DNA from: an uncultured Elusimicrobia bacterium | Lineage (GTDB): Bacteria > Elusimicrobiota > Elusimicrobia > 2-01-FULL-59-12 | Direction: 5' to 3' | Assembly: GCA_963702895.1 (NCBI GenBank) | Contig: OY969767.1 | Location: forward strand, 736,001-800,000 | DNA: 64,000 nucleotides | Shown: positions 1-64,000 of the stretch, piece after piece | Position numbering within the stretch: the first letter of the stretch is position 1 | Layout of the letters: every line of letters begins with the position of its first letter | The notes under the pieces: generated by a model | Seen by the model: only the letters and a program-made list of their open reading frames with translations | What the model was told of the DNA's origin: nothing | Databases searched by the model: none | Program-made: the position numbers and the translations under genes

Positions 1-1
1 A

Positions 2-3000
2 ACTGATCCAGCGGCAAGGTTAGCTGAAGTTCGATATAACTTCGAAGATATTAGGGCAGAAGATTCGCCCGATGGACTGGCCTATAAGAAAGGTACATAT
101 CGCTTCGAGATCACGAAAAAAGGTCTGGAAGGAAATGAGGGAGCGTTACTCCAACAAAGGATAACTGAATTAAATCGCGGACTCCAGAAGATTGCTGAAG
201 CAGTTGGGATTGATGGCCTATTCCGGACACAGATCAATCAAATTCTTCAGGCTATTGGTGTGCCTCGTACATTTATTGTTGAAGGGACTGGCGGAGGCAA
301 GACCAAAGTGATCACGCCGGCGCTCGCCTACTTGTTGAAATCGGTATATGGCGATGCGATCGGGAGGGTTACGGTTGCTTTGCCGGATACCAATTTGTTG
401 CGCGGCGCATACAGTGAAGTTGGAATAGTCTACGAAAAACTCTACGGCAAAGGTGGAGTTTATAAATTGGAGGGCGATGCCATTAAGGGACAGGGCATCG
501 CATCAGTTATCGAGAGTGTACGTAAGGCCAAGGTCATCTATACGACACGCGATACACTGAAACAGCTTGAAATGCAATATTCCGCTTCTGCAATGTCATC
601 GCCAAAAGAAGTGGAGTTGTACAAGCTGCTCATTGATAAAGGCGTCATCATTGCCGATGAAGCCCATCAGTTGCGAAAAGTAGATCTTATACAAGGCAAT
701 GATGGAACGCAGCCGCTTCGAATCGCTAACCGTGAAATGAATGACGCGATGCTTCGCGTAGATGCCGTGCTAGAGTCAATGAGAAATGACCCTCAATACA
801 AAGCCTACCAAGACTTTCTGTCTCGTACTGGATTTAGAGACAACTACGATTCGTTTTATCGCTTCATGGCTGAACATGTTGCAGAAGACGGCTCGTTCAG
901 CTCCTCGTTTTTGCAGGCTTATGCAAAGGCAAGTCAAGGTCGAGTGAACATGAAAGACCTGCGAAACCCCCGCTCATTTGCAATGGAGAATGAAGCGGCA
1001 GCGCTGCGAGGCTTTGGGGAAGCTGTGACCATCGCGCACCAATCGGAAAACGGCTATGGGCTTCATGCGAAAGCAAAGCCAGGCCAAGTTGTTCCTATGT
1101 CCCTGGGAGAGCCCAACCCAACTATGCGATGGAGCGATTCGGCGATGACAGGGGCGCGCCAGATCGTAGGTGCGAGGCGTCTTTCAGATGCAAAGCAATG
1201 GAACAAGGAGGGTAGGGCAGATCTCAGCGCGAAAAGCTTGCTTGAAAATGCCGAGACCAATGGGTCATCCGTGAGAGTTACCGACCTCAGTTATCTCAAA
1301 CGGTTCATGGGTGTGATCGAGCTGTCGGGATCGCCACAAGGCGTGATTCAGCGCGAAGCGGTTGACCTTGGTCTCATGGCGCCGAGGAATTATCAGGACT
1401 CTTCTCCAATGGCCCGGCTGCTCGAACGAGGGATGAATTGGATTCGAGGTCAGGATGTGAAAAATGTTCAGGATGTCAAAGAGATGGCAGCGCTTGCGGC
1501 CAGAGAGATCGAAGGACGACAAGTTGCCGTCATTGGAATTGAGTCCAATCAACTGCATGGTTTCGAGTATTCAAAGGCTTTGGTCGATAGACTATCGAAA
1601 GAGCCTGGTCGAATCGTCTTAGTCCAAAGCGGGCCTAAAGTCGAGATCTTTAGAGATGGTGTGAAGCTCGGCGAAAGACCCTCGGGCGAACTGGGTGACA
1701 TTTTAACGAGTCGCGAAGCTCAAGAACGCTACCTCGGAGGCCCGCTTGGCAAACAGAAGATCGCGATCGTTCTTGATCAAGGAGGGGTCACAGGGACTGA
1801 CATCAAAATACCATTTAAGCCCGCCAAGGTATTGCAGTCTTTGGAAAGATTTGCTGATGGTGCGCGTCGGGACAGTCTGCGCGCAGACGAGCTCGAACAG
1901 ATTCGCCTGGATCCGGCTGCGCGTCGTTTGTTCAGCGAAGACGGAAGGCTGATAGGTTCACTGGATCAAGTGCGCAATCGAATTGTTGAACTGAAGACTT
2001 CAGAAATGGTGAGCCGGCTATTACGTGGAGATCCACTGACTGAAGTGGAAGCTCGTAGCTTGAAAGCAGGCCTTGAAACGCTGGCTCGCTCTGGGGATAA
2101 GGCGGCTGGGGATCTTTCACGGATCGTAAAGGGAATCCAAGATGCTGAATTCGCGAAAGTTGAGGTCTTGAAAGATAAAGGTTTATTCGATCAGGCCAAC
2201 CCCGCGGCCAGGGAGATGTATCGAGGCGTGTTCAGTGAATATTTAGATAGTGGACCCAAATTCATTTCCGTGGGAGGCAAAGAGACAGCCTCCAAGCGGC
2301 TCGTTCAAACAGTCGGCCGCGATCGTGGCATTGATGTCGCGGCGTATGGGTACCACTCCAAGACGGTCATCAAAATTACAGGCGAGCCGATTGAAGAACC
2401 ATCCAGACGTCTGACAGATTTACTCAAAACCACAGAAATCAATGAGGCACGAAACAATCAAGAAGACTTATACCAAGGCTTTGTATCTGCGCTGACTGAA
2501 AACATGCTTAGCCGTTTTGATCATATGCTTACCAATATTGATCCGGGAATGGGGGGGCGGCGTGTAAAGGCGGAACGAGATGCCGTGATCTCGGCACGGA
2601 AGGCTTTTGAAAAGAGAGCAGGTCTTAACAGTAATCTGGTCGTCGGAAAGCGTACGAAGGCTTTTCAAGCGCTTCAGCAAGATGTCGTCCGGTTGCAGGA
2701 GACATTTGAGCGCGTCACGAAAGAATACAGGAGCGCTCTTGGGAAAGCAAATCGTGCATTTGTCGACACGATGAATCAGAATCAAGTGCGTCTTGCTTTT
2801 AATGAAGGGTCTCAGGGATGGAAAGCGTCGGATGGTATTGATTCAAAGCAAAGACTGTTTAATCCATCACCCGTAGCTGAGGGGCAGGCTGGAGCAGGGC
2901 GCCCAGCTGCTGAAATTCAAGGCCTGGTAGGTCTCGGCTTCAGTGAAGCTGTCAGTCGAATTGGACGGGCTCTCAAAGCCAGTGATTTGGATTTTGAAAT

Positions 3001-6000
3001 AGGGCAGCCTCAAAAAACGGCTGTGACATCCGCAGAAAATCTCATTTCGTACGCACAAGACCGCCTGGCTGCATCGCGGTCCAGCGTGGTGTCTGTTCGC
3101 GATCTCCTTGAAATTCAGCGCGCCTCTGTTCGTGCAGCCAATAGCCTGGGACCTAACGGACATCTGCCGCCGGTTGTGGGGATGATTGCTTCAGTTGGCG
3201 CTTCGCCCGATGATATTAAGGAGATCTTAACGCGAGAGCCTAAGATCAAAGGAGCAAACCCCGACACGCCGGATGCTCTTCCTGACTTTGTTCCGAAATT
3301 ACAGACAGCGGGACCGTCACAACGGGTGGCGGCTAGTATGAATGGTGTTGCTGACGACCTCAGGCAGGGATGGATGAGTTCCAAGGGTTACAAGAAACCA
3401 CTAGCAGCGCTTGCCAATGCCGTTCGCTCTTATGGAAGTGGACAGGTCACGGATTCTGGACGATTTAATATTGCTCTGAATGCGTACAAAGCAGCGCCCG
3501 CGTTGGTCGGCCATGCGTTTCTGCCTGAATTAGCGTTGAACAACGCACAAGCAGCCAGAGAGTCGCTTTCTGCAATGCAAAGCGCTTTGAGTGAAGCCAA
3601 GGACCCATTAGTTACTCGTAGTCTGGAACGATCGATTCAGATTGCTCAGAACGCCCCGCGGGCGGCCGTCGAATCCGACCCCGGCTACACCGTCGTGCGG
3701 GAGGGCCAGGGCGCGCAGGCGGCCGTGGCGGTGCACGTGACGGGGGCGACGGCCGAGCTCACGAGAGGCATCCTGAGCCTGCTGAAGTATGCCGCGGCCT
3801 CCAAGGCGCCGGTCACCATTTACGATCCCCAAAAACTTCTGTCGGCGCGGCTGCAACTGGAGATTGAGAAAGCCAAGCAGGCCGGCGCGCTGGTCGAGTT
3901 AACAGACCAAGCGCCTCCTCCCTTGACCGTCCGCCAGACAGTGCAGGCGGCCGCCAATCGTGCCTTTGGCGCGGCGGGCCGGCCTTCCTTTGATATTGCC
4001 GGCGCGGTAAAGCTCCAGGAGCGTGTCACTCAGCTTGGGCGCCAGCATGCAGAGGCTATCCAGAAACAGAGGATGGCACAGCTGGTCGAAGCACACGGTC
4101 CCGAGATCCTCCAGCGCATGGGGCCGCAATTTGCCGATCTTCGTCCCGAAGACTTGAAGCTCACGCCGAAAGAACAACAAGGGCTTCAAGAGCTGCAAAG
4201 GGCCCAGGAAGAACTGGAGCAGAGGGTGCATGCCTTGCGGCCTTACGCACCGCTTTACCTGGACGCCTATCGCGTGCAGAAGCCGATGGCCGCGTTCGAG
4301 AACGATCCGCGGCATGAGCTGCTCAAGCAGCTGGCGGCCGCCCAAGACGACGCGGGCGCCCTGAAGGCGCTTCACGAGTATGCACAGCCGGCTGTGACCC
4401 CTGAGCAGGAGCGCGCCGCGCTGAGTAGAGCCACCAGCGATTCCTTTGTTAGCAAGCTTCCGGATGGCACGCTGAAATTCTTTGGCCTTGAAGCCCCGGC
4501 AGGTGTATTGCAGGCCTTCGATACAGCCCTGGCGATGGTCATCAAGGGGAACGCTGGATTGAAGCCCCTCTCGGGGCCCATGGGTCAATTGCGGGGAGGT
4601 CTCTCGAGTGATCCGGCTTTTGAAAAGCTGGATATGGCCGGACAGATCGCTACTTTGGAAGCGAGATTGGCCGACTATTTGACATCGATGAAGCAGCTCC
4701 CTGTATACACTTCTGCGCAGGAGGCTATCGCTAGGGCGTCTCAAATGGCATTTGAAGGCCCCACCATCAAGACCCGCGGTCTGATGGAAGAGCAGATTGC
4801 CGTGCAGACAAGAGACCTTCCTCGAGAGACCGTGCCCATTTTTGTCGTCGAGGATGAACAAGCCGAGCAGATTCTGAATCCCGCCGGGACGGTCATGACG
4901 GGGCATCACCCCAAAGTGATCACGCAAGAGCAATACCAGGCCTATCAAATGGAATTGAGCAATTTGATCAAAGCCGCCGCGGAGAAACGGGTTAGCGATC
5001 TGCCCAAGTGGTTTGCGGCGCGGGAGGCCTATGCCACACGGCAGCAGACGATGCAGGCGGGCTCATCGGTGGCGACGCTGGTCGTGACGACCCTGGTTAC
5101 GCTGGGCCTCATTTCGTCGGGCGTGGGCACGGTCATGGGCATTGTGGTGGGCTTGCCCATGATGTGGCAGATGATGAAGACCATGCCAGCCATGATGCAG
5201 GCCATGAAGCTCGCCAAGCAGAATGGAACGCGCCCGGCCGCAGCGGCGCCTTCGGCGCCGCGTCTCGCGCTGCCGCAGATGGCCGGTATCGGAATTGCGG
5301 CGGCGGTGGTGCTGGCGTCGATGATCTTCGGATCCATGTTCTATGGCATTCCTCTGGGCCTGGGCAGCATGGTAATGAGCTTATTGATTCCCATTTTCAC
5401 CGGCGGGTCCGTTCTTTCCTTCGGGATTGGCGCGCTGCGCCACGTGCGCCGCGCCGCATCAGCACCGCCCGGCTCTCTCTCCGCTTTGGCGCAGCTTGAG
5501 CACATGGAGCCGGCGGCGCTCAAGAGGTTGGCCCGTGGCGCCAAGCTGGATGAGGAGACGGCCGACGCGCTCGTTGACAAATTTGCGGACGTGGCGCCGG
5601 TGACAACCGACGGCCTGTCGCCGCTTACGCTTTTCCGCGAGGCTTTGCGTGATCAGATTTATAAACTGACCGATGATGAGTTTCTGGCATCGAAATTGGC
5701 GAAAGAAACTTGGGCAAAGTTTGAACAAGCACTCGATCAAGGACTTGATTTTGAAGGCCTGCAGAAGAAAATCCGAGAGTATAAAGCCTCGGGCGAAGCC
5801 GGTCAATTCAAGGATCGGTTTAACAAGCTCCTGATGAGAGCATGGCGTAGCGCACAATACTCTCAGGCGATCCTCTATCGCGCAGCCGCGCGCCGTGCGA
5901 TTGCCGGCATCCGCCCCGGAGCGCTTCTGGCCGCGCCTTCGGCACGCGAAGTCCCGCTCATTCGGCAAGCCGTGAAAGCCATCCAAGCTCAACAAGCTAA

Positions 6001-6682
6001 CGCCAGCGAGGCGGCAGCACCAAACGCTGCCGCGGCGCCCGTTCCTTGGCGGGTGATTGACGGCAGTGCCTATCAGCAGTTCCTTGCCGCGGTGAAGGCG
6101 CAGGCCCGCCCGGCGGCTGCCGCCGCGCAGCCGGCGAGTGCTTCAGTTTCCGTACCCGATTCTGCGGCGGAGGTGAGACCTGACCCCGTTTCACCCGCCG
6201 CAGCTCTTTCTCCGATCGTCCGCACGAGCGTCCTCGTCTACAGCGGCTTGGCGATGGTCGGCATTTTCGCGGCGGCCATGCTGCCAGGGGCCGCCGCCGT
6301 TGCCGCCATCGCCGGCGTCGGCTTCATGGCCTCGATGTGGAGGCGCATGACGGATCAGGCGCTTCCTTCACCAGCAGTGACCGCCCAAGCGCCGCCGCGC
6401 TCCTTCTTCGGCATGCCCGTGAGTCGTCTGGCAAGAGTCGGTGGGTTGGCGAGCGCGCTCATTCTGGTTTTCAGCGCCCTCTCGCAAGCCTCACCGTCCC
6501 AGGTGCCCGGCGCGGCCGCCGCCGCGACCGGCTTCTCATGGGCGTCCCTCGGCTCGCTGGCCGCGCCGGTGGCCCTGGTGGCCGTCGTCGCGATCGCGGC
6601 TGTTAGCCTCATCCGTCACTACCGCTCCTCCCGCAGCCCTGTTCCTGAAGACCACAAGAAAGCCTTCGGCGCCACCGCCTAA
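2..6682 (+). CDS. Giant multidomain membrane protein ORF1 (5'-truncated); SecA-like/SF2 ATPase region, C-terminal TM segments
   Basis: The frame is open from position 2 (TDPAARLAEV...) through the GTG at 260 to TAA 6680-6682. Motifs: EGTGGGKT (281-304), IADEAH (650-667), GVTGTDIKI (~1784-1810), QTVGRDRG (2306-2329). Hydrophobic helices at ~5060-5430 and ~6230-6615. Confidence 0.85.
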   Translation, partial: TDPAARLAEVRYNFEDIRAEDSPDGLAYKKGTYRFEITKKGLEGNEGALLQQRITELNRGLQKIAEAVGIDGLFRTQINQILQAIGVPRTFIVEGTGGGKTKVITPALAYLLKSVYGDAIGRVTVALPDTNLLRGAYSEVGIVYEKLYGKGGVYKLEGDAIKGQGIASVIESVRKAKVIYTTRDTLKQLEMQYSASAMSSPKEVELYKLLIDKGVIIADEAHQLRKVDLIQGNDGTQPLRIANREMNDAMLRVDAVLESMRNDPQYKAYQDFLSRTGFRDNYDSFYRFMAEHVAEDGSFSSSFLQAYAKASQGRVNMKDLRNPRSFAMENEAAALRGFGEAVTIAHQSENGYGLHAKAKPGQVVPMSLGEPNPTMRWSDSAMTGARQIVGARRLSDAKQWNKEGRADLSAKSLLENAETNGSSVRVTDLSYLKRFMGVIELSGSPQGVIQREAVDLGLMAPRNYQDSSPMARLLERGMNWIRGQDVKNVQDVKEMAALAAREIEGRQVAVIGIESNQLHGFEYSKALVDRLSKEPGRIVLVQSGPKVEIFRDGVKLGERPSGELGDILTSREAQERYLGGPLGKQKIAIVLDQGGVTGTDIKIPFKPAKVLQSLERFADGARRDSLRADELEQIRLDPAARRLFSEDGRLIGSLDQVRNRIVELKTSEMVSRLLRGDPLTEVEARSLKAGLETLARSGDKAAGDLSRIVKGIQDAEFAKVEVLKDKGLFDQANPAAREMYRGVFSEYLDSGPKFISVGGKETASKRLVQTVGRDRGIDVAAYGYHSKTVIKITGEPIEEPSRRLTDLLKTTEINEARNNQEDLYQGFVSALTENMLSRFDHMLTNIDPGMGGRRVKAERDAVISARKAFEKRAGLNSNLVVGKRTKAFQALQQDVVRLQETFERVTKEYRSALGKANRAFVDTMNQNQVRLAFNEGSQGWKASDGIDSKQRLFNPSPVAEGQAGAGRPAAEIQGLVGLGFSEAVSRIGRALKASDLDFEIGQPQKTAVTSAENLISYAQDRLAASRSSVVSVRDLLEIQRASVRAANSLGPNGHLPPVVGMIASVGASPDDIKEILTREPKIKGANPDTPDALPDFVPKLQTAGPSQRVAASMNGVADDLRQGWMSSKGYKKPLAALANAVRSYGSGQVTDSGRFNIALNAYKAAPALVGHAFLPELALNNAQAARESLSAMQSALSEAKDPLVTRSLERSIQIAQNAPRAAVESDPGYTVVREGQGAQAAVAVHVTGATAELTRGILSLLKYAAASKAPVTIYDPQKLLSARLQLEIEKAKQAGALVELTDQAPPPLTVRQTVQAAANRAFGAAGRPSFDIAGAVKLQERVTQLGRQHAEAIQKQRMAQLVEAHGPEILQRMGPQFADLRPEDLKLTPKEQQGLQELQRAQEELEQRVHALRPYAPLYLDAYRVQKPMAAFENDPRHELLKQLAAAQDDAGALKALHEYAQPAVTPEQERAALSRATSDSFVSKLPDGTLKFFGLEAPAGVLQAFDTALAMVIKGNAGLKPLSGPMGQLRGGLSSDPAFEKLDMAGQIATLEARLADYLTSMKQLPVYTSAQEAIARASQMAFEGPTIKTRGLMEEQIAVQTRDLPRETVPIFVVEDEQAEQILNPAGTVMTGHHPKVITQEQYQAYQMELSNLIKAAAEKRVSDLPKWFAAREAYATRQQTMQAGSSVATLVVTTLVTLGLISSGVGTVMGIVVGLPMMWQMMKTMPAMMQAMKLAKQNGTRPAAAAPSAPRLALPQMAGIGIAAAVVLASMIFGSMFYGIPLGLGSMVMSLLIPIFTGGSVLSFGIGALRHVRRAASAPPGSLSALAQLEHMEPAALKRLARGAKLDEETADALVDKFADVAPVTTDGLSPLTLFREALRDQIYKLTDDEFLASKLAKETWAKFEQALDQGLDFEGLQKKIREYKASGEAGQFKDRFNKLLMRAWRSAQYSQAILYRAAARRAIAGIRPGALLAAPSAREVPLIRQAVKAIQAQQANASEAAAPNAAAAPVPWRVIDGSAYQQFLAAVKAQARPAAAAAQPASASVSVPDSAAEVRPDPVSPAAALSPIVRTSVLVYSGLAMVGIFAAAMLPGAAAVAAIAGVGFMASMWRRMTDQALPSPAVTAQAPPRSFFGMPVSRLARVGGLASALILVFSALSQASPSQVPGAAAAATGFSWASLGSLAAPVALVAVVAIAAVSLIRHYRSSRSPVPEDHKKAFGATA

Positions 6683-6702
6683 ACTTCAGTAACGACAACA
6701 GC

Positions 6703-7210
6703 GTAACGGGGTATCGGAGTAACGGAGTCACACCAATATAAGTATCGGAGTGTCGGCGTAACGGAGTATCGGGGTCACGTCAGAGCCGGAACTCCGTTCC
6801 TCCGAAATGCCGTTACGCTGACGCCGTTACGCCGATACTCCGATCCTCCGATACTCCGATACGCTGTCGCCGTTACCCCGTTACGCCGATACTCCGATAC
6901 TCCGATACGCTGTCGCCGTTACCCCGTTACGCCGATACTCCGATACTCCGATACGCTGTCGCCGTTACCCCGTCACGCCGATACTCCGTTACGCTGTCGC
7001 CGTTACCCCGTTACGCCGATACTCCGATACTCCGATACGCTGTCGCCGATACTCCGATACTCCGATACTCCGATACGCTGTCGCCGTTACCCCGTCACGC
7101 CGATACTCCGTTACGCTGTTGCCGTTACCCCGTTACGCCGATACTCCGATACTCCGATACGCTGTCGCCGTTACCCCGTTACGCCGATACTCCGATACTC
7201 CCATACCCCG
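6703..7210. repeat. Palindromic octamer-repeat element, copy A (intergenic)
   Basis: Left arm of GTAWCGGN octamers, core GGGGTCACGTCAGAGCCGGAACTCCG (6771-6796), right arm of NCCGWTAC octamers. The right arm is organised in a ~46-bp higher-order unit GCTGTCGCCGTTACCCCGTTACGCCGATACTCCGATACTCCGATAC. Confidence 0.95.
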
Positions 7211-7293
7211 ACCCTGATGCCCTGGGGGCGGGCCACCAGAACGGTTGAATTAATGGAAATATGCTTATAAATAACAAGATAATGTTACATGAC

Positions 7294-7322
7294 TTGTCTT
7301 TATGACATCTCTATGTTATATT
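7294..7322 (+). promoter_or_regulatory. Putative sigma70 promoter (TTGTCT-N17-TATATT, with extended -10 TG)
   Basis: -35 at 7294-7299, TG at 7314-7315, -10 at 7317-7322; ATG at 7328. Confidence 0.55.
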
Positions 7323-7327
7323 CCTCA

Positions 7328-8485
7328 ATGCCTATGGATTTCAATCGGTTGCTCAATTTGGAGCAGTACACGAGTTCAGTCTTTCTGTTTGGCCCGCGCA
7401 TGACCGGGAAAACATTTCTTCTGCGCCGGCTTACGACGTCACTCTATGTGGATCTTCTGGACCCGCAAGTGGAGCTCGAGCTCAAAGCGTCGCCCAAATT
7501 GTTCTGGGAAAAAGTCGCGGTCCTTCCCGAGGGGGCGTCCGTTATCGTCGATGAAATCCAGCGGATTCCGCCGCTCTTGGATTACGTGCAAAAGGCCATC
7601 GAAGAGAAGAAGCTGCGCTTTATTCTTTCGGGCTCCAGCGCGCGCAAATTGCGGCGCGGTGGCGCAAATCTTCTGGGAGGGCGCGCGCTGGATTTACGGC
7701 TGCATCCGCTCACGGCGTCTGAAACAGGGGACGCCTTTCGCGTCGAGCGCGCGCTTCAGTTTGGAACCTTGCCGCGCATCTCGCAGCTTCTGCTCGAAGA
7801 TCGCCCGGAGGAAGCGCGGCAAGCCCTGCGCTCCTACTATACCACCTACATCAAAGAGGAAATTCAGGCGGAGGCCCTGACCCGCAACGTCGGTGCTTTC
7901 CAAAGGTTTCTTCAAGTCGCGGCCCAGGCTCACGCGCAGGTGATTGAATTTTCGAACATCGCCCGCGACTGCTCCGTGCCGATGAGTACCGTGAAGGAGT
8001 ATTACTCCATCCTCGAGGACACGCTGCTGGGTGATTTTGTGTGGCCGTGGGACCGCAGCGAGAGAAAAAAAGCCAGGCCCAAGTTTTTCTTTTTTGATAA
8101 CGGGGTGGTCCGGGCCATTCAAAACCGTTTGGTCGATCCTCCGACGGCCCATGAACAAGGTTTTCTTTTTGAGGCCTGGATGGTCCGTGAGCTCGTGCGC
8201 TATCGTGATGCCTTCATGAAACCTCACGAGTTTGCCTTCTGGCGGGACGGAGGCCATGAGATTGATCTTCTCATCATGCAGGGGACGAAGCCTTTGTGGG
8301 CGATCGAATGCAAAGCGGGCCAAGAGGGAGTCTCGTCGGGGACCCTCGCAGCCTTCCGTAGGCGCTTTCCGGATTTGCCGTTGGTCGTTGCCTCACTGCG
8401 CGACCCCTCACCGAGGCGTTTAGATTCTGGCATCGAAATCCTGCCCTGGCGGGACGTTCTCGCTCGTTACCAGGCATTGAAATAA
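7328..8485 (+). CDS. AAA+ ATPase (AAA_14 / DUF4143 family) with C-terminal PD-(D/E)XK-like motif
   Basis: Walker A GPRMTGKT, Walker B IVDEIQ, SGSSA, K..FFDNG, FEAW, EIDLL...IECK. Start chosen at ATG 7328 (the track gives 7289). Confidence 0.85.
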   Translation: MPMDFNRLLNLEQYTSSVFLFGPRMTGKTFLLRRLTTSLYVDLLDPQVELELKASPKLFWEKVAVLPEGASVIVDEIQRIPPLLDYVQKAIEEKKLRFILSGSSARKLRRGGANLLGGRALDLRLHPLTASETGDAFRVERALQFGTLPRISQLLLEDRPEEARQALRSYYTTYIKEEIQAEALTRNVGAFQRFLQVAAQAHAQVIEFSNIARDCSVPMSTVKEYYSILEDTLLGDFVWPWDRSERKKARPKFFFFDNGVVRAIQNRLVDPPTAHEQGFLFEAWMVRELVRYRDAFMKPHEFAFWRDGGHEIDLLIMQGTKPLWAIECKAGQEGVSSGTLAAFRRRFPDLPLVVASLRDPSPRRLDSGIEILPWRDVLARYQALK

Positions 8486-8522
8486 TCGACTTCGGCGCTA
8501 CCGCCTGATCTGCAGTACCGGA

Positions 8523-8890
8523 GTAACGGGGTATCGGAGTAACGGAGTCACACCAATATAAGTATCGGAGTGTCGGCGTAACGGAGTATCGGAGTAACGG
8601 AGTCACACCAATGGAAGTATCGGAGTATTGGCGTAACGGAGTATTGGGGTCACGTCAGAGCCGGAACTCCGTTCCTCCGAAATGCCGTTACGCTGTTGCC
8701 GTTACCCCGTTACTCCGTTACTCCGATACTCCGATACTCCGATACGCTGTCGTCGTTGCCCCGTTACGCCGATACTCCGTTACGCTGTCGCCGTTACCCC
8801 GTTACGCCGTTACTCCGATACTCCGATACTCCGATACGCTGTCGCCGTTACCCCGTTACGCCGTTGCCCTTACCCCGTTACTCCGATACG
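8523..8890. repeat. Palindromic octamer-repeat element, copy B (intergenic)
   Basis: 8523-8592 is identical to 6703-6772, and 8646-8695 is identical to 6771-6820. An NCCGWTAC array follows. Confidence 0.95.
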
Positions 8891-8963
8891 TCGCTCGCCT
8901 CAGGTGATCTTTACAGAGGACGGGACGCGCCACCGCCTGACGACTTCGTTTTTTGAGGTGTAA

Positions 8964-9010
8964 CTCAAATCACTCATGAGTATAATGAGCTATGGCTCAA
9001 ATCACTCATG
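8964..9010 (+). promoter_or_regulatory. -10 box TATAAT flanked by 15-bp direct repeats (possible operator)
   Basis: CTCAAATCACTCATG at 8964-8978 and 8996-9010; TATAAT at 8981-8986; ATG at 8992. Confidence 0.55.
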
Positions 9011-10158
9011 CCCGGTTGCCTCGCCAGCGCTATCTCGTCCAAGCTGTTCGTGAGGATCTTGCCCATAAGATGGTGTTTGTGGGCGGGCCGAGACAAGTGG
9101 GGAAAACAACCTTCGCCCTGAAGTTCCTTGGAACGAAAGCGAATGAAAAACACCCTGCCTATCTCAATTGGGACAATCGGGAGCATCGCGAAAAGATCTT
9201 GAGAGTTCAATTCCCATCACAGGAAAAGCTTGTCGTCCTGGATGAGGTTCATAAGTTTGCGGGCTGGCGCAACCTGGTCAAGGGCTATTATGACACTCAC
9301 AAATCGGAAACGACGCTTCTGGTCACCGGATCGGCTCGTCTGGATTATTACCGAAAAGGGGGGGATTCTCTCCAGGGACGCTATCACTATTACCGGCTTC
9401 ATCCGTTCTCGCTGTCCGAGGTGGATGCTGCTCGACATTCTTCAGCTTTGAGTGATTTGCTTCGCTATGGTGGATTTCCTGAGCCGTTCACCGTGGCTTC
9501 GGAGCGTCAGTGGCGGCGCTGGCAGCGCGAACAACGCGAACGCGTCATTCGGGATGATTTACGGGATCTGGAAAAAGTAAGAGAAGTCTCCATGGTCGAA
9601 CTCCTGCTCGAGCATTTGCCGCGCTGCGTCGGCTCGCCGCTTTCCGTTCTTCATCTGTCGCAGTTGCTTCAGGTCTCTCCTCATGCTGTTGAGCATTGGG
9701 TCTCGATTCTGGAGAGGCTCTACGTGTGCTTTCGAATCGCTCCTTACGGGTCCGCGAAAATACGGGCGGTGCGAAAAGAAAAAAAACTTTATTTCTGGGA
9801 CTGGTCCCAGGCCCCTGAGGGAGGGGCACGTTTTGAGAATCTGGTCGCCTGCCAGCTTCTCAAATACTGTCATCTGCAGGAAGACACACAAGGCTATCGT
9901 ATGGAGCTTCGGTTTTTGCGGGATACGGACAAGCGAGAGGTTGATTTCGTTGTGTTGCAGGAAGGGGAGCCTGTTTTTGCTGTCGAATGCAAATCCGGTG
10001 ATCAGGCCGCCTCGCCTGCGGCACGGTATTTCCGGGATCGGACGCCCATTCCGCTCTTTTATCAGGTTCATTTGCGCGACAAGGACTTTGGCTCAGAAGC
10101 AGCCTCGGTTCGAGTTCTCCCTTTTGCTCGCTTCTGCAAAGTCAGACAAATGCCTTAA
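8992..10158 (+). CDS. AAA+ ATPase (AAA_14 / DUF4143 family)
   Basis: GPRQVGKT, VLDEVH, TGSARLD, YGGFPEP, KLYFWD, FENLV, EVDFV...VECK. Confidence 0.9.
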   Translation: MAQITHARLPRQRYLVQAVREDLAHKMVFVGGPRQVGKTTFALKFLGTKANEKHPAYLNWDNREHREKILRVQFPSQEKLVVLDEVHKFAGWRNLVKGYYDTHKSETTLLVTGSARLDYYRKGGDSLQGRYHYYRLHPFSLSEVDAARHSSALSDLLRYGGFPEPFTVASERQWRRWQREQRERVIRDDLRDLEKVREVSMVELLLEHLPRCVGSPLSVLHLSQLLQVSPHAVEHWVSILERLYVCFRIAPYGSAKIRAVRKEKKLYFWDWSQAPEGGARFENLVACQLLKYCHLQEDTQGYRMELRFLRDTDKREVDFVVLQEGEPVFAVECKSGDQAASPAARYFRDRTPIPLFYQVHLRDKDFGSEAASVRVLPFARFCKVRQMP

Positions 10159-10362
10159 CGAAGAGGGCCCGCCTGACGGCCACAGAATCTCCCACCCCGC
10201 CGTACCGGCGTTTCTTCTGGCGGCATCGCGGCGCTGGGCGTCTTCTTGAGCCGCGCGCGCTCCTCCTCCCCGTCCCCAAGATGTAAACGACACATCTCTG
10301 ACTCGCCGACTCAGCCTCCGCGCTCTCGCCAAGCAAAGCGCATTCTTTGTATCTTATGGTCC

Positions 10363-10692
10363 ATGACGAATGAGGCGGCGCAGGAAAAGATTCAGGAGAT
10401 GGTACGGCGCATTGTCGCTGCCTTTCATCCCGAGAAGGTCGTTCTTTTCGGGTCTTACGCGCGCGGGACGGCCGGTCCCGACAGCGATGTGGACCTTCTC
10501 GTGGTCATGCCTTTTTCGGGGAAGCGGCGAGACTTGGTCGTTGAAATTCGCGGACACTTGCATGGCTTAGGATTGGCAAAGGATATTGTGGTGTCGACTC
10601 CGGAGGAGTTTATTGAAGATCAATCGATCGCCGGCACCATTCCACGGGCCGCCTATTTGGAAGGTAAAGTGTTGTATGACCGAGCGGCCTAG
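10363..10692 (+). CDS. Minimal nucleotidyltransferase (MNT) antitoxin
   Basis: LFGSYARG...DSDVDLLVV motif; 109 aa from ATG 10363; overlaps the downstream HEPN gene. Confidence 0.88.
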   Translation: MTNEAAQEKIQEMVRRIVAAFHPEKVVLFGSYARGTAGPDSDVDLLVVMPFSGKRRDLVVEIRGHLHGLGLAKDIVVSTPEEFIEDQSIAGTIPRAAYLEGKVLYDRAA

Positions 10693-11099
10693 AAAAACTT
10701 TTCACGTCCGAGCTTGGGTACAAAAAGCGGAGAGCGATTTTGTCACGGCCGAACACACACTTCGAATGCCGTCCGAGCAATGCCCTTACGATACGGTTTG
10801 TTTCCATGCGCAACAGGTTGTTGAGAAATATCTCAAGGCATTGCTCGTATGTCACGACATCGATTTTGGGAAGACGCATGACTTGGTGGAGATATCGATG
10901 TTATTGTCCGTTCGATGTCAAACACCTATGACGAAGGCCGAACTTGAGCTTTTTGACAACGCATGCTGTTGAGAGTCGTTATCCCAGCGATCCCGACCTT
11001 GTCACGGCGGCCGAAGCGGGAAAGGCGATGGAGTTGACCCGCCGACTTCGCGACTGGGCCAGAGCCAGCCTCCCGAAAGACGCTCTTTCATCGAAATAG
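10676..11099 (+). pseudogene. HEPN-domain protein with a +1 frameshift in a T5 run (10950-10954)
   Basis: N-terminal part has W..KA..D, FHAQQ..EKYLKA and KTHDL. The typical C-terminal part LTTHAVESRYP...SSK* lies in another frame, ending at TAG 11097-11099. Removing one T joins the two. A sequencing error is possible. Confidence 0.8.
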
Positions 11100-11193
11100 G
11101 ACAACCTGTTGCTTTCCCCTTCGGTTAAAGGCGTTTCTCCTACTTCCGCTGAACCGTCTAAATATTATCAAAAACGAGCTTATTTGTAGAATA

Positions 11194-11244
11194 AATACCG
11201 GGAATTAATATATCTTGACGATGCACCGGGATTCCCGGTATTAT
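11194..11244 (+). promoter_or_regulatory. Putative promoter TTGACG-N18-TATTAT with a 12-bp inverted repeat
   Basis: AATACCGGGAAT (11194-11205) pairs with ATTCCCGGTATT (11231-11242); -35 at 11215-11220, -10 at 11239-11244; GTG at 11251. Confidence 0.55.
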
Positions 11245-11250
11245 TATGGA

Positions 11251-12213
11251 GTGAAAATCCATCTCCCAAACAGCGCTTTCCTTGGGAATATCGACCCCTT
11301 CTTGAGGGGTTTTGACCCTTCGCATCCCGATACTCTCCAGATCACAGCCAATGAAAGCTGGATTTCGGTTCACCCCATGGTGCTCTCCATGATCGCCGCC
11401 CTGGGCTTGAGCGTGAAGCCGGAAAACATTCACTGCGAACAACTCAAAGCAGCCTCAAGACACTATCTGGTTCGTATGGGGCTCTTTAAGCTCCTCCACA
11501 TCGAGTCCGGCATCCAGGTGACGGAGCATGAGCCGGCCGGCCGGTTTATCCCTCTGACTCCGCTCCATACCTCGGAGGAATTGTCCCGATTTATCACGGA
11601 GATGATTCCCCTTCTCCACGCGCCCCCGGAGCAAGCGAAAACACTGGGTTATATGGTGAGCGAACTGGCGCGCAATGTTCTGGAGCATGCCCGCGCGCCC
11701 AACGGGGCGCTCCTGTGCGCGCAGTATTACAGGAAGAGCAACGCGATTCGGATCGGGATTGCCGACACCGGAATCGGCATCCGAAGCGCCATCAACGAAT
11801 CCTACGCGGCCAAGACCGATCTGGAGGCGATCCAGCTGGCGCTCACCCCCGGCATCACGGGCACCACGCGTCGCGAAGGAGGGACGGAGCAAAACGCGGG
11901 GGCCGGACTTTTCTTTATCCGATCGATGGCCCGCGTCAACCGCGATTTCTTCGTGATTTATAGCGGCAGCGGCTTTTATAAACTGCTCAAGAAATCCTCG
12001 TCGAAGAAGATGGCTTTGAACGCGGACCCGTTCCGGGACAGGCACACGAAATCAGACGCGCTCCCTTACTGGCAGGGGACGCTGGTGGGGATTGATATGA
12101 CGCTCGACCAGACGGCGGAATTTTCAAGTTTGCTGGATGTCATTGGGAGAACCTACAGCCAGGCCGTCCAGGAGCGAAAAAAAGCGAGACTCCGGAAGGC
12201 GCGTTTTATCTAA
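11251..12213 (+). CDS. GHKL/HATPase_c ATP-binding protein (anti-sigma kinase-like)
   Basis: ELARNVLEHA (N box), IADTGIGI (G1), NAGAGL (G2), WQGT. Start inferred at GTG 11251. Confidence 0.8.
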   Translation: MKIHLPNSAFLGNIDPFLRGFDPSHPDTLQITANESWISVHPMVLSMIAALGLSVKPENIHCEQLKAASRHYLVRMGLFKLLHIESGIQVTEHEPAGRFIPLTPLHTSEELSRFITEMIPLLHAPPEQAKTLGYMVSELARNVLEHARAPNGALLCAQYYRKSNAIRIGIADTGIGIRSAINESYAAKTDLEAIQLALTPGITGTTRREGGTEQNAGAGLFFIRSMARVNRDFFVIYSGSGFYKLLKKSSSKKMALNADPFRDRHTKSDALPYWQGTLVGIDMTLDQTAEFSSLLDVIGRTYSQAVQERKKARLRKARFI

Positions 12214-12226
12214 AAAGGAGGGTGCC

Positions 12227-12520
12227 GTGAAAACCATTTCCATTATGGAACGTGCCGGGACATTCGCCGAAAACAAGGATGTCGCGCGCGCCATTCGCCT
12301 GCAGGAGATCCTCCCCGCGCTCGAGAAGAAGGAGGAGATCGTTCTTGATTTTGACGGGGTGGAGGCCGCGACGCAGTCGTTTATCCACGCGCTCATCAGC
12401 GACGTGTTGAGAACCTACGGGAGTGAAGCGCTCGACGCGATGGTGTTTAAATCCTGCAACCTCACCATTCAGAAAATCATCCAGATCGTCATCGAGTACA
12501 TGCAGGAAGGCGATCGGTGA
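12227..12520 (+). CDS. STAS-like (DUF4325-type) protein
   Basis: AGGAGG RBS before GTG 12227; IVLDFDGVEAATQSFIHALI motif; paired with the upstream HATPase. Confidence 0.8.
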   Translation: MKTISIMERAGTFAENKDVARAIRLQEILPALEKKEEIVLDFDGVEAATQSFIHALISDVLRTYGSEALDAMVFKSCNLTIQKIIQIVIEYMQEGDR

Positions 12521-12627
12521 GCTGGCGCCCGCGCCACGGGGTTGCCGCCTCTCCGGGAGGCCGCCTTGCTGGGGCACCACCGTTCCGGATGGTCGCCTTA
12601 TCGGCGGGCGCCAGCCCAAAGTAAACA

Positions 12628-12656
12628 TTGCAGGCTCGACGGAGGGCAGGTACAAT
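12628..12656 (+). promoter_or_regulatory. Putative sigma70 promoter TTGCAG-N17-TACAAT
   Basis: Consensus-like hexamers with 17-bp spacing; ATG at 12669. Confidence 0.55.
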
Positions 12657-12668
12657 GTCATTACGGTC

Positions 12669-12875
12669 ATGATTCAAAACGCCCATCTCTGGAATGCTTG
12701 GGAGCGCGCTTGGCTCGCTTCTCAGAAGCCAAACTTCCAGCAATCCCTTCGAATCTTTGAGTCCATGCTCACCCAGGCGCGGCATTTGGGCGCCTTCCCA
12801 CCGAAAAACCCTTTGGAAGGGTTCCCGGAGAAAATCCTGTTTGTCCAGCGCCTCCATGTTCGAAGCGCTGCTTGA
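12669..12875 (+). CDS. Small hypothetical protein (68 aa), partner of the downstream nucleotidyltransferase
   Basis: MIQNAHLW...LGAFPPKNPLEG; lies directly after the promoter and overlaps the next gene in a TA-like arrangement. Confidence 0.65.
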   Translation: MIQNAHLWNAWERAWLASQKPNFQQSLRIFESMLTQARHLGAFPPKNPLEGFPEKILFVQRLHVRSAA

Positions 12876-13413
12876 GCGGCTCGGCAACCTTCTCGACCGG
12901 TATCATATTCCCTACATGATCATCGGGGGTCAGGCTGTTCTCCTTTACGGAGAGCCACGTTTTTCGAAGGATGTGGACCTCACGCTGGGGCTCGAACCCA
13001 CCCAGGTGGGGACCTTGCTGGAAGCCCTCAAATCCGCCCACATTCAACCGCTGGTGGAAGACCCGCAGGGGTTTGTGCAAACCACCTGCGTGCTGCCCTG
13101 TCAGGATCCCGAGACAGGATTTCGTCTCGACTTTGTCTTTTCATTTTCCGATTATGAGCGTCAGGCGCTCCAGCGCGTCCGCCGCACTCTCGTCGGGAAA
13201 ACGCCGGTCGCCTTTGCCTCTGTGGAAGATCTGATCATCCATAAGATGGTGGCCGGCAGGCCTCGCGACCTGGAAGACGTGAAAGGCATTCTCATCAAGA
13301 ATCCAACACTGGACAGCCGCTACCTCCACCGCTGGCTTGAAGACTTTGAAAAAGGCCTGGCCCAACCGATTCTTCATCGCTTCAAGGAAATTCAAGAATC
13401 CCTTCGCTCGTAG
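12856..13413 (+). CDS. Nucleotidyltransferase (DUF6036/AbiEii-like)
   Basis: YMIIGGQAV..YGEPRFSKDVD and EDLIIHK..AGRPRDLED motifs; ATG at 12856. Confidence 0.85.
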   Translation: MFEALLERLGNLLDRYHIPYMIIGGQAVLLYGEPRFSKDVDLTLGLEPTQVGTLLEALKSAHIQPLVEDPQGFVQTTCVLPCQDPETGFRLDFVFSFSDYERQALQRVRRTLVGKTPVAFASVEDLIIHKMVAGRPRDLEDVKGILIKNPTLDSRYLHRWLEDFEKGLAQPILHRFKEIQESLRS

Positions 13414-13763
13414 CCATCCCCTATCAGAGCGGGCTTTCTGACGCCGGCTCGCCGCTTCGCCCCCTCGCCGATTCGATCATCCGCACACGCCTTCCGCGTC
13501 ACCACCGATGTTCCGGATTGTCGCCCTTTCGGCCTAGATCAAAACGAGTTGATAAATCCACCACTCCTGCTGAATAAGATGTTGATTTCTAGATGCGTTT
13601 CTGATGCCAACAATGTAACCCTCCCGTAACACCCATCTGTTAAAAATAAGCATAAGAATGAGAAGCAAGACCCATGAATCGAGTGGGCCAAACGGTCGGT
13701 TATTTTTGACCCTGCGACCCATCGTATTACCGTCGACGAAGAGATAAAGTTTTCTTGTAAGCC

Positions 13764-14010
13764 ACAGGGGAGAGAACAGGGGAGAAAAGGGGAAAAGATG
13801 GGAGGACAGGGAAACATGGCCAAGGGAGACGGCGACATGGAAAAAGTTCGATTAAATTTTTCTGCCCCCGCGCCTGAGCCACTCCACTCTTCGCCGAGCG
13901 ATCCCATCGACAATTCGTCAGACACCCTTTCTTCCTCAAGCCTCTTCTCCCGTCTTCTCCCCCGTTCTCCCCTGTTCTCCCGTGTTCTCCCCGTCCTCCC
14001 CTGTTCTCCC
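13764..14010. repeat. Inverted purine/pyrimidine decamer-repeat element upstream of ORF2
   Basis: GGAGAACAGG-like units at ~13764-13812; complementary CCTGTTCTCC-like units at 13941-14009 (six 10-mers and one 9-mer). Confidence 0.8.
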
Positions 14011-14021
14011 TTGCGAAGCGT

Positions 14022-17000
14022 TTGATCTCGCTGCTTTTGGCCCTGTGCATGATCGTCGATCCCGTGTGGGCGACGGGCGTTTCGGACTTCGTCCGCGCGA
14101 GCTTCACGCACGACATCCGCGACATCATGATCCCGGCGAAGCTGGGGATGGTGACCGATAAGTGGATTGCGTCTGTATCGGAGTATCGGAGTAACGGAGT
14201 GCCGGGGTCACGTCAGAGCCGTAACTCCGCTACTCCGAAACACCGTGACTCCGATACTGTTGTTACCCCGATACCCCGATACCCCGATACTCCGGTACAG
14301 CCGTTTGTCGTCCTCATCCAAGACCTCCACGCCAACATCAGCGTCCAGCAAAATATCTCGGGCATCCTCCAGTTCCTCTACCGCCGCACGCGACTCAGCC
14401 ACATCTTCGCCGAAGCGGCCTTCGGCCCCTGCGATGTCTCCATCCTCCGAACCCTCCCCAGTCGGCGCGCGCAGAAGCGCTTTGAGAAAAAGCTACTCGA
14501 CCAGGCGCTCATCGCCGGCGACGAGCTCGCCGCCGCGCACGTGGGCGAGGGTCCCCTCTCACCCGTCAAGCTCATCGGCGTCGATGACCCGCTCCTGTAT
14601 CTGGCGAACGTCCAGGCGTTCCGTGATCTGGTTTCCAACGGCCCGCGGATCGCCGAAGAATGGAAGGCGATCCGGGACATTCTCATGCCCGGCGCGGCGC
14701 CGAGCTTGCGCCGGCACCTCGAGCTCACCGAGAAGATGCTGTCGCTCAAACTCGTCGATTACGAATGGGAACAGTACAAAGAACATAAAGATTGGACTCC
14801 TGGAAGGGCGTCCCGAGTCCCGAGTCCCGAGTCCCGCGTCCCGAGTTCCGCGTCCCGAGTCAAGGGACGGACGCAGAACCTGAACGGCCAGACGCGAAGC
14901 GCAGGACGCAAGACGCAAGACGCAGCACGCAAGACGCAGGACGCGCGACGCGTAACGCAGGACGCGAGACGCGTAACGCAGGACGCGAGACGCGAGACGC
15001 GGGACGCTTTATCTGAAGCGATCGCAGCGGCCGAGCGCTTCTACACCGCCGCCGAAGCCCGTAATGGGGCGATGGTGGACAATTTGCTGGATCAAATGGG
15101 TGTATCGGAGTATCGGAGTACCGGAGTACCGGAGTCACAGCGTGAAGGCGTAACGGAGTACCGGGGTACCGCAGTACCGGGGTCACATCAGAGCCGTAAC
15201 TCCGTTACTCCGATACCCCGTTACCCCGATACAGAAATTGCGCCGGTCGCGCTGGTGACCGGCGGCTTCCACACCGCCTCGATCGCTCACCGGCTCAAGG
15301 AGCAGGGCATCAGCTTCATGGTGGTCACACCCCAGGTCGACCGCCTCGACCACGAAGAGCTCTACGTCCGCAGCATGACCGAGCCGCCGCACGAAACCGT
15401 GCGGGCGGTCGCCACGTCCGGTTATCGACAGCTTACGAACCTCAAAAAGTTCGCTGTGAGCTTCGGCATGGGAGAGAAATTCGGAGAGTGGTTCAACCGG
15501 ATGATCAAGCCACAGTACATCTGGAAACAAATCAAAGCCTGGGCCCAAGATAGTTTTGATGTTCTTGTGCGTGAGGTGGCCGCCAGACTCCTCCGACAGA
15601 TCATGGACCAGCCTCAACGATTGCCTCGCTTCGCGTTGTCTCGGCGTTGGGCCCCGGCGCTGGCCGGCATCGGCACCGTTTTGGTCGCCACGCTCGCCTC
15701 CGTGGCGGATGCCGGCACGCTCCAGGCCGCCTCTTTCGCGCCGAGCCTGACGGCGGCATCCGCCGCTCAGCCGGCCTCTGATTTTCCCTCGTTGGGTGCG
15801 GCCTTCTGGCAGAGCGCCTCTGTCTTTCTATTGGTGTCCATCTTATCCATCCTTCTTGTAGCGTGGACCTGGCGATTCTTCCGCAAATGGCAGAAAGCCG
15901 AAAGTCCGCATATGGACATAGTGCATCGGCTTAGGAACATGATTCCACGGAGGTCAGTAACACCAGGCAGTCGTCCTGGTGTTAATCCGTCAGCGCCTCG
16001 TCGTGCGAAAAGTCTCCAGGCCGGTCAACCGCGGAAACCCTCCCCTCCCGCTGTTCTGCGTCTGCAGCTTGCTACTGATGTGCCAGCGGATCCCGTTGAT
16101 CTGCGTCTGAAGCTTGCTACTGATGTGCCAGCGGATCGAGGTGCAAAAGTACCCTCGGCCGGTCAACCGCGGACACCCTCCTATTCCCGTGTTCTGCGTC
16201 TGCCGTCCGTCCTTGTCATGGCCGCGGGAACGCTCTCCGCGCTGGCCGCCAGCGCCGGCAAAGTTGCAGCTCAGGGCCTCGAGGTCGCCGGCGCCGCGGC
16301 GGGCCAGGCCGCCAAGCTCGTTCAGGTCGTATCGCCGGAGGCCGTGTCGGAATACATCATTCATCCCGGCGACACGCTGAGCGAGATCGCGCCGCAGCTC
16401 GGGACCACGGTCCAAGACCTGGTTGAGCGCAACCATATTGTGGACCCCGACCTCATTTTCGCCAACGCCAAGCTCCTCTATCCAACACCGCATTTTGCGA
16501 CGGATCTTGCCGTGACGGCGTCCCAGCCGGCCGCTCAGGTCGCGGGTCCCGCCGCCCAGGCGGCCGACGCCGCGGCGCAGGCCGTCAACACGATCCCCTC
16601 CGCCGCGCAGGCGTCCAGCTGGTTCGATTCCGTCCAGCAGGTTTTCTCTCAAGGCTCGGCCGTGCTCCAGGCGCATCCCTATCTGATCTTCGGGTTCGTT
16701 GGCACGGCGATCATCGGACTGGTCTTCTACGGGATTTCCCGCTATCGCGCCCAGCGGTCAACCAGCGCCATCATTGAAAAAGCCTGGGTTCAGGCTCTCA
16801 AGAGAACGTACACTTCCGAAGCGCAAGCCAGAGAAGCGATCCAGGCTGTCCAGGCGCTCCTCCCGAAGCCGGGTCCTTATGGAGATTATGCGGAGTATGC
16901 CTCGGATGAACTCCTCACGAGCGTCATGCAGAGGATGGAGACCTCCAAGATTAGCCGAGGTGCGGATGGCCAGAACTGGATCCTTCGCGACGGCACCTCC

Positions 17001-20000
17001 AATTTGCGGCGCGAGCAGCAGGCCGCCCGGCAAGTCCGGGCCTACTACCTGGGATTGCCGCGCTACTATCTGAGACGCCTCTTCAACGCTGGGCGGCGGA
17101 AGTTTTTAAGTCCCTGGACGGAACTGGTCTCCATTGTGCCGTCCCCTTCGCCGGTCCCTCAAACGGCGCCTTCGGCAAAAGTCCAAGTGTCCGGGCGACA
17201 GGAGCCGTCGGCTGTCCACGCTTCGGTTGCCGGCGGCGAGCAAAGCGCGCCGAAAGCCGCCGCCGTGCGCTCCCAGCAGGCGGCCAAGGCCGCGGCGCGG
17301 CGGCGGCCTTCCGGTTCGGAAAAGCAGCCTAGGCGCCTCCAGGATATTCCGCGCCTGGCCGCACTCCAATTGACGGATGAAGAACAAATGGTTCTGGCCG
17401 AAGCGCCCGATCTCATGGTGGACAAGAGGACGGAAATCGATGCCGCCTACCGGCGCTTGAATGAACTGCTCGATACGCATATCCAGGCCTATGTCCTATC
17501 TTCATCAAAAAATACCTACCGGCACCTTCAGTTTGCACCTTCTAAAAAACAGCGTGCCCTCCAGCGTCCCCTCCAGCATGCCCAGCGCTTGAAGGAAATC
17601 CTTCGCCACCGCCCCCAACTTTTGCAGGAGGCAAAGCTTCTAGCACAGGCTTTAGGCAAGAACGCTCTCAACCAGAGGCGCAAGGCCGTGGATTTGGTGT
17701 TGGTGGGAAGCGCTGATTTGACGGAGGCTGCCGGGCGGCTCGAGCAAGTCGCGGCCCGCGTCGAAGGAGAACTCACTGGGGAGCTTGCAGCCGTTCAGGT
17801 CGCGGCGCAAGAGACCCAGAAAGATCTGGAAGCGATACGGCGAAGAGACGGCCGCATCCATCCATCGGTCTTAAAGTCCCTGGAACAAATAGTGCGAAGA
17901 CTTCCTACGCTCTTTGATGCCAGTTCTCTTCGCGGCGAACTGGAACATGTAGACCGCCTGAACGGCACCCTCATCGGGCGCGTCCAAAAAGCACAAGGAT
18001 TCCAGTTCCTTGCCGCCTTGCAAAGCCGGGTGAACCAGATCTTAAGGCACCTCCGCGGGATTGCCAAACTCCTCGAAGCTCTCGGTGCGCAGAAGGACCT
18101 GGCCGGCTCATGGGCTGAGTCCAGCAACAACCGGTGGCAGGCCGTCTTGGCCAGCCTTGCCCCGGCCCGCCGCATGCTCGCCCCGGTGGTCGTCGTGCTT
18201 GGGCTTGTGTTCGCCGGACCGGTCTGGGTCCCCTACGCATGGAGCGTCGTCGCCACGGCGCCCTATCTGAGCGGCACGGTCCTTGTGGCGGGCGCTCTTC
18301 TCGTTGGGGCCATCGCTGGCGTGAAGCGCTACCGTGCTTCCACGATGGTCGTGCTGGATCTGACGCCCAAGCTGTCCGGCGCGGGTGTTTCGGTTCTCCC
18401 GTTTCTCGCGCAGGCGCCTGCGCCTCGTCGCTTGGCGCGCACCGGCCTGGTGAGTCTTTTGCAGGCGGTGTCTTTTGCGTTGCCAGTGGCAGCCGGGAAT
18501 ATGGGGCCTTTCCAGACCCCCGCCCAGGAACTTCAAGACCAGGAGCTCTCGGGCTGGCAGCGCCGGGCGGACTACTTGCGCCGGCAGAGAGGCTATCTTG
18601 ACCCAAGGTCCTCCCGCGCGCAAGACCTTGCCCGTGAGTTGTCATGGGTCGAGGCACACCTTGAGGAAGTCGCGCTCCGCACGGCCCAGATGGAAAGGTA
18701 TTTGCAGGACCCTGCGCGTCTCAGTGCCGTTCATCAGCGGGAAGCCCGGCTAGAAAAACTTGCTTCCGAGCTTGCCGCGCTTGAAAAGCAGAAAGCCCCC
18801 GCCTCTCGCGTGGAAGCGCTTCGCCTGCAAATCCGCTATGAAGAGCTTGAACTCCGCAGGCTCAAGATTCCGGAAGAGCTTCATGACATCAGCCAGCAAA
18901 AGATCGCCATTCTCAAAGAAAACAAGGACGTCGATGCGCGGCTCAAAGCGCTCTATGCCCGCGAGATGACGATCCAAGCGGAAGAAGAGGCGCTCTCGCA
19001 GGCGCTTGTTGCCTCAGCCAACGCCTACGGGACATCGCAGGCGCTGCTGGAGGACCTCCAAGCAGGCCGCGGTGACGTGCTGGGTAAAGCGCTTGGCGTG
19101 CTCATCGGAAACTTTGAGCGCATCGAGAAGCTCCCCCGGCCGGAGCAGGAACGGATCCTGGCCGAGCTGGCCCAAGCGCGCGGCTGGACAGGGGAGCGGT
19201 CGGAAATCCTCCGGCAGCAGGCCATCGAGCTGCTCGAGCGCGCGCTCGTTCCTTTTCAGGCGCGCTTCCAGATTCGCCTGGACTTCTATGACCGCGCCAT
19301 GGCCCAGGCCGGGCTTCGGGAGCGTGCCTTGAACGGCCGCGTTAGTCACGCTGCGGCGGCTGAAGAGCTTGAATTCGAACGTGAAAGCGATCGTGCGGCC
19401 GCTGTCATACTCGAGAATCCCTATGCCGATGTTCTACTTGAGAAAGACTACGCCGGTGTCGCGGATGCAACCTTAACGCAGGAAGAAGTGGAGCTGCGGA
19501 ATCATTTGATCTCGATCATCGCACACGCGGAGGCCCGCTTCGACCAAGAGGTTGTGACCGGAGTCAAGCCGTCCCAAGACAGCGCCGAACTCGCGGACGT
19601 CAACTGGAAACTGGCCACAGCCCAAGGTCCTGAGCGCGAGAACCTTCTGAAGAAACAGAAGGAGCTTCAAGCGAGCATCCAGAAGCGTGAGGAGGCCGCC
19701 AAGCTCTCTCAGCGGAACAGCGAAATCAAGGCGCTGGCCGGGCGGCTCAAGCTCAAAGCCGGCAAACCCCAGGCCGAGTTTCAGCACCTGGCGAGCTGGC
19801 TGAAAGATTTGCATATCGCGGTGCCCCCTCCCGCGCCCTCCGCGGGCCTGCAGCAAAGGCTGGCGGCACTCAACCCCTCCCAAAGGGTGCAAGCCTTTTC
19901 CGAAGAGATGGAGCGCATGACCGAGCGCTCCTACGATGAAGGCCTGCAGCAGGCGATGAAGGTTTTTGGGGAAGTGTACGGTGTTGTCGTCGGCGACGAG

Positions 20001-23000
20001 TTCGATCAGAACATCGCCGATGCGCTGATCAAGGCCCTGCAATCGCCGAAAGACCAGGCTGATGTTTTGAAGGTGGAATCCCGCCTTGAAAACTCCGAAC
20101 AGAAAGAGGAACCCTCGTCCGCGCCCAAGTCCACTCCCGGCTTCTTCCCAAATCCCTTCGCTTGGCTCTGGTCCAAGATCGGAACCGAGGTGGATGCTTT
20201 CCAGGAACAATCATCGAAACCAAAAGAAAGCGCTGCCGATGCTCAAATCGCTTCCCAACTGGCAGAATTGGAGCGCCAGCTCGGCGAGGAGAAAGACAAG
20301 CACAAGAAAGACCAGCTCACCAAGGAAATTTTCGAGTTGCGCTTCATTCAGTCTCAGCGGGCGCTGGCGGGGAATGTCCGCGCGCTGCCCGATCAGCTCT
20401 CCGCGATACCGACTGAGCAGATCGGGCAAGTCCAAACATGGCTGGTCCTGGCCGGAATGCCCGAGCCGGATGCCGTCGCGCGAGGCTGGAAATACGCGCC
20501 GCAGATGAACGCGTTTCTGCGCGACTTCCAAAAGCAACGGGGCATCACCGGCGAAACCGACGCGAGCGGCCAGCCGCTCCTTCTCGAGAAGACAAAAGAC
20601 GCCCTGATCAAAGCCGTTTGGGCCGGACAGCGCCGCGCCCAGCGTACACAGGCGGACGCGCTGGCCCGTGCAGAAGAGCGCCAGAGACAAGCGCAGCTCC
20701 AAGACGAACACGCCCGGGCTGCTGTCCAAGCAGAGGCCGCCCGGCGCAAGGCCCAAGAAGAAACCACCACTTCTCCTGAGCGCGCGGAGGCCGCTGCTGG
20801 AGCCGTCGAGAATGTTGCCCGCATGAGCACGGATCTTGGCACGGGCGCCGAGGAAAGCCGGCGCGTGGTCGCAGCCCAGCAAAAGATCCCGCCGGGGATG
20901 CTTCCGGCCGTGGAGAAGCTGGTGAACCGCCTGAGCTCCCGGGCCGCCAACCCCCTGCAAGAACGGGCGGTCATTTATGAAGAGATCGTGCAAGTCCTGG
21001 CGCAGGCGTTTAGCCCGGAAGCCCTGAAGTTTGCCCTCCAGGAGCTGATCGCGCGTCATGCCAACGGGTTTTTTGCGGACGTGGCGGGGACACTGGCGGA
21101 ACACTTGGTCGGGCTCCTGGCGCTGGGCTCGTCCGTTTCTCTCGAGATTACGCAGCGCATGCTGAGCCAGACGCCGGACGTCATGGCCATCCCCGACAGG
21201 GGTTTCCGCACGCGCGAGACCCAATTCGCCGACACGAAGCTCCGGCAGTTCCAGGCGAGCGACCGCGGGTTCGACGCGAGCCAGTTGACGATGATCTTGC
21301 CACGCTTCCAGGTCCAGCTGGGCGGTGTGACGAACGCGGGGGACCGTTCTTTCTACGGCAGCCTGGGTGTCATGCTCCCTGTCGACCTGCGCGCGATCGC
21401 CCAGCGCAAGGAGATGGCGCAAGCCTATGCTGAGCTCCTCACCCGCGCGATCGCGGCCAAGAACCAAATGAATTTGGAGTTTATGAAAGGCTGCCTGCAG
21501 CTTCTGGCCTTTGAGGCGGCCATCAAGCAAGCCCAGGCCGCTCAATATGCTCAAGGGATCACCGAGGCCGAGCGTTATGCGCTCGAAGTCCAGGTGGACC
21601 TCCTTTTGGCCAGGCATGCGGAGCTCGCCAGACAACTGAGCGCCGTTTTCAAGGTGCCGCTCGAAGGCAAGGCCATGGGGAGGTTGCTGGGCGAGAAGCG
21701 TCAATCCTATTTTGATCTGCGGGAAAACACCCAGGTACTCGAGCCCGGGACTATCCAGAGTACGCTGGAGGAAGCGACGGAGGATGTGACGGCCTGGCTC
21801 AACCGGGAGTCCATCATCACGCAGGTCACGACCATCCTCCAAGGGCGCCCCGGCGTGAACGTCGAGACGCTGGGCAACAAGCTGCGGGCCGCCCTAAACA
21901 ACGCCGGCCAATCGGCGCTTATGAGCGGCGCGGGGCTCGATGAGGTCGTGCACACGGTCTTACGGGAGGCCCATTTAAATCCGCAGCCGATCGAAGACAA
22001 TAACTGGGAGATCGGTTTCACCCTCGCTCCTGCCCGCGCCGTTCCCAAGGGTTCCGATGGCAATCGCTTGGGCAGAATTCTCCTCGCGATCGGGACGAGG
22101 TCCCGGGGCTCGCTGATGCCGGCGCTCGAATGGAACGGCGGCGTGCGAGGACGCCTGGGCGCCTTCATCCACATCGATCTTATCGATCCTGCGCGCAAGG
22201 GCGAGCTGCCGGCCAAGCTTCGCGCGCTGGAGGCGGCCAAAGCGCGCGAGCGGCAGCTCGATGTCGAGCAGATGCGCCGGGAAGCCGCGTACACCTCTGA
22301 TCTTCTGGCCGGGCCCGCCGCCAGCGGCCAGGCGGCGCCGGAGCTCGTGGGTCGCTACCTCACAGCACGGCTGCAACAGCGGATTTTGGGGCCTGCTTCA
22401 GAGGCGGAACAGTGGCTTGAGACGGCCGTACCGATTCTTGAAGGGACCGCTGCAGATTCCGAATCCAGCCTGCGCGGCATCCTCGCGGCCGCGCGCAGCC
22501 GGGAAAGCGAAGCCGGCGTGTCCGCCGCCCAACTCCAGCTGGGCCTGGTCGAGAAAAAGTCTGGACGCTTCTCCTTGTCGATCGATATCGGGGCCCCCGC
22601 CGGCCCGACGCTCATCGAGCTCGCCTGGGACCGCAGCCGCTTCAAAAATCAGAACCAGATCATCGAGCAATTGCTGAAGATCCAAAACGCCCTCAACCTC
22701 GACCTCGTCGAGTTCCAGACACTGGCCGTCGTGGAAGTGCTCATCGCCGCCCACCAGTCCCCACCGGACTCCCTTGAAGCGAAGGTCGCCTTCAAGCAAG
22801 CGCAGTTCATGCTCCGGCGCCTCCTCGGCCAGGCCGCGCTCAGCCTCACGCTCTCCTCCGACACGCTCGAGGGCCTCACGCGGCTGCGCGAGGAGCTCTA
22901 CGCCCGGCAGAGGGAGCGCCAGGCCAAAGCCACGGAGCTAGAGGCGTTTGTTGCCCAGAAAGTCTATGAAGTGGCTTTACAGAACAAACCGTCCCTTCGA

Positions 23001-26000
23001 ATCACCGTGCCCGCTTCCCCGACCCCGAAGACGGTTGTCGTGGCCATTGCCAAGAATCTGATCAGTGTGCCGGTCTTTCTGGTCAGCTTCTTACGGCATG
23101 GCGTGACGCCGCAAGAGCGCGCCGAGAAACGTGCCATCGATGAGCAACAACGCGCCCTCGAAGAGCAACAACGCGCCCAGGGACAGAAGCCCCAAAGCGC
23201 CCCGAAGAAGCCCATGAGCGAGCGCGAGAAGCGTCTGGATGAACTGGAAAGAAAAGCCCGCGAGGCCGAGGAGCAGGCTCTCGCGGCCCAGATTGCCCTC
23301 GAGCTTGAGCAAGGGGGACCGGGCGTCCAGGTGATCAAAAATAACGCCGGCCAGGTCATGCTCTTCACGGAAGTTCAAGGGGCTAACCCCGCGGGGCCAA
23401 GCCGCCGCTATTTCCTTGTCCGGCCCACGCCCCAGACCATCAAGGACCTCGTGAACTGGCAGCCTGGCCGCAGGGACCAGGAGATCTCGACCCTGACGGG
23501 ATCGTTCCTTGCCCCGATCCTGGTCGCGGCCGACCTCATCAAAGTCGGCGATCTCCATGAATTGGCGGTCACGGAGTACAACAGCGCGAACGGCAAAATC
23601 CTACGCACCTACCACGTCGGCGGAGAAGGCGTCCAGGCGCTGGTGCAGGCGCGGGACACGAACCTCAACCAGGATCTGGTCGGCCAGATCGCGTGGCAGT
23701 TCCTGATATCGGACTTCGTTCTTGGGCTCGGCTTCTCGGGCACGGCGGGCCAGCCCGGCCGCTTGAATCAGGATTGGATGCTTCGCAACATGGGCCGCAA
23801 TTTGAAGGACCTGAGCAGCCCCATGTATGACGTGAGCGCTGTTTTCGGCCATTCTGCTTTCACGGTCCGCGGCGCCTACGCCTACGATTCGCAGAGTTCC
23901 GCGGGCGTGGCCGCCTTGTCGGCGCCACTTGGCGAAAACGCTTCGGCGGGTGTGGGCGGGAAGGTGAACACGACCGGTAAGAGCACCACCATCATCCCTT
24001 TTGGGCAAGTCTCTTACAGCCACCGGAGCGATGCGGAGGGGCTGCTGACCCGCGTCTCCGCCTATTTCTCCCAGGACCAGGACTATATCGACCTGATGCA
24101 GAACCTGAACCGCTCGAGCGCCGTCCAGCTCCGCGTCTTTTATGGAGCGGGCGGACAGCTGGAATTCATGCCTGTCATCAACATCCAGAACGGAAGATGG
24201 GTCTTGGCTGCCAACATAGACCGCCACAACATCGAGCCGTCCTTCACCGCAAGATGGGTGATCAAACATGATCTGGCGGTGCGCATCAACGGCATGTTGC
24301 ACGACGAGCGCAATTACGCGACGTATGTCAATCTGATCAAGACCCTCCCGCGAGGGGGCGAGTACTATGGAGGGGTCCGCGCGACCTCCGAGCAGTCTGT
24401 TCAGATGGACCTTGGCGCGTCGACGAGGCTCAGGAGCCTGACCGTGGAAGGCATGATGCTCTTTGAACTGGAGGACCTCGCAAGAATCTCCTGGGGATTG
24501 CAAGTGGCGCAGCACATCGGACACCAAGGCGGGTCGTCCTGGAGCGCGAGCGTCGGCGGCGACGGGCAAGACAGCTCGCGCTGGGCGTTCATGTTCCAGC
24601 AGACGCTCACGCCTCTGCGTAAACTCTATGGTTTGCCGGGCGCCCCGGCGCCGGGCGTGCCGCCGGGCGAAAAGGACGGGGTCTCGGCGCCATCTGCCGC
24701 CGGCGGTTTCTCGGAGGCCCTGGCCCAAACCTTGGGCGAGAATGCCGCCGCGGAAAAACTCTTTGACCAGATCACCCGCTCCCTCTCGACGGATGCCAAG
24801 GACCTCAAGCAAGCGGCCGAGGCCCTTCGCCGGGAACTGGTCCGCCTGCCGCCCGAGGAACAGGCGCGCCTCGGGCCGCTGGTCCAGGGCCTACTGGACG
24901 TGATCGAAGGGCTGCCGCAAGGGATATCGGTCCTACAGAAAGCAAGCCAGTCCGTCGTGGGGAAAATGGAAGCGCAGCTGGTGCAAATTGACAGGGAGCT
25001 GGAAGCGCTCGCCCCTCGTCATGCCGGCAGCGCCCCAATCCAGTCCACGCGGAAGTCCCTGCGCGAAAAGCTTGACAAGGTGTCGAAAATCCACGCGGAG
25101 GTCCATAAAACTTTTCAGGACTACCTCAAGGCGCTGCAGGACGTGCAAAAGGGCCGGCAGACGCTCCAGGCCCTGGGCATTCAGACGGACCTCTCGGAGC
25201 TGCAGCAGGCCCGCGGAGAGTACCTCAGGAGCATTGAAGCGGTCCACCGGATCTCCCAGGTGCCCCGCAGTGCGCGCTCCTCGCAAGACCGGAACGAATG
25301 GAGGCGCTTTGTCGAGCTGCGGCGCTCGCTGGATCCCATAGTCCAGGATTTCCTTCGCTCGGCGCAAGCCGAGGTTTCGTCCGATGCCCAGCGCGCCTGG
25401 CTGGATTACTTTGTGATTTGGGATTGGATGAATCCGGAAAAGCCGCAAGCCGCCGAAGTGATGAACGTGATGAAGGGCCTCCTGCCGCATCTGGACCGCC
25501 TGGGTCAGTTGGACATGAACAAGAGTGGAGCGCGCGAGCTTCTGGACCAGATCGCGAGCGCCATCCTCATCGGGAAGGTCGACCCCCAGAGCGTCTATGC
25601 GCTCCTCGACCGTGCGGCCGAGATGCTGCCGTCCTTTGCCCGGATGCAAGGCAGCAGTGCCTTTGACCTCAACCGATCGGGCGACCTGCTGGAACTTTTG
25701 CGGTGGGTCCATGGCAACGAGATGGCCGTTGACGCTGTCCAGAAGGACATCCGCCAGGAGAAGCTGCCTGAGTCCCTGGGGACGGTCCGCCAGGGCGCAC
25801 AGGTCCGAGCCGAGATCTTGAAGGATGTCGCCACGCTCTTGCGCCAGATCATCCAAGAGGCCGATCCGGATGGCGAGCAGTTCCGTAGGAGTGATCCACA
25901 ACACCAAGCGCTTTTTGACAACGCCCTCAATGTCCTGGCAGATGCCATCCTGAAGGACGCCTACCTCCGGGGAGCAAGCGTTCCCAAGGCCATGCTCTCC

Positions 26001-29000
26001 GCTCAGATTCACTATTTTGACCTGCTGCTCCAGCTCATCGGGAAAGACAACCTCCAAGGTTTCAACATCGTCGATTATCTCCGGCATCTCACGAATGAAA
26101 AGACCGATACGTCTTATATCCGTTTGGCCTATTGGGCAATCTACGCGACACACAAAGACATTGTCGGCCTAGGAGGCGCGGGGGTGCGCGAGCACTTCCA
26201 ACGGATGCTGAATCTGCGCGAGAGCGTCCGGGAGGCCGGTCTCTTTGGCCGCAATCAGGAGGGCCAGAACCGCGCCTTTGACCCGGAGCGCCAGGAAGAC
26301 GGAGAGCTGTTGAGTTATCTCGCGTCCTTCCTCAGTTTCCATGTGCGCTGGTTCGACAAGCCAGTGAATCTTTCGGGCCTCGTTTCCCTGATGAAAGGGA
26401 TAACACTGAGTTTTCAAGCGCCCTTCGTCTTTTTGCCTGCGCGCTTGGCCAACAACACGATGGAGCCTTCGGACCTTGCTTTGCTGATCGAACAGGCGGG
26501 GCGCCTGTGGGGGAAAGACCGCGCGCCGGAACCCGATGAGCTCAAAACACTCGTAACCAACGCTGCCACCCTCATCGGCATTGAGAAGCTGGGATCCAGC
26601 AAGGACCGCCGCAGCCTCCAGGCGCTGGAGGAGTACAGCCGGCTGGGCGAGCTCATCGATGCCGTCAAGGCCGTTTGGGAAGTGCAGCCCGCCGGCCTCG
26701 GGACCGACCGCGGCGTCGGGGCGGCCCTGGGCTATGAGATTGACCGGGTGGTCGACAAGCGCGAGACCGTTTCACACCGCCTCCAGATTCTCCAGACGCA
26801 GGCAGCCATCAAGAGCCAGCTTGAGGCAATCCTCAAACGGACGCTCCTGCCGCAAACACAGGACCTCGACCTGCTCGACCGCTGGGCCGGGGTTATTCTC
26901 GCGCGCTCCCAGGACACCGACCCCTTGTCGTATTTGAGCCAGTACCAGCGGGAGCTTGCGCCGCTCTTTGGCCGGCAGGAATCCGAAGGGCTGGATCTCC
27001 AGGATCCTGAGGCTTTTAGGATCGTCAACGATCTGGCGATCAACCACGCGATGCGCGCGGGCACCGTCAAGGACGTGGTCCCTCATCGCCAGGGCGACGA
27101 AGTCGAAGTGGAGGTTTCGTTGCCCGGCGTTGTCAAGGCCATGCGCGAGCTGCTTGACGTGTGGCTTCTCGCAGAAGGAAATGGCGAGCGCCACCTGCGC
27201 CTGAAGGACCAAGAGGCGTTTGCTTCGCTGCAGAAATGGGCCATTCGCCACTTGATGGCTGCACGGCTGGGCTATGCCGAAGACTATGTACCCAAGATCC
27301 TCGCGGCGGCCCATGAAGTGCGTCCTATGGTCGAGGCAGAAGAAAGCGGCCGCCTGGCTCCGAACCGGACGCGCGGTGCGCGCGCCAGTTTTGACAAGTC
27401 GCCGCTCCTCGCGGTTCTTGCCGAGTGGCGGATCCAGAACCCGCAGGCAAGCCCCGAGGATATCCGCCGGGTCATTCAGGAGTTCTCCGACAAAAACCGG
27501 ACCGAGACAGGCATCCGGGGACATTCCCAGCAAAAGGAAAGACAGCGAAATCCTTTTCTAGAGTGGATCCGGGCTCTCCGAGAAGGTCCGCCGGTTCAGA
27601 AAGCGCTACCGGGCAATGACGCGAATCGCGCCCCCACGCCCCGGCCGGATGCTGGAAAGCCGGCCACAAGCGCTCCAGCGGTGCCCGTCCGCGCCAGCGC
27701 TCAAGCCGCGCCCCGCGAGGAAGCGCAGCCGCGCGAGTCCCTGACGGCGATTCTTCCCCCCAGTCGCACGATGGTGAAGCGCTCAAGCGTGCGTGCTGAA
27801 GGGCGCAAAAAAGCTGTCGACGAAGAAATTGCCTTTCCTCCTGGCTTTGACAAGGTCAACGTCTCCTTTGTTATCCCGGTTCTTCCGCTTTTCCTCCTCT
27901 CGCGTCTCTTAGGGCGCAAGCACAGGGGCTATTCGCGCATTGCCTTCTCGTTGGGCGTCGTCGGCATTGTTCTCTTGGTCCCTTCCACGGCCGAAGCCCA
28001 GATGCCCCCGGGCGCCCTCACGCCGGACGGCCAGGATCTTCTTGATGCCATACGTGAATTCAGGGAGCCCTGGCGCCTGGGCTATTTCAATGATGATTGG
28101 GGCACCAAGATTGCTGCCATCGGTATTCCCACTCCTGCCGATATCAGTAAACTGAACGATGTAGCGTTCATCTATGGGGGGGCCGCGGACGAGTATTTCG
28201 CCTTGGTCTACGACCGGGTTCACGAACTCGTGGAAGGCTATGTCATGCCGAAGGGTTATGAAACGCCTTTCTTTGTTCTTTCGGGAATCCCCGTCGACGC
28301 GCGTGGCGTCACCGCCGACAATATCCTCGGGCTCAGGCGTTATGTCGACGCGCGCGATTACAATTTTGAGGACAATCAGAAAGCTCTCGAGCTCATTGAC
28401 ACCTTGCTGCGCGACGACTTCCTGAATAGGGCCTTCAAATACCTGAAGGGAATCTCCGTTGAGGACGGAGTAGCCTTGGGGCGCGGCCAGGTGCAGAGCA
28501 TTTTCACGATCTTTCATCCGGATATATCCCCATTGCCTTTACCGGATGGTACGGTTTGGCCAGTTCCTTTCTCCGAATATTCGCTTGCTTCCTTCACCGG
28601 GGCCATGCGCGAGCTCTATGAGATGCATCTTGATTTCAGTCGCGCAGGGCTCGGGGCCGCTTTCCGGGTCCTCTTTCATGACATCAACATCGATGCCTCC
28701 AAAGTCCAAACCCCCGGCAGTGAAGCCTTCCTGATGTCCTTGGTGGGGACCATGCCCTATAAGCCCGAACAGATTCGCCAGGCCCTGATCATGATTAAGA
28801 CGGCCAACCCTGCTTATGTAAGTGCGTTCCGCTATGTCCATGGGTTAAACATCGCCTATGGGAACACGCTCACCGAGGAAGAACGTGATAAGTTCTTTGA
28901 GATCATGAACCCCGGGGGTGTCATGCTGGAAGGGGAGAAACTCACGGAGCACCTGGAGGCGGTGGAGAAGATTTATGAGCTGCATGAGGCGTTCAAAGGC

Positions 29001-32000
29001 GACATGCGTAGCGCGTTCCTGGTGTTTAAGGGGATTGATTTAGCCACGGACCCGCTTGCGCCGGAGGATGTGAAGTCGATGTTTGATTTCGTGGGGGCGA
29101 AGGACCCCTCCTATGACTCGGAGGCGGTGTTGGCGACGGTGCAGATGATTTATGAGGTGAACGAAAAGACGCTCACGAAGGAATTCCTGTATGTGCATGG
29201 AATCGATGTGACCTATGGAAGGGTGCTTCTCCCGGACGAGGCCAAGCGCTTGGCGGGCATCGCCAACCCTGAAGGCGGCCGCGTGGAAGGGGAGAAACTT
29301 ACGGAGCACTTGGAGGCGGTGAAGGAGATTTATGAGTTGCACATGGAAGTGCAAAAAGATCCAAACAGGACCAAATCCTTCAGGATTCTCAACAAAGGCA
29401 TTGATCTGGGTGGGAAGACGCTTGCGCCGGAGGATGTGAAGCCGATGTTTGAGCTTGTCGGAACCCAGGCGGATCCGGACAAGGGAATCTTCAAGTACAG
29501 TAAGGAAGGGACCTTGGTGACCCTGGATGTGATAACGGAGATCAATCAGGGCGGCAAGAAGAGGCTGGGCGCTTTTGAAGATGTGTTCGGGTTTACGGTG
29601 GAGTGGAACGGAAAACCTTTAAGCCCTGAGAATGCAAGAAGGATGGGTACGATCGCGCACCCGGACGGGGAGGCACTCAAGGGACAGGATCTCACGGACT
29701 TCGGGAAGGACGTGGAATACGCCGCGAGTTACTTGACGGAGTTGCGTAAGCAAGAGACCTTAGGGGACCTGAAGTATCTGACTGGCGTCGATCTGCCCAA
29801 GAAGGGCCCGCTCGATGAGAAGCAGGCCAAAGACCTCTTTGGTCTCCTCTACAAGAGCGCACATGTCCGGCATACGTTTGTGGAGCAGGAGAAATTTGAG
29901 GAGGCGGCGCGGGATCTGGGGTATGCGGCGAAATACCTGGAGGCCCTGCGTAAGACACCGGGAGCGCTGGCGGCGTTAAAGGACCTGACCGGCAAAACGC
30001 TGCCTCCTGAGGAGGGGAAGACCCTGAACGGGGAGGAGATGGATGACCTCATTGGGCTCCTCTACAAGGAAGGCGGGGACCTGCACGATTTTGTGAAGGA
30101 AGAGAAGTTTGAGCAGTCGGCACAGGATCTGGTGTATGCGGCGCAGTACTTAAAGGAACTGCGTGCTGAAGAGGGGGCGCTGGAGGCGCTGGCCTACCTG
30201 ACGGACACGAAGCTCCTGCCGCCCAGCGGCAAACTGACCGGGGACCAGATCGACTTTTTGATGGAGCAGCTCTACAAGGCGGATGGCAAAACGCATCAGG
30301 ATTTTGTGGAGGATAAAGAGTTTAGGGAGGCGGCCCAAAACCTCGTCCCTGCGGCGGACTACCTGAAAGCGCTGCGGGCGACGCCGGGGGCGCTGGAGGC
30401 GCTGGCCTACCTGACGGGCACCCAACCCCTGCCGCCCAGCGGCAAATTGACCGGGGACGAGATTGACTTTTTGATCGGGCAGCTCTACAAGGCGGATGGC
30501 AAGACGCTGCAGGATTTTGTGGGCAAGGGGGCGGAGGCGTACACGAAGGCGGCCGAGAACCTCGTCTCAGCGGCAGAGTTATTAAAGGATAACGAGTACC
30601 GAGAGTTTTATCAAATCCCAGAAAACTTTACGTCTGATCCCGACACCAATCGAGAAGTTATCGAGTTTGTGATAGATCAGGTCTTCACCTTCATCGGAGA
30701 TAAGCGCTACTACACTCAGGGCGAAAGGTTCGTGGAATCTTACCTTCGGGAAGTTCATTTGATGCTGGCCCTGAAGCGGCATATCGAAGGCGTTCGACCG
30801 CTTTGGGAGCTGCTCAATGGCGGCGAGGATTTTGTCTTGGCCTATAACTCCACTCCCCCGCAAAATAAGGATGACGTATATGGCAATCCTTCACAGCGAG
30901 GAATAGACGTTCAATTCCTCCGAGACCTTGTGGGCCTGATTGGCCCGGCGACGCAGTACGGCTTCCAGGATGAAAACCAGCTCTTCGCGATGCTCGACAC
31001 CGCCGCCAAAGTCGCCCCCGCGGCCCAGGAGTACGTGAAGATCCTCCTGCGCGATGGCCAGCTCGGCGAGACCCCGACCCCGAATGTGTACGGGCTGAAA
31101 GTCGATACGGCCGCGCGCGAGCTGCTCTTCTCAGTGGCCGCGGAATTCTCCAATCGCGGAATGTCCAGCCTCCTGGGCATCGACGGCGCGGATCACAGCC
31201 TGGAGAAACTGGCGCTTGTGAAAGCCGCGCGCACGCTCCGCGAAGAAGGCTACTCTGGCCCATTGGATCTTAAGACCTTTGCCCAGCAGCTCAAGGTGTA
31301 TGGCATGGAGCGGGAAGCCTCGGACGTTGTGCGCCTGCGCCAGGCCGCCAGCCGCTACGGCAGCCGCAACGGCGAGTACGCGTTGTCTTTTGCCGCGGCC
31401 AAGACCCTCGAAATCATCCTCTTTGGGGCGGACGAAGTCGGCAAGTACCATTACGTTCTGGAAGGAGTGGGATCCAACGCCGGCTGGGCCGCCCGCCTCA
31501 CGACACCCGCACGGGCCACGGTGACGGACCCCGTCTACGCGCATCGCAAGATCACCGACACCTACACCGCCTTCGGAACGATCCAATCAACCGTGATCGA
31601 AGATCCTTCCGGCTATGAGGACACGGTGACGCTCACGTACGACCAGGATGGCCGCCCCTCCGGGAAATACATTGGGAATGAGCGCGCGGCCACTTATGAA
31701 GCGTGGCGTGTCAAGCGGGATGACCCGGCCTTTAAAGAGCTTGAGCGCTGGATCGGGGCGGAAGCGGCAAAAGCCTTTGCCGAAGTCGACCTCATAAAGG
31801 AAACGGACGTCGAAACCGGCCGCAAGTCGTTGTCTTATTACACCGTCACCGGCGCAGATACTGTTGTCCCCGGAGACCTCATCGCGCAGCAGGTGGGTGA
31901 TGAAGTGACCCTTGTCCGGGACATCGGCCTGGACACCCGGCGTGAGGCCTGGCAGCTCGACTCCTCCGGCCTGGACGCCCGGCGTGAGGCCTGGCAGCTC

Positions 32001-35000
32001 GACTCCTCCGGCAGGCCGCACCAGCTCCTGCGACGCTACCAGACCCAGCGGGCGCTCTCGGATGATCCCGGCAGGAAATACTGGGTGCCGGTGGAAGTGA
32101 CGGACGTGCTCAAGGACGACTGGTCGCGATTGGAGTTCTACAACGCGCGCGGAAATCTTGTGGAGCTTTACGAGCCGTCCGCGTCGGACAAGCACAGCCG
32201 GGACGGGATCCATTGGACCAGAGTCGAACGGGACCGGCAGGGCCGGGAAACAAGCCGTGACGTGTACTACTCCGCTTCCGGGGCGATGCCGCGCGTCGCC
32301 AGGGTGGATGACCAGGGCCGCCCGGTCTACGAACCGGCTGAGTTGGCCCGGCTTGAACACATGCTGCATGCCAGCATCGGGGGCACCTATCAGGGAGCGC
32401 CCATCCAGCGTTACAACCCGGCGGACGGCAGCGCCAACGTGATCATGGAGGACCTCGTTCGCCATCAGACGAGCCTGGAGCGTTACAGCGTGAACGGGCG
32501 CCTGAGCGAGCGCACGGTCGGCCGGGAACAGACCTTCTTCGATGCCTCCAAGCCGGTGGAATGGCCCACCCACAAGATCGATACGGTGAGCGGAGAACGT
32601 TTGGAAGAGTACGTGGTCATCAACGATCCCAAGGAGATGGAGCGTTACGGGCGTCCGGCCAAAGCTGGCATCGATTACAACATCGTCTCCTCTGGCGTCA
32701 TCCTCGTTCGTAGCCACGTGACGCTCTCCAGCAGGGTCGAGATCTATGAACTGGCCCGCGTGACGAGACGCGTGGCCACCCAAGGCACCCTGACGGAGAT
32801 CACCAATATCACCTACAGGCCAAACGGAATCGAAGAAGCTTACGATGTCACCGTTTCCAAAGACGGCCGGACCATTGAGCGCCGCCACGTCGAAGACCTG
32901 TGGTGGGAGCCCGGAACGGGCATCGGCCATGGGACCGAGACGAAACTGGATACCGGCGAGAAAGTATCCCGCTTGGTTGACATAAACGGTCATCTTTTGG
33001 CCGAATTCTCGGTTGGCCGGGACTTTGGCACGCTCACTTTCGTAGACCGCGATCCGAAAACAAACCATGAATCCGGCCGCCGCACCTACGGCCTGCATCG
33101 CAACGCTGTGAATCTCGACCCCGTTGATCGGGAAAATCTCACGCTGGCCAAGCTCATTGCGCTCTCGAGCAACCCGAGCCTCGCGCAGCTGCGCTCCGGC
33201 TCAGGACCCCCGGTTTATCACGTGGATGGAACGGTGACGGTGCCGATGTGGGATGTTCAAGTGGATGAGAATGGAAACGCGGTTGGAAAAGAATTTCGAG
33301 TCGATCATCGCGACAGCCTGGGACGGCTCCTGCGGCAGGAACGCGGCGACTTCACCATCGAATTTGATCCTGCCCAGCCGGTGGAAGTGCCCCTCTTCAA
33401 ATACCGCACCGCGGATCCCAAGAAGACCCCGGTGGAAACCTATGAGGTCCGTCTCCATCGCACCTTGCTGGGGCGTCTCACGCTGGGGCTTTTCGGACGG
33501 ATCACTGGAACGACGGTCGTTACACGCGACCTGCTCCACAACCAGACCTACGAAGATTCGTATGACCTTTTCGATCCTTACCAAGATCGGCACACCGTTC
33601 GCGACGTCGCTCACGGTGTCACCGGTGTTTCGACTCCTGTCTTCAATTCCTTCGGTCTCCGGACCGGCACCCTCACGGTGTACACCTCACCGGAAGGCCA
33701 GGAAACCACCGAAACACAGATCGAGCGGGGCGGCACCCAAGAGGACCCCTCCACCATCACGCGCGAGGACAATCTCACAACAGGCCTGAGCCTCCGCCGG
33801 CAGACCGATGCCAGCGGCAGGGTGGTGAAGGAAGCCACAGTCAACGCGAAATTCAATACGGTCACCTTCGTCGATTACGACAGCGCGGGCGAGGAAGCCG
33901 CCCGGCGCACCTATCCTGTGCCCGGCGGCATGAGCATAGACCCCGAAGCGTTTGCGCGGCTGTCGGAGCGCGAGGTTGTCTTCGCCCTGCTGGGTCCGGA
34001 GCGCGGCGCCTTGGCGATGGCGGACCGCGTGTCTCGTCCGACCCTGATCCGTTCCGAGGCGCCGCGCTACCGCGCCGACGGGTCCTTTGACCAGGTGCAG
34101 TACGATGCGGTCTATGATGAAAACGGCGAGTTTATGGGGGAAATCAGGAAGGAACAAGTTCGCAGCCGCCTCGGACGACTGGTCACGGAAAAGGTCGGTG
34201 TCCCGGCGACAGGCATTTACGTCACGACCTACAACGCCCGCTGGTCCGTCGCCTTCCCTGTCGAGAAAACCGCAGACGGCCATCCGATGGAACGCTACAC
34301 CCTGCGCCTCGGCCCCGGGATCCCCGGCTTCGACTGGACCGCTGCCATCCTGGATGTCCGGAACACCCGCGACAACAAACAATGGACGGACACCTACGAC
34401 GTCTTTGTTGGCTTGGTGGAGCATGCGATTGCCGGCACCCAGAATGGCGCCTCCGCGACCGAGCGCACCCGCCCGCTGCGCAACGCCCTTGGGATCGTGA
34501 TTGGCGGCGAGACCTTCTTTGAATACGAGAACGGCGAAAGCATCAAGATTTACGACGACCGAAACGTCGGTGTCAACGCCGAAAGGCAGGAAGTGACCGT
34601 TCGGCGGCGGATGACCGCTCCCGCCTCCGTCCGCGGCGAACGTCTGCGCGAAATTACTCCGTATGACGCCTTGATCCTCCAGGCGGCCGGGGACACCGGT
34701 GTTTCCGAACGGTTACTGAAGTCAATCATGCAGGTCGAATCCAGTTTCATAGAGACCGCCCAGTCCGAGAAGGGGGCCAAGGGTCTGATGCAGCTGCATC
34801 TGCCGGAGGGGGATGCGGAAGCCGCGGAATTCTGGCGGACCAACTACGGCGTGAGCGATCCATTTAATCCTGAACAAAACGTCCGAGCCGGGAGCCGGTA
34901 TTTTAGAGACCTACTGGAGCGTTTCAACGGCGATACGGATAAGGCATTGGCGGCCTACAACGCTGGGCCGGGCGCGGTGGAACGGGCGGCGAAAAAATGG

Positions 35001-38000
35001 GCTGCGCAGGTTCCTGGCCGAGACTGGCGGCAGGCCGCGTTCGATCAGCTTTTCCCCTATCTGCCCGTGGAAACGCAGAGCTACGTCTTCAAGGTGACGG
35101 ACCTGGAAGCGGGTTCGCCGGCGCCCGTGGGAACAGCAAACCTTGTCAACGGGTCGATCGTTTATGATGTGGAAAACCGACGGATCAATTCCGGCAGTGA
35201 CCTGGTCGGAATCAGCAACGCCCGCTTCACCAGCGGGATCCACCTCGAACACGCCACCGGCCGCCATACCAGCACTCAGATCCAGCGCGCCACCGGACGG
35301 GTGGTCGTCACCACGATGCTTGATCCTCGGACGCAGACGTCGGAATCGACTTTCTGGTACGACCATGCCCGCCAAATAGAGGCCAGCCGGAGAGTCCAGC
35401 GGCTGAACATCTTTGACCGGCCGGAATCCACTCAGGCGAGCATCAGCCTGAACGGGACAAGACAATTTCGGACCGTCTCCAACCTCACCTACAACCGGCG
35501 GATTCCCACGGCGGTCGGAATGGCGCTGACGCTTCCTGCCGATCCCGTCACCGGAGAGCCGGTGTCGCTGCGGGACCTGGCGCAGCGCGACCCAGCCCAC
35601 TTAAAGAGCAGCCTTCTGCCGCAGCTCACGCGGGACACTGTGAGCGTGATGTCCGGCGGTCTCACCTCAGTTGACCGCGTGAACCTCGTGACCGGCCAAG
35701 CGGCTAACGAAACCCGTCTCTATGGCGACTGGCTCATGGATCGCACCGACCCCGAAGCGTGGGAACAGGAAATCACCTCTTACGATATGGACCGTGGCTT
35801 TAGCTATCCCGTTTTTACAGTGAACGGTCTGGGTGAATTGATCAAACGCTACACCGTCCGGGAAATAACGCTGGATGGCCGGATTGTGCTGGAGGTCACG
35901 GCGCACAAACTGGAGCCGCAGCTCAAGCAGGGACCGAAAGGCCAGTTAACTCCCGAGGAGGCACGGCGGCCGGCGATCGATACGGTGTTTGCCTTTTTGG
36001 AACCTACCGGGCTGGACCGGGCGTCCGAGGCCTTCAACTTCCATGAGGCGAGAGAGCTGAATGCGCGTGGCGATGAAACAGAAAGTACCAAACGACGAAC
36101 CCGGTTCAAACACAAAGATCCCGTTACCGGGGAGACCCAAGAGACGCCGTGGTTTGAATCGTCCTCTTTCCCCCGCAAGCGCGGAGAGATTTCCGGTCAT
36201 GTCGAAGTCGAAACGGTCGAGAACGGTTCCGAACTCCAGGTGACCCTGCGGACGGGCAATCGGATCAGCACGGCCGGGGAGCGCTATGTGGACGCCCAGC
36301 ATTTCCAGATCGTCGTCGAGAGGGATGGCGCCGTGCAGCTGCAGCCGACGGGAGGCTTGATCCCGGAGGCTGTCCTGGAGAGTGAGGTAACCATCCAAGT
36401 GGATGGTCGAATGGTTTTGGTCGACACTCTGCGCGCTCTGGTCAACCGGAATCTTAGAATTAGCGCGCCAAAATATCGGGGAGGCACCGAAGCTCTCGGT
36501 TCGGCGGTGGTGGTGCGTCTGACGGGTGCCGCGGGCACGTTCTTGCCCGACGATGTCGCCGACCGCCAACGCATTTTGACCCAGACCCAGGATCTAGTTT
36601 TCGATACCACTTTTCGCCGGGAGTTTGATCTGCGGGGACGGATCACCAAAAGGGAAATCGCCATCCCCAGTGCCGAGCCGCAGGAAACCACCCGGGACGG
36701 TCTGGTCAGCGTGCAGCAGCGGCCCGAAGGCAGCAACTGGTACACCACCGAGTTCGATTACGGCGCCCGGAAGGACAGTCTTTATGAACAGATGGCCATG
36801 CGCGTGAATGATCAAGTCATCGACCGGGCCTCCTTGAATCGCGATGCCCAAGGTGGGGCTCGCGTGACTCGGGCGGGCGATTTGAACCTTCCCGCGGAGG
36901 TCATGCAGGCGCTGCACTGGACACAGAATTCCCGGCTGGTTTCCTATCGCCACGTGGTGCCGGACCGACAGAATCCGAATGAACCTTCGGTGGCCCGCTA
37001 TTTTGATGAGTATGTTCTTCCGAACTCTGGGTACGGCACGATCATGGTGGAAATCACCCCCGCCGGCACGCAGGGCCGTCACTGGACCCTCGTGCGGACT
37101 TTCCCGGGCACCGACATCTGGTTCCGGTCGACGCTCTATTACCGCAATAATCAAGGCCAACTGGAATGGATCAAGCGCGCCGAATTAAATGTGGACAACC
37201 GCGGTGTGCCCGGCGTCGCTCCCGAACTGCTGGTGGAGCGCGTGACGGATCCTTTGCTCCGCCAGGGCCTGGAGCGGTTTATCGACACCACCATTACCAC
37301 CCGATGGGGCCATACCTATCACGAAATCACGGTGCCCTATCATCCGGTGGGACGCCTGGCCTACAGCTTCCTGGACGGGAACTGGGCCATCAACACCGAG
37401 AATTCCCGCGGGGATTTCCTCGGTGTGGTCAGCCGCGTCAATCCGACGGACGGACGCGCCTACCAGGTGACCCAGACCGAACCGCTCATTCCCACGGGAA
37501 CGGGCTCGCCGGTCCTTTCGGCCCCGATTGGATTTGACCGGGACGGGCATAAAATCTATCTCACGCATGCTGTCGCTAAATCGTTCGGGTGGCGTCAGGG
37601 CGACCTGAGAAGCGCCGCCGGATACTTTCTTAACCCGAACCAAAGATGGTATGTGATGCAGCGCGATCAGGATGTCCTCAATCGGATCGACAAAGAAATC
37701 CGTGGTGATTACACGCTGGTCAATATCTACCTGGATTACCCTTCTGATCAACACCCGCACAATCTGTCGATCGATCGGCTTGATCCCGTGGCCCGGCGAC
37801 GAGCCGAGGCCGCGGGCATCAAACATTCCGCCGTGCCGTTCATGACTCTAATTTTCGACAACCGCGGGAAATCCCCCGAGGATGTCCTCAGGATGACGAC
37901 CGCCGAATTCTTGTCGTCGAACGGCGTCGACAACTTCTTGCGCCGGCAAGGCATCCAGGCAAAAGGTTTGGAGGGAATCAAAGAGTGGGCGGCCCGGCCC

Positions 38001-41000
38001 GCGACATCGATTGATGATTTAGGGACCATGCCGGGGGTGATGGTAGCCAAACGCTGGGCTGGCAATACCAACCTCCTGGTTGATCACGTCAGCGGCCTCC
38101 CCATGAGCATGCTGAATCGCTTCGAAGGGACTGAAGTCGCCAGCCGCTTTGCACGGCGTTTGACTGGCAAGGATCTAAGAACGGTCGTTTCGGAACTGGC
38201 AGGGACTTTGGATCCAGCCAAGCAGCAAATAGCACTGACGCAGATCAAAGGATTAAAAGATGACGCCATTGCGCCGGATGTGTTGACGCGCGCATTGCGC
38301 CTTCTGGATCCGAAGCTGGCTCGCCGCCTCGATGAGTTAACGAAGCCGCCAAGCCGGCAGGAAACAACGAAGGTGAACATTTACGAATCGCGCGACGACA
38401 AGGAAAAATCGCTGCGCTTTGAAGCGTTCCGTGCCAGCGGCCAGTCTCTGTGGAGCGTTTATGAAGGATCATCGGACAGTCCTGGTCACAAGCGGTTGTT
38501 TTTTGACGAGTACGGGGAACCGGTGGCTGACGAAGTGATCAGCACCATCGAACTGGGAAACATTCTTGCCGAACGGCTGGCCCCCTACCCATTCAATATC
38601 TACGACATCGTCTATGAACCCCTGGAGGGCGGAGGAATCAATCCGAACATCGCGATGGTCTACGCCTACGATGTGCGGCCGACGGCGGGGAATCTTCTGC
38701 AGCGTTACCTGCTGGGCCCGGTCAACGGGATTCCCTGGCAGCGCTGGGAATACGGCCGGCTCACGGAGGTGGTGCACAACTTCTGGATTACGGAAACCAA
38801 GTCGGGAGCACCCGGCCCTCAAGGCATTGTGGGACAGATTCTGGCGCCACAAAACAGAGGTCTCTGGGATCGTGTGCGAAGGAGTCCAACGGGTCAGATC
38901 ATAGGGCGAACGTATGACAGTTTCGCTGACTTCGTCCAGAGAAACTTCGATCTCATCAAGAAGGCGCTGCCCAACGAGAATGCTGTGCAAAATCCGCCGA
39001 AGACGCCGTCCGCGCAGGTTCCGCAAACGCCTCCTGCGCCGGCGTCACCCGTTAGAACGCCGGTCCAAGTTGCGCCGCCGCAGGGGACCCCACCGCCAGG
39101 CCGTGGCGGAGAGGCTCAAAATCAGACCGCGACGCCGAACCCGGAGACCACGGGGAGCCGAACTAAAACCGCTGCGCGCATCTTGACCGTTGCGCTGGCG
39201 GTGTTGCTGGGCGGGGCTCAGACGCTCTTAGCCCAAACGGTCGTTCCCGCTGCCACCGGATTACCGGAAAAGCTTTCCATGCCTTCCCATCTGCTGCACA
39301 TGCCCAACGTAGCGTTGGACTCCAACGCCATGTTAACGGCGGCGTGCGCCATCCTGGTAGGAGCCTGGGCGCTCAACCGCATTCGCAGACGTATCGGCCA
39401 GATCCGGGCGATTCCGTCGCGTCCCGACTTGAACGTCGCTCCCGAACGCCTGACGGTGAACGAACTCCTGGCCTCTCCGGACCCGCAGACCTTCCGGGCG
39501 AACCTGTCCCGGGCGTTTCCTGAAGTCAATCGAGGGCTGCAGCAATTGATGGACCAAAACCTGCTCACTCCCGAGAAATTGCGCACCGTGATAGCAGACC
39601 AGGCGAGGACAATGGGGGAAGGAGATCTGCGAGGGCTCCTGAACGAACGGTACCTGGGATTGGAAGTCCTGCAAAAGGTCATCGATGATATCTATAGGCC
39701 GATGATCAACGGTTACTTCAATGAATATGGTTTGACCGAGAACGAAGAGGATTGGGCCCGTCTGGGCATCCTCAAGACCGACCCTGTTGTGCGCAACCGC
39801 CCCCTCGACATCCGCGACGACATCACGCGGAAAATGCTCGACCGGATCCGGGAAGGGCTGCTGGTGGATCCCCGCGACCCGCGCGAGAACCCCGTCGCGG
39901 TTCAAAGAGACGATGGGTATCCGGGTGATGACGGACTCACGGTGCGCGTGCGGCGGTCGGTCCAGGAAGAGGCCTCCGGTTGGGTGGATTACAGCCTGCG
40001 CCGCTTCCACCGCGAGCAGCTGTTCGGCTTTCTAGTCGGCGGCCACCAGCTTCAGCAGGGTTTCCTGGAACATACTCTCTTGGACGCCGATCTATTCGAG
40101 CAGCGCCTGCGCGATGAGGGTCGCGCGGGTCAAGGCCGGACCCCTCCGACGGGCTGGTTGAGCGAGATCCTGACACGGACCCGGGACAAGGCCTGGCGGG
40201 AAATGTTTGTTTTGACCGTGGAGCTGAACGAACAGCTCAGCGCCAGGATCCGCAAAGGATTCGGCATGAACGACCGGACCCTTCAGCGCATCGACGGCCC
40301 CCAGGAGCAAATCTGGCGCCTGCTGCTGGAGGAAGAATATTGGAACTACCTCTTCGACTATGTAGGGTTTAATGATCCGTACGAGGTTTTGGGCGTCACC
40401 AAAGCGCACTTGGAAAGCCTTGTGGTGGATCGCGCGGGCACGACGTTGGGAGATCTCTTGTCTCGCCGCGGGTACAACCGGGAAATTGACCCCGCAAACA
40501 TCCGAGACGGGCAAACCACGTGGACAAACCTGGCACCGTCCGCCGTCCCGTCCGCGGCGCTCCTGCGGCGACTTATGCAGGGCCTCTCGCCATCTCAGCG
40601 CACTGTATTGGTCCAGGAGATCGTGGACACCAAATTTATCCCCTTCTTGATTGCTCATTGGAAGGGAGGGCTCAATGTGAAGGAAGTGCGCGCCATCGCC
40701 GCGGAGATGAATTTGGAGCCGGCCATCATGGCGCAAGTGAACGATATTTTGCGGCGGCATCTGGACACCCTGCGCGGACAGGGAATTGATGTAGACCGCT
40801 ATGGGGATTACCAGATGGTGCCCGAAGACGCCATCCGGACGGCCATGGAAGCCGGCGTGCAGCGTGAAGTGGTGGAACCCGGCGCCGGTCCCCTGGGAGA
40901 TATCAAGCGTCTCCATTCTTCTCTGAGAAGGGGACTGCAGCCTCAGCTCAAGAGCGAAGTCGAGCAGGCTGTCCGAATGAAGCTTCTTCCCCAATTCGAG

Positions 41001-44000
41001 ACCTTCCCTCGGCGTTACTTCAATCCCGTGAGGCTGCCGTTGTTCTGGAAGTCCGGAGTGCGGTGGGCCCTTACGGCCGGGGCCTCGATCTTCTTTTCCT
41101 TGTGGTCGGTGGGACAACCGTTCCTGGGAATCGCCAGCCCTTTTGGGCGCCTGTTCAGCGATGTTCTGGGCGTGGTCGCGGTACGGCACGCCCGCTGGCT
41201 GCTCGTTCCTCTGTTTGATTCTGGCAGCGGTTGGACCATTGGATCACTTCTCATCATTGGCTTGGTGGCGATGCCTCTCGCCTGCGCGGTGTCCTACTTA
41301 TTGTGGAGGCTGGTGTTGCGCTTCGAAGCGCCGATCAACCGGGGAGTCGCCGGTTGGGTGGCGCGGCACGGCCGGGGTCGTCCCGGCCTGATCAATGAAA
41401 TGCTGGAACAGCACATTGACCCGCGGTTCCGCTGGGCCGGTGAGGGTCTCTCAACAGAGGAATGGAACAAACTCTCGCCGGAATCCCAGGAGTGGATCAG
41501 GCAGAGCATCCGAGGCCTGAGGTTCTGGATTGGAAGACTTCTGCCGGCTTTCGCGATCACCATGCTCACGCTGATGAGCATTTACGCGGTACCGGCCGTC
41601 GAAGCGCAGACCGGATTGGGCCCGGTCCTGTTCAACATCTTTGCGATGGGCGGGATGTATGTGCTTTGGGCTTTGTTCACGTATGTGCTGGTGCGCGCTT
41701 TCGGCATGATGGGACAAGCTTTTGTCGCTGCCCGCAGCCACCGCGAGGTGGGCCGGTTCACGGTGCCGACGCGCTGGGAATTGCAGCAATCCTTGAATCT
41801 GTTCCGCAGCCGGGCCGGGATTACGACACCGCAGCCGGCCTCCTTCTGGCGGAACCTGGCGCGTCCGCTGACCCTCGCGGTAATCGTCCTGGGTCTGCTG
41901 GGGATGTTGGCGGCGCTGTTCGGATTCCCGGGGACCGATTGGCTGAACACGGTCCTTTGGCAATGGATTTCCCAGGCCGCGACGTTCCAGGGACAACCGC
42001 TTGCGACAGCGGGATTCGGCCAGCTTCCGGACATCACCGTAACCGTACGCGGGCTGCTGGCTTCCGCCAGCGGGCTGGTGGCGGCCATGGGTGCCGTGTA
42101 TGCGTGGGCGAGACACCGGGAAATGTCCAAACGCTTCGGTTTCTACAACTACCAACTGGCCGGGATGTCGGAAGAGCGCACCCGGGCGCGCTCGATCAAG
42201 CTTTACGCGCGGGTGGTGGACAAGCTCCTCGAGAAATCGCGCATCAGCGCGGAGCAGCACCGGATGCTTCGTCAATACGTTGTCCCGCGGGGTCTGACCG
42301 AAGAAGCGGAGGAAGAATTGAAGTTCTTCATGAACACCTTCTTTACCAAGCGTGATGGCAAAGAAGGTGTTCCCGAAGCCGCACTCCCCTGGGAAGCCGC
42401 GCCGCATCTGGTGGACCAGCTGCAAAGCTACACGGAAATTGTGAGTCCCACGATCGCTGGTCTGACGGCGCTGGTTGGCTACAACGCGGGCGCTCCGCTT
42501 GATCCGCAGAAAAATCCAGCTCCGGGGGCGCGTGCCTATGCGCAGGAAATCCAGAATTTCGCCATCAAGATTTACCCGGCGGACTGGCGCCATTTTGTGG
42601 ACCGAATGCGCCAGATCAAAGGGCGGTGGCTGGAAGACGTGCAAAGGCAGCATGGAGTGGGCAGCCCCGAGGCTTTGGAAGCGGAGCGGAAAATTGACGC
42701 CGACATCGCGGCCCTGGCCAGCCTCGATGAGAACACCGTTTTAATGGTGCTCAATGACCCTGCCCACCTCACCCCCGATGAGGAGAAACTCCAGAGGGCC
42801 TTCGCCCTGGCGGGGTATCCCCATGTGGCGTTGATGCATGCGGGCAACGCGCCTCTGATAGAGGAAATAATTCTCTGGACCACCCCCAAAATGGCGGTGG
42901 TGCGGCGCGCGGTGGAATCGGCGATGCTGACTCGTCAGGTCATGCGGGAATGGGCCGAAGAGGAGCTGGCCGACACGCCGGAAGCCGTGGCTTTGCGCAG
43001 CCGATTTGGCCCCGATTTGGATATCGAAGGCCGTGAAAATCCGGAGCGGGCAGCGCTGCGCAGAAAACTTCGAATTTGGGTGGATGCTATGACCGACCAG
43101 GGACGAAAAGCCAAACTCCTGGATGAATTGAACCGCACGGGATGGATGACGCTCACGTGGCTGACCGATACCGAATTTAATTCCCTTCTGGCGATGCGAG
43201 ATCCCCAAGCGCCTGGACGGCCGCTGTTGAGCAACGATGAAGATCGCTATCTCCGGCTCGATCGAACCATAAACCAAGTTCTGGAAGAGCGCTACCAGAT
43301 GAATTACAACGCCGGCCGCGTCGACCGAGATTGGTTAAGAGAAACCGCGCAACGGCCGGATTACCAAAGGACCGTCCAATACAATGGCTTGTCCGAAGGC
43401 GGCTTGACCCAGAATTACACCTGGGATCAGCTCAATGATTACCATTTTGAGCATCCGGACCGGATTGATGGGTTGACGCTCTTGGAAAGCCTGATGGCGG
43501 CTTACCCAGGAGAATGGGTACGGTTTGTGGATTGGTTGAGGGACCGTTCGCCCAATGCGGATGTGAGAAGAGAGGTCGGTGAAAAACGCGACACGTTGGC
43601 GCATGGAGATCTCGACGGCATTTCCCAGGCGCTTCGCGATCAATTCACGCTCTGGGCAAATGTGCATCCCGGGTTTCATATTTCCACCGATTATATGGGC
43701 AATGATCCCACGGATTGGGCGCGTTTGATGGGGACGGGGATGCTCCGGTTCAATGAAAGCCTGGCTCCGTATAAAGCGTCCTTGTGGACAACGACCGCAC
43801 GCTACCTTACCTCGGCCGTCTTCTACAACGACGCCACGCAGCACCGGGAATTTGACCGTACACTGCTCATCCCCAATGTGATGTCGGAATGGAACAAACC
43901 TCAGTACGGATTCATGTTGATGCCGATGGACGTTGCAGCGCGGGATCTGACGCCCGTCAAAGCCAGTCAGTCTATTGGCGAGAGGACTTGGACGTTCATG

Positions 44001-47000
44001 GTCCAGTTGGGTATGGCCCTGCGCGGGATGGTGCTCTTCTACGGTCGCGGCGGCGGCGGAAAGGTGGACCTTCTGGTGCGTTCCCGCCGGCCGATGCATT
44101 CCACAAGCCGAACACCTGCCTTGCCGGCAGCGTCCTTACCCACCACTACTCCTTCGAGCGCGCCTTCGATCGCAAAGGTCATTGTCGCGCTCGTGCTCGT
44201 CGGCTATACAGTCGCCGTCTTATCTGGATTTGTTGGACCCCCGAACTTCACAGTCACTCTTCTAATACCCATGGTCGCTGTTTCATTGTTTGGCCGGTCT
44301 TCACGATCAGCCGCTATTAGAAAGCAAGATCCTCTGCGAACCCCCGCTTCCCATACCGTCAAATACCTCTGGAATCTGCGCTCCTCCTTCCTGCCGTTCA
44401 GTCTCATTGCCGAAGACGCCTACGCGGCGATGATGCAGATCGTCGAAGGGTCCTGGGTTTTCTATACGCAAGCGATCTCTTTCTTCGGGGACAAGCCGCC
44501 GACCGTCGGAGCGGCCATGAACCCGGAAATGAAATACGTCGCGGACATGGGGGAACTGGTGAACCGCCTGGCGGCCAAACGGATGGCCTACAGCCCCACC
44601 GTGCCGCTCAATGTGAAGCAGGTTCAGCAGTTCACCCCCGGCGCTTTCTACGGGATAAAGCTCGCGGTGCTGGCCTTGAATGTGGCGTTTAATGTCTTGG
44701 CCATCCTTCTGCCGCTCGACCCGGCCCATTCCTTCCCCGTCCCCTGGTTATTCGTGGGCCAGGGAGGCTACTTGTCGCAGGCGATCAATATCGCGACCGT
44801 CCTCCTGTTGAACTTCAAGCTCGGCGCGCCTCTCGGCCTTTTGACCTTCCTGGGAGGCGTGGCCATCAATCCGGGATATTTCTGGATGTTCACTCTGCTG
44901 ATCCCGCTCTATGTGTGGTCCCAAAGCGCTTGGGGTATGACCGGGCTGTTTGATTTCCGGATGACGGCACGGGTGCCCCCGAACGCGCCTATCGGAATCC
45001 GTGATATGTACCGACTGCATCATTTGGGGATCATGCTGGCCGCGCCGCTGCTTCTGCTGATGCACAATTTCGCGGCCTACCATCCGATCGTTTTCTGGGT
45101 GACCGGTCTGCAATACGTGCTGATGCTGGTCGGCTGGATCATCGCGCCGCAGATATTGAACCCGCGAGAAGAGCGCGTGCAGAGCGTCCGGAACCGCCTG
45201 GTGCCCGTCGCGGTGATGACGGTCGTGGGCGTGTACGCGGGTCTCTTGCTGGGGTACAGCGGGGCCCTTTACCTCGCGCTGGGCTGGGCCGCTATGAAGT
45301 TGATCTTCTACAGAGACACTCTCAAGCAGGTCCGGGGCCACACCTCCGACGTGGATTCCCTCGCCATTATTGCTTTGTCGATCGCTTCCTACGGTAATCC
45401 CGTCCTGTTCCTGCTGCCGCTGGCCTGGGTGCTGATGGAGAGAAACCGCCGGCACTGGTTGATCGAACATCCCCGCACCGCCGCACGAATGGTGTGGAAT
45501 TTCATCCTCCGTCGTGGGGCCTGGGATGGGAGAGTCTTCAACGGATATCTCCCCAATTCCCTGCGGATGGCGGGGTGGGGTTTGGCTGACGTCGCGATGT
45601 TTATATTCGGGGGTCAGGAAATCACCCTCGACGGTGTGCGCGCGGTACGCCTGATTTCCTTTGGACCTCAGTGGTTGCAGGATATGACAGTAGTAAGGCC
45701 GATTGATCCGAATCCGGATTACCTGCGCTGGAACTGGAATCCGATGGTGGCGGCCCGCGGCCGGTTCCGCGGCATGGGATTGCTGCTGTTCGCGTCAAGC
45801 TTCCTGGTCTGGTTTGGTGCCAGCATGGAATTGGTCTTGTCGGCATTCTTGGTGTACGCGGCGCTGCGCTTTGGAATGTTTGTTTACCGAATCCGGCTCA
45901 CCCGGGAGCTTCGCGGGATCGTCGATGATTGGTACGCGCAGCGAAGAATTCGGGGCTACGCCACGCTCACCGCACAAGAGATTCACGATGAGATCGCCAG
46001 GGACCCGCGGTTGGGACCGCGCCTGAGGCGCATCGAACCCTTAAGAGGCGCGGCCCGGTCGCGAACGCAGCGGCTGATTGACGACGCCCTGCAGTTCGAC
46101 CGCTCCACCACCTTGTGCGCCATCTTCGACGAACGCTTCGCCTATTCCCTGGAGACCCTGACCCACGAACTGAAGATGGTCCGGGAAAGCTCCACCCTTT
46201 ACAAGATCCTGCCCACGATGTCTGTGGCCAGCCAGCACTACCAAAGCGTCACACCTCCCGCGCCGGTCCCGCCCGCCGTCAATCAAGGCCGACGTCGCTT
46301 CCTCAAACTCACCGGCGCGGCGGCGGCCGCTGTGGCGACCGCGGGAGCCTATAAGGCCCTGAATTCACTTTCTGAATGGGGGGCTGGGAAAGTGAAGGAG
46401 ATAAAACCCGGCGTGGAAAACTGGGCTTTCCCTGGCATGTCCGTTGCGCCGGAGGCATTATTTACGTCGGCGCCAAATGCGGCAAAAAGTGTGGTCATGA
46501 CCGAAGACCGGCAAAGCGGTCCGCAATGGATGGTTGATGGCAGGCGCATTTTGATGCGTCAGGGGGTGGCGTATCAACCGGTGGAACCCGATGAGCGTTA
46601 CTATGAAAACTATGTTTCTCCGAACCGGCTCGATGTGCTCTATGCCAAACTCCTGCCCAAGGAAGAGATCGCGGAGTTGGTGAGGACCAACCCCTACTTC
46701 AACGGGTTCGAGGGGCAGGGACGAAACGATGTGCAGGACCTTGCTCAGATAGGCATCACCGCCATCCGTATTTATCAAATGCCCATCCCCGAAGATGACG
46801 ATATGGCTAAATGGTCCCTGCAGGAACGGTTTGAAGTGCTCCGTTTCAAAGAAATCATGCGCCGGGTGGCGGCCCGCGGGATCCATGTGTATGTGAGCGA
46901 AGATTTGGGCGTCACCCGCCGGTCCCCGAAGGCCGCCGACGAGGCCTGGATCCAGGCGCGCGTGGAAAAGTTGGGGCGGATTTACGGCGACGAACCATGG

Positions 47001-50000
47001 CTGGCAGCCATTTCTCTGAGTAATGAAAACGAGCGTTTCCTGCCGGGCGGGGACGCGCATGAAGTGCGCGTCAATATGGAGCCTGCCGCCTATTACGCGA
47101 TGATGAACCGCGCGGCCGAGAAACTGAAAGCGGTCATAAGTCGAAAAGGTGCCTCCCGCCCAATTTTCCTGGGTCATGGGGATCCCAACCCTGAAGCGGT
47201 GCGCCAATTTTCCAGGTTGAGCGCTTTTGACGGCATTGGGTTTAACCTCTATACCAACCCAGGTGCTGTCCCAGGCCTGCGCGCCCAGGTCCAAAACGCC
47301 ACAGCGGGCCGCCGTGTGCCATTGCATCTCGTGGCGGCAGAATTCGGCCAGCTTGCCCCGACTTTCCGGGGATTGACCAACAGGGAACGGGCGGCGTTCC
47401 GCGCGGAAAGTTTTGAAGCTTGGATCACCGCTCTTGAAAATGACCACTGGGCTTCCCACATGGCTTTTGAGTACACGGATGAACGCGAGAAGGCCTCAGA
47501 CGAGGGGGTTGGAGCGGACAAGTACGGCATTCGCGGCATCGAAGTGATCAATAATGTATTTAAGAAACACGCCGAACCGCCGTTGCCCGCGGCCGCGCCC
47601 GTACCCTCTGCCGCGGCGCCCGTACCCTCCGCCGCCGCGCCGGCGGAGAGGCCGCGTGTGGATCCGGTTTCCGTCCGGAATTCCGGCCGGAATGCTGATG
47701 GAGGGCCATTCTTTGGCCTGTTGGCGCGACTGGCCTCTCCTGCCGGAGCTGTGGTTGGCGCAACGCTCGTCGTTGGCATCATGGCCTGGCTCATTCGAAT
47801 TCGTATTCATCGGCGCACTCAAGGAAACGCGCAAGGGCCCACACTGCGCGATGAGGAACCGCCGCCTGGATCACCACCTCTGCCAGAGGACGTTTCAAGC
47901 GAAGAGCCGACTCCCGCTGGAACTTCCCCTCGCGATCCGAATCCCAGCATGGGTCCAACGGACAATCCGGAGCGCCCGCCAAGAGCTGACGCACAAACGG
48001 TCGAAGGAGACCCCATCGGCAATGATCATGGAACACCCATCATGCGGATTGTGCTCCGGGCTGCTGGACTCTTAAAACAGCTTGATCAGCCTTCCCCGAA
48101 TTTGCCGTTGTTGAGAGATCAATATAGGGAGTTGGAAAGAGACGCACGCGAGGCAGGGGTTGATCGTTCGAATCTCGTTAGCGGAGCCCTGGAGAATCTT
48201 AGAACGAGACTCGGTAGGACCCCCGAATCTTCCCCGCAGCGCGTCGGTGACGAGACCCAAGACCTCGATGAATGGCCAATTAGCAGTCGAAATACCTTCG
48301 CGGCAGCCTTCATCAGCAGTATTGTGGCCTTAACTCCTTTCGCCCTGGCCTATGCCGGTGTCAAAATCGCGGGCTTGCCGGGTGATCCGCTCTACCGGTT
48401 GGCAATTGTTCTTGCGCTTGTGCCCGCCTATGCCGCCCTTCGCGTCTATGGACGAATGGCATGGGCCATCCGCCAAGCCAAACGCCAAGCTATACGCGAA
48501 GTCGAACAAGGCAAGAAAGGCCAATATCCGCTTGACCCCATCCTCGCGGCGGCCGAGAGCTTTGATCCTCGTCAGAACCCGAAGGACTTAAGCGGCGCGA
48601 TGGAAGAATACCGGACCTATATGGCCTTTACGCTCGGCGGCCAGATCCATGCCGACAAGGCGGCGCTCTCCCACATTCCACCGGAGCTCCAGGCCCAGAT
48701 CGTGTCCCACGAGCTTGCTCATGTCCAGCAGGATCGGGCAGGGGTCGTCCGCTTCCGTGAGGTCCGCGCCTTCTGGGCGGAATTGAAGGAATCGCTCCGG
48801 GAAGACTTCGGCTTTGATCTCGACAGACTCCTCACGCGGCGTTTTGGTTTGGGTTCTCTCGTGACTTTGGTCTTGATGGCGCTCGGCGCGCCGCCCGTTT
48901 CAATGGCGGCCATGCCTCCCGCGCATCGTCCACTCGGAACAAATGACATTCATCGTTATTTGTCGTCCTTGGACGTGAGCAACGGAGTCTTTAGTCCCGG
49001 CGACATCTCCACCATTATTCTGTTGGAATCCATGGCCGCGCAGGCAGACCGCTTCAGGGGGGCGCGGGTGTTGGATTTGATGGCGGGGTCCGGCGCGCTC
49101 AGTCTCTATGCGGCGCAGCTCGGCGCCCGAGAAGTTGTCTCGGTCGACATCGACCCACAAGCTCTTGAAGACACGCGCCATAACGCGCGCGCCTTCGGGT
49201 TCGCGGATCGCATTCGAGCGGTCCAGAAAGACGTCATCCATGACCGCTTCGATGATCTCGGGCAATTCGACATCATTCTGTTCTCGCCTCCCCCGTTATA
49301 CATCGAAGGTGTGACAACAAGTTTGGCGGATAGGCTCAAGGAATTGCCCGCGCATGCCGTTGATTCGGACGCCCGCATCCTTGATCGAGTTGTCCAGCAA
49401 GATGGGATTGCCCAGTCGGCGTTGACGCCGGATGGCCACATGATCGCCTTCTTGGCCTACATGACTCCCGTTCTTGAGCGAATCCGCGATGGTGGGTTCG
49501 ATCGGCATCTCCTTAGACCCGTTTCTCTGGATTTTGGAGGCTATGCGGCTTTCGAAATCCGCCGGCAGGGAACCCCAGCGCAACCTTCTCAGAGAGACCC
49601 TTCCAATGGCTCGGTGGACACTTCATTCCCGCAGAGGGTTGATGGTGGGCCGACATCCGACAGTACGCGGAGAACTAATATCAATGCCGCGGTCAAGAAG
49701 CGGTTGGTGGACTACCTGGCGGCGGCGCGGGCGAGGGACAGCTTCGGGGTGCTCAATACTGCCATGGAAATGCCCGTTCTCACCATAGCCGGCAAGGAAC
49801 TCAAGCAGCCGGGGCCGGGCGGCGGCGGGCAGGGCGTGGTCCTCAAGGAACAGCCCCAGGAAGTGGGCAAGCAGGGCGTGGCGACCGCGGTCCTTTCGCA
49901 GCTTCCCAAGGCGTTTGTCGAAGAGCATTACCAGGGCTCGATCGAGAAGTTCCTAGCGGACTACGACCAGGGCCAAAAACTGATGGACATCGAGATCCCG

Positions 50001-52685: not shown

Positions 52686-52707
52686 ATAGTTGTACTGAGT
52701 GACGTCG

Positions 52708-52831
52708 CCCCGGCATGTTGTCCCCCTTGAGTCCGGGGGACTGTCCCTTCCTTTAAATTTAGAGGAAGGGGACGTTAGCCGGGGATCTTCGGTTGTATGT
52801 ACCTCCCTCGCCCGCGGGACGCGGGAGAGGG
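52708..52831. repeat. Structured intergenic palindromes (REP-like)
   Basis: Outer stem CCCCGGC/GCCGGGG enclosing two hairpins; a separate CCCTCGCCCGCG...CGCGGGAGAGGG hairpin at ~52805-52831. Confidence 0.65.
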
Positions 52832-52880
52832 AACGAAAAATGTGAGGATGACATCTTGTGATGACGTGTCAGGAGATCCA

Positions 52881-55800
52881 TTGAAAACATTGCATTCCTT
52901 TATAGCTCTTGTCCTTTCGGTGGTGCTGATCGCCCAACCTGCGGCGGCGTCTTGGCCGCCGCATTCTCAAGCGAGCGGCTCCCAGACTGTCCTTTCAGAA
53001 TCTTCTCCACAGGAACGTGTTACACAAGAAGCCCTTCTTTTGGGTGGATACTGGTTCCGCCAGGCGATCACCACGACCCAGACAGCGTTCCGACTACGTC
53101 GAGCCGTTCCTCGAAGCCTCTCCCCAGTTTTCCTCAGGACCGTCCGGTTTACGCTCGGAATCGCGGCAGCGGCTCTCTCAGGCGGGGCGCTGGGCCTGGC
53201 CTACATTGATGATGTTTACGACAACCCCACACCCAGGACCCCGGCGCCTCAAACCCCTAATTTCTACAAGAACTGGCTGGAGTTTGTGGGGGACAATTCC
53301 CCCGACTGGCAGCGCTTTAACCTTTTAGGGGCGGTGGTCCTTCAGGTGAGCGCGAAAAATGATGGGGGAATCTTTACCTTTGATCAAATCAAGCAAGACA
53401 CCTTGGATAGCTTTGAGAACCACCTCTTGCCCGCCAATGAAGAGAAGATCCAGTCGCTGCTCAGCAAGATGGTCGAATTGCATCTCGTTCGGCAGGATGC
53501 CGAAGGGCGCTATGCGCCACTGGTCGAGCCCGAGGTGATCGCGGTTAAAACGGAAAATGTCGCCTTTATCCAACGCCAGCTCGAACACGCTCTTCGCAAG
53601 GGAGCGCGCGACGGCGTGAAGGCGGAGACGCACCTGTATCAGCTCTTGGAGCATTACGCCAGGATCGTCGAGCGTTGGAAACTTGACCCGCTTGAGGCCC
53701 GCTGGCCGGTCCTGAAGGCTGTGGCGCGACTCTCCCAAGCCGATCAGACGCACCTCCTTAAATTTCTGGATGCACACGCCGACCAACTACAGCATTGGCC
53801 TCTGATGGGCTCGATGCTCCTCATGTTAAGAAGGGAATTTCCCCCCGATTGGCTCCTGAAGCATGCGCCGCACATGGTCGGACGAAATCACTATATCGTG
53901 GGGTCGGAGGGCTGGTATGCCGCGGGCGGGCTGGGCCGCGTCCTTCAGTATAATGCGGCCGCCATCCAGCACCTGGCCCAGGGCCATATGCCGGTGATCA
54001 CCATCGAGCCCTACTATTCCCACTGGCTGGACGGTCAGCGCAAGCTCCATCAAGGGCTGCGCTATGGGCCCGGGGGGCCTCTCATCACCCCTGTCGAAGG
54101 GCTTTCGGAGGTGCCCGTGATGAGCTTTGAAGTGGAGGTTAATCACCGGCAGGTCCTTGCGGAAGTCTTCGAGGGTACCAATGAATACGGCGTGAAGGTC
54201 TATCTCATCCGCGACCGGCAAATCAATCCCGCCAACGGTGAGACTGAAAGCCTGATCACACGGGTGGTCTACAATTATCGGGAAACGGACAAGCTGGCCA
54301 GTGATGAGGCGATCAGCACCGCCGAAGAGTTCACCGAGTTTATGTCCCGTGCTTCTCTTAAGCTGATCCAAAGCCTGGAAGAAAAAAAACAGGAAGCGAT
54401 GCTGGCCGCCGGAGACACGAGCTACAAAGCCCCGGTGATCAGCGTCAACGATGGCCAATTCGGGCCGTTCGCGCTCTTTAAGCGGGACCTCGACCGGGTC
54501 TGGAAGGCGCTCTCAGGCGCGGTGATTTCGTTTGTGACCCATACGTACCGGAACCGGATGTGGTTTCGCGGGGTCGATTCCTCCAGCATGGGCGCGGCCT
54601 TTGCTGATTTCGTTCAGTGTGTGGCCAGCATCCATCGTCAGGAAAAAGCCGCCCCTGCAGACCCCGACATCCGCGTGGTCGCCAATACCAATGGCGACAA
54701 CCGCGCGCTCACGCGAAGGTTGTTCCTGAAGCTCTGGACGCAGCTTTTCGGCCATGCCCATCATGAGCACCCCAGTGACGAGCAGATTCGCAAACTGAAA
54801 TACCAGGCCAAGAAACAAATGCGCTTCGACCGCACGCTCCTGGAAAGCCTTGGAATCTTTCGCGCCGATGAATATGTTCTGGATCCTGACAAGCTCGTGC
54901 TTGTTTTTACCGGCCGCCTGGATCCGGTGAAAGCCGGACGGGAACGCGCGTTGACGGATGACAACATCCGGCTCCTCGTATCCTTGGGCGTGCAGGTGGT
55001 GATCTATGGAAATATCCAAGCCACAACAAAAGAGATGTACGACGATCTCGTGCGTCTAGCCAAGGAAGTGAATCAGGTGCCTGAAGGGACTGACCCGAAG
55101 ACACGAGGCAAGCTGATTGTGCGTTCCGGATGGGGTCAGCCGGAACAGATCGAGCTTCTGGCCGCGGCGGATGTGCTCGTGGTGGACTCCGATCGCGGCA
55201 CCGAGGCCGCGGGCATTTCTGAAACGGATGGCATGGCGACCGGCTGCATTATCGTCGGTCCTGCCGGGCTGGAAGGCATCCTTCAGAAACAGGGTCTGCC
55301 GATCAATCGAGCGGAGGCCTATTCCGGCAATACGGCAATACCAGAGGAATCGACCCAGGTCGGCTATGCCAAAGTCTATCAATGGCTGCTCGAGCTCTAT
55401 GAAAAGGACCCGGTCCGATTCGCGTCCTATCAGGCGGCTTCCGTCCGCTTGAGCCGGATTCTGGAGGCGGAACTGCCCGCCGCCGAAAACCTTCGCCAAT
55501 ATGACCGGGCTGTCCAAAGAAAAGACGATCCTCTCTATCTCTTGACCGAAATCAGGCAACGCTTAACAGAGGCAGACAAATACCTGTGGTCCTATAGGGT
55601 CAAGACCGAGTTACTCAACTTCCTGGCATCCTCCCTTATTTCGCACTCCATCGCGTTCGAGAGGGAGGACATCAAGACCTCCATCATTCGATTGGAGAAC
55701 GGAGAGGTCCTTTTGCTTGCGGTGGATCGAACGGACACGCGGCCCAGCCCTTGGGGAGAGAAGAAATTTGGGCGGCTCCTTTTCAACGCCTCAGTCGACG

Positions 55801-58800
55801 CAAAGCAGCTGCAAGAACTCTTGGGTGTCGCAGAATTAGACCCTGAGAAAGAGTTTATTGTCGCAGACGCCGCGACGGGAGAGATCTACGGGCAGCACAA
55901 AATACAGAAAATCTTAGAACAAGAGTTCAAAGTGGGTGTCCCTGTCGGGAAATTCCAGATGCTGCAGTTTTTGCCCGTGACAGCTCCCACCGCTGAGGGC
56001 GAAACGGTGGCCGAGAAGTCACTCCGGACCGTTCCAGCCTCCTGGTCGGGTAACGCGCTCTACTCGGCACTTCTGGCCATCGCGGGGTACTTCTCAGGCA
56101 TCGAAGCATTGGAGTCGGCTGCGCTGGCGTCCTTTATCGCAGGATCGGTCCTCTTCGTTGAGGAATACCTTTATATGAAGCGCCGAGGACTGGATCGGTT
56201 GGGTTGGAGGGACGCGAAGGGAGCCATTGGGACCGTTCCCGGTATGAGTCCGTTCCGCGCCCGCCGCGTCGCCTGGCATGAGAAGCTGGTGCACGCCGTT
56301 CCCGGCGGCGCCGCGGCGGATTTCTTCGTCGCGCCCTTCGCGGACTGGGCGGCGCTCGCGCTGGCGGCACTGGGATTTACCGTTGACTCCGAGGTTTGGA
56401 CGCGGGTGCGACAGTTCCGCGGTCTTCTGGCCCACGAATGGGGGCATTATGGGGCTGCCAAACGTCATGGTCTTGCTGTGGGAACGTCCTTAGGGACCCT
56501 GTTTCGCGAAGCTTGGCAGGGTGAAGGCCGCGTTACCGTTCCCGAGATGGATACGAGTCAGTACCTTGGCCGCACCGATCGGGTCTATCATCGCAAGGCC
56601 CTGCGGGTTGCTCAGGGCGGGATCCGGGCCAATTTTAATGCAGCGGTTCGCGACAGTGTGATCGCGGCGGCCGGCAGTTTCTATGCCTGGCATTCGCTAA
56701 GCGGCTTAACGGCCGCTGTCATCACCGCAGCGCTCGCCGCCTGGATGGCGTATTCCATTGACAGCAACCGGCTCCTCACGCTCAACGAGTTGCACCGGCT
56801 TGAGGTGAACAGCGATACGCGGCGGATGCAGTATCACCTGCGCGAGCTTCACCCCGAACCGCCCGCACGGAACTGGTTCCAGCGATGGATCATATTCCCC
56901 GCGATCATCGTTCACGAGCGCGGTCACTACCACGCGTCCCGGCGCCTCGGCCTGAAGCCAAAAGGCTGGCTCATCCCGACACTCCGCTACCTATGGACGG
57001 GGAAAGGGATGCCCTTCGTCACCCACAGGCAAACGGCGTTGATGGATATCACGACCATAGGCGAGGCGATCGCTGCGCAGCGGGATCTCCTGGAGGTCTA
57101 CCGCGCGGGAGCGATCGCCAACTTCGACGCCGGCTGGAAAGTGATCCTTCCCATGGCAGCCCTGCTGGCCGGTACACTGTCGATAGGCGGTCCGATCGGT
57201 TCGGCGCTGACGGGATCCGTTCTGGCAGGCTCGATCTGGTTTCTTTGGAACAACGGTCATGGATTTATCCGAAGCGCCGGCGTGCCTTGGGACAGGGGTG
57301 ATCCCTTCGGGTCGCAGATGGGACAGGCCGCCATCCAAATCTTGTCGGACATTGAAGCCAGAGAAAGGAAAAAACTCGGGGAAGCGGGGCGCGAGGCCCC
57401 CATCCCGATGCGTCCTCACCTGGATGAGTTGTTCGTAAGACTCTTCCGCTTCACGGGCCCAGCACCGATTCCAACGAGCGCGGAGATAAGAGCTCAATCT
57501 TCCGGAAAAACAAGGGGCAGCGCGCCTGACGATCGCCAGCCGGCCGCAGCGGCTCGCTCCGGCGCCGGGAAGGACTGGGAGAGTCAGAAACAGGATTTCT
57601 TGAGGCGCATCGCTGCGGCCCCTACGGAAGAGGATCTCAAACACGTCTATCGAGCGATGGCCGTGGAATTCCATCCCGACAAGAATTTGGGCGATCCAAG
57701 GGGTGCAGAAGAAATATTCAAGCAGCTGTGCAACGCCATCGCCCGAAGGGTCAAACCTGGTTCCGAGGACGAGTCGCCAGAGGAAGTCCAAGGGTCCGAC
57801 AATCTCGAATGGCTAAAGCAATGGCTCGACGGTGAATTGCGTGGCAGCGGCTTTAGGGTCGTCCGGTGGCCGGAGGACCTCGGGCCGGAAACGAGCGCTC
57901 CTTATGCCCGAGATAATCAACGCGTTGTCGGCGGAGCGATCCGCGCGCTGAAAGAACGTTCGAACGGACCCGGCGCGAGGCCCGGTCGCGCTGATCACGA
58001 TCAGCGCTTGTCGCGGGGCGACTCAACGCTGGCGTCGGCGATTTCAGCGGAGGAGGCGTTGGCCACCTTGCCAGGATCCGGAGCCGACCGTGGAGGCGCA
58101 GAATCTGTCCCAGGTGACCCGCTTGGGTCGGCTCGTTTCACAGCGGAAAAATTGCACAAGGCCAGAACCCTGCGCGTCGGCGAGATTGTCCACCTCCGAC
58201 GGGGGGACCAGCTGTTCAGGACCGTTGTGCTCGGAGCGATGACGGCGGCGCATCCTACCCTGGAACTGATCAAAGTTCCAGCTCCGTTCGGGGTTGTGGG
58301 CGATATGCTTTTTCCGGAACCACTACCTGCGGAGTTCTTTGACTTGGATCCTGCCGAAATCGCTTCCGTCGCGATAGACCTTGAACGGGAACCAATCCGC
58401 CAGAGCAAGAAAGTCATTACGATCGGCGACCAGCTGGAGGTCACCTATGATTACGGACGAAGAGCCAGGGTGACCGTCGTGGCATATAACGATGGAATGT
58501 TCGTGTGCATTGGACATCAGCGCTTGTGGGACCGGCCGGACCACTATGGGGGCTATGGAATGTCGTTCGGCGAGCAATATGCTCGTGAAGAACTTGAGAG
58601 GTCGGGTGGAAACCTGCGCAAGGCCCCGCTCCAACCGGTTGATGAACCTTCCCTGCCCGCGGAGCATCCTGGCCAGCCGGCCCAGGCCAATGTCTCGGAG
58701 ACGCATACCTTGAGCTTCGGCACTCTCACCGTCCATTCTGCGCGGGAGACCGTTCCGGGATTGTGGAGGATCGAGTTCAGCGTTGAAGGGGGGGATGTTC

Positions 58801-61800
58801 GGGCGAACCACGGCGTCGTCTTATCGATGGATCCAGGGCGGTTTCGGATTGAACCCGTCGTTTCGAGGAAGGTTCTCGAACGGAACTTTGATCCCCGGAA
58901 CGGCGAACCGCTCGTCCAAACTCCCGATCTCCGTATGGGATACACGGTTCGGGACATGGCGGAGGGCCGAGCGCCCGAAGAGGACCTGATTCGACCCGCG
59001 GGTGCGCGGCCAGACCGGGAAGCGCTTGTCTTGGCCGTCCCCGCGACGGATAACATCTTGTCGCGCAACGCCCTTCTTGGGATCGACGGGAAGCTGGTGG
59101 CCAGGCCGAAGCAGGCCGTCGGCCTGACGGAATCGCGCATACAACCCCCTATGGGGTGGCATTCGATGTTGAGCCTGGACCCGAACAAGCCCGTCGTGTT
59201 CAAGCTGAGATTGAGCCTGAACAACGTTACTTTTGTCGACGAGGATGGGGCCACCGAAGCCACCGAATTTTCGAAGGTCCCTTTTGATCCACCCTTGGTC
59301 ATTAGGGATGAACAGCGACGGCAGGTGGACAAACTGCCCGTGCGGAACTTCGTGTCTGGGCAGAGGGTGGTTGAAGGGGGCCGCAATGTGGCTGGCGAGC
59401 TGCGGCGCGACCCCGAAACGATGTCGACGGGAGATTCGGTCAATTGGGGAAATGTCGACGAGCCCATGGCCTTCAGTCTCAATGGATACACCCGCGCCGG
59501 GCGGTTGGGTGTCCTCCAGGTTTGGGGAAATCCTGATCCCGAACAAAACGGCGGGAAAGCCGAACTGAATATCAAGCAAGCCGCCGAAGTGGCCTTGGCG
59601 TTCGGCTTCGAGGATGCGATTCTGGGCGCGGCAAGCGGTGGCGTGTACCGCGCTGAGCGGTCCCCTCAGGCGCAGGCAACGGAATTCATCGCGGAGGGTG
59701 CCCCGGGGAAGAGAAATAGTCGCCTCGATCAACATCTGAGGGTCCGCGGGAAGCCCGGCGATCCGGGCCTTCGTTTGGGAGCGGCCTTTCTCATGATTTA
59801 TCAGCGCGCCGGCCTGAATAAGGGAGCAACGAGGCATGGCATTGAGACGGGCTCGGGTCAAACGGCCCCTCTCAGGCGCGGGCTCCCTGCGGTTTCCCAC
59901 CGCCCGGCCGAGAAATCCTTGGCGACGGTCAAGGCCGCCTGGGCGGGCAGTGCGGCTTACACCGCGGTGGCCTTGGCCGTCGGGATCTTTTTCCGGCATG
60001 GGGAATGGGCCGCGGCGGCGGCGCTTTTCCTGATTGCCTCTTCGCTCCTTTTCGGCGAGGAGCATCGGTTCATGAGCCGGACAGGCCTGGACCGCTTGGG
60101 GCAGAAAACGGCTGACGGCGCCACCTGGATCGCCCCGGAGTTGGGCCGCGGCTTCCGCGCCCGCCGCGTCGCCTGGCATGAGAAGCTGGTGCACGCCGTT
60201 CCCGGCGGCGCCGCGGCAGATTTCTTCGTCGCGCCCTTCGCGGACTGGCTGGCCCTCGCGCTAGCGGCGCTGGGATTTGAGGTCAGAATGGCCTTGGCTG
60301 AACTCAGAGAAACCCTGGAGGCCGAACAGCCCGCCGTCGCTCCGATTCCAATTGAAGCGGCCGATCAGGCGGATTCCCTCGTTGTGGGCACGATTGAGGC
60401 TCGATGGCCGCTGGAGGAGCAAAAGGAGCTGTTGGCCCGTCTCGTTCCCCAGGCCGCCAAGCAGGATGTGGTGGTGGTGCTGCAGGAGCCGCTGGCGGAA
60501 GGGCTGCCGATGAAGGTGACTCTCACCCGCCGCGAATGGACCGCAAACGCCAGCGATCCCTTCAGCACCCTGATGCAGCTCTTGGAGTCCCAGGAGAAGG
60601 CGGTAGACGGGACCGGTTCGGGCTTTTTTAAGATCTACGATGACGGGCAAAGCCTCGAGACGGTTCGTCTTCCCGTTCCCGGGGTCGCCGGAGTAGAAGC
60701 GGAGTATACCGTGAATCTCTTGCGGGCGAACCGTCCGGGCGGAGGCGGCCGTTCGACGGAATGCACCTTGTGCGGGGGAGTGATCAAAGAGAGATTCCCG
60801 AATGAGCTGGGGATGCGCATGGGGCCGCTGACGGTTTATTTTAATCCCTTCTCGTTCTGGCCGTCGCGCCACGATCAGGATCCCCTGACGTCGGCTTGCC
60901 ATGTGGTTGCCGTCTGGGGGGATGAACACCTGTCCCAAACGCGGCTCGCCGAGATCCGCTCGTTGCGTGCGCTGCGCGAAGAGTGGATGCGGCTGAATGA
61001 ATCGCCGCGCCTGCGGAATCAAACCAAGTTCCGTATGTTTTTGAACGGATGGAATTACGATCCCGAGCGCCCCGAAAATAGCGGGGGAGCGACCCAAGAT
61101 CATATCCATGCGCACTGGGCACGCAAGCCCTTCGCTTCGGAGGCATGTCCGGTGGCGTCGAGGGCTTTACCCAGCGGCGTGCGGGTGGGCCTCGTGAATT
61201 TGCTGCCGGATGCCGATGGCCAGAAGTCCTTCGATCACGTGGCGCTCTCGCTCGAAGCCGATCGGGAGCATCTGTCCGAACTTGATGAGGAAATCGCGAG
61301 AGCCCTTAAGCTCATTACAGGCGAAAAAGATTCCTTTAATGTCCTCTATTTCGAAGTGCCAGCGGAAGGGTCACGCCCTTCTTCTATTCGTGCCCTGGTG
61401 ACGGGACGCAACCGGGGAGTCCCGATGACGGGCCATGGGGCCTATGGCGCTCCGCAAGTGCTCGGGTTGAACCAAGTCATTGGAGACCGGCCGGGTCATT
61501 TTTATGATTTGTCACCAGAACAGCAGGTTTCCCTTGAAGCGCTACCCTTGGGAAAGGTGCTTGAGTGGGTTCGTCTTGAGCGAGCGCAAGGGCGTTTGCG
61601 GGTTCGATCTCCCGAAGATTTACAGAACCGCTATCGGCAGGCACTGCGGGAAACAGCCTACTCCCGAGGTCAAGTGGAAAATCTGATGAGACGCATCATC
61701 GATGCTGCCGAATCGGGATGGCGAAACAAAATCGGCAAATTCATGAGTTCATTGGTTTTACCGATTTGGCGGCAATGGAATGCGCTCCGCCGAGATAAAA

Positions 61801-61835
61801 CCGTTGAAAATAAAAGAATATGGAGTTCCGCCTGA
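52881..61835 (+). CDS. Large multidomain membrane protein ORF3: GT5-like GT-B, two M50-like HExxH units, J-domain, NAGPA-like, HIT/GalT-like
   Basis: AGGAG RBS (52871-52875) before TTG 52881 gives signal peptide MKTLHSFIALVLSVVLIAQPAAA. Motifs: E.WYAAGGLG and FTGRLDPVK, HEWGH, HERGH, FHPDKN, GGATQDHIHAH. Confidence 0.9.
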   Translation: MKTLHSFIALVLSVVLIAQPAAASWPPHSQASGSQTVLSESSPQERVTQEALLLGGYWFRQAITTTQTAFRLRRAVPRSLSPVFLRTVRFTLGIAAAALSGGALGLAYIDDVYDNPTPRTPAPQTPNFYKNWLEFVGDNSPDWQRFNLLGAVVLQVSAKNDGGIFTFDQIKQDTLDSFENHLLPANEEKIQSLLSKMVELHLVRQDAEGRYAPLVEPEVIAVKTENVAFIQRQLEHALRKGARDGVKAETHLYQLLEHYARIVERWKLDPLEARWPVLKAVARLSQADQTHLLKFLDAHADQLQHWPLMGSMLLMLRREFPPDWLLKHAPHMVGRNHYIVGSEGWYAAGGLGRVLQYNAAAIQHLAQGHMPVITIEPYYSHWLDGQRKLHQGLRYGPGGPLITPVEGLSEVPVMSFEVEVNHRQVLAEVFEGTNEYGVKVYLIRDRQINPANGETESLITRVVYNYRETDKLASDEAISTAEEFTEFMSRASLKLIQSLEEKKQEAMLAAGDTSYKAPVISVNDGQFGPFALFKRDLDRVWKALSGAVISFVTHTYRNRMWFRGVDSSSMGAAFADFVQCVASIHRQEKAAPADPDIRVVANTNGDNRALTRRLFLKLWTQLFGHAHHEHPSDEQIRKLKYQAKKQMRFDRTLLESLGIFRADEYVLDPDKLVLVFTGRLDPVKAGRERALTDDNIRLLVSLGVQVVIYGNIQATTKEMYDDLVRLAKEVNQVPEGTDPKTRGKLIVRSGWGQPEQIELLAAADVLVVDSDRGTEAAGISETDGMATGCIIVGPAGLEGILQKQGLPINRAEAYSGNTAIPEESTQVGYAKVYQWLLELYEKDPVRFASYQAASVRLSRILEAELPAAENLRQYDRAVQRKDDPLYLLTEIRQRLTEADKYLWSYRVKTELLNFLASSLISHSIAFEREDIKTSIIRLENGEVLLLAVDRTDTRPSPWGEKKFGRLLFNASVDAKQLQELLGVAELDPEKEFIVADAATGEIYGQHKIQKILEQEFKVGVPVGKFQMLQFLPVTAPTAEGETVAEKSLRTVPASWSGNALYSALLAIAGYFSGIEALESAALASFIAGSVLFVEEYLYMKRRGLDRLGWRDAKGAIGTVPGMSPFRARRVAWHEKLVHAVPGGAAADFFVAPFADWAALALAALGFTVDSEVWTRVRQFRGLLAHEWGHYGAAKRHGLAVGTSLGTLFREAWQGEGRVTVPEMDTSQYLGRTDRVYHRKALRVAQGGIRANFNAAVRDSVIAAAGSFYAWHSLSGLTAAVITAALAAWMAYSIDSNRLLTLNELHRLEVNSDTRRMQYHLRELHPEPPARNWFQRWIIFPAIIVHERGHYHASRRLGLKPKGWLIPTLRYLWTGKGMPFVTHRQTALMDITTIGEAIAAQRDLLEVYRAGAIANFDAGWKVILPMAALLAGTLSIGGPIGSALTGSVLAGSIWFLWNNGHGFIRSAGVPWDRGDPFGSQMGQAAIQILSDIEARERKKLGEAGREAPIPMRPHLDELFVRLFRFTGPAPIPTSAEIRAQSSGKTRGSAPDDRQPAAAARSGAGKDWESQKQDFLRRIAAAPTEEDLKHVYRAMAVEFHPDKNLGDPRGAEEIFKQLCNAIARRVKPGSEDESPEEVQGSDNLEWLKQWLDGELRGSGFRVVRWPEDLGPETSAPYARDNQRVVGGAIRALKERSNGPGARPGRADHDQRLSRGDSTLASAISAEEALATLPGSGADRGGAESVPGDPLGSARFTAEKLHKARTLRVGEIVHLRRGDQLFRTVVLGAMTAAHPTLELIKVPAPFGVVGDMLFPEPLPAEFFDLDPAEIASVAIDLEREPIRQSKKVITIGDQLEVTYDYGRRARVTVVAYNDGMFVCIGHQRLWDRPDHYGGYGMSFGEQYAREELERSGGNLRKAPLQPVDEPSLPAEHPGQPAQANVSETHTLSFGTLTVHSARETVPGLWRIEFSVEGGDVRANHGVVLSMDPGRFRIEPVVSRKVLERNFDPRNGEPLVQTPDLRMGYTVRDMAEGRAPEEDLIRPAGARPDREALVLAVPATDNILSRNALLGIDGKLVARPKQAVGLTESRIQPPMGWHSMLSLDPNKPVVFKLRLSLNNVTFVDEDGATEATEFSKVPFDPPLVIRDEQRRQVDKLPVRNFVSGQRVVEGGRNVAGELRRDPETMSTGDSVNWGNVDEPMAFSLNGYTRAGRLGVLQVWGNPDPEQNGGKAELNIKQAAEVALAFGFEDAILGAASGGVYRAERSPQAQATEFIAEGAPGKRNSRLDQHLRVRGKPGDPGLRLGAAFLMIYQRAGLNKGATRHGIETGSGQTAPLRRGLPAVSHRPAEKSLATVKAAWAGSAAYTAVALAVGIFFRHGEWAAAAALFLIASSLLFGEEHRFMSRTGLDRLGQKTADGATWIAPELGRGFRARRVAWHEKLVHAVPGGAAADFFVAPFADWLALALAALGFEVRMALAELRETLEAEQPAVAPIPIEAADQADSLVVGTIEARWPLEEQKELLARLVPQAAKQDVVVVLQEPLAEGLPMKVTLTRREWTANASDPFSTLMQLLESQEKAVDGTGSGFFKIYDDGQSLETVRLPVPGVAGVEAEYTVNLLRANRPGGGGRSTECTLCGGVIKERFPNELGMRMGPLTVYFNPFSFWPSRHDQDPLTSACHVVAVWGDEHLSQTRLAEIRSLRALREEWMRLNESPRLRNQTKFRMFLNGWNYDPERPENSGGATQDHIHAHWARKPFASEACPVASRALPSGVRVGLVNLLPDADGQKSFDHVALSLEADREHLSELDEEIARALKLITGEKDSFNVLYFEVPAEGSRPSSIRALVTGRNRGVPMTGHGAYGAPQVLGLNQVIGDRPGHFYDLSPEQQVSLEALPLGKVLEWVRLERAQGRLRVRSPEDLQNRYRQALRETAYSRGQVENLMRRIIDAAESGWRNKIGKFMSSLVLPIWRQWNALRRDKTVENKRIWSSA
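56016..56378 (+). repeat. Shared membrane module, copy 2 (ORF3)
   Basis: 56253-56348 differs from 60153-60248 at a single base. Confidence 0.95.
59913..60278 (+). repeat. Shared membrane module, copy 3 (ORF3)
   Basis: Same KSL...TM...HEKLVH...ADW.ALALAALG module. Confidence 0.95.
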
Positions 61836-62004
61836 TGCCCCGTCTAAGAGGTCGCAAGAGGGGCCAGGGGGAAATGTAGGTCTATCGGGCAAGGAAATTT
61901 AGCCGAAGGTTTGATTGTTTTAGAGCGAAATAGAGGTCACAATATTGAGAGCCGTAGGTCGCAAACATCACGTTTGTGCATAGCCGAGGAGGCATTGGAA
62001 TTCC

Positions 62005-64000
62005 ATGTTTACTAACAACATTGTCAACAAACTGAAAAAATCTTTAGCTTCGCTTTTAGCGGGGCTTATGCTGCTTCCGTCCTTGCCGGCCTCGTCCAAT
62101 GCCTTCGGACCATCGGTCGCAAACCCCTTTGCTTCGCTCACGCCGCCTCCCCAGGTGGCCACGCTGGTTTCGACCTCCGCCTCCAAGAAGTCCGCCGAGC
62201 GCCAACCCCAAGTCATTCTCATTCAAGATTTGCACTTCAACTACTCCGTGCAGCGCAACATTGCGCGGCTGTTGGATTTTCTGGGCCAGCAAGGCGTGGT
62301 CGGATCGCGCATTGCTGTGGAAGGCGCGGTCGGCGAAGTCGACAACAGCCTTTTGACGGAGGTCAAGAACCTCAAAGTCCGCGGGGAACTGGCGGACTTC
62401 CTGATGCACAACGGCGAGCTCACGGGCTCGCAGTACTACTCGGTGATGTCTGGCCAGCCGAAGATTTTGCAGGGTGTGGAAGATCCCGCCTTCTTCCAGG
62501 CCAACCGTGATGTCTTCCGTCTCTCTTATGGCAACCGGCGACAGGCTTCTCGACAGATTTCCCAGCTTCGAGCGCGCCTGGAAACGCTCGTGCCGACGGT
62601 CTGCTCGGGGTCCGTCCGCCGCTTGCAGAGCGCGGGGAAACGCTTTGAAGCCGGCAGACTCTCCATGGAGAGGTATTGGAACCGGCTGCACACCTTGGGC
62701 CAGAGCGCCAATGTCCCGCTGCCCGTGCCGCTCGAGAATTATCTGCTGGGGACGCCGGAGCGCCGCAGCGAGCTTTTGCTCACGAGTGACCTCTACCAGG
62801 CGCTCGGCGACTACGCGCTCGCCGTCCAGGCCGCGCTCGCCAAGACCCCGGTGGAGAAGAACCTTATCCGTCTGATCAACGAATTTACCCTGGTCGAACG
62901 CGCCCTGAACCAGCACACCACCCTGGAAGAAATCCGGCACGTCGTGGGACGGATGGACCAGACGGCGGCGCTGGTGCAGCTCCTGGCGAAAGACCTGAAG
63001 GCAGACCTTGGTTTTGACGTTGAACGGTTCAAGGAAGCCCTGAGGGCCAGCGTTGATTTCTATGTCGCCGCCCTGATGCGCAACGAGCCGATGCTGGAGA
63101 ATACGCTTGCGCTTGTACGGCAGAGCAACCCAACAACGGAGCTATCGAACAGCGGAGCAACCAAACGGCGGATCAGTCGTCCGGCGGGCCCGAAGTCTGG
63201 CAGCTCTGACTCACGGTTGTTCCGCCCCACGTCAGCTCCGCCGTCTGGTAGGTCCATCGTTCTTGTTGTGGGCGGCTTCCACACCGACTACTTCACGCGC
63301 GAGCTCTCCCGCCGCGGTGTCTCCTACGCCGTCTACGCGCCGCAGGTGGACTCACACACTCCTGCCGATGATGCGCTCTATGTTAAGCGCTTCATGGGTG
63401 AGCGTATGACGGTCAATGAAGCCACTGCCTGGATCAAAGCCCACGGTGGAATTCGTGGCTCTCCGCGTGCGTATCAAGGAGCGGGGTGGGTTCCGCCGCT
63501 TCGTGGCATTCAGGGGTGGCTGACTCCACTTGCGAGGGAATCTGAGAGAATCGGATCGTTATACGGGCTTGCGCCAACTCGATTCCTTACAAGACTACGA
63601 GATCAAAAACGATCATTAGATTTCGCGAAACGCCAACAGGTTCGAACAGGCACTCTAGACGATCTCGCTGATCCCGCCTTCGAAGATGATGAACTTGTCC
63701 CAGGTGGTATTGAACTGAAATCCGTGTTGGCTCTCCTGCTGAGACTCAGCAGCGAGTCGGATAGTTTCCCCACTTTCCCTATCAAGGAAATGGAGTTTAC
63801 TGCGGACGAAGAATTGGTTGTTGTGCGGAATCAGCCGCAAATCGAGAGAGTAAGTGTTGAGACCTGGAGAACCAAAGATCGAAGCAAATTTATTGCGATC
63901 GTTCCACGCGAAGGGAATGAGACAACCTTTAAGGCCATTATTCATGTTGACGCTATCAGGCACAACCCGACTTTCAAGGCCAACCCCTATATCTTTTGGA
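62005..64000 (+). CDS. ORF4, 3'-truncated; signal peptide plus the conserved IQDLH...GGFHT N-terminal domain
   Basis: GAGGAGG upstream of ATG 62005; MFTNNIVNKLKKSLASLLAGLMLLPSLPASSNA; IQDLH at 62221, GGFHT at 63271. No stop seen before the window end, which explains its absence from the ORF track. Confidence 0.88.
   Translation, partial: MFTNNIVNKLKKSLASLLAGLMLLPSLPASSNAFGPSVANPFASLTPPPQVATLVSTSASKKSAERQPQVILIQDLHFNYSVQRNIARLLDFLGQQGVVGSRIAVEGAVGEVDNSLLTEVKNLKVRGELADFLMHNGELTGSQYYSVMSGQPKILQGVEDPAFFQANRDVFRLSYGNRRQASRQISQLRARLETLVPTVCSGSVRRLQSAGKRFEAGRLSMERYWNRLHTLGQSANVPLPVPLENYLLGTPERRSELLLTSDLYQALGDYALAVQAALAKTPVEKNLIRLINEFTLVERALNQHTTLEEIRHVVGRMDQTAALVQLLAKDLKADLGFDVERFKEALRASVDFYVAALMRNEPMLENTLALVRQSNPTTELSNSGATKRRISRPAGPKSGSSDSRLFRPTSAPPSGRSIVLVVGGFHTDYFTRELSRRGVSYAVYAPQVDSHTPADDALYVKRFMGERMTVNEATAWIKAHGGIRGSPRAYQGAGWVPPLRGIQGWLTPLARESERIGSLYGLAPTRFLTRLRDQKRSLDFAKRQQVRTGTLDDLADPAFEDDELVPGGIELKSVLALLLRLSSESDSFPTFPIKEMEFTADEELVVVRNQPQIERVSVETWRTKDRSKFIAIVPREGNETTFKAIIHVDAIRHNPTFKANPYIFW

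Follow-up and report, generated by a model that had tools for sequence, protein, structure and literature searches.

A single open reading frame (ORF) of 12,887 codons raises the question of whether one polypeptide could synthesize a glucan, trim it and pass it through the whole cell envelope. The frame lies in a 64,000-nucleotide stretch of DNA (the window) from an Elusimicrobiota bacterium, and the original prediction read it as a complete trans-envelope machine for beta-glucan synthesis and export. This claim was borne out in part: a very diverged GT48-like synthase module, of the fungal and plant type, a glycosidase domain and modules for binding and cleaving peptidoglycan were found fused in one chain, but a built-in outer-membrane pore was not. 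On balance, the ORF probably encodes an inner-membrane giant that spans the membrane many times, as its predicted topology suggests, with a synthase-plus-trimmer unit as its functional core, and an export pore forms no part of this explanation.

The giant frame and its domains

The ORF is an uninterrupted frame with a TTG start, and its sole stop is terminal. Since an open frame of such length occurs here in DNA of about 60% GC, it is not a product of chance. Homologous giant ORFs (4,477-8,204 aa) were detected in related genomes, those of genomes G002, G004, G005, G008 and G010 being colinear with it. The single ORF originally proposed is real. The source genome (2.7 Mb, one contig, 98%-complete) contains several further giants of 4,068-13,707 aa. 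The domains follow the order originally given (Table 1).

Table 1. Features of the giant ORF, with positions in the protein and in the window.
Feature	Amino acids	Window position	Strand	Basis or remark
Whole giant ORF	12,887 aa	14022..52685	+	About 35 hydrophobic segments along its length
N-terminal domain of ~450 aa, function unassigned	~30-470	14109..15431	+	Common to the N-termini of other giants
LysM peptidoglycan-binding domain	778-819	16353..16478	+	Pfam PF01476, E 1.4e-8, 35 bits (cut-off 20.9 bits)
"TolC-like" stretch	~2395-3010	21204..23051	+	Helix-rich, short strand motifs
"Beta-barrel" stretch	~3190-3560	23589..24701	+	Strand-rich by eye
Helical repeats, ~65-130 aa each	~4731-5520	28212..30581	+	Self-comparison
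Best-conserved block of the gene family ("RHS/YD-like" region)	~5450-6880	30369..34661	+	Beta-rich
SLT lytic transglycosylase	6884-6992	34671..34997	+	PF01464, E 1.3e-24; "VESSF" motif
Second beta-rich stretch, after SLT	~7000-8380	35019..39161	+	Conserved in G005 up to aa 7190
GT48/FKS-like membrane glycan synthase module (putative)	~8506-10622	39537..45887	+	Colinear with P0001-P0004
Catalytic core with GT48 motifs	9932-10320	43815..44981	+	hhalign, motif alignment
Insert of ~100 aa within the GT domain	~10012-10110	44055..44351	+	Pro/Ser-rich linker and hydrophobic hairpin
Internal signal-like segment with twin-arginine motif	~10766-10792	46317..46397	+	Motif GRRRFLKLTG, aa ~10765
Clan GH-A (beta/alpha)8 glycosidase	~10800-11190	46419..47591	+	hhalign, invariant catalytic residues
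HExxH region (HELAH at 11563)	11535-11574	48624..48743	+	eCIS_core/DUF4157-type PF13699, E 0.01, below cut-off
HemK/PrmC-like SAM-dependent methyltransferase	11648-11805	48963..49436	+	Pfam MTS, E 1.4e-11
GlgA-type GT5 and GT1 domains, glycogen/starch synthase-like	11935-12505	49824..51536	+	PF08323, E 7.7e-24
C-terminal hydrophobic-hairpin module (contains HEKLVH)	12741-12869	52242..52628	+	Also in the downstream ORF

Topology was predicted by a positive-inside heuristic, a crude combination of hydropathy and Lys/Arg counts, which placed the LysM, SLT and GH domains outside the inner membrane and the GT domain inside. Conflicts arose at aa ~3005-4630, 8390-9076 and 11613, and if the segment at aa 11613 spans the membrane, the "cytoplasmic" enzymes downstream would lie outside.

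The N-terminal domain, predicted to be cytoplasmic by the same heuristic, has paralogues in its own genome and shares 50% identity with the N-terminus of the 6,918-aa giant of G006 and 29-31% with the giants of G096 and G098. It is broken up by translated tandem repeats of 7/8 nt. The LysM domain was confirmed well above its cut-off and has a hydrophobic segment on either side, one predicted in-to-out and the other out-to-in; a further peptidoglycan-binding domain, also called originally, had no Pfam match at E ≤ 5 in 12 tiles of the ORF. The array of helical repeats is present in G010 and G002 as well.

The best-conserved block was found in 6 of the 11 family genomes, the source genome counted, with 27-36% identity to the giants of G002, G004, G005, G008 and G010, and it carries internal repeats of ~280 aa (by self-comparison) and hairpin-like "D-x-x-G-R" motifs. 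Its earlier reading as RHS/YD could not be sustained: the models PF05593 and TIGR01643 gave only two matches on the ORF, with E-values of 4.5 and 8.3, as against E 2e-10 for a true RHS gene located elsewhere in this genome, and hhalign of the six-genome alignment against that gene gave 0.8%. The SLT domain that follows is secure (86.4 bits against a cut-off of 21.3), with the catalytic Glu-Ser motif present; NCBIfam lytic transglycosylase models also matched, and the G005 homologue has an SLT domain too (E 7.6e-16). No Pfam or NCBIfam family matched the second beta-rich stretch. LysM and SLT, set in a large, conserved domain that is rich in beta structure and predicted to be periplasmic, would bind peptidoglycan and open it locally.

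Enzymes of cytoplasmic type close the chain, as had been proposed. The methyltransferase domain also matched TIGR03534 (E 1.3e-13, below the equivalog cut-off), and PF08323 scored 85.1 bits on the GlgA-type region against a cut-off of 22.7. TIGR02095 reached E 2.9e-42 there, with 144.9 bits below its cut-off of 328 bits, so the region is GlgA-like and no equivalog. Both domains would lie on the cytoplasmic side. The C-terminal hairpin module recurs in two copies in a downstream ORF of 3,012 aa (E 4e-24 and 9e-30).

Another idea is that the product is a polyprotein, which would be cleaved at signal-peptide-like segments (basic, with a hydrophobic core and Ala-x-Ala) and at HExxH motifs into a separate synthase, a glycosidase, an SLT-bearing wall protein and cytoplasmic enzymes. 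At least eight in-to-out segments resemble signal peptides with A-x-A, e.g. near aa 544, 724, 1474, 4640, 8390, 9173, 10766 and 11613; an HExxH motif occurs at aa 11563 with the weak eCIS_core match, HEKLVH lies in the recurrent C-terminal module, and G006 encodes its GH-A part in a gene apart. The start- and stop-transfer helices of any polytopic protein have the same appearance, however, and cleavage of this kind is considered quite unlikely.

The putative synthase module and the glycosidase domain behind it

By hydropathy and the positive-inside heuristic, the synthase module consists of N-terminal TM helices, a cytoplasmic GT domain and a C-terminal TM bundle, which fits the layout of Fks1/Gsc2 and the plant callose synthases (CAZy GT48, PF02364; PDB 7xe4), in which a GT-A domain sits on a TM bundle like that of cellulose synthase. 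Only 18 relatives were found among 1.84 billion representatives. PF02364 itself did not match the ORF at E ≤ 5 in tiles, nor anything in the genome at E ≤ 10, and the relationship was traced through a bridge sequence, P0016, which scored 71.8 bits with PF02364 (cut-off 37.2 bits) and matched FKS1 at E 3.5e-10. The family profile, built from 17 sequences with P0016 excluded, matched this bridge at an hhalign probability of 99.5% (E 8.9e-23, 282 columns). PF02364 was matched at E ≤ 1 by 4 of 14 family members, and no other family was common to more than one of the 14.

A first, looser family profile matched nothing in the PDB. Out of 177,635 distinct sequences in the PDB, the compact profile A6 matched six at E ≤ 10, every one of them FKS1/GSC2 (E 0.004-0.016); the matches fell into three colinear pieces that take in the DAN, ED and TGR motifs. 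The GT48-like module that had been called from the sequence is thus supported, though only through remote or transitive relationships, and a direct PF02364 match is missing.

The putative core contains K9918 (just upstream), D9937-A-T9939, YGR at 10007-9, E10131-D10132, K10158 and R10317. Alignment with FKS1 extends to the ED motif, the leading Asp of DAN, the Lys that binds UDP and the Arg/Lys in K-G-R and T-G-R. A-E10131-D10132 corresponds to E1221-D1222 of FKS1 (NED or AED in 7 of 8 rows; alignment is poor at this point for G005), K9918 to K1082 and K10158 to R1248. In the DAN motif (FKS1 D1102-A-N1104) the Asp is kept as D9937 and the Asn is replaced by T9939, this Asn being missing from the whole diverged subfamily; the position of H1195 is occupied by R (in YGR), and that of K1246 by G/D. 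The roles of the FKS1 active-site residues have been described in PMC10499315 and PMC12715860. The insert within the GT domain is unique to this protein; alignment A1 shows a gap there in each of its 13 remaining rows. Because N1104, H1195 and K1246 of FKS1 are not kept and this insert splits the GT domain, synthase activity could be altered or lost.

An AlphaFold2 (AF2) model of aa 9560-10560 was of low confidence (pLDDT 44.2). In comparison with Fks1, the synthase lies below Pfam detection, with roughly 20-25% identity that is obtained via the bridge sequence only; it is bacterial, and its module is embedded in 12,887 aa. Rho1-type regulation would not be expected for it. No galU equivalog, as a source of UDP-glucose, was found in the genome. 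The product would be a beta-glucan of the beta-(1,3) type, judging from family resemblance only.

Directly after the synthase comes the segment on which a Tat link had been proposed. The twin-arginine motif is there, but TatC (PF00902) was not found in this 98%-complete, single-contig genome, while the same search was positive in 11 of 14 controls; this contradicts Tat export, and the segment is therefore probably a Sec-type signal-anchor. The hydrolase part of that proposal held, clan GH-A being supported by remote homology with an intact NE...E set: N11001-E11002 (acid/base) and E11107 (nucleophile) are invariant in all 11 aligned sequences. The domain shares 38-46% identity with copies in G005, G006 and G010, and hhalign matched it at 99.1% (E 9.3e-19) to proteins of ~660 aa which carry Pfam Glyco_hydro_2_C.

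Against the PDB, the four closest GH sequences alone gave no match at E ≤ 1, and the best matches of the combined 11-sequence profile were GH158 (E 1e-11 and 4e-11), then GH2 (2e-8). The N-E acid/base and the E nucleophile fall on the expected strands, the same as in GH158 (BuGH158, PDB 6pal; 9oro) and in GH2 TIM-barrels, while no Ig-like C-terminal domain was seen in the ORF and the match depends on the intermediate ~660-aa proteins. GH158 comprises endo-beta-1,3-glucanases, an activity reported in PMC7157763; the resemblance passes through intermediate sequences, and membership of clan GH-A does not fix the substrate. The glycosidase domain is predicted to face the periplasm.

Taken together, the diverged GT48 enzyme would act as a processive glycosyltransferase, with its catalytic domain in the cytoplasm and its helix bundle threading the polymer across the inner membrane, and the exported glycosidase may trim or transglycosylate the chain as it emerges.

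The proposed outer-membrane exit

The full trans-envelope model further holds that the same chain supplies its own exit, with aa ~2400-3010 forming a TolC-like duct and aa ~3190-3560 a beta-barrel. Several features point this way. By eye, the TolC-like stretch shows a pattern of helix, "LP-x-hydrophobic-x-hydrophobic-G" strand and helix; alternating-residue strand patterns of the barrel stretch, also judged by eye, are kept in a three-genome alignment; most of aa 1493-4611 is placed outside the inner membrane by the positive-inside heuristic; and in a protein language-model atlas the nearest cluster of the TolC-like stretch was "TolC family protein".

The atlas score of 0.79 is nevertheless sub-threshold, lower than what one in three shuffled proteins attains. 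TolC/OEP (PF02321) had no match in the ORF at E ≤ 5, while the same model gave 14 matches in 7 other genes of the genome. When the stretch was compared with the genome's own OEP profile, the top hhalign match landed on the right elements, but its probability was at most 1.1% and it was not significant (E 0.047-0.13). The barrel stretch matched no Pfam or NCBIfam family, and an AF2 model of aa 2381-3560, made from four sequences, was of low confidence (pLDDT 37.3, pTM 0.28). The TolC/barrel-like stretch is also broken by a hydrophobic segment (aa 3005-3023) and by a linker of high charge.

Conserved co-occurrence with the synthase was the second of the refuting tests that the original prediction had itself named. 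In an HMM search, the TolC/barrel-like stretch was colinear and conserved in G002 and G010 only, both truncated by contig ends, and it was found in none of the five full-length GT48-bearing giants examined (G004, G005, G006, G096 and G098), so it is not a conserved partner of the synthase. An exit built into this chain appears very improbable.

Related giants and the possible role of the protein

PF02364 was present in 14 of 401 genomes of the phylum, where every instance lay within an open frame of 1,183-9,048 aa; none of 14 control genomes had it. The giants of G006 (6,918 aa, E 1.3e-56), G096 (9,030 aa, E 3e-66; it matches FKS1 at 2.3e-35 and retains all the motifs) and G098 (8,368 aa, E 8e-31) are bona fide GT48 proteins of the same phylum, giant and multi-TM like the present ORF and sharing its N-terminal domain. 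Their GT48 passes Pfam strongly and keeps all FKS1 motifs, whereas the synthase described here falls into a distinct subfamily that has diverged far more and includes Omnitrophota-labelled fragments; its hhalign probability to the G006 copy was 76.9% only.

The order of synthase and GH-A recurs in three other genomes: G005 and G098 have the two fused, and in G006 they are adjacent genes. The same-phylum GT48 giants of G006 and G098 thus share with this ORF a GH-A domain or gene placed after GT48. A GT48-like part followed by a GlgA-like one was also seen in P0008/P0019. Literature searches found no paper on GT48 in giant proteins.

The synthase-dependent systems for cellulose (BcsA/BcsB/BcsZ/BcsC) and periplasmic glucan (OpgH/OpgG) combine GT2 synthases with GH8 or OpgG-type partners encoded by separate genes, and in Bcs a TPR-plus-barrel outer-membrane porin has been demonstrated. 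The shared logic is an inner-membrane synthase, processive and translocating, with a periplasmic glycosidase acting on its product; the present ORF differs in having its parts fused, in the GT48-like nature of its synthase and in the lack of a demonstrated pore.

With a length of at least 10,000 aa, TM helices and a tiling of unrelated enzyme domains, PF08323, PF00534 and a methyltransferase among them, which define the class, this ORF is a member of the multi-enzyme giant proteins of Omnitrophota and neighbouring phyla. In their main texts, West-Roberts et al. 2023 (bioRxiv 10.1101/2023.11.21.568195) and Nielsen & Lui 2026 (bioRxiv 10.64898/2026.06.07.730766) do not mention glucan synthase, callose or PF02364. 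As far as these texts describe the Omnitrophota giants and Archaeovorins, they resemble the ORF in exceeding 10,000 aa, in their many TM helices, in GT5 (PF08323), GT1 and methyltransferase domains and in an occasional SLT, and the ORF differs from them in having no SecA, dockerin or TSP3 domains. A divergent SecA DEAD domain is described there as embedded in most, not all, class 1/Archaeovorin-like giants. Pfam detected none in the 12,887-aa ORF, while the G002 fragment and the giants of G096 and G098 have SecA domains in the same frame, and the giant just upstream of the ORF has a ResIII/SecA-like domain.

This likeness suggests another function, that of an Archaeovorin-like device for attack or attachment in a host-dependent or predatory bacterium: SLT and GH would digest the wall of a partner, the beta-rich and repeat regions would adhere, and the glycosyltransferases, in place of making a polymer for the cell itself, would convert the released sugars. 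West-Roberts et al., in the text cited, describe multi-TM giants with GT5, GT1 and occasional SLT beside secretion systems and propose degradation of the prey wall, and the set of GT5, GT1 and methyltransferase is given as the most frequent one by Nielsen & Lui; the SecA-like giant upstream and the further giants of the genome agree with this. However, a processive synthase that is embedded in the membrane and has a translocation bundle makes and exports polymer, which does not fit sugar salvage, and the conserved order of synthase and GH fits known pairs of synthase and trimmer. Such a device seems unlikely. It is compatible with the synthase-plus-trimmer reading, since the polymer could be a holdfast.

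Under the preferred synthase-plus-trimmer reading, the parts of the chain would act jointly and the polymer would stay in the periplasm or go on to the wall or the cell surface. A bolder proposal, put forward tentatively and open to considerable doubt, is that beta-1,3-glucan making of the fungal and plant kind, GT48 with a wall-side GH-A glucanase or transglycosylase, has a deep bacterial branch, housed in the giant envelope proteins that occur in Elusimicrobiota, Omnitrophota and their relatives. The present ORF would represent the form of this branch that is most elaborate and has diverged furthest, in which one chain threads and trims beta-glucan and knits it into or through peptidoglycan that is opened by SLT and gripped by LysM. 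If this is true, these bacteria would possess a glucan wall layer, sheath or holdfast, made by a branch of glucan synthesis that has so far gone undescribed.

The giant reading frame and its recognizable domains

The giant gene, predicted as one continuous ORF, was confirmed as a single frame that starts with TTG and comprises 12,887 codons, with GC of about 0.55-0.64 along its length and about 35 hydrophobic segments distributed over the entire frame by hydropathy scan. It lies in a one-contig genome of 2.72 Mb with completeness rated 98%, which also contains giant frames of 13,707, 8,601, 6,682, 4,698 and 4,068 aa. Pfam was scanned in 12 overlapping tiles (E<=5). The LysM, SLT, methyltransferase and GlgA-like calls, four of eight in the original prediction, were recovered by Pfam or NCBIfam, while PG_binding, OEP/TolC, barrel families, RHS, Glucan_synthase and glycoside hydrolases gave zero matches in these tiles, leaving the predicted PG-binding domain without profile support.

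Features of the giant ORF and its surroundings (amino acid numbers refer to the giant ORF)
Feature	Amino acids	Window (nt)	Strand	Evidence
Genes upstream of the giant		7289-13413
Giant ORF		14022-52685	+	Unbroken frame
N-terminal domain, ~450 aa		14109-15431
Tandem repeats of 7, 8 and 21 nt		14224-15232
LysM	778-819		+	Pfam, E 1.4e-8
TolC-like stretch, hhalign query	2380-3010
TolC-like/barrel-like stretch, modelled	2381-3560
YD-like beta-rich block	5447-6880			Homologues in five genomes
42-nt tandem duplication		31925-32012		2.1 copies, 97% matches
SLT	6884-6992		+	Pfam, NCBIfam; E 1.3e-24
Synthase module, search query	9290-10489			Remote homology
Glycosidase domain	~10800-11190			Remote homology
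HemK/PrmC-like methyltransferase	11648-11805		+	Pfam, NCBIfam
GlgA-like GT5+GT1 pair	11935-12505		+	PF08323 E 7.7e-24; TIGR02095 E 2.9e-42, score below equivalog cut-off
Small alpha/beta stretch	~12560-12740	51700-52240		No Pfam/NCBIfam family match
C-terminal segment, ~130 aa		52242-52628
Downstream ORF, 3,012 aa		52797-61835

The tandem repeats in the 5' part of the gene translate to Pro/Arg/Ser/Thr/Gln-rich linkers inside the N-terminal domain. This domain, to which no family could be assigned, heads several large proteins of the same genome (ORFs 2386882-2406927, 1725847-1731762, 797984-802591 and 802661-807850) and also GT48-bearing giants of three other genomes (G006, G096 and G098), so that giant proteins of this class may share it as a 'leader'. 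The stretch after the GlgA-like domain has a TIM-like appearance in translation. The C-terminal segment, a hydrophobic hairpin with HEKLVH, was found twice in the downstream ORF (E 4e-24 and 9e-30), which carries a DnaJ domain. What resembles an inserted cassette of the defence or toxin-antitoxin type lies between the giant and an upstream SecA-like giant: two genes for AAA_14/DUF4143 ATPases, one HATPase_c_2 gene and one for a DUF6036/AbiEii-type nucleotidyltransferase.

The synthase module and bacterial GT48 domains

In the available text of the papers concerned (PMC10499315, PMC12715860), GT48 is treated as the family of beta-1,3-glucan synthases in fungi and plants, at which echinocandins are aimed, and bacteria are mentioned solely for their GT2 cellulose synthases. 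The predicted GT48-like synthase was upheld by remote homology, although PF02364 gave no direct match to the giant ORF even at E<=10. Just 18 relatives of the module were recovered from 1.84 billion representative proteins, four of them long (2,306-7,107 aa) and colinear with aa ~8506-10535. Among those named by source, six were partial proteins from Omnitrophota MAGs and one cluster was a Planctomycetota 'glycogen/starch synthase'. The bridge to GT48 was a relative of 502 aa (P0016), which matched Pfam Glucan_synthase with 71.8 bits (cut-off 37.2 bits) and yeast FKS1 with E 3.5e-10, and to which a profile built from the remaining 17 members of the family was aligned by hhalign at 99.5% (E 8.9e-23, 282 columns). 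PF02364, matched by 4 of 14 family members (E<=1), was the sole Pfam family common to more than one of them. When a compact 11-sequence profile was searched against 177,635 distinct PDB sequences (E<=10), all six matches, at E 0.004-0.016, were to FKS1 or GSC2 and fell into three colinear pieces across the DAN, ED and TGR motifs.

No PDB match was obtained with a looser family profile (A1) or with phmmer for aa 8901-10700. Word-index searches found no homologue of the synthase region among giants of 5,499-17,499 aa and returned P0016 alone when it was the query. ESM Atlas gave a weak lead to Glyco_trans_2_3 (0.76), and the AlphaFold2 model of aa 9560-10560 from a 19-sequence alignment was unusable (mean pLDDT 44.2, pTM 0.30).

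Residues of FKS1, with roles taken from the available text of PMC10499315 and PMC12715860, were aligned with the giant via P0016 and bona fide bacterial GT48 domains. K9918, D9937 and E10131-D10132 were kept at the positions of FKS1 K1082, D1102 and E1221-D1222, as were K10158 at that of R1248 and R10317 as the TGR arginine, while the positions of N1104, H1195 and K1246 were T, R and G/D, respectively. The GT domain is split by an insert of ~100 aa with a hydrophobic hairpin, peculiar to this giant.

Bona fide GT48 domains could be identified in giants of related genomes. One lies in a 6,918-aa ORF of G006 (same family as our genome), which matched PF02364 with E 1.3e-56 and whose N-terminus is 50% identical to that of our giant. 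Across the phylum, 14 of 401 sampled genomes had PF02364 matches (E<=0.001; seven above the cut-off), each within an open frame of 1,183-9,048 aa, against none of 14 control genomes. The copy in G096, of the same phylum, matched FKS1 with E 2.3e-35 and had all motifs present. The giant's module was aligned to the G006 copy by hhalign at 76.9% (E 2e-5). Thus, as judged from sequence, bacteria have a genuine GT48 population, to which the module is related at a great evolutionary distance. In the 9,030-aa G096 giant, the fully conserved GT48 domain is accompanied by a SecA_DEAD domain and seven GA modules (E 5e-66); biochemical work would do better to begin there than with the diverged module of our giant.

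Multi-enzyme giants with multiple TM segments that carry GT5, GT1 and methyltransferase domains, and occasionally an SLT, have been described (West-Roberts et al. 2023, bioRxiv 10.1101/2023.11.21.568195; Nielsen & Lui 2026, bioRxiv 10.64898/2026.06.07.730766), and the available main texts of both contain neither glucan synthase, callose nor PF02364. A literature search covering Omnitrophota and Elusimicrobiota found no publication on bacterial GT48 in giant multi-TM proteins, and among the matches listed for GT48 in prokaryotes no title concerned bacterial GT48.

The glycosidase domain and membrane topology

A Tat-linked GH-A hydrolase had been predicted after the synthase; remote homology retained the clan and the Tat link was lost. 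Close homologues of the domain were found in G005 (44.5-46% identity, 5,855-aa ORF), G006 (38-41%) and G010; weak homologues were detected in 48 of the 401 genomes of the phylum, our own included, at E 1e-6 to 1e-2. Pfam Glyco_hydro_2_C was present in all five weak homologues scanned (~660 aa each, E ~1e-11 to 1e-13), and the four close sequences were aligned with seven distant ones at 99.1% (hhalign, E 9.3e-19). N11001-E11002 and E11107 were invariant in the 11-sequence alignment, together with other residues characteristic of clan GH-A: one Arg, two Tyr and another Glu. The combined profile found GH158 first in PDB (E 1e-11, 4e-11) and GH2 next; GH158 is a clan GH-A endo-beta-1,3-glucanase family with catalytic N136/E137/E220 (PMC7157763, available text). 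The profile of the four close homologues alone had zero PDB matches; therefore the sequence comparisons are taken to support clan GH-A, and GH158 is given as a resemblance. Zero PDB matches were also returned by phmmer for aa 10701-11333, and a word-index search found no such domain among proteins of 220-702 aa. A fungal Gas-type GH72, suggested by the motif GVAYQP, was set aside in favour of the clan-level assignment, as PF03198 did not match the giant; four weak PF03198 matches occur elsewhere in the genome. The genome has no galU equivalog above the cut-off.

A twin-arginine motif, GRRRFLKLTG, does stand N-terminal to the domain, but no TatC was found in this 98%-complete single-contig genome, while 11 of 14 control genomes were positive. 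The RR-containing segment is more likely a Sec-type internal signal-anchor. Topology was estimated heuristically from Lys/Arg counts flanking each hydrophobic segment. The N-terminal and GT domains were placed inside, and LysM, the bulk of aa 1493-4611, the SLT block and the glycosidase outside. Assignments conflicted at aa ~3005-4630, at 8390-9076 and at 11613; it is this last segment (11613-11631) that determines the side of the methyltransferase and GlgA-like domains. In-to-out segments near aa 544, 724, 1474, 4640, 8390, 9173, 10766 and 11613 resemble signal peptides, with basic residues, a hydrophobic core and Ala-x-Ala. Simple signal-anchors and sites of internal cleavage are both conceivable; processing of the giant as a polyprotein, to which the second option would correspond, is regarded as quite unlikely.

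Gene family and putative role of the giant

The TolC-like and beta-barrel calls found no family-level support. The OEP model matched seven ordinary TolC-family genes of the genome (14 repeats) and not the giant ORF, and the TolC-like stretch, as a single sequence or a 3-genome alignment, reached at most 1.1% in hhalign against a profile of these seven genes. The nearest ESM Atlas cluster of the longer stretch was 'TolC family protein' at 0.79, a level exceeded by a third of shuffled proteins, and AlphaFold2 with a 4-sequence alignment (homologues from G002 and G010) was unusable (pLDDT 37.3, pTM 0.28). There was no match to the region among 300 sampled phylum genomes; the family-level search found it besides our genome only in G002 and G010, both ended by contig edges, and it was absent from all five full-length GT48-bearing giants (G004, G005, G006, G096 and G098). 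In same-genus G002, the frame (L021) carries SecA P-loop and SecA_SW domains (its aa 42-167, E 1.9e-41) upstream of a homologue of aa 2119-3312. In our genome the SecA-like part is in the separate upstream giant, which suggests that genes for these giants have been split or fused.

The region predicted as RHS/YD-like with an SLT kept the SLT and not the RHS assignment. RHS/YD models matched the giant only at E 4.5 and 8.3, compared with 2e-10 for the true RHS gene of the genome, to which a six-genome alignment of the block reached 0.8% in hhalign. RHS was thus rejected as its family. The block, which has internal repeats of ~280 aa, is the most conserved region within the gene family, at 27-36% identity to giants of G002, G004, G005, G008 and G010. 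The in-frame 42-nt duplication inside it is missing in all five aligned homologues.

Conservation of domain order held for GT48 followed by GH-A, fused in our genome, G005 and G098 and encoded by adjacent genes in G006 (a 1,053-aa ORF with a GH-A-like domain directly after the GT48 ORF), and failed for the TolC/barrel stretch. The YD-like block co-occurred with the GT48-like module in our genome, G004 and G005, and with SLT in our genome and G005; the GlgA-like pair followed the GT48-like module here and in two synthase relatives (P0008/P0019). LysM was found in this ORF alone among the giants compared.

The giant had been proposed as a complete trans-envelope glucan machine. Synthase, GH-A and peptidoglycan modules are indeed fused, but TolC, barrel, RHS and Tat found no support, and the full machine is now very unlikely. 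At somewhat better than even chances, the giant is an inner-membrane protein with a fused synthase-dependent polysaccharide unit, which also handles peptidoglycan. The synthase and glycosidase together would make a polysaccharide, with putative product and destination, following the same logic as BcsA/BcsZ and OpgH/OpgG, and bearing a family resemblance to fungal Fks with a wall glucanase. An Archaeovorin-like role in attack or adhesion is unlikely; like polyprotein processing and the full machine, it overlaps partly with the polysaccharide-unit reading, and the three overlap partly among themselves.

Since TolC, barrel, RHS and Tat, half of what was proposed, did not hold up under testing, domain calls made by eye evidently have their limits. 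The giant appears to hold a version of GT48 still more diverged than the clear ones of the phylum, in one chain with a GH-A glycosidase and with modules that handle peptidoglycan. Should the module be active, otherwise unexplained giant proteins would gain a concrete, testable job in polysaccharide synthesis, processive glucan synthesis would be open to study in a bacterial setting, and the question would arise where the wall synthase of eukaryotes came from.

Follow-up and report, generated by a model that had tools for sequence, protein, structure and literature searches.

Signal-peptide-like segments within a 12,887-residue open reading frame of an uncultured Elusimicrobia bacterium

Organization of ORF2 and location of the leader-like segments

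We analysed a window of 64,000 nucleotides (the whole stretch of DNA studied) from the genome of an uncultured Elusimicrobia bacterium; all features described here lie on the + strand. ORF2 (14022..52685) encodes 12,887 amino acids in a single frame without interruption, from a TTG start to a stop codon at its end, and the interval from the preceding stop codon (13875) to position 14022 contained no canonical start codon. Residue numbers in ORF2 were calculated as aa = (nt-14022)/3+1. The frame opens with a leader-like N-terminal segment, (M)ISLLLALCMIVDPVWA/TG (14022..14072). Our own transmembrane (TM) calls gave ~37 hydrophobic segments, and along the chain outside-type domains (LysM, SLT, GH5-like) are interleaved with cytoplasm-type domains (a SAM methyltransferase and an ADP-glucose-type glycogen synthase). 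Both observations agree with the proposal, made in the initial annotation, that the chain is threaded repeatedly through the membrane.

The leader is followed by an ‘ILIQDLH’ N-domain (14280..15521), which has paralogues in the genome, matched no Pfam family and is present in 74 of the 301 genomes of the phylum. In the atlas it matched hypothetical proteins from both Elusimicrobiota and Omnitrophota, and it also occurs in stand-alone proteins of 337 and 351 aa. Leader-like N-termini precede the domain in all seven paralogues and in a relative from genome G064. By reading, they were also seen in every one of 12 frames taken from 11 further genomes, where only five of the 12 exceeded the hydrophobicity threshold and 18 of 29 loci, having no motif-matching frame, were left out. 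Segment 1 (15642..15713, aa 541-564; RRWAPALAGIGTVLVATLASVADA/G, ending ADA/G) lies downstream of this leader-bearing domain and is followed by a strong TM helix, S2 (15813..15872), with the basic tail RFFRKWQK. Segment 2 (16188..16274, aa 723-751; ASA/GKVAA/Q) opens a cassette as its first helix; the cassette contains a LysM domain (16353..16478, aa 778-819; PF01476, E 3.3e-8) and, as judged from TM calls and the cassette alignment, ends with helix S4 (16677..16739) and its basic tail RYRAQR. This cassette recurs behind the N-domain of another giant ORF, where it aligned to aa 705-935 of the 6,672-aa paralogue (E 1e-4).

A tight TM hairpin, S5/S6 (18174..18323; hydrophobic-segment calls), precedes segment 3 (18426..18497, aa 1469-1492; PVAA/G), after which ~3,100 aa show no clear TM helix. 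Helix S10 (27855..27911; TM calls), the basic loop GRKHRGYSR and segment 4 (27936..27998, aa 4639-4659; PSTAEA/Q) then form an internal hairpin with segment 4 as its second helix. The GC content drops from ~0.64 to ~0.55 at nt 27,800-28,000, exactly at this hairpin, placing segment 4 on a compositional seam. Further downstream is an SLT lytic transglycosylase domain (34671..34997; PF01464, E 5.8e-24; PDB transglycosylases, E 6.5e-10).

A region at 38379..45935 is common to a 40,119-aa Omnitrophota ORF (blastp, 30-34% identity, E 1e-73 to 1e-97) and to P0003, a colinear relative of 5,681 aa. ORF2 is thus homologous to the Omnitrophota giant, which matches this ~2,500-aa core (aa 8120-10638) and aa 11878-12521 in four colinear blocks (E 1e-73 to 1e-112). 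Segment 5 (39159..39233, aa 8380-8404; TLLA/Q) is found within a ~120-aa insertion that also carries a Pro-rich linker, and helix S13 (39327..39374; basic tail RIRRR) corresponds to the one TM helix that the distant homologues have. Within the core, segment 6 (41538..41606, aa 9173-9195; PAVEA/Q) is a TM helix that is conserved.

A Tat-like leader absent from the initial list, M...GRRRFLKLTGAAAAAVATAGAYKA, is located at 46218..46370. It contains GRRRFLKLTGAAAAAVATAG (aa 10756-10775), in which a twin-arginine motif is followed by an h-region. The Tat consensus is S/T-R-R-x-F-L-K, and the RRRFLK of ORF2 was the only RRxFLK match among five looser twin-arginine matches in the genome. A Met is present 24 residues upstream of the motif. 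Tat signals are N-terminal, and this motif is 10,757 residues into ORF2; moreover, TatC was not found in the host genome (a single contig, 98% complete). The leader precedes a candidate GH5/cellulase-like module (46398..47600), a lead from language-model features (0.95, Cellulase families among the matches) for which sequence searches gave no match, and the cassette ends with helix S32 (47730..47795; TM calls) and its basic tail RIRIHRR. Beyond it, a stretch with the HExxH motif, SHELAHVQQ (48621..48743, aa 11534-11574), matched eCIS_core weakly (PF13699, E 0.0028), scoring 18.2 bits where the family cut-off is 22.

Segment 7 (48837..48914, aa 11606-11631) is immediately upstream of two cytoplasm-type enzymes: a HemK/PrmC-like SAM-dependent methyltransferase (48978..49334; PF05175, E 3.1e-11; TIGR03534, E 2.9e-13) and a glycogen/starch synthase-like GT5 domain (49824..51536; PF08323, E 2.9e-23; TIGR02095, E 2.6e-41) with 40% identity to the Omnitrophota ORF. 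The C-terminal hydrophobic segments of ORF2 (52251..52622) belong partly to a module common to ORF3, with 58-63% identity to two places there. Another leader-like helix, SRLARVGGLASALILVFSALSQA/S (nt 6422-6490; SQA/S), is the first part of a C-terminal hairpin in ORF1 (6422..6613); a loop connects it to a TM helix that carries a basic tail. ORF1 itself gave a weak ResIII match only.

Frequency, conservation and orientation of the cleavage-like sites

The seven segments of ORF2 and the one of ORF1 were found at the positions given in the initial annotation. Direct reading confirmed a basic n-region, a hydrophobic h-region and small residues at -3/-1 in segments 1 to 7, a combination equally common in reversed sequences. 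By eye, segments 2, 3 and 4 are textbook leaders, with h-cores of ~14-18 residues and Pro or Gly ahead of the small -3/-1 residues. On an approximate hydrophobicity scale, and with crude detectors of leaders and helices, the segments scored +3 to +5, compared to a median of 3.6 for the N-terminal leaders of the genome and -1.3 to +1.7 for some partner helices.

A crude n-h-c rule applied to the 20 giant ORFs of the genome gave 76 matches in the forward and 67 in the reversed sequences, and the corresponding numbers for 2,218 ordinary ORFs were 727 and 697. We defined a strict site as [AVST]-x-A following a helix with basic residues in front (inward-to-outward). In the giant ORFs, such sites followed 18 of 44 helices of this orientation and 11 of 44 helices of the opposite one (Fisher p=0.17), while reversed giant sequences carried them at 20 of 43 helices. 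The result was similar for ORF2 alone (6/11 versus 4/11 opposite helices, p=0.67), the 40,119-aa Omnitrophota ORF (2/22 versus 5/27) and P0003 (0/6). The A/Q ending showed no enrichment in the giants either (four forward, six reversed), and of the 199 leader-like matches at N-termini across the genome, only 11 had Q at +1. The signal-peptide-like segments are therefore not demonstrably more frequent than chance: the initial annotation was right that they are present, but no clear excess was found over what reversed sequences and opposite helices yield.

The sites were not conserved where relatives allowed a comparison. The VEA/Q of segment 6 aligned to ERL/A, ERF/A and LIL/E, so that the site is kept in none of three relatives, and segment 5 is missing at its junction in both distant relatives (the Omnitrophota ORF and P0003). 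At this junction the G064 ORF has two helices with no small-x-small site, whereas the distant relatives have one helix. Where segments 1 and 3 would lie, the same G064 ORF carries leader-like helices that end in a small-x-small site, TASA/Q in the case of segment 3.

We also considered orientation. An N-in, C-out arrangement fits segments 2, 3 and 4 and the Tat-like leader but conflicts with segments 1, 5 and 7, as judged from our own TM calls. The conflict at segment 1 arises because the preceding N-domain, an outside-type domain, carries its own leader; that at segment 5, because no TM helix was called between the SLT region and this segment; and that at segment 7, because the methyltransferase and the GlgA-like domain follow directly. 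These arguments are shaky, since they depend on our TM calls and since, at the segment 5 junction, two helices of the G064 ORF stand against one in the distant relatives. The initial annotation had stated that several segments precede extracytoplasmic domains. This was borne out for segment 2 (LysM) and segment 4 (SLT downstream), but not for segment 7, which precedes the methyltransferase and the GlgA-type synthase, or for segment 6, which is inside a conserved multi-TM block. Overall, segments 2, 3 and 4 and the Tat-like motif stand before outside-type or unassigned modules.

A proposed multi-pass mosaic protein and the alternatives to it

Taken together, we consider it somewhat probable that ORF2 encodes a single giant mosaic protein that passes many times through the inner membrane, of the kind already known from Omnitrophota and Elusimicrobiota, and that its leader-like helices came with fused modules. 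The segments resemble ordinary membrane-spanning helices and remnants of gene fusion, and the chain would stay uncut at these sites. It would string together outside-type modules (the leader-bearing N-domain, LysM, the long repeat region with SLT, and the GH5-like module) and carry the methyltransferase and the glycogen-synthase-like domain as cytoplasm-type modules. Segments 2, 3 and 4 and the Tat-like leader may act as start-transfer helices that re-open export after a cytoplasmic stretch, and segment 6 would be an ordinary conserved helix of the polytopic core. Segments 1, 5 and 7 would be leader-like helices at module seams, dispensable for topology, and may be relics of fused precursor genes. 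The n-h-c appearance could arise from basic residues facing the cytoplasm, a moderately hydrophobic core and flanks rich in Ala, with no need for selection for signal peptidase sites. A fusion origin is suggested by the RRRFLK leader with its Met, the lack of TatC, the GC drop at the S10/segment 4 hairpin, the recurrent LysM cassette and the stand-alone N-domain proteins. We counted against this reading the textbook look of segments 2 to 4, scores similar to those of the N-terminal leaders of the genome, the G064 helices at segments 1 and 3, and the three Peptidase_S26 loci of the genome.

Those three loci are among the points favouring cleavage by SPase I at some of the orientation-consistent leaders (segments 2, 3, 4 and perhaps the Tat-like one), which would make ORF2 a membrane-threaded polyprotein. 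Each piece would begin outside and be anchored by the next TM helix, with the S10/segment 4 hairpin acting like that of astrotactin (10.1101/493858). The sites are canonical in appearance, and S10, the 9-residue basic loop and segment 4 (AEA/Q) are set between two long regions without a clear TM helix; the later of these holds SLT, and the earlier may lie on either side of the membrane. Whether such giants are cleaved is posed as an open question in 10.1101/2023.11.21.568195. We nevertheless regard SPase I cutting as rather unlikely, given the lack of directional site enrichment in ORF2, the giants of this genome, the Omnitrophota ORF and P0003, the lack of conservation at segments 5 and 6, and the conflicting orientation of three of the seven listed sites. 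At segments 3 and 4 the modules that follow have no detectable relatives. The repeated threading proposed in the initial annotation is supported, and its signal peptidase processing has in its favour the resemblance of the segments to leaders.

Processing by another protease, either the HExxH eCIS_core-like stretch or a C39 or S8 peptidase, would leave the signal-peptide-like helices a topological role only. C39/S8 autoprocessing has been proposed for Omnitrophota giants (10.1101/2023.11.21.568195); ORF2, however, has no C39 or S8 domain in Pfam or NCBIfam searches and lacks the junction motif RSE[TVI]R described for another giant, and the match over SHELAHVQQ is under the family threshold, making this explanation improbable. 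Least credible of all, and in our judgement very improbable, is that ORF2 is a row of separately translated genes that lack stop codons, each starting just before a leader. The Met ahead of RRRFLK would be in keeping with this, but within the 40 codons upstream, none of eight segments has an ATG, GTG or TTG that is both in frame and preceded by a Shine-Dalgarno-like motif (the motif accompanies 520 of 2,261 first starts genome-wide), and for segments 4, 5 and 6 no start codon of any kind occurs in frame within that distance.

Comparison with known systems

Flavivirus-type polyproteins, which host signal peptidase cuts (PMC6756788), resemble ORF2 in being multi-pass chains in which signal-like helices within the chain come ahead of lumenal regions. 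Their cleavage is demonstrated and conserved there, whereas the sites of ORF2 are neither enriched nor, where comparable, conserved. In astrotactin (10.1101/493858), a signal peptide and a first lumenal domain are followed by two TM helices, the second of which is cut by signal peptidase, and by a second, large domain in the lumen. Astrotactins 1 and 2 thus share with the S10/segment 4 region the layout of leader, outside domain, first TM helix, cytoplasmic loop, second TM helix with a site, and large outside domain. Unlike ORF2, which is known from sequence alone and has no homology to them, they are vertebrate ER proteins whose cleavage was shown by experiment.

A close parallel is with archaeovorin-type giants of Omnitrophota and other PVC-group phyla (10.1101/2023.11.21.568195, 10.64898/2026.06.07.730766), which likewise have a single ORF of >10,000 aa that combines numerous TM helices with domains of the GT5 glycogen-synthase-like, SLT and methyltransferase types and with long unannotated regions. 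Internal signal-peptide calls in giants were set aside as chunking artefacts in the second report (10.64898/2026.06.07.730766), and an embedded divergent SecA-like domain is described for most members. ORF2 differs from these giants in its host, a member of Elusimicrobiota, and in that Pfam and NCBIfam searches detected no SecA-like, C39 or S8 domain.

Among cellular chains, PsbY is reportedly a thylakoid polyprotein with dual signal peptides, and its processing is said to be by a relative of type I signal peptidase. PsbY and ORF2 both have more than one signal-peptide-like segment; PsbY is small, organellar and made of two units. M13 procoat, a small precursor cut by leader peptidase, consists of a leader, an acidic loop, a TM helix and a basic tail. 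This charge pattern is shared by the segment 1/S2, segment 2/S4 and ORF1 C-terminal hairpins; procoat is free-standing, whereas the hairpins of ORF1 and ORF2 are embedded in, or at the end of, giant chains.

Layout and relatives of the giant frame

ORF2 runs without a stop in a single forward frame from 14022 to 52685 (12,887 codons), in a host genome consisting of a single contig of 2.72 Mb with 20 ORFs of at least 2,000 aa (the giants). Searches of Pfam, NCBIfam and PDB sequences located four domains: LysM (aa 778-819), an SLT lytic transglycosylase (aa 6884-6992), a SAM methyltransferase like HemK/PrmC (aa 11653-11771) and a glycogen synthase-like region of the ADP-glucose type (aa 11935-12505). 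A hydropathy scan gave 37 hydrophobic segments, many of them paired, with a run of Arg/Lys after the second helix.

For most of ORF2 no relative could be detected. Among 301 genomes of the phylum, aa 4600-5300 were present in the source genome only, and no match was obtained for aa 4600-5600 among proteins of 2,086-6,640 aa, for aa 9170-10700 among proteins of 4,337-13,803 aa, or for the Tat/GH5-like module described below among proteins of 294-937 aa. A two-sequence-alignment search of genome and metagenome contigs returned no related loci. When aa 8340-9539 were searched with phmmer in a set of 1.84 billion representatives, just three matches were obtained, all weak. One of them, P0003, has a length of 5,681 aa and is colinear with ORF2 over aa 8488-10429. 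A degenerate DNA pattern drawn from this match led to an Omnitrophota genome with an open frame of 40,119 aa, which aa 8120-10638 and 11878-12521 of ORF2 match in order (26-40% identity, E 3e-5 to 1e-112). This ordered match links ORF2 with the giant multi-TM proteins of Omnitrophota, for which the available text of 10.1101/2023.11.21.568195 describes GT5, SLT and methyltransferase domains. The shared core and the GH5-like module had no match in PDB and Pfam searches, which thus gave no support for a resemblance between the core and glucan synthase. The closest relative (G064, L059 to L061) shows up as a pair of long frames (3,476 and 4,477 aa) with a run of N between them; the first is Ala-rich (0.112), unlike the second (0.076).

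Leader-like segments: chance, topology and origin

The initial annotation had listed seven internal segments of ORF2 as signal peptides (#1 to #7, at 15642, 16188, 18426, 27936, 39159, ~41606 and 48837), and all were found where it had placed them, as was one near the end of ORF1 (~6423-6500). We compared such segments with controls using rule-based detectors; earlier versions were set aside as either too loose or too strict, and a self-trained cleavage-site matrix was dropped when it drifted into the hydrophobic core. A loose n-h-c rule gave 76 matches in the 20 giants read forward and 67 reversed, and 727 and 697, respectively, in 2,218 ordinary ORFs. In the giants, a strict [AVST]-x-A site followed 18 of 44 helices with basic residues in front, against 11 of 44 helices of opposite orientation (p=0.17) and 20 of 43 in reversed sequence. 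The corresponding counts were 6/11 and 4/11 for ORF2 alone (p=0.67), 2/22 and 5/27 for the Omnitrophota homologue, and 0/6 and 0/7 for P0003. Strict sites were rarer in the ordinary polytopic proteins of the genome (42/273; p=0.0002 for the richer giants), but the surplus of the giants was present whether they were read forward or reversed, a sign of Ala-rich polar flanks and not of directed sites. The A/Q ending was not enriched in the giants (4 forward, 6 reversed), nor is it a habit of this genome, where 11 of the 199 leader-like matches at N-termini have Q at +1. Helices running inward to outward did not differ in hydrophobicity from opposite ones (p=0.23 for the giants, p=0.60 for ORF2).

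We then considered on which side of the membrane the neighbouring domains would lie. The domain preceding #1 (N-domain, motif ILIQDLH, 14280..15521) occurs in 74 of the 301 genomes, heading frames of 248 to 12,027 aa; it is unannotated, and the source genome alone has 134 first-look candidates. Each of the seven copies read in that genome starts with a classical leader; in two cases (337 and 351 aa) the domain forms a free-standing secreted protein. In the survey of other genomes, 18 of 29 loci had no motif-matching frame; by reading, a leader also heads all 12 N-domain frames from 11 other genomes, and just 5 of these 12 frames pass the hydrophobicity threshold. Given these leaders the N-domain should lie outside, and #1 would then lack the N-in, C-out orientation of a signal peptide. 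The charge pattern around #1 and the following helix S2 (+4, -2, strongly basic) resembles that of an in-out-in hairpin, at odds with an external N-domain; the G064 relative and a paralogue of 6,672 aa have the same layout. The orientation is also in conflict at #5, which the SLT-bearing region precedes with no TM helix between, and at #7, where the SAM methyltransferase and the nucleotide-sugar synthase would end up outside the cell. Similar implausible placements are noted in the available text of both preprints on giant proteins (10.1101/2023.11.21.568195; 10.64898/2026.06.07.730766). By comparison, #2, #3, #4 and a Tat-like leader missing from the initial list are each preceded by a basic, presumably cytoplasmic stretch. 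Segment #2 leads into the LysM module, #4 into a stretch that bears SLT, and the Tat-like leader into the GH5-like module; the 3,100 aa behind #3 are not assigned to either side of the membrane.

A three-way alignment showed that the helix of #6 is conserved, and that the small residues of its site are missing in all three relatives, with VEA/Q of ORF2 replaced by ERL/A, ERF/A (in the fragment P0001) and LIL/E. At the #5 junction, both distant relatives have a single TM helix followed by Lys/Arg, and ORF2 has this helix too (S13, RIRRR), plus an extra ~120 aa made up of a Pro-rich linker and #5; the G064 relative appears to have two helices without a small-x-small ending (weak alignment, E 0.039). 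Residue-level alignment with this relative was too weak to be relied on at the #2, #3, #4 and #5 junctions (E above 0.01). The polyprotein proposal thus found no support at #1, #5 and #7, given the orientation conflicts, or at #6, given the missing site residues.

The Tat-like leader, M...GRRRFLKLTGAAAAAVATAGAYKA (aa 10733-10783, 46218-46370), is a classical twin-arginine leader with a Met 24 residues upstream of its RRxFLK motif, and is followed by the GH5-like module and a TM helix with a basic tail. Language-model features grouped this module with cellulases of family GH5 at a score of 0.95, which is no more than a lead; single-sequence AlphaFold gave no usable fold (pLDDT 34.6). TatC was not found in the genome. 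A looser twin-arginine pattern has five matches there, none of them N-terminal; the classical RRxFLK occurs only in the ORF2 leader, 10,757 residues into the chain. At the hairpin formed by helix S10 and #4, GC falls from ~0.64 to ~0.55 within 200 bases and stays low for ~3 kb (27800-31000), a stretch that covers a helical-repeat module. The cassette of #2, LysM and helix S4 aligns end to end with one behind the N-domain of another giant (E 1e-4), and the signal-peptide-like segments of ORF2 are not copies of one another. Together, the classical leader in a genome without a detected TatC, the GC seam, the recurring cassette and the non-copy segments point to assembly of ORF2 from pre-existing secretory units. 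The internal calls differ in kind, some being conserved membrane helices, some lineage-specific insertions and some segments at fusion seams.

One chain or cut pieces

Most likely, ORF2 is one mosaic protein that crosses the membrane many times, and its leader-like helices are partly start-transfer helices and partly relics of fusion. Separate translation of modules within the frame is unlikely, since the 40 codons upstream of each of eight segments contained no in-frame start accompanied by a Shine-Dalgarno-like motif, and three of the segments had no start codon at all in that range. Processing by a protease other than signal peptidase I finds its sole pointer in a sub-threshold eCIS_core match (PF13699) over an HExxH stretch (SHELAHVQQ, 48621-48743, between a TM hairpin and #7); no C39 or S8 domain, the only ones through which cleavage is discussed in the available text of 10.1101/2023.11.21.568195, was found in ORF2, which also lacks the junction motif RSE[TVI]R known from another giant. 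Cleavage by signal peptidase I at #2, #3 and #4 is possible, as judged from their short cores (~14-18 residues) and canonical endings, from three S26 loci in the genome, and from the likeness of S10/#4 to the hairpin of astrotactins, whose second helix is cut by signal peptidase (10.1101/493858, as far as its available text goes).

The S10/#4 hairpin forms a membrane dip that is parity-neutral. Its loop is basic and 9 residues long, its PSTAEA/Q site is canonical, and it lies on the compositional seam between the 3,100-aa stretch of unassigned location and a 3,700-aa SLT-bearing stretch. It could correspond, in a bacterium, to the hairpin at which astrotactins are cleaved and, with #2 and #3, would let signal peptidase I divide the precursor of 12,887 residues into envelope proteins that are anchored separately; we regard this fuller scheme as improbable. 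If true, this would be the first case of a bacterial polyprotein being matured by general secretion machinery. Bacterial giant proteins were not covered among the matches listed in a literature search. Both preprints, in their available text, leave open whether such proteins stay one chain or are cut; that of 10.1101/2023.11.21.568195 lacks the word 'polyprotein', and that of 10.64898/2026.06.07.730766 contains no 'cleav', 'polyprotein' or 'signal peptidase' and downgrades internal signal-peptide calls, discarding them as artefacts. In ORF2 these calls are real sequence features, yet need not imply cleavage, and #2, #3, #4 and the Tat-like leader offer three or four sites where cut or uncut could be decided for the protein family.

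Repeats and neighbouring genes

Tandem repeats with units of 7-10 bases lie directly upstream of ORF2 and in its 5' part (13941-15232); they translate into SEYRSNGVPGS/TPIPRYPDT-like linkers, and similar peptide stretches are present in unrelated ORFs of the genome. Two in-frame tandem duplications (45 and 42 bases, 93-97% matching) lie at 16046-16137 and 31925-32012. The basic residues (AKR) that would complete the N-terminal leader stand upstream of the first canonical start, TTG at 14022 (region to 13875), and the G064 relative has a Met-led extension at this place. Between ORF1 and ORF2 (7289-13413) are two AAA_14/DUF4143 ATPase genes, a histidine-kinase-like ATPase gene and an AbiEii/DUF6036 nucleotidyltransferase gene. 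Downstream, ORF3 (52797-61835, 3,012 aa) contains a DnaJ domain and two copies of the hydrophobic module of the ORF2 C-terminus, at 58-63% identity.
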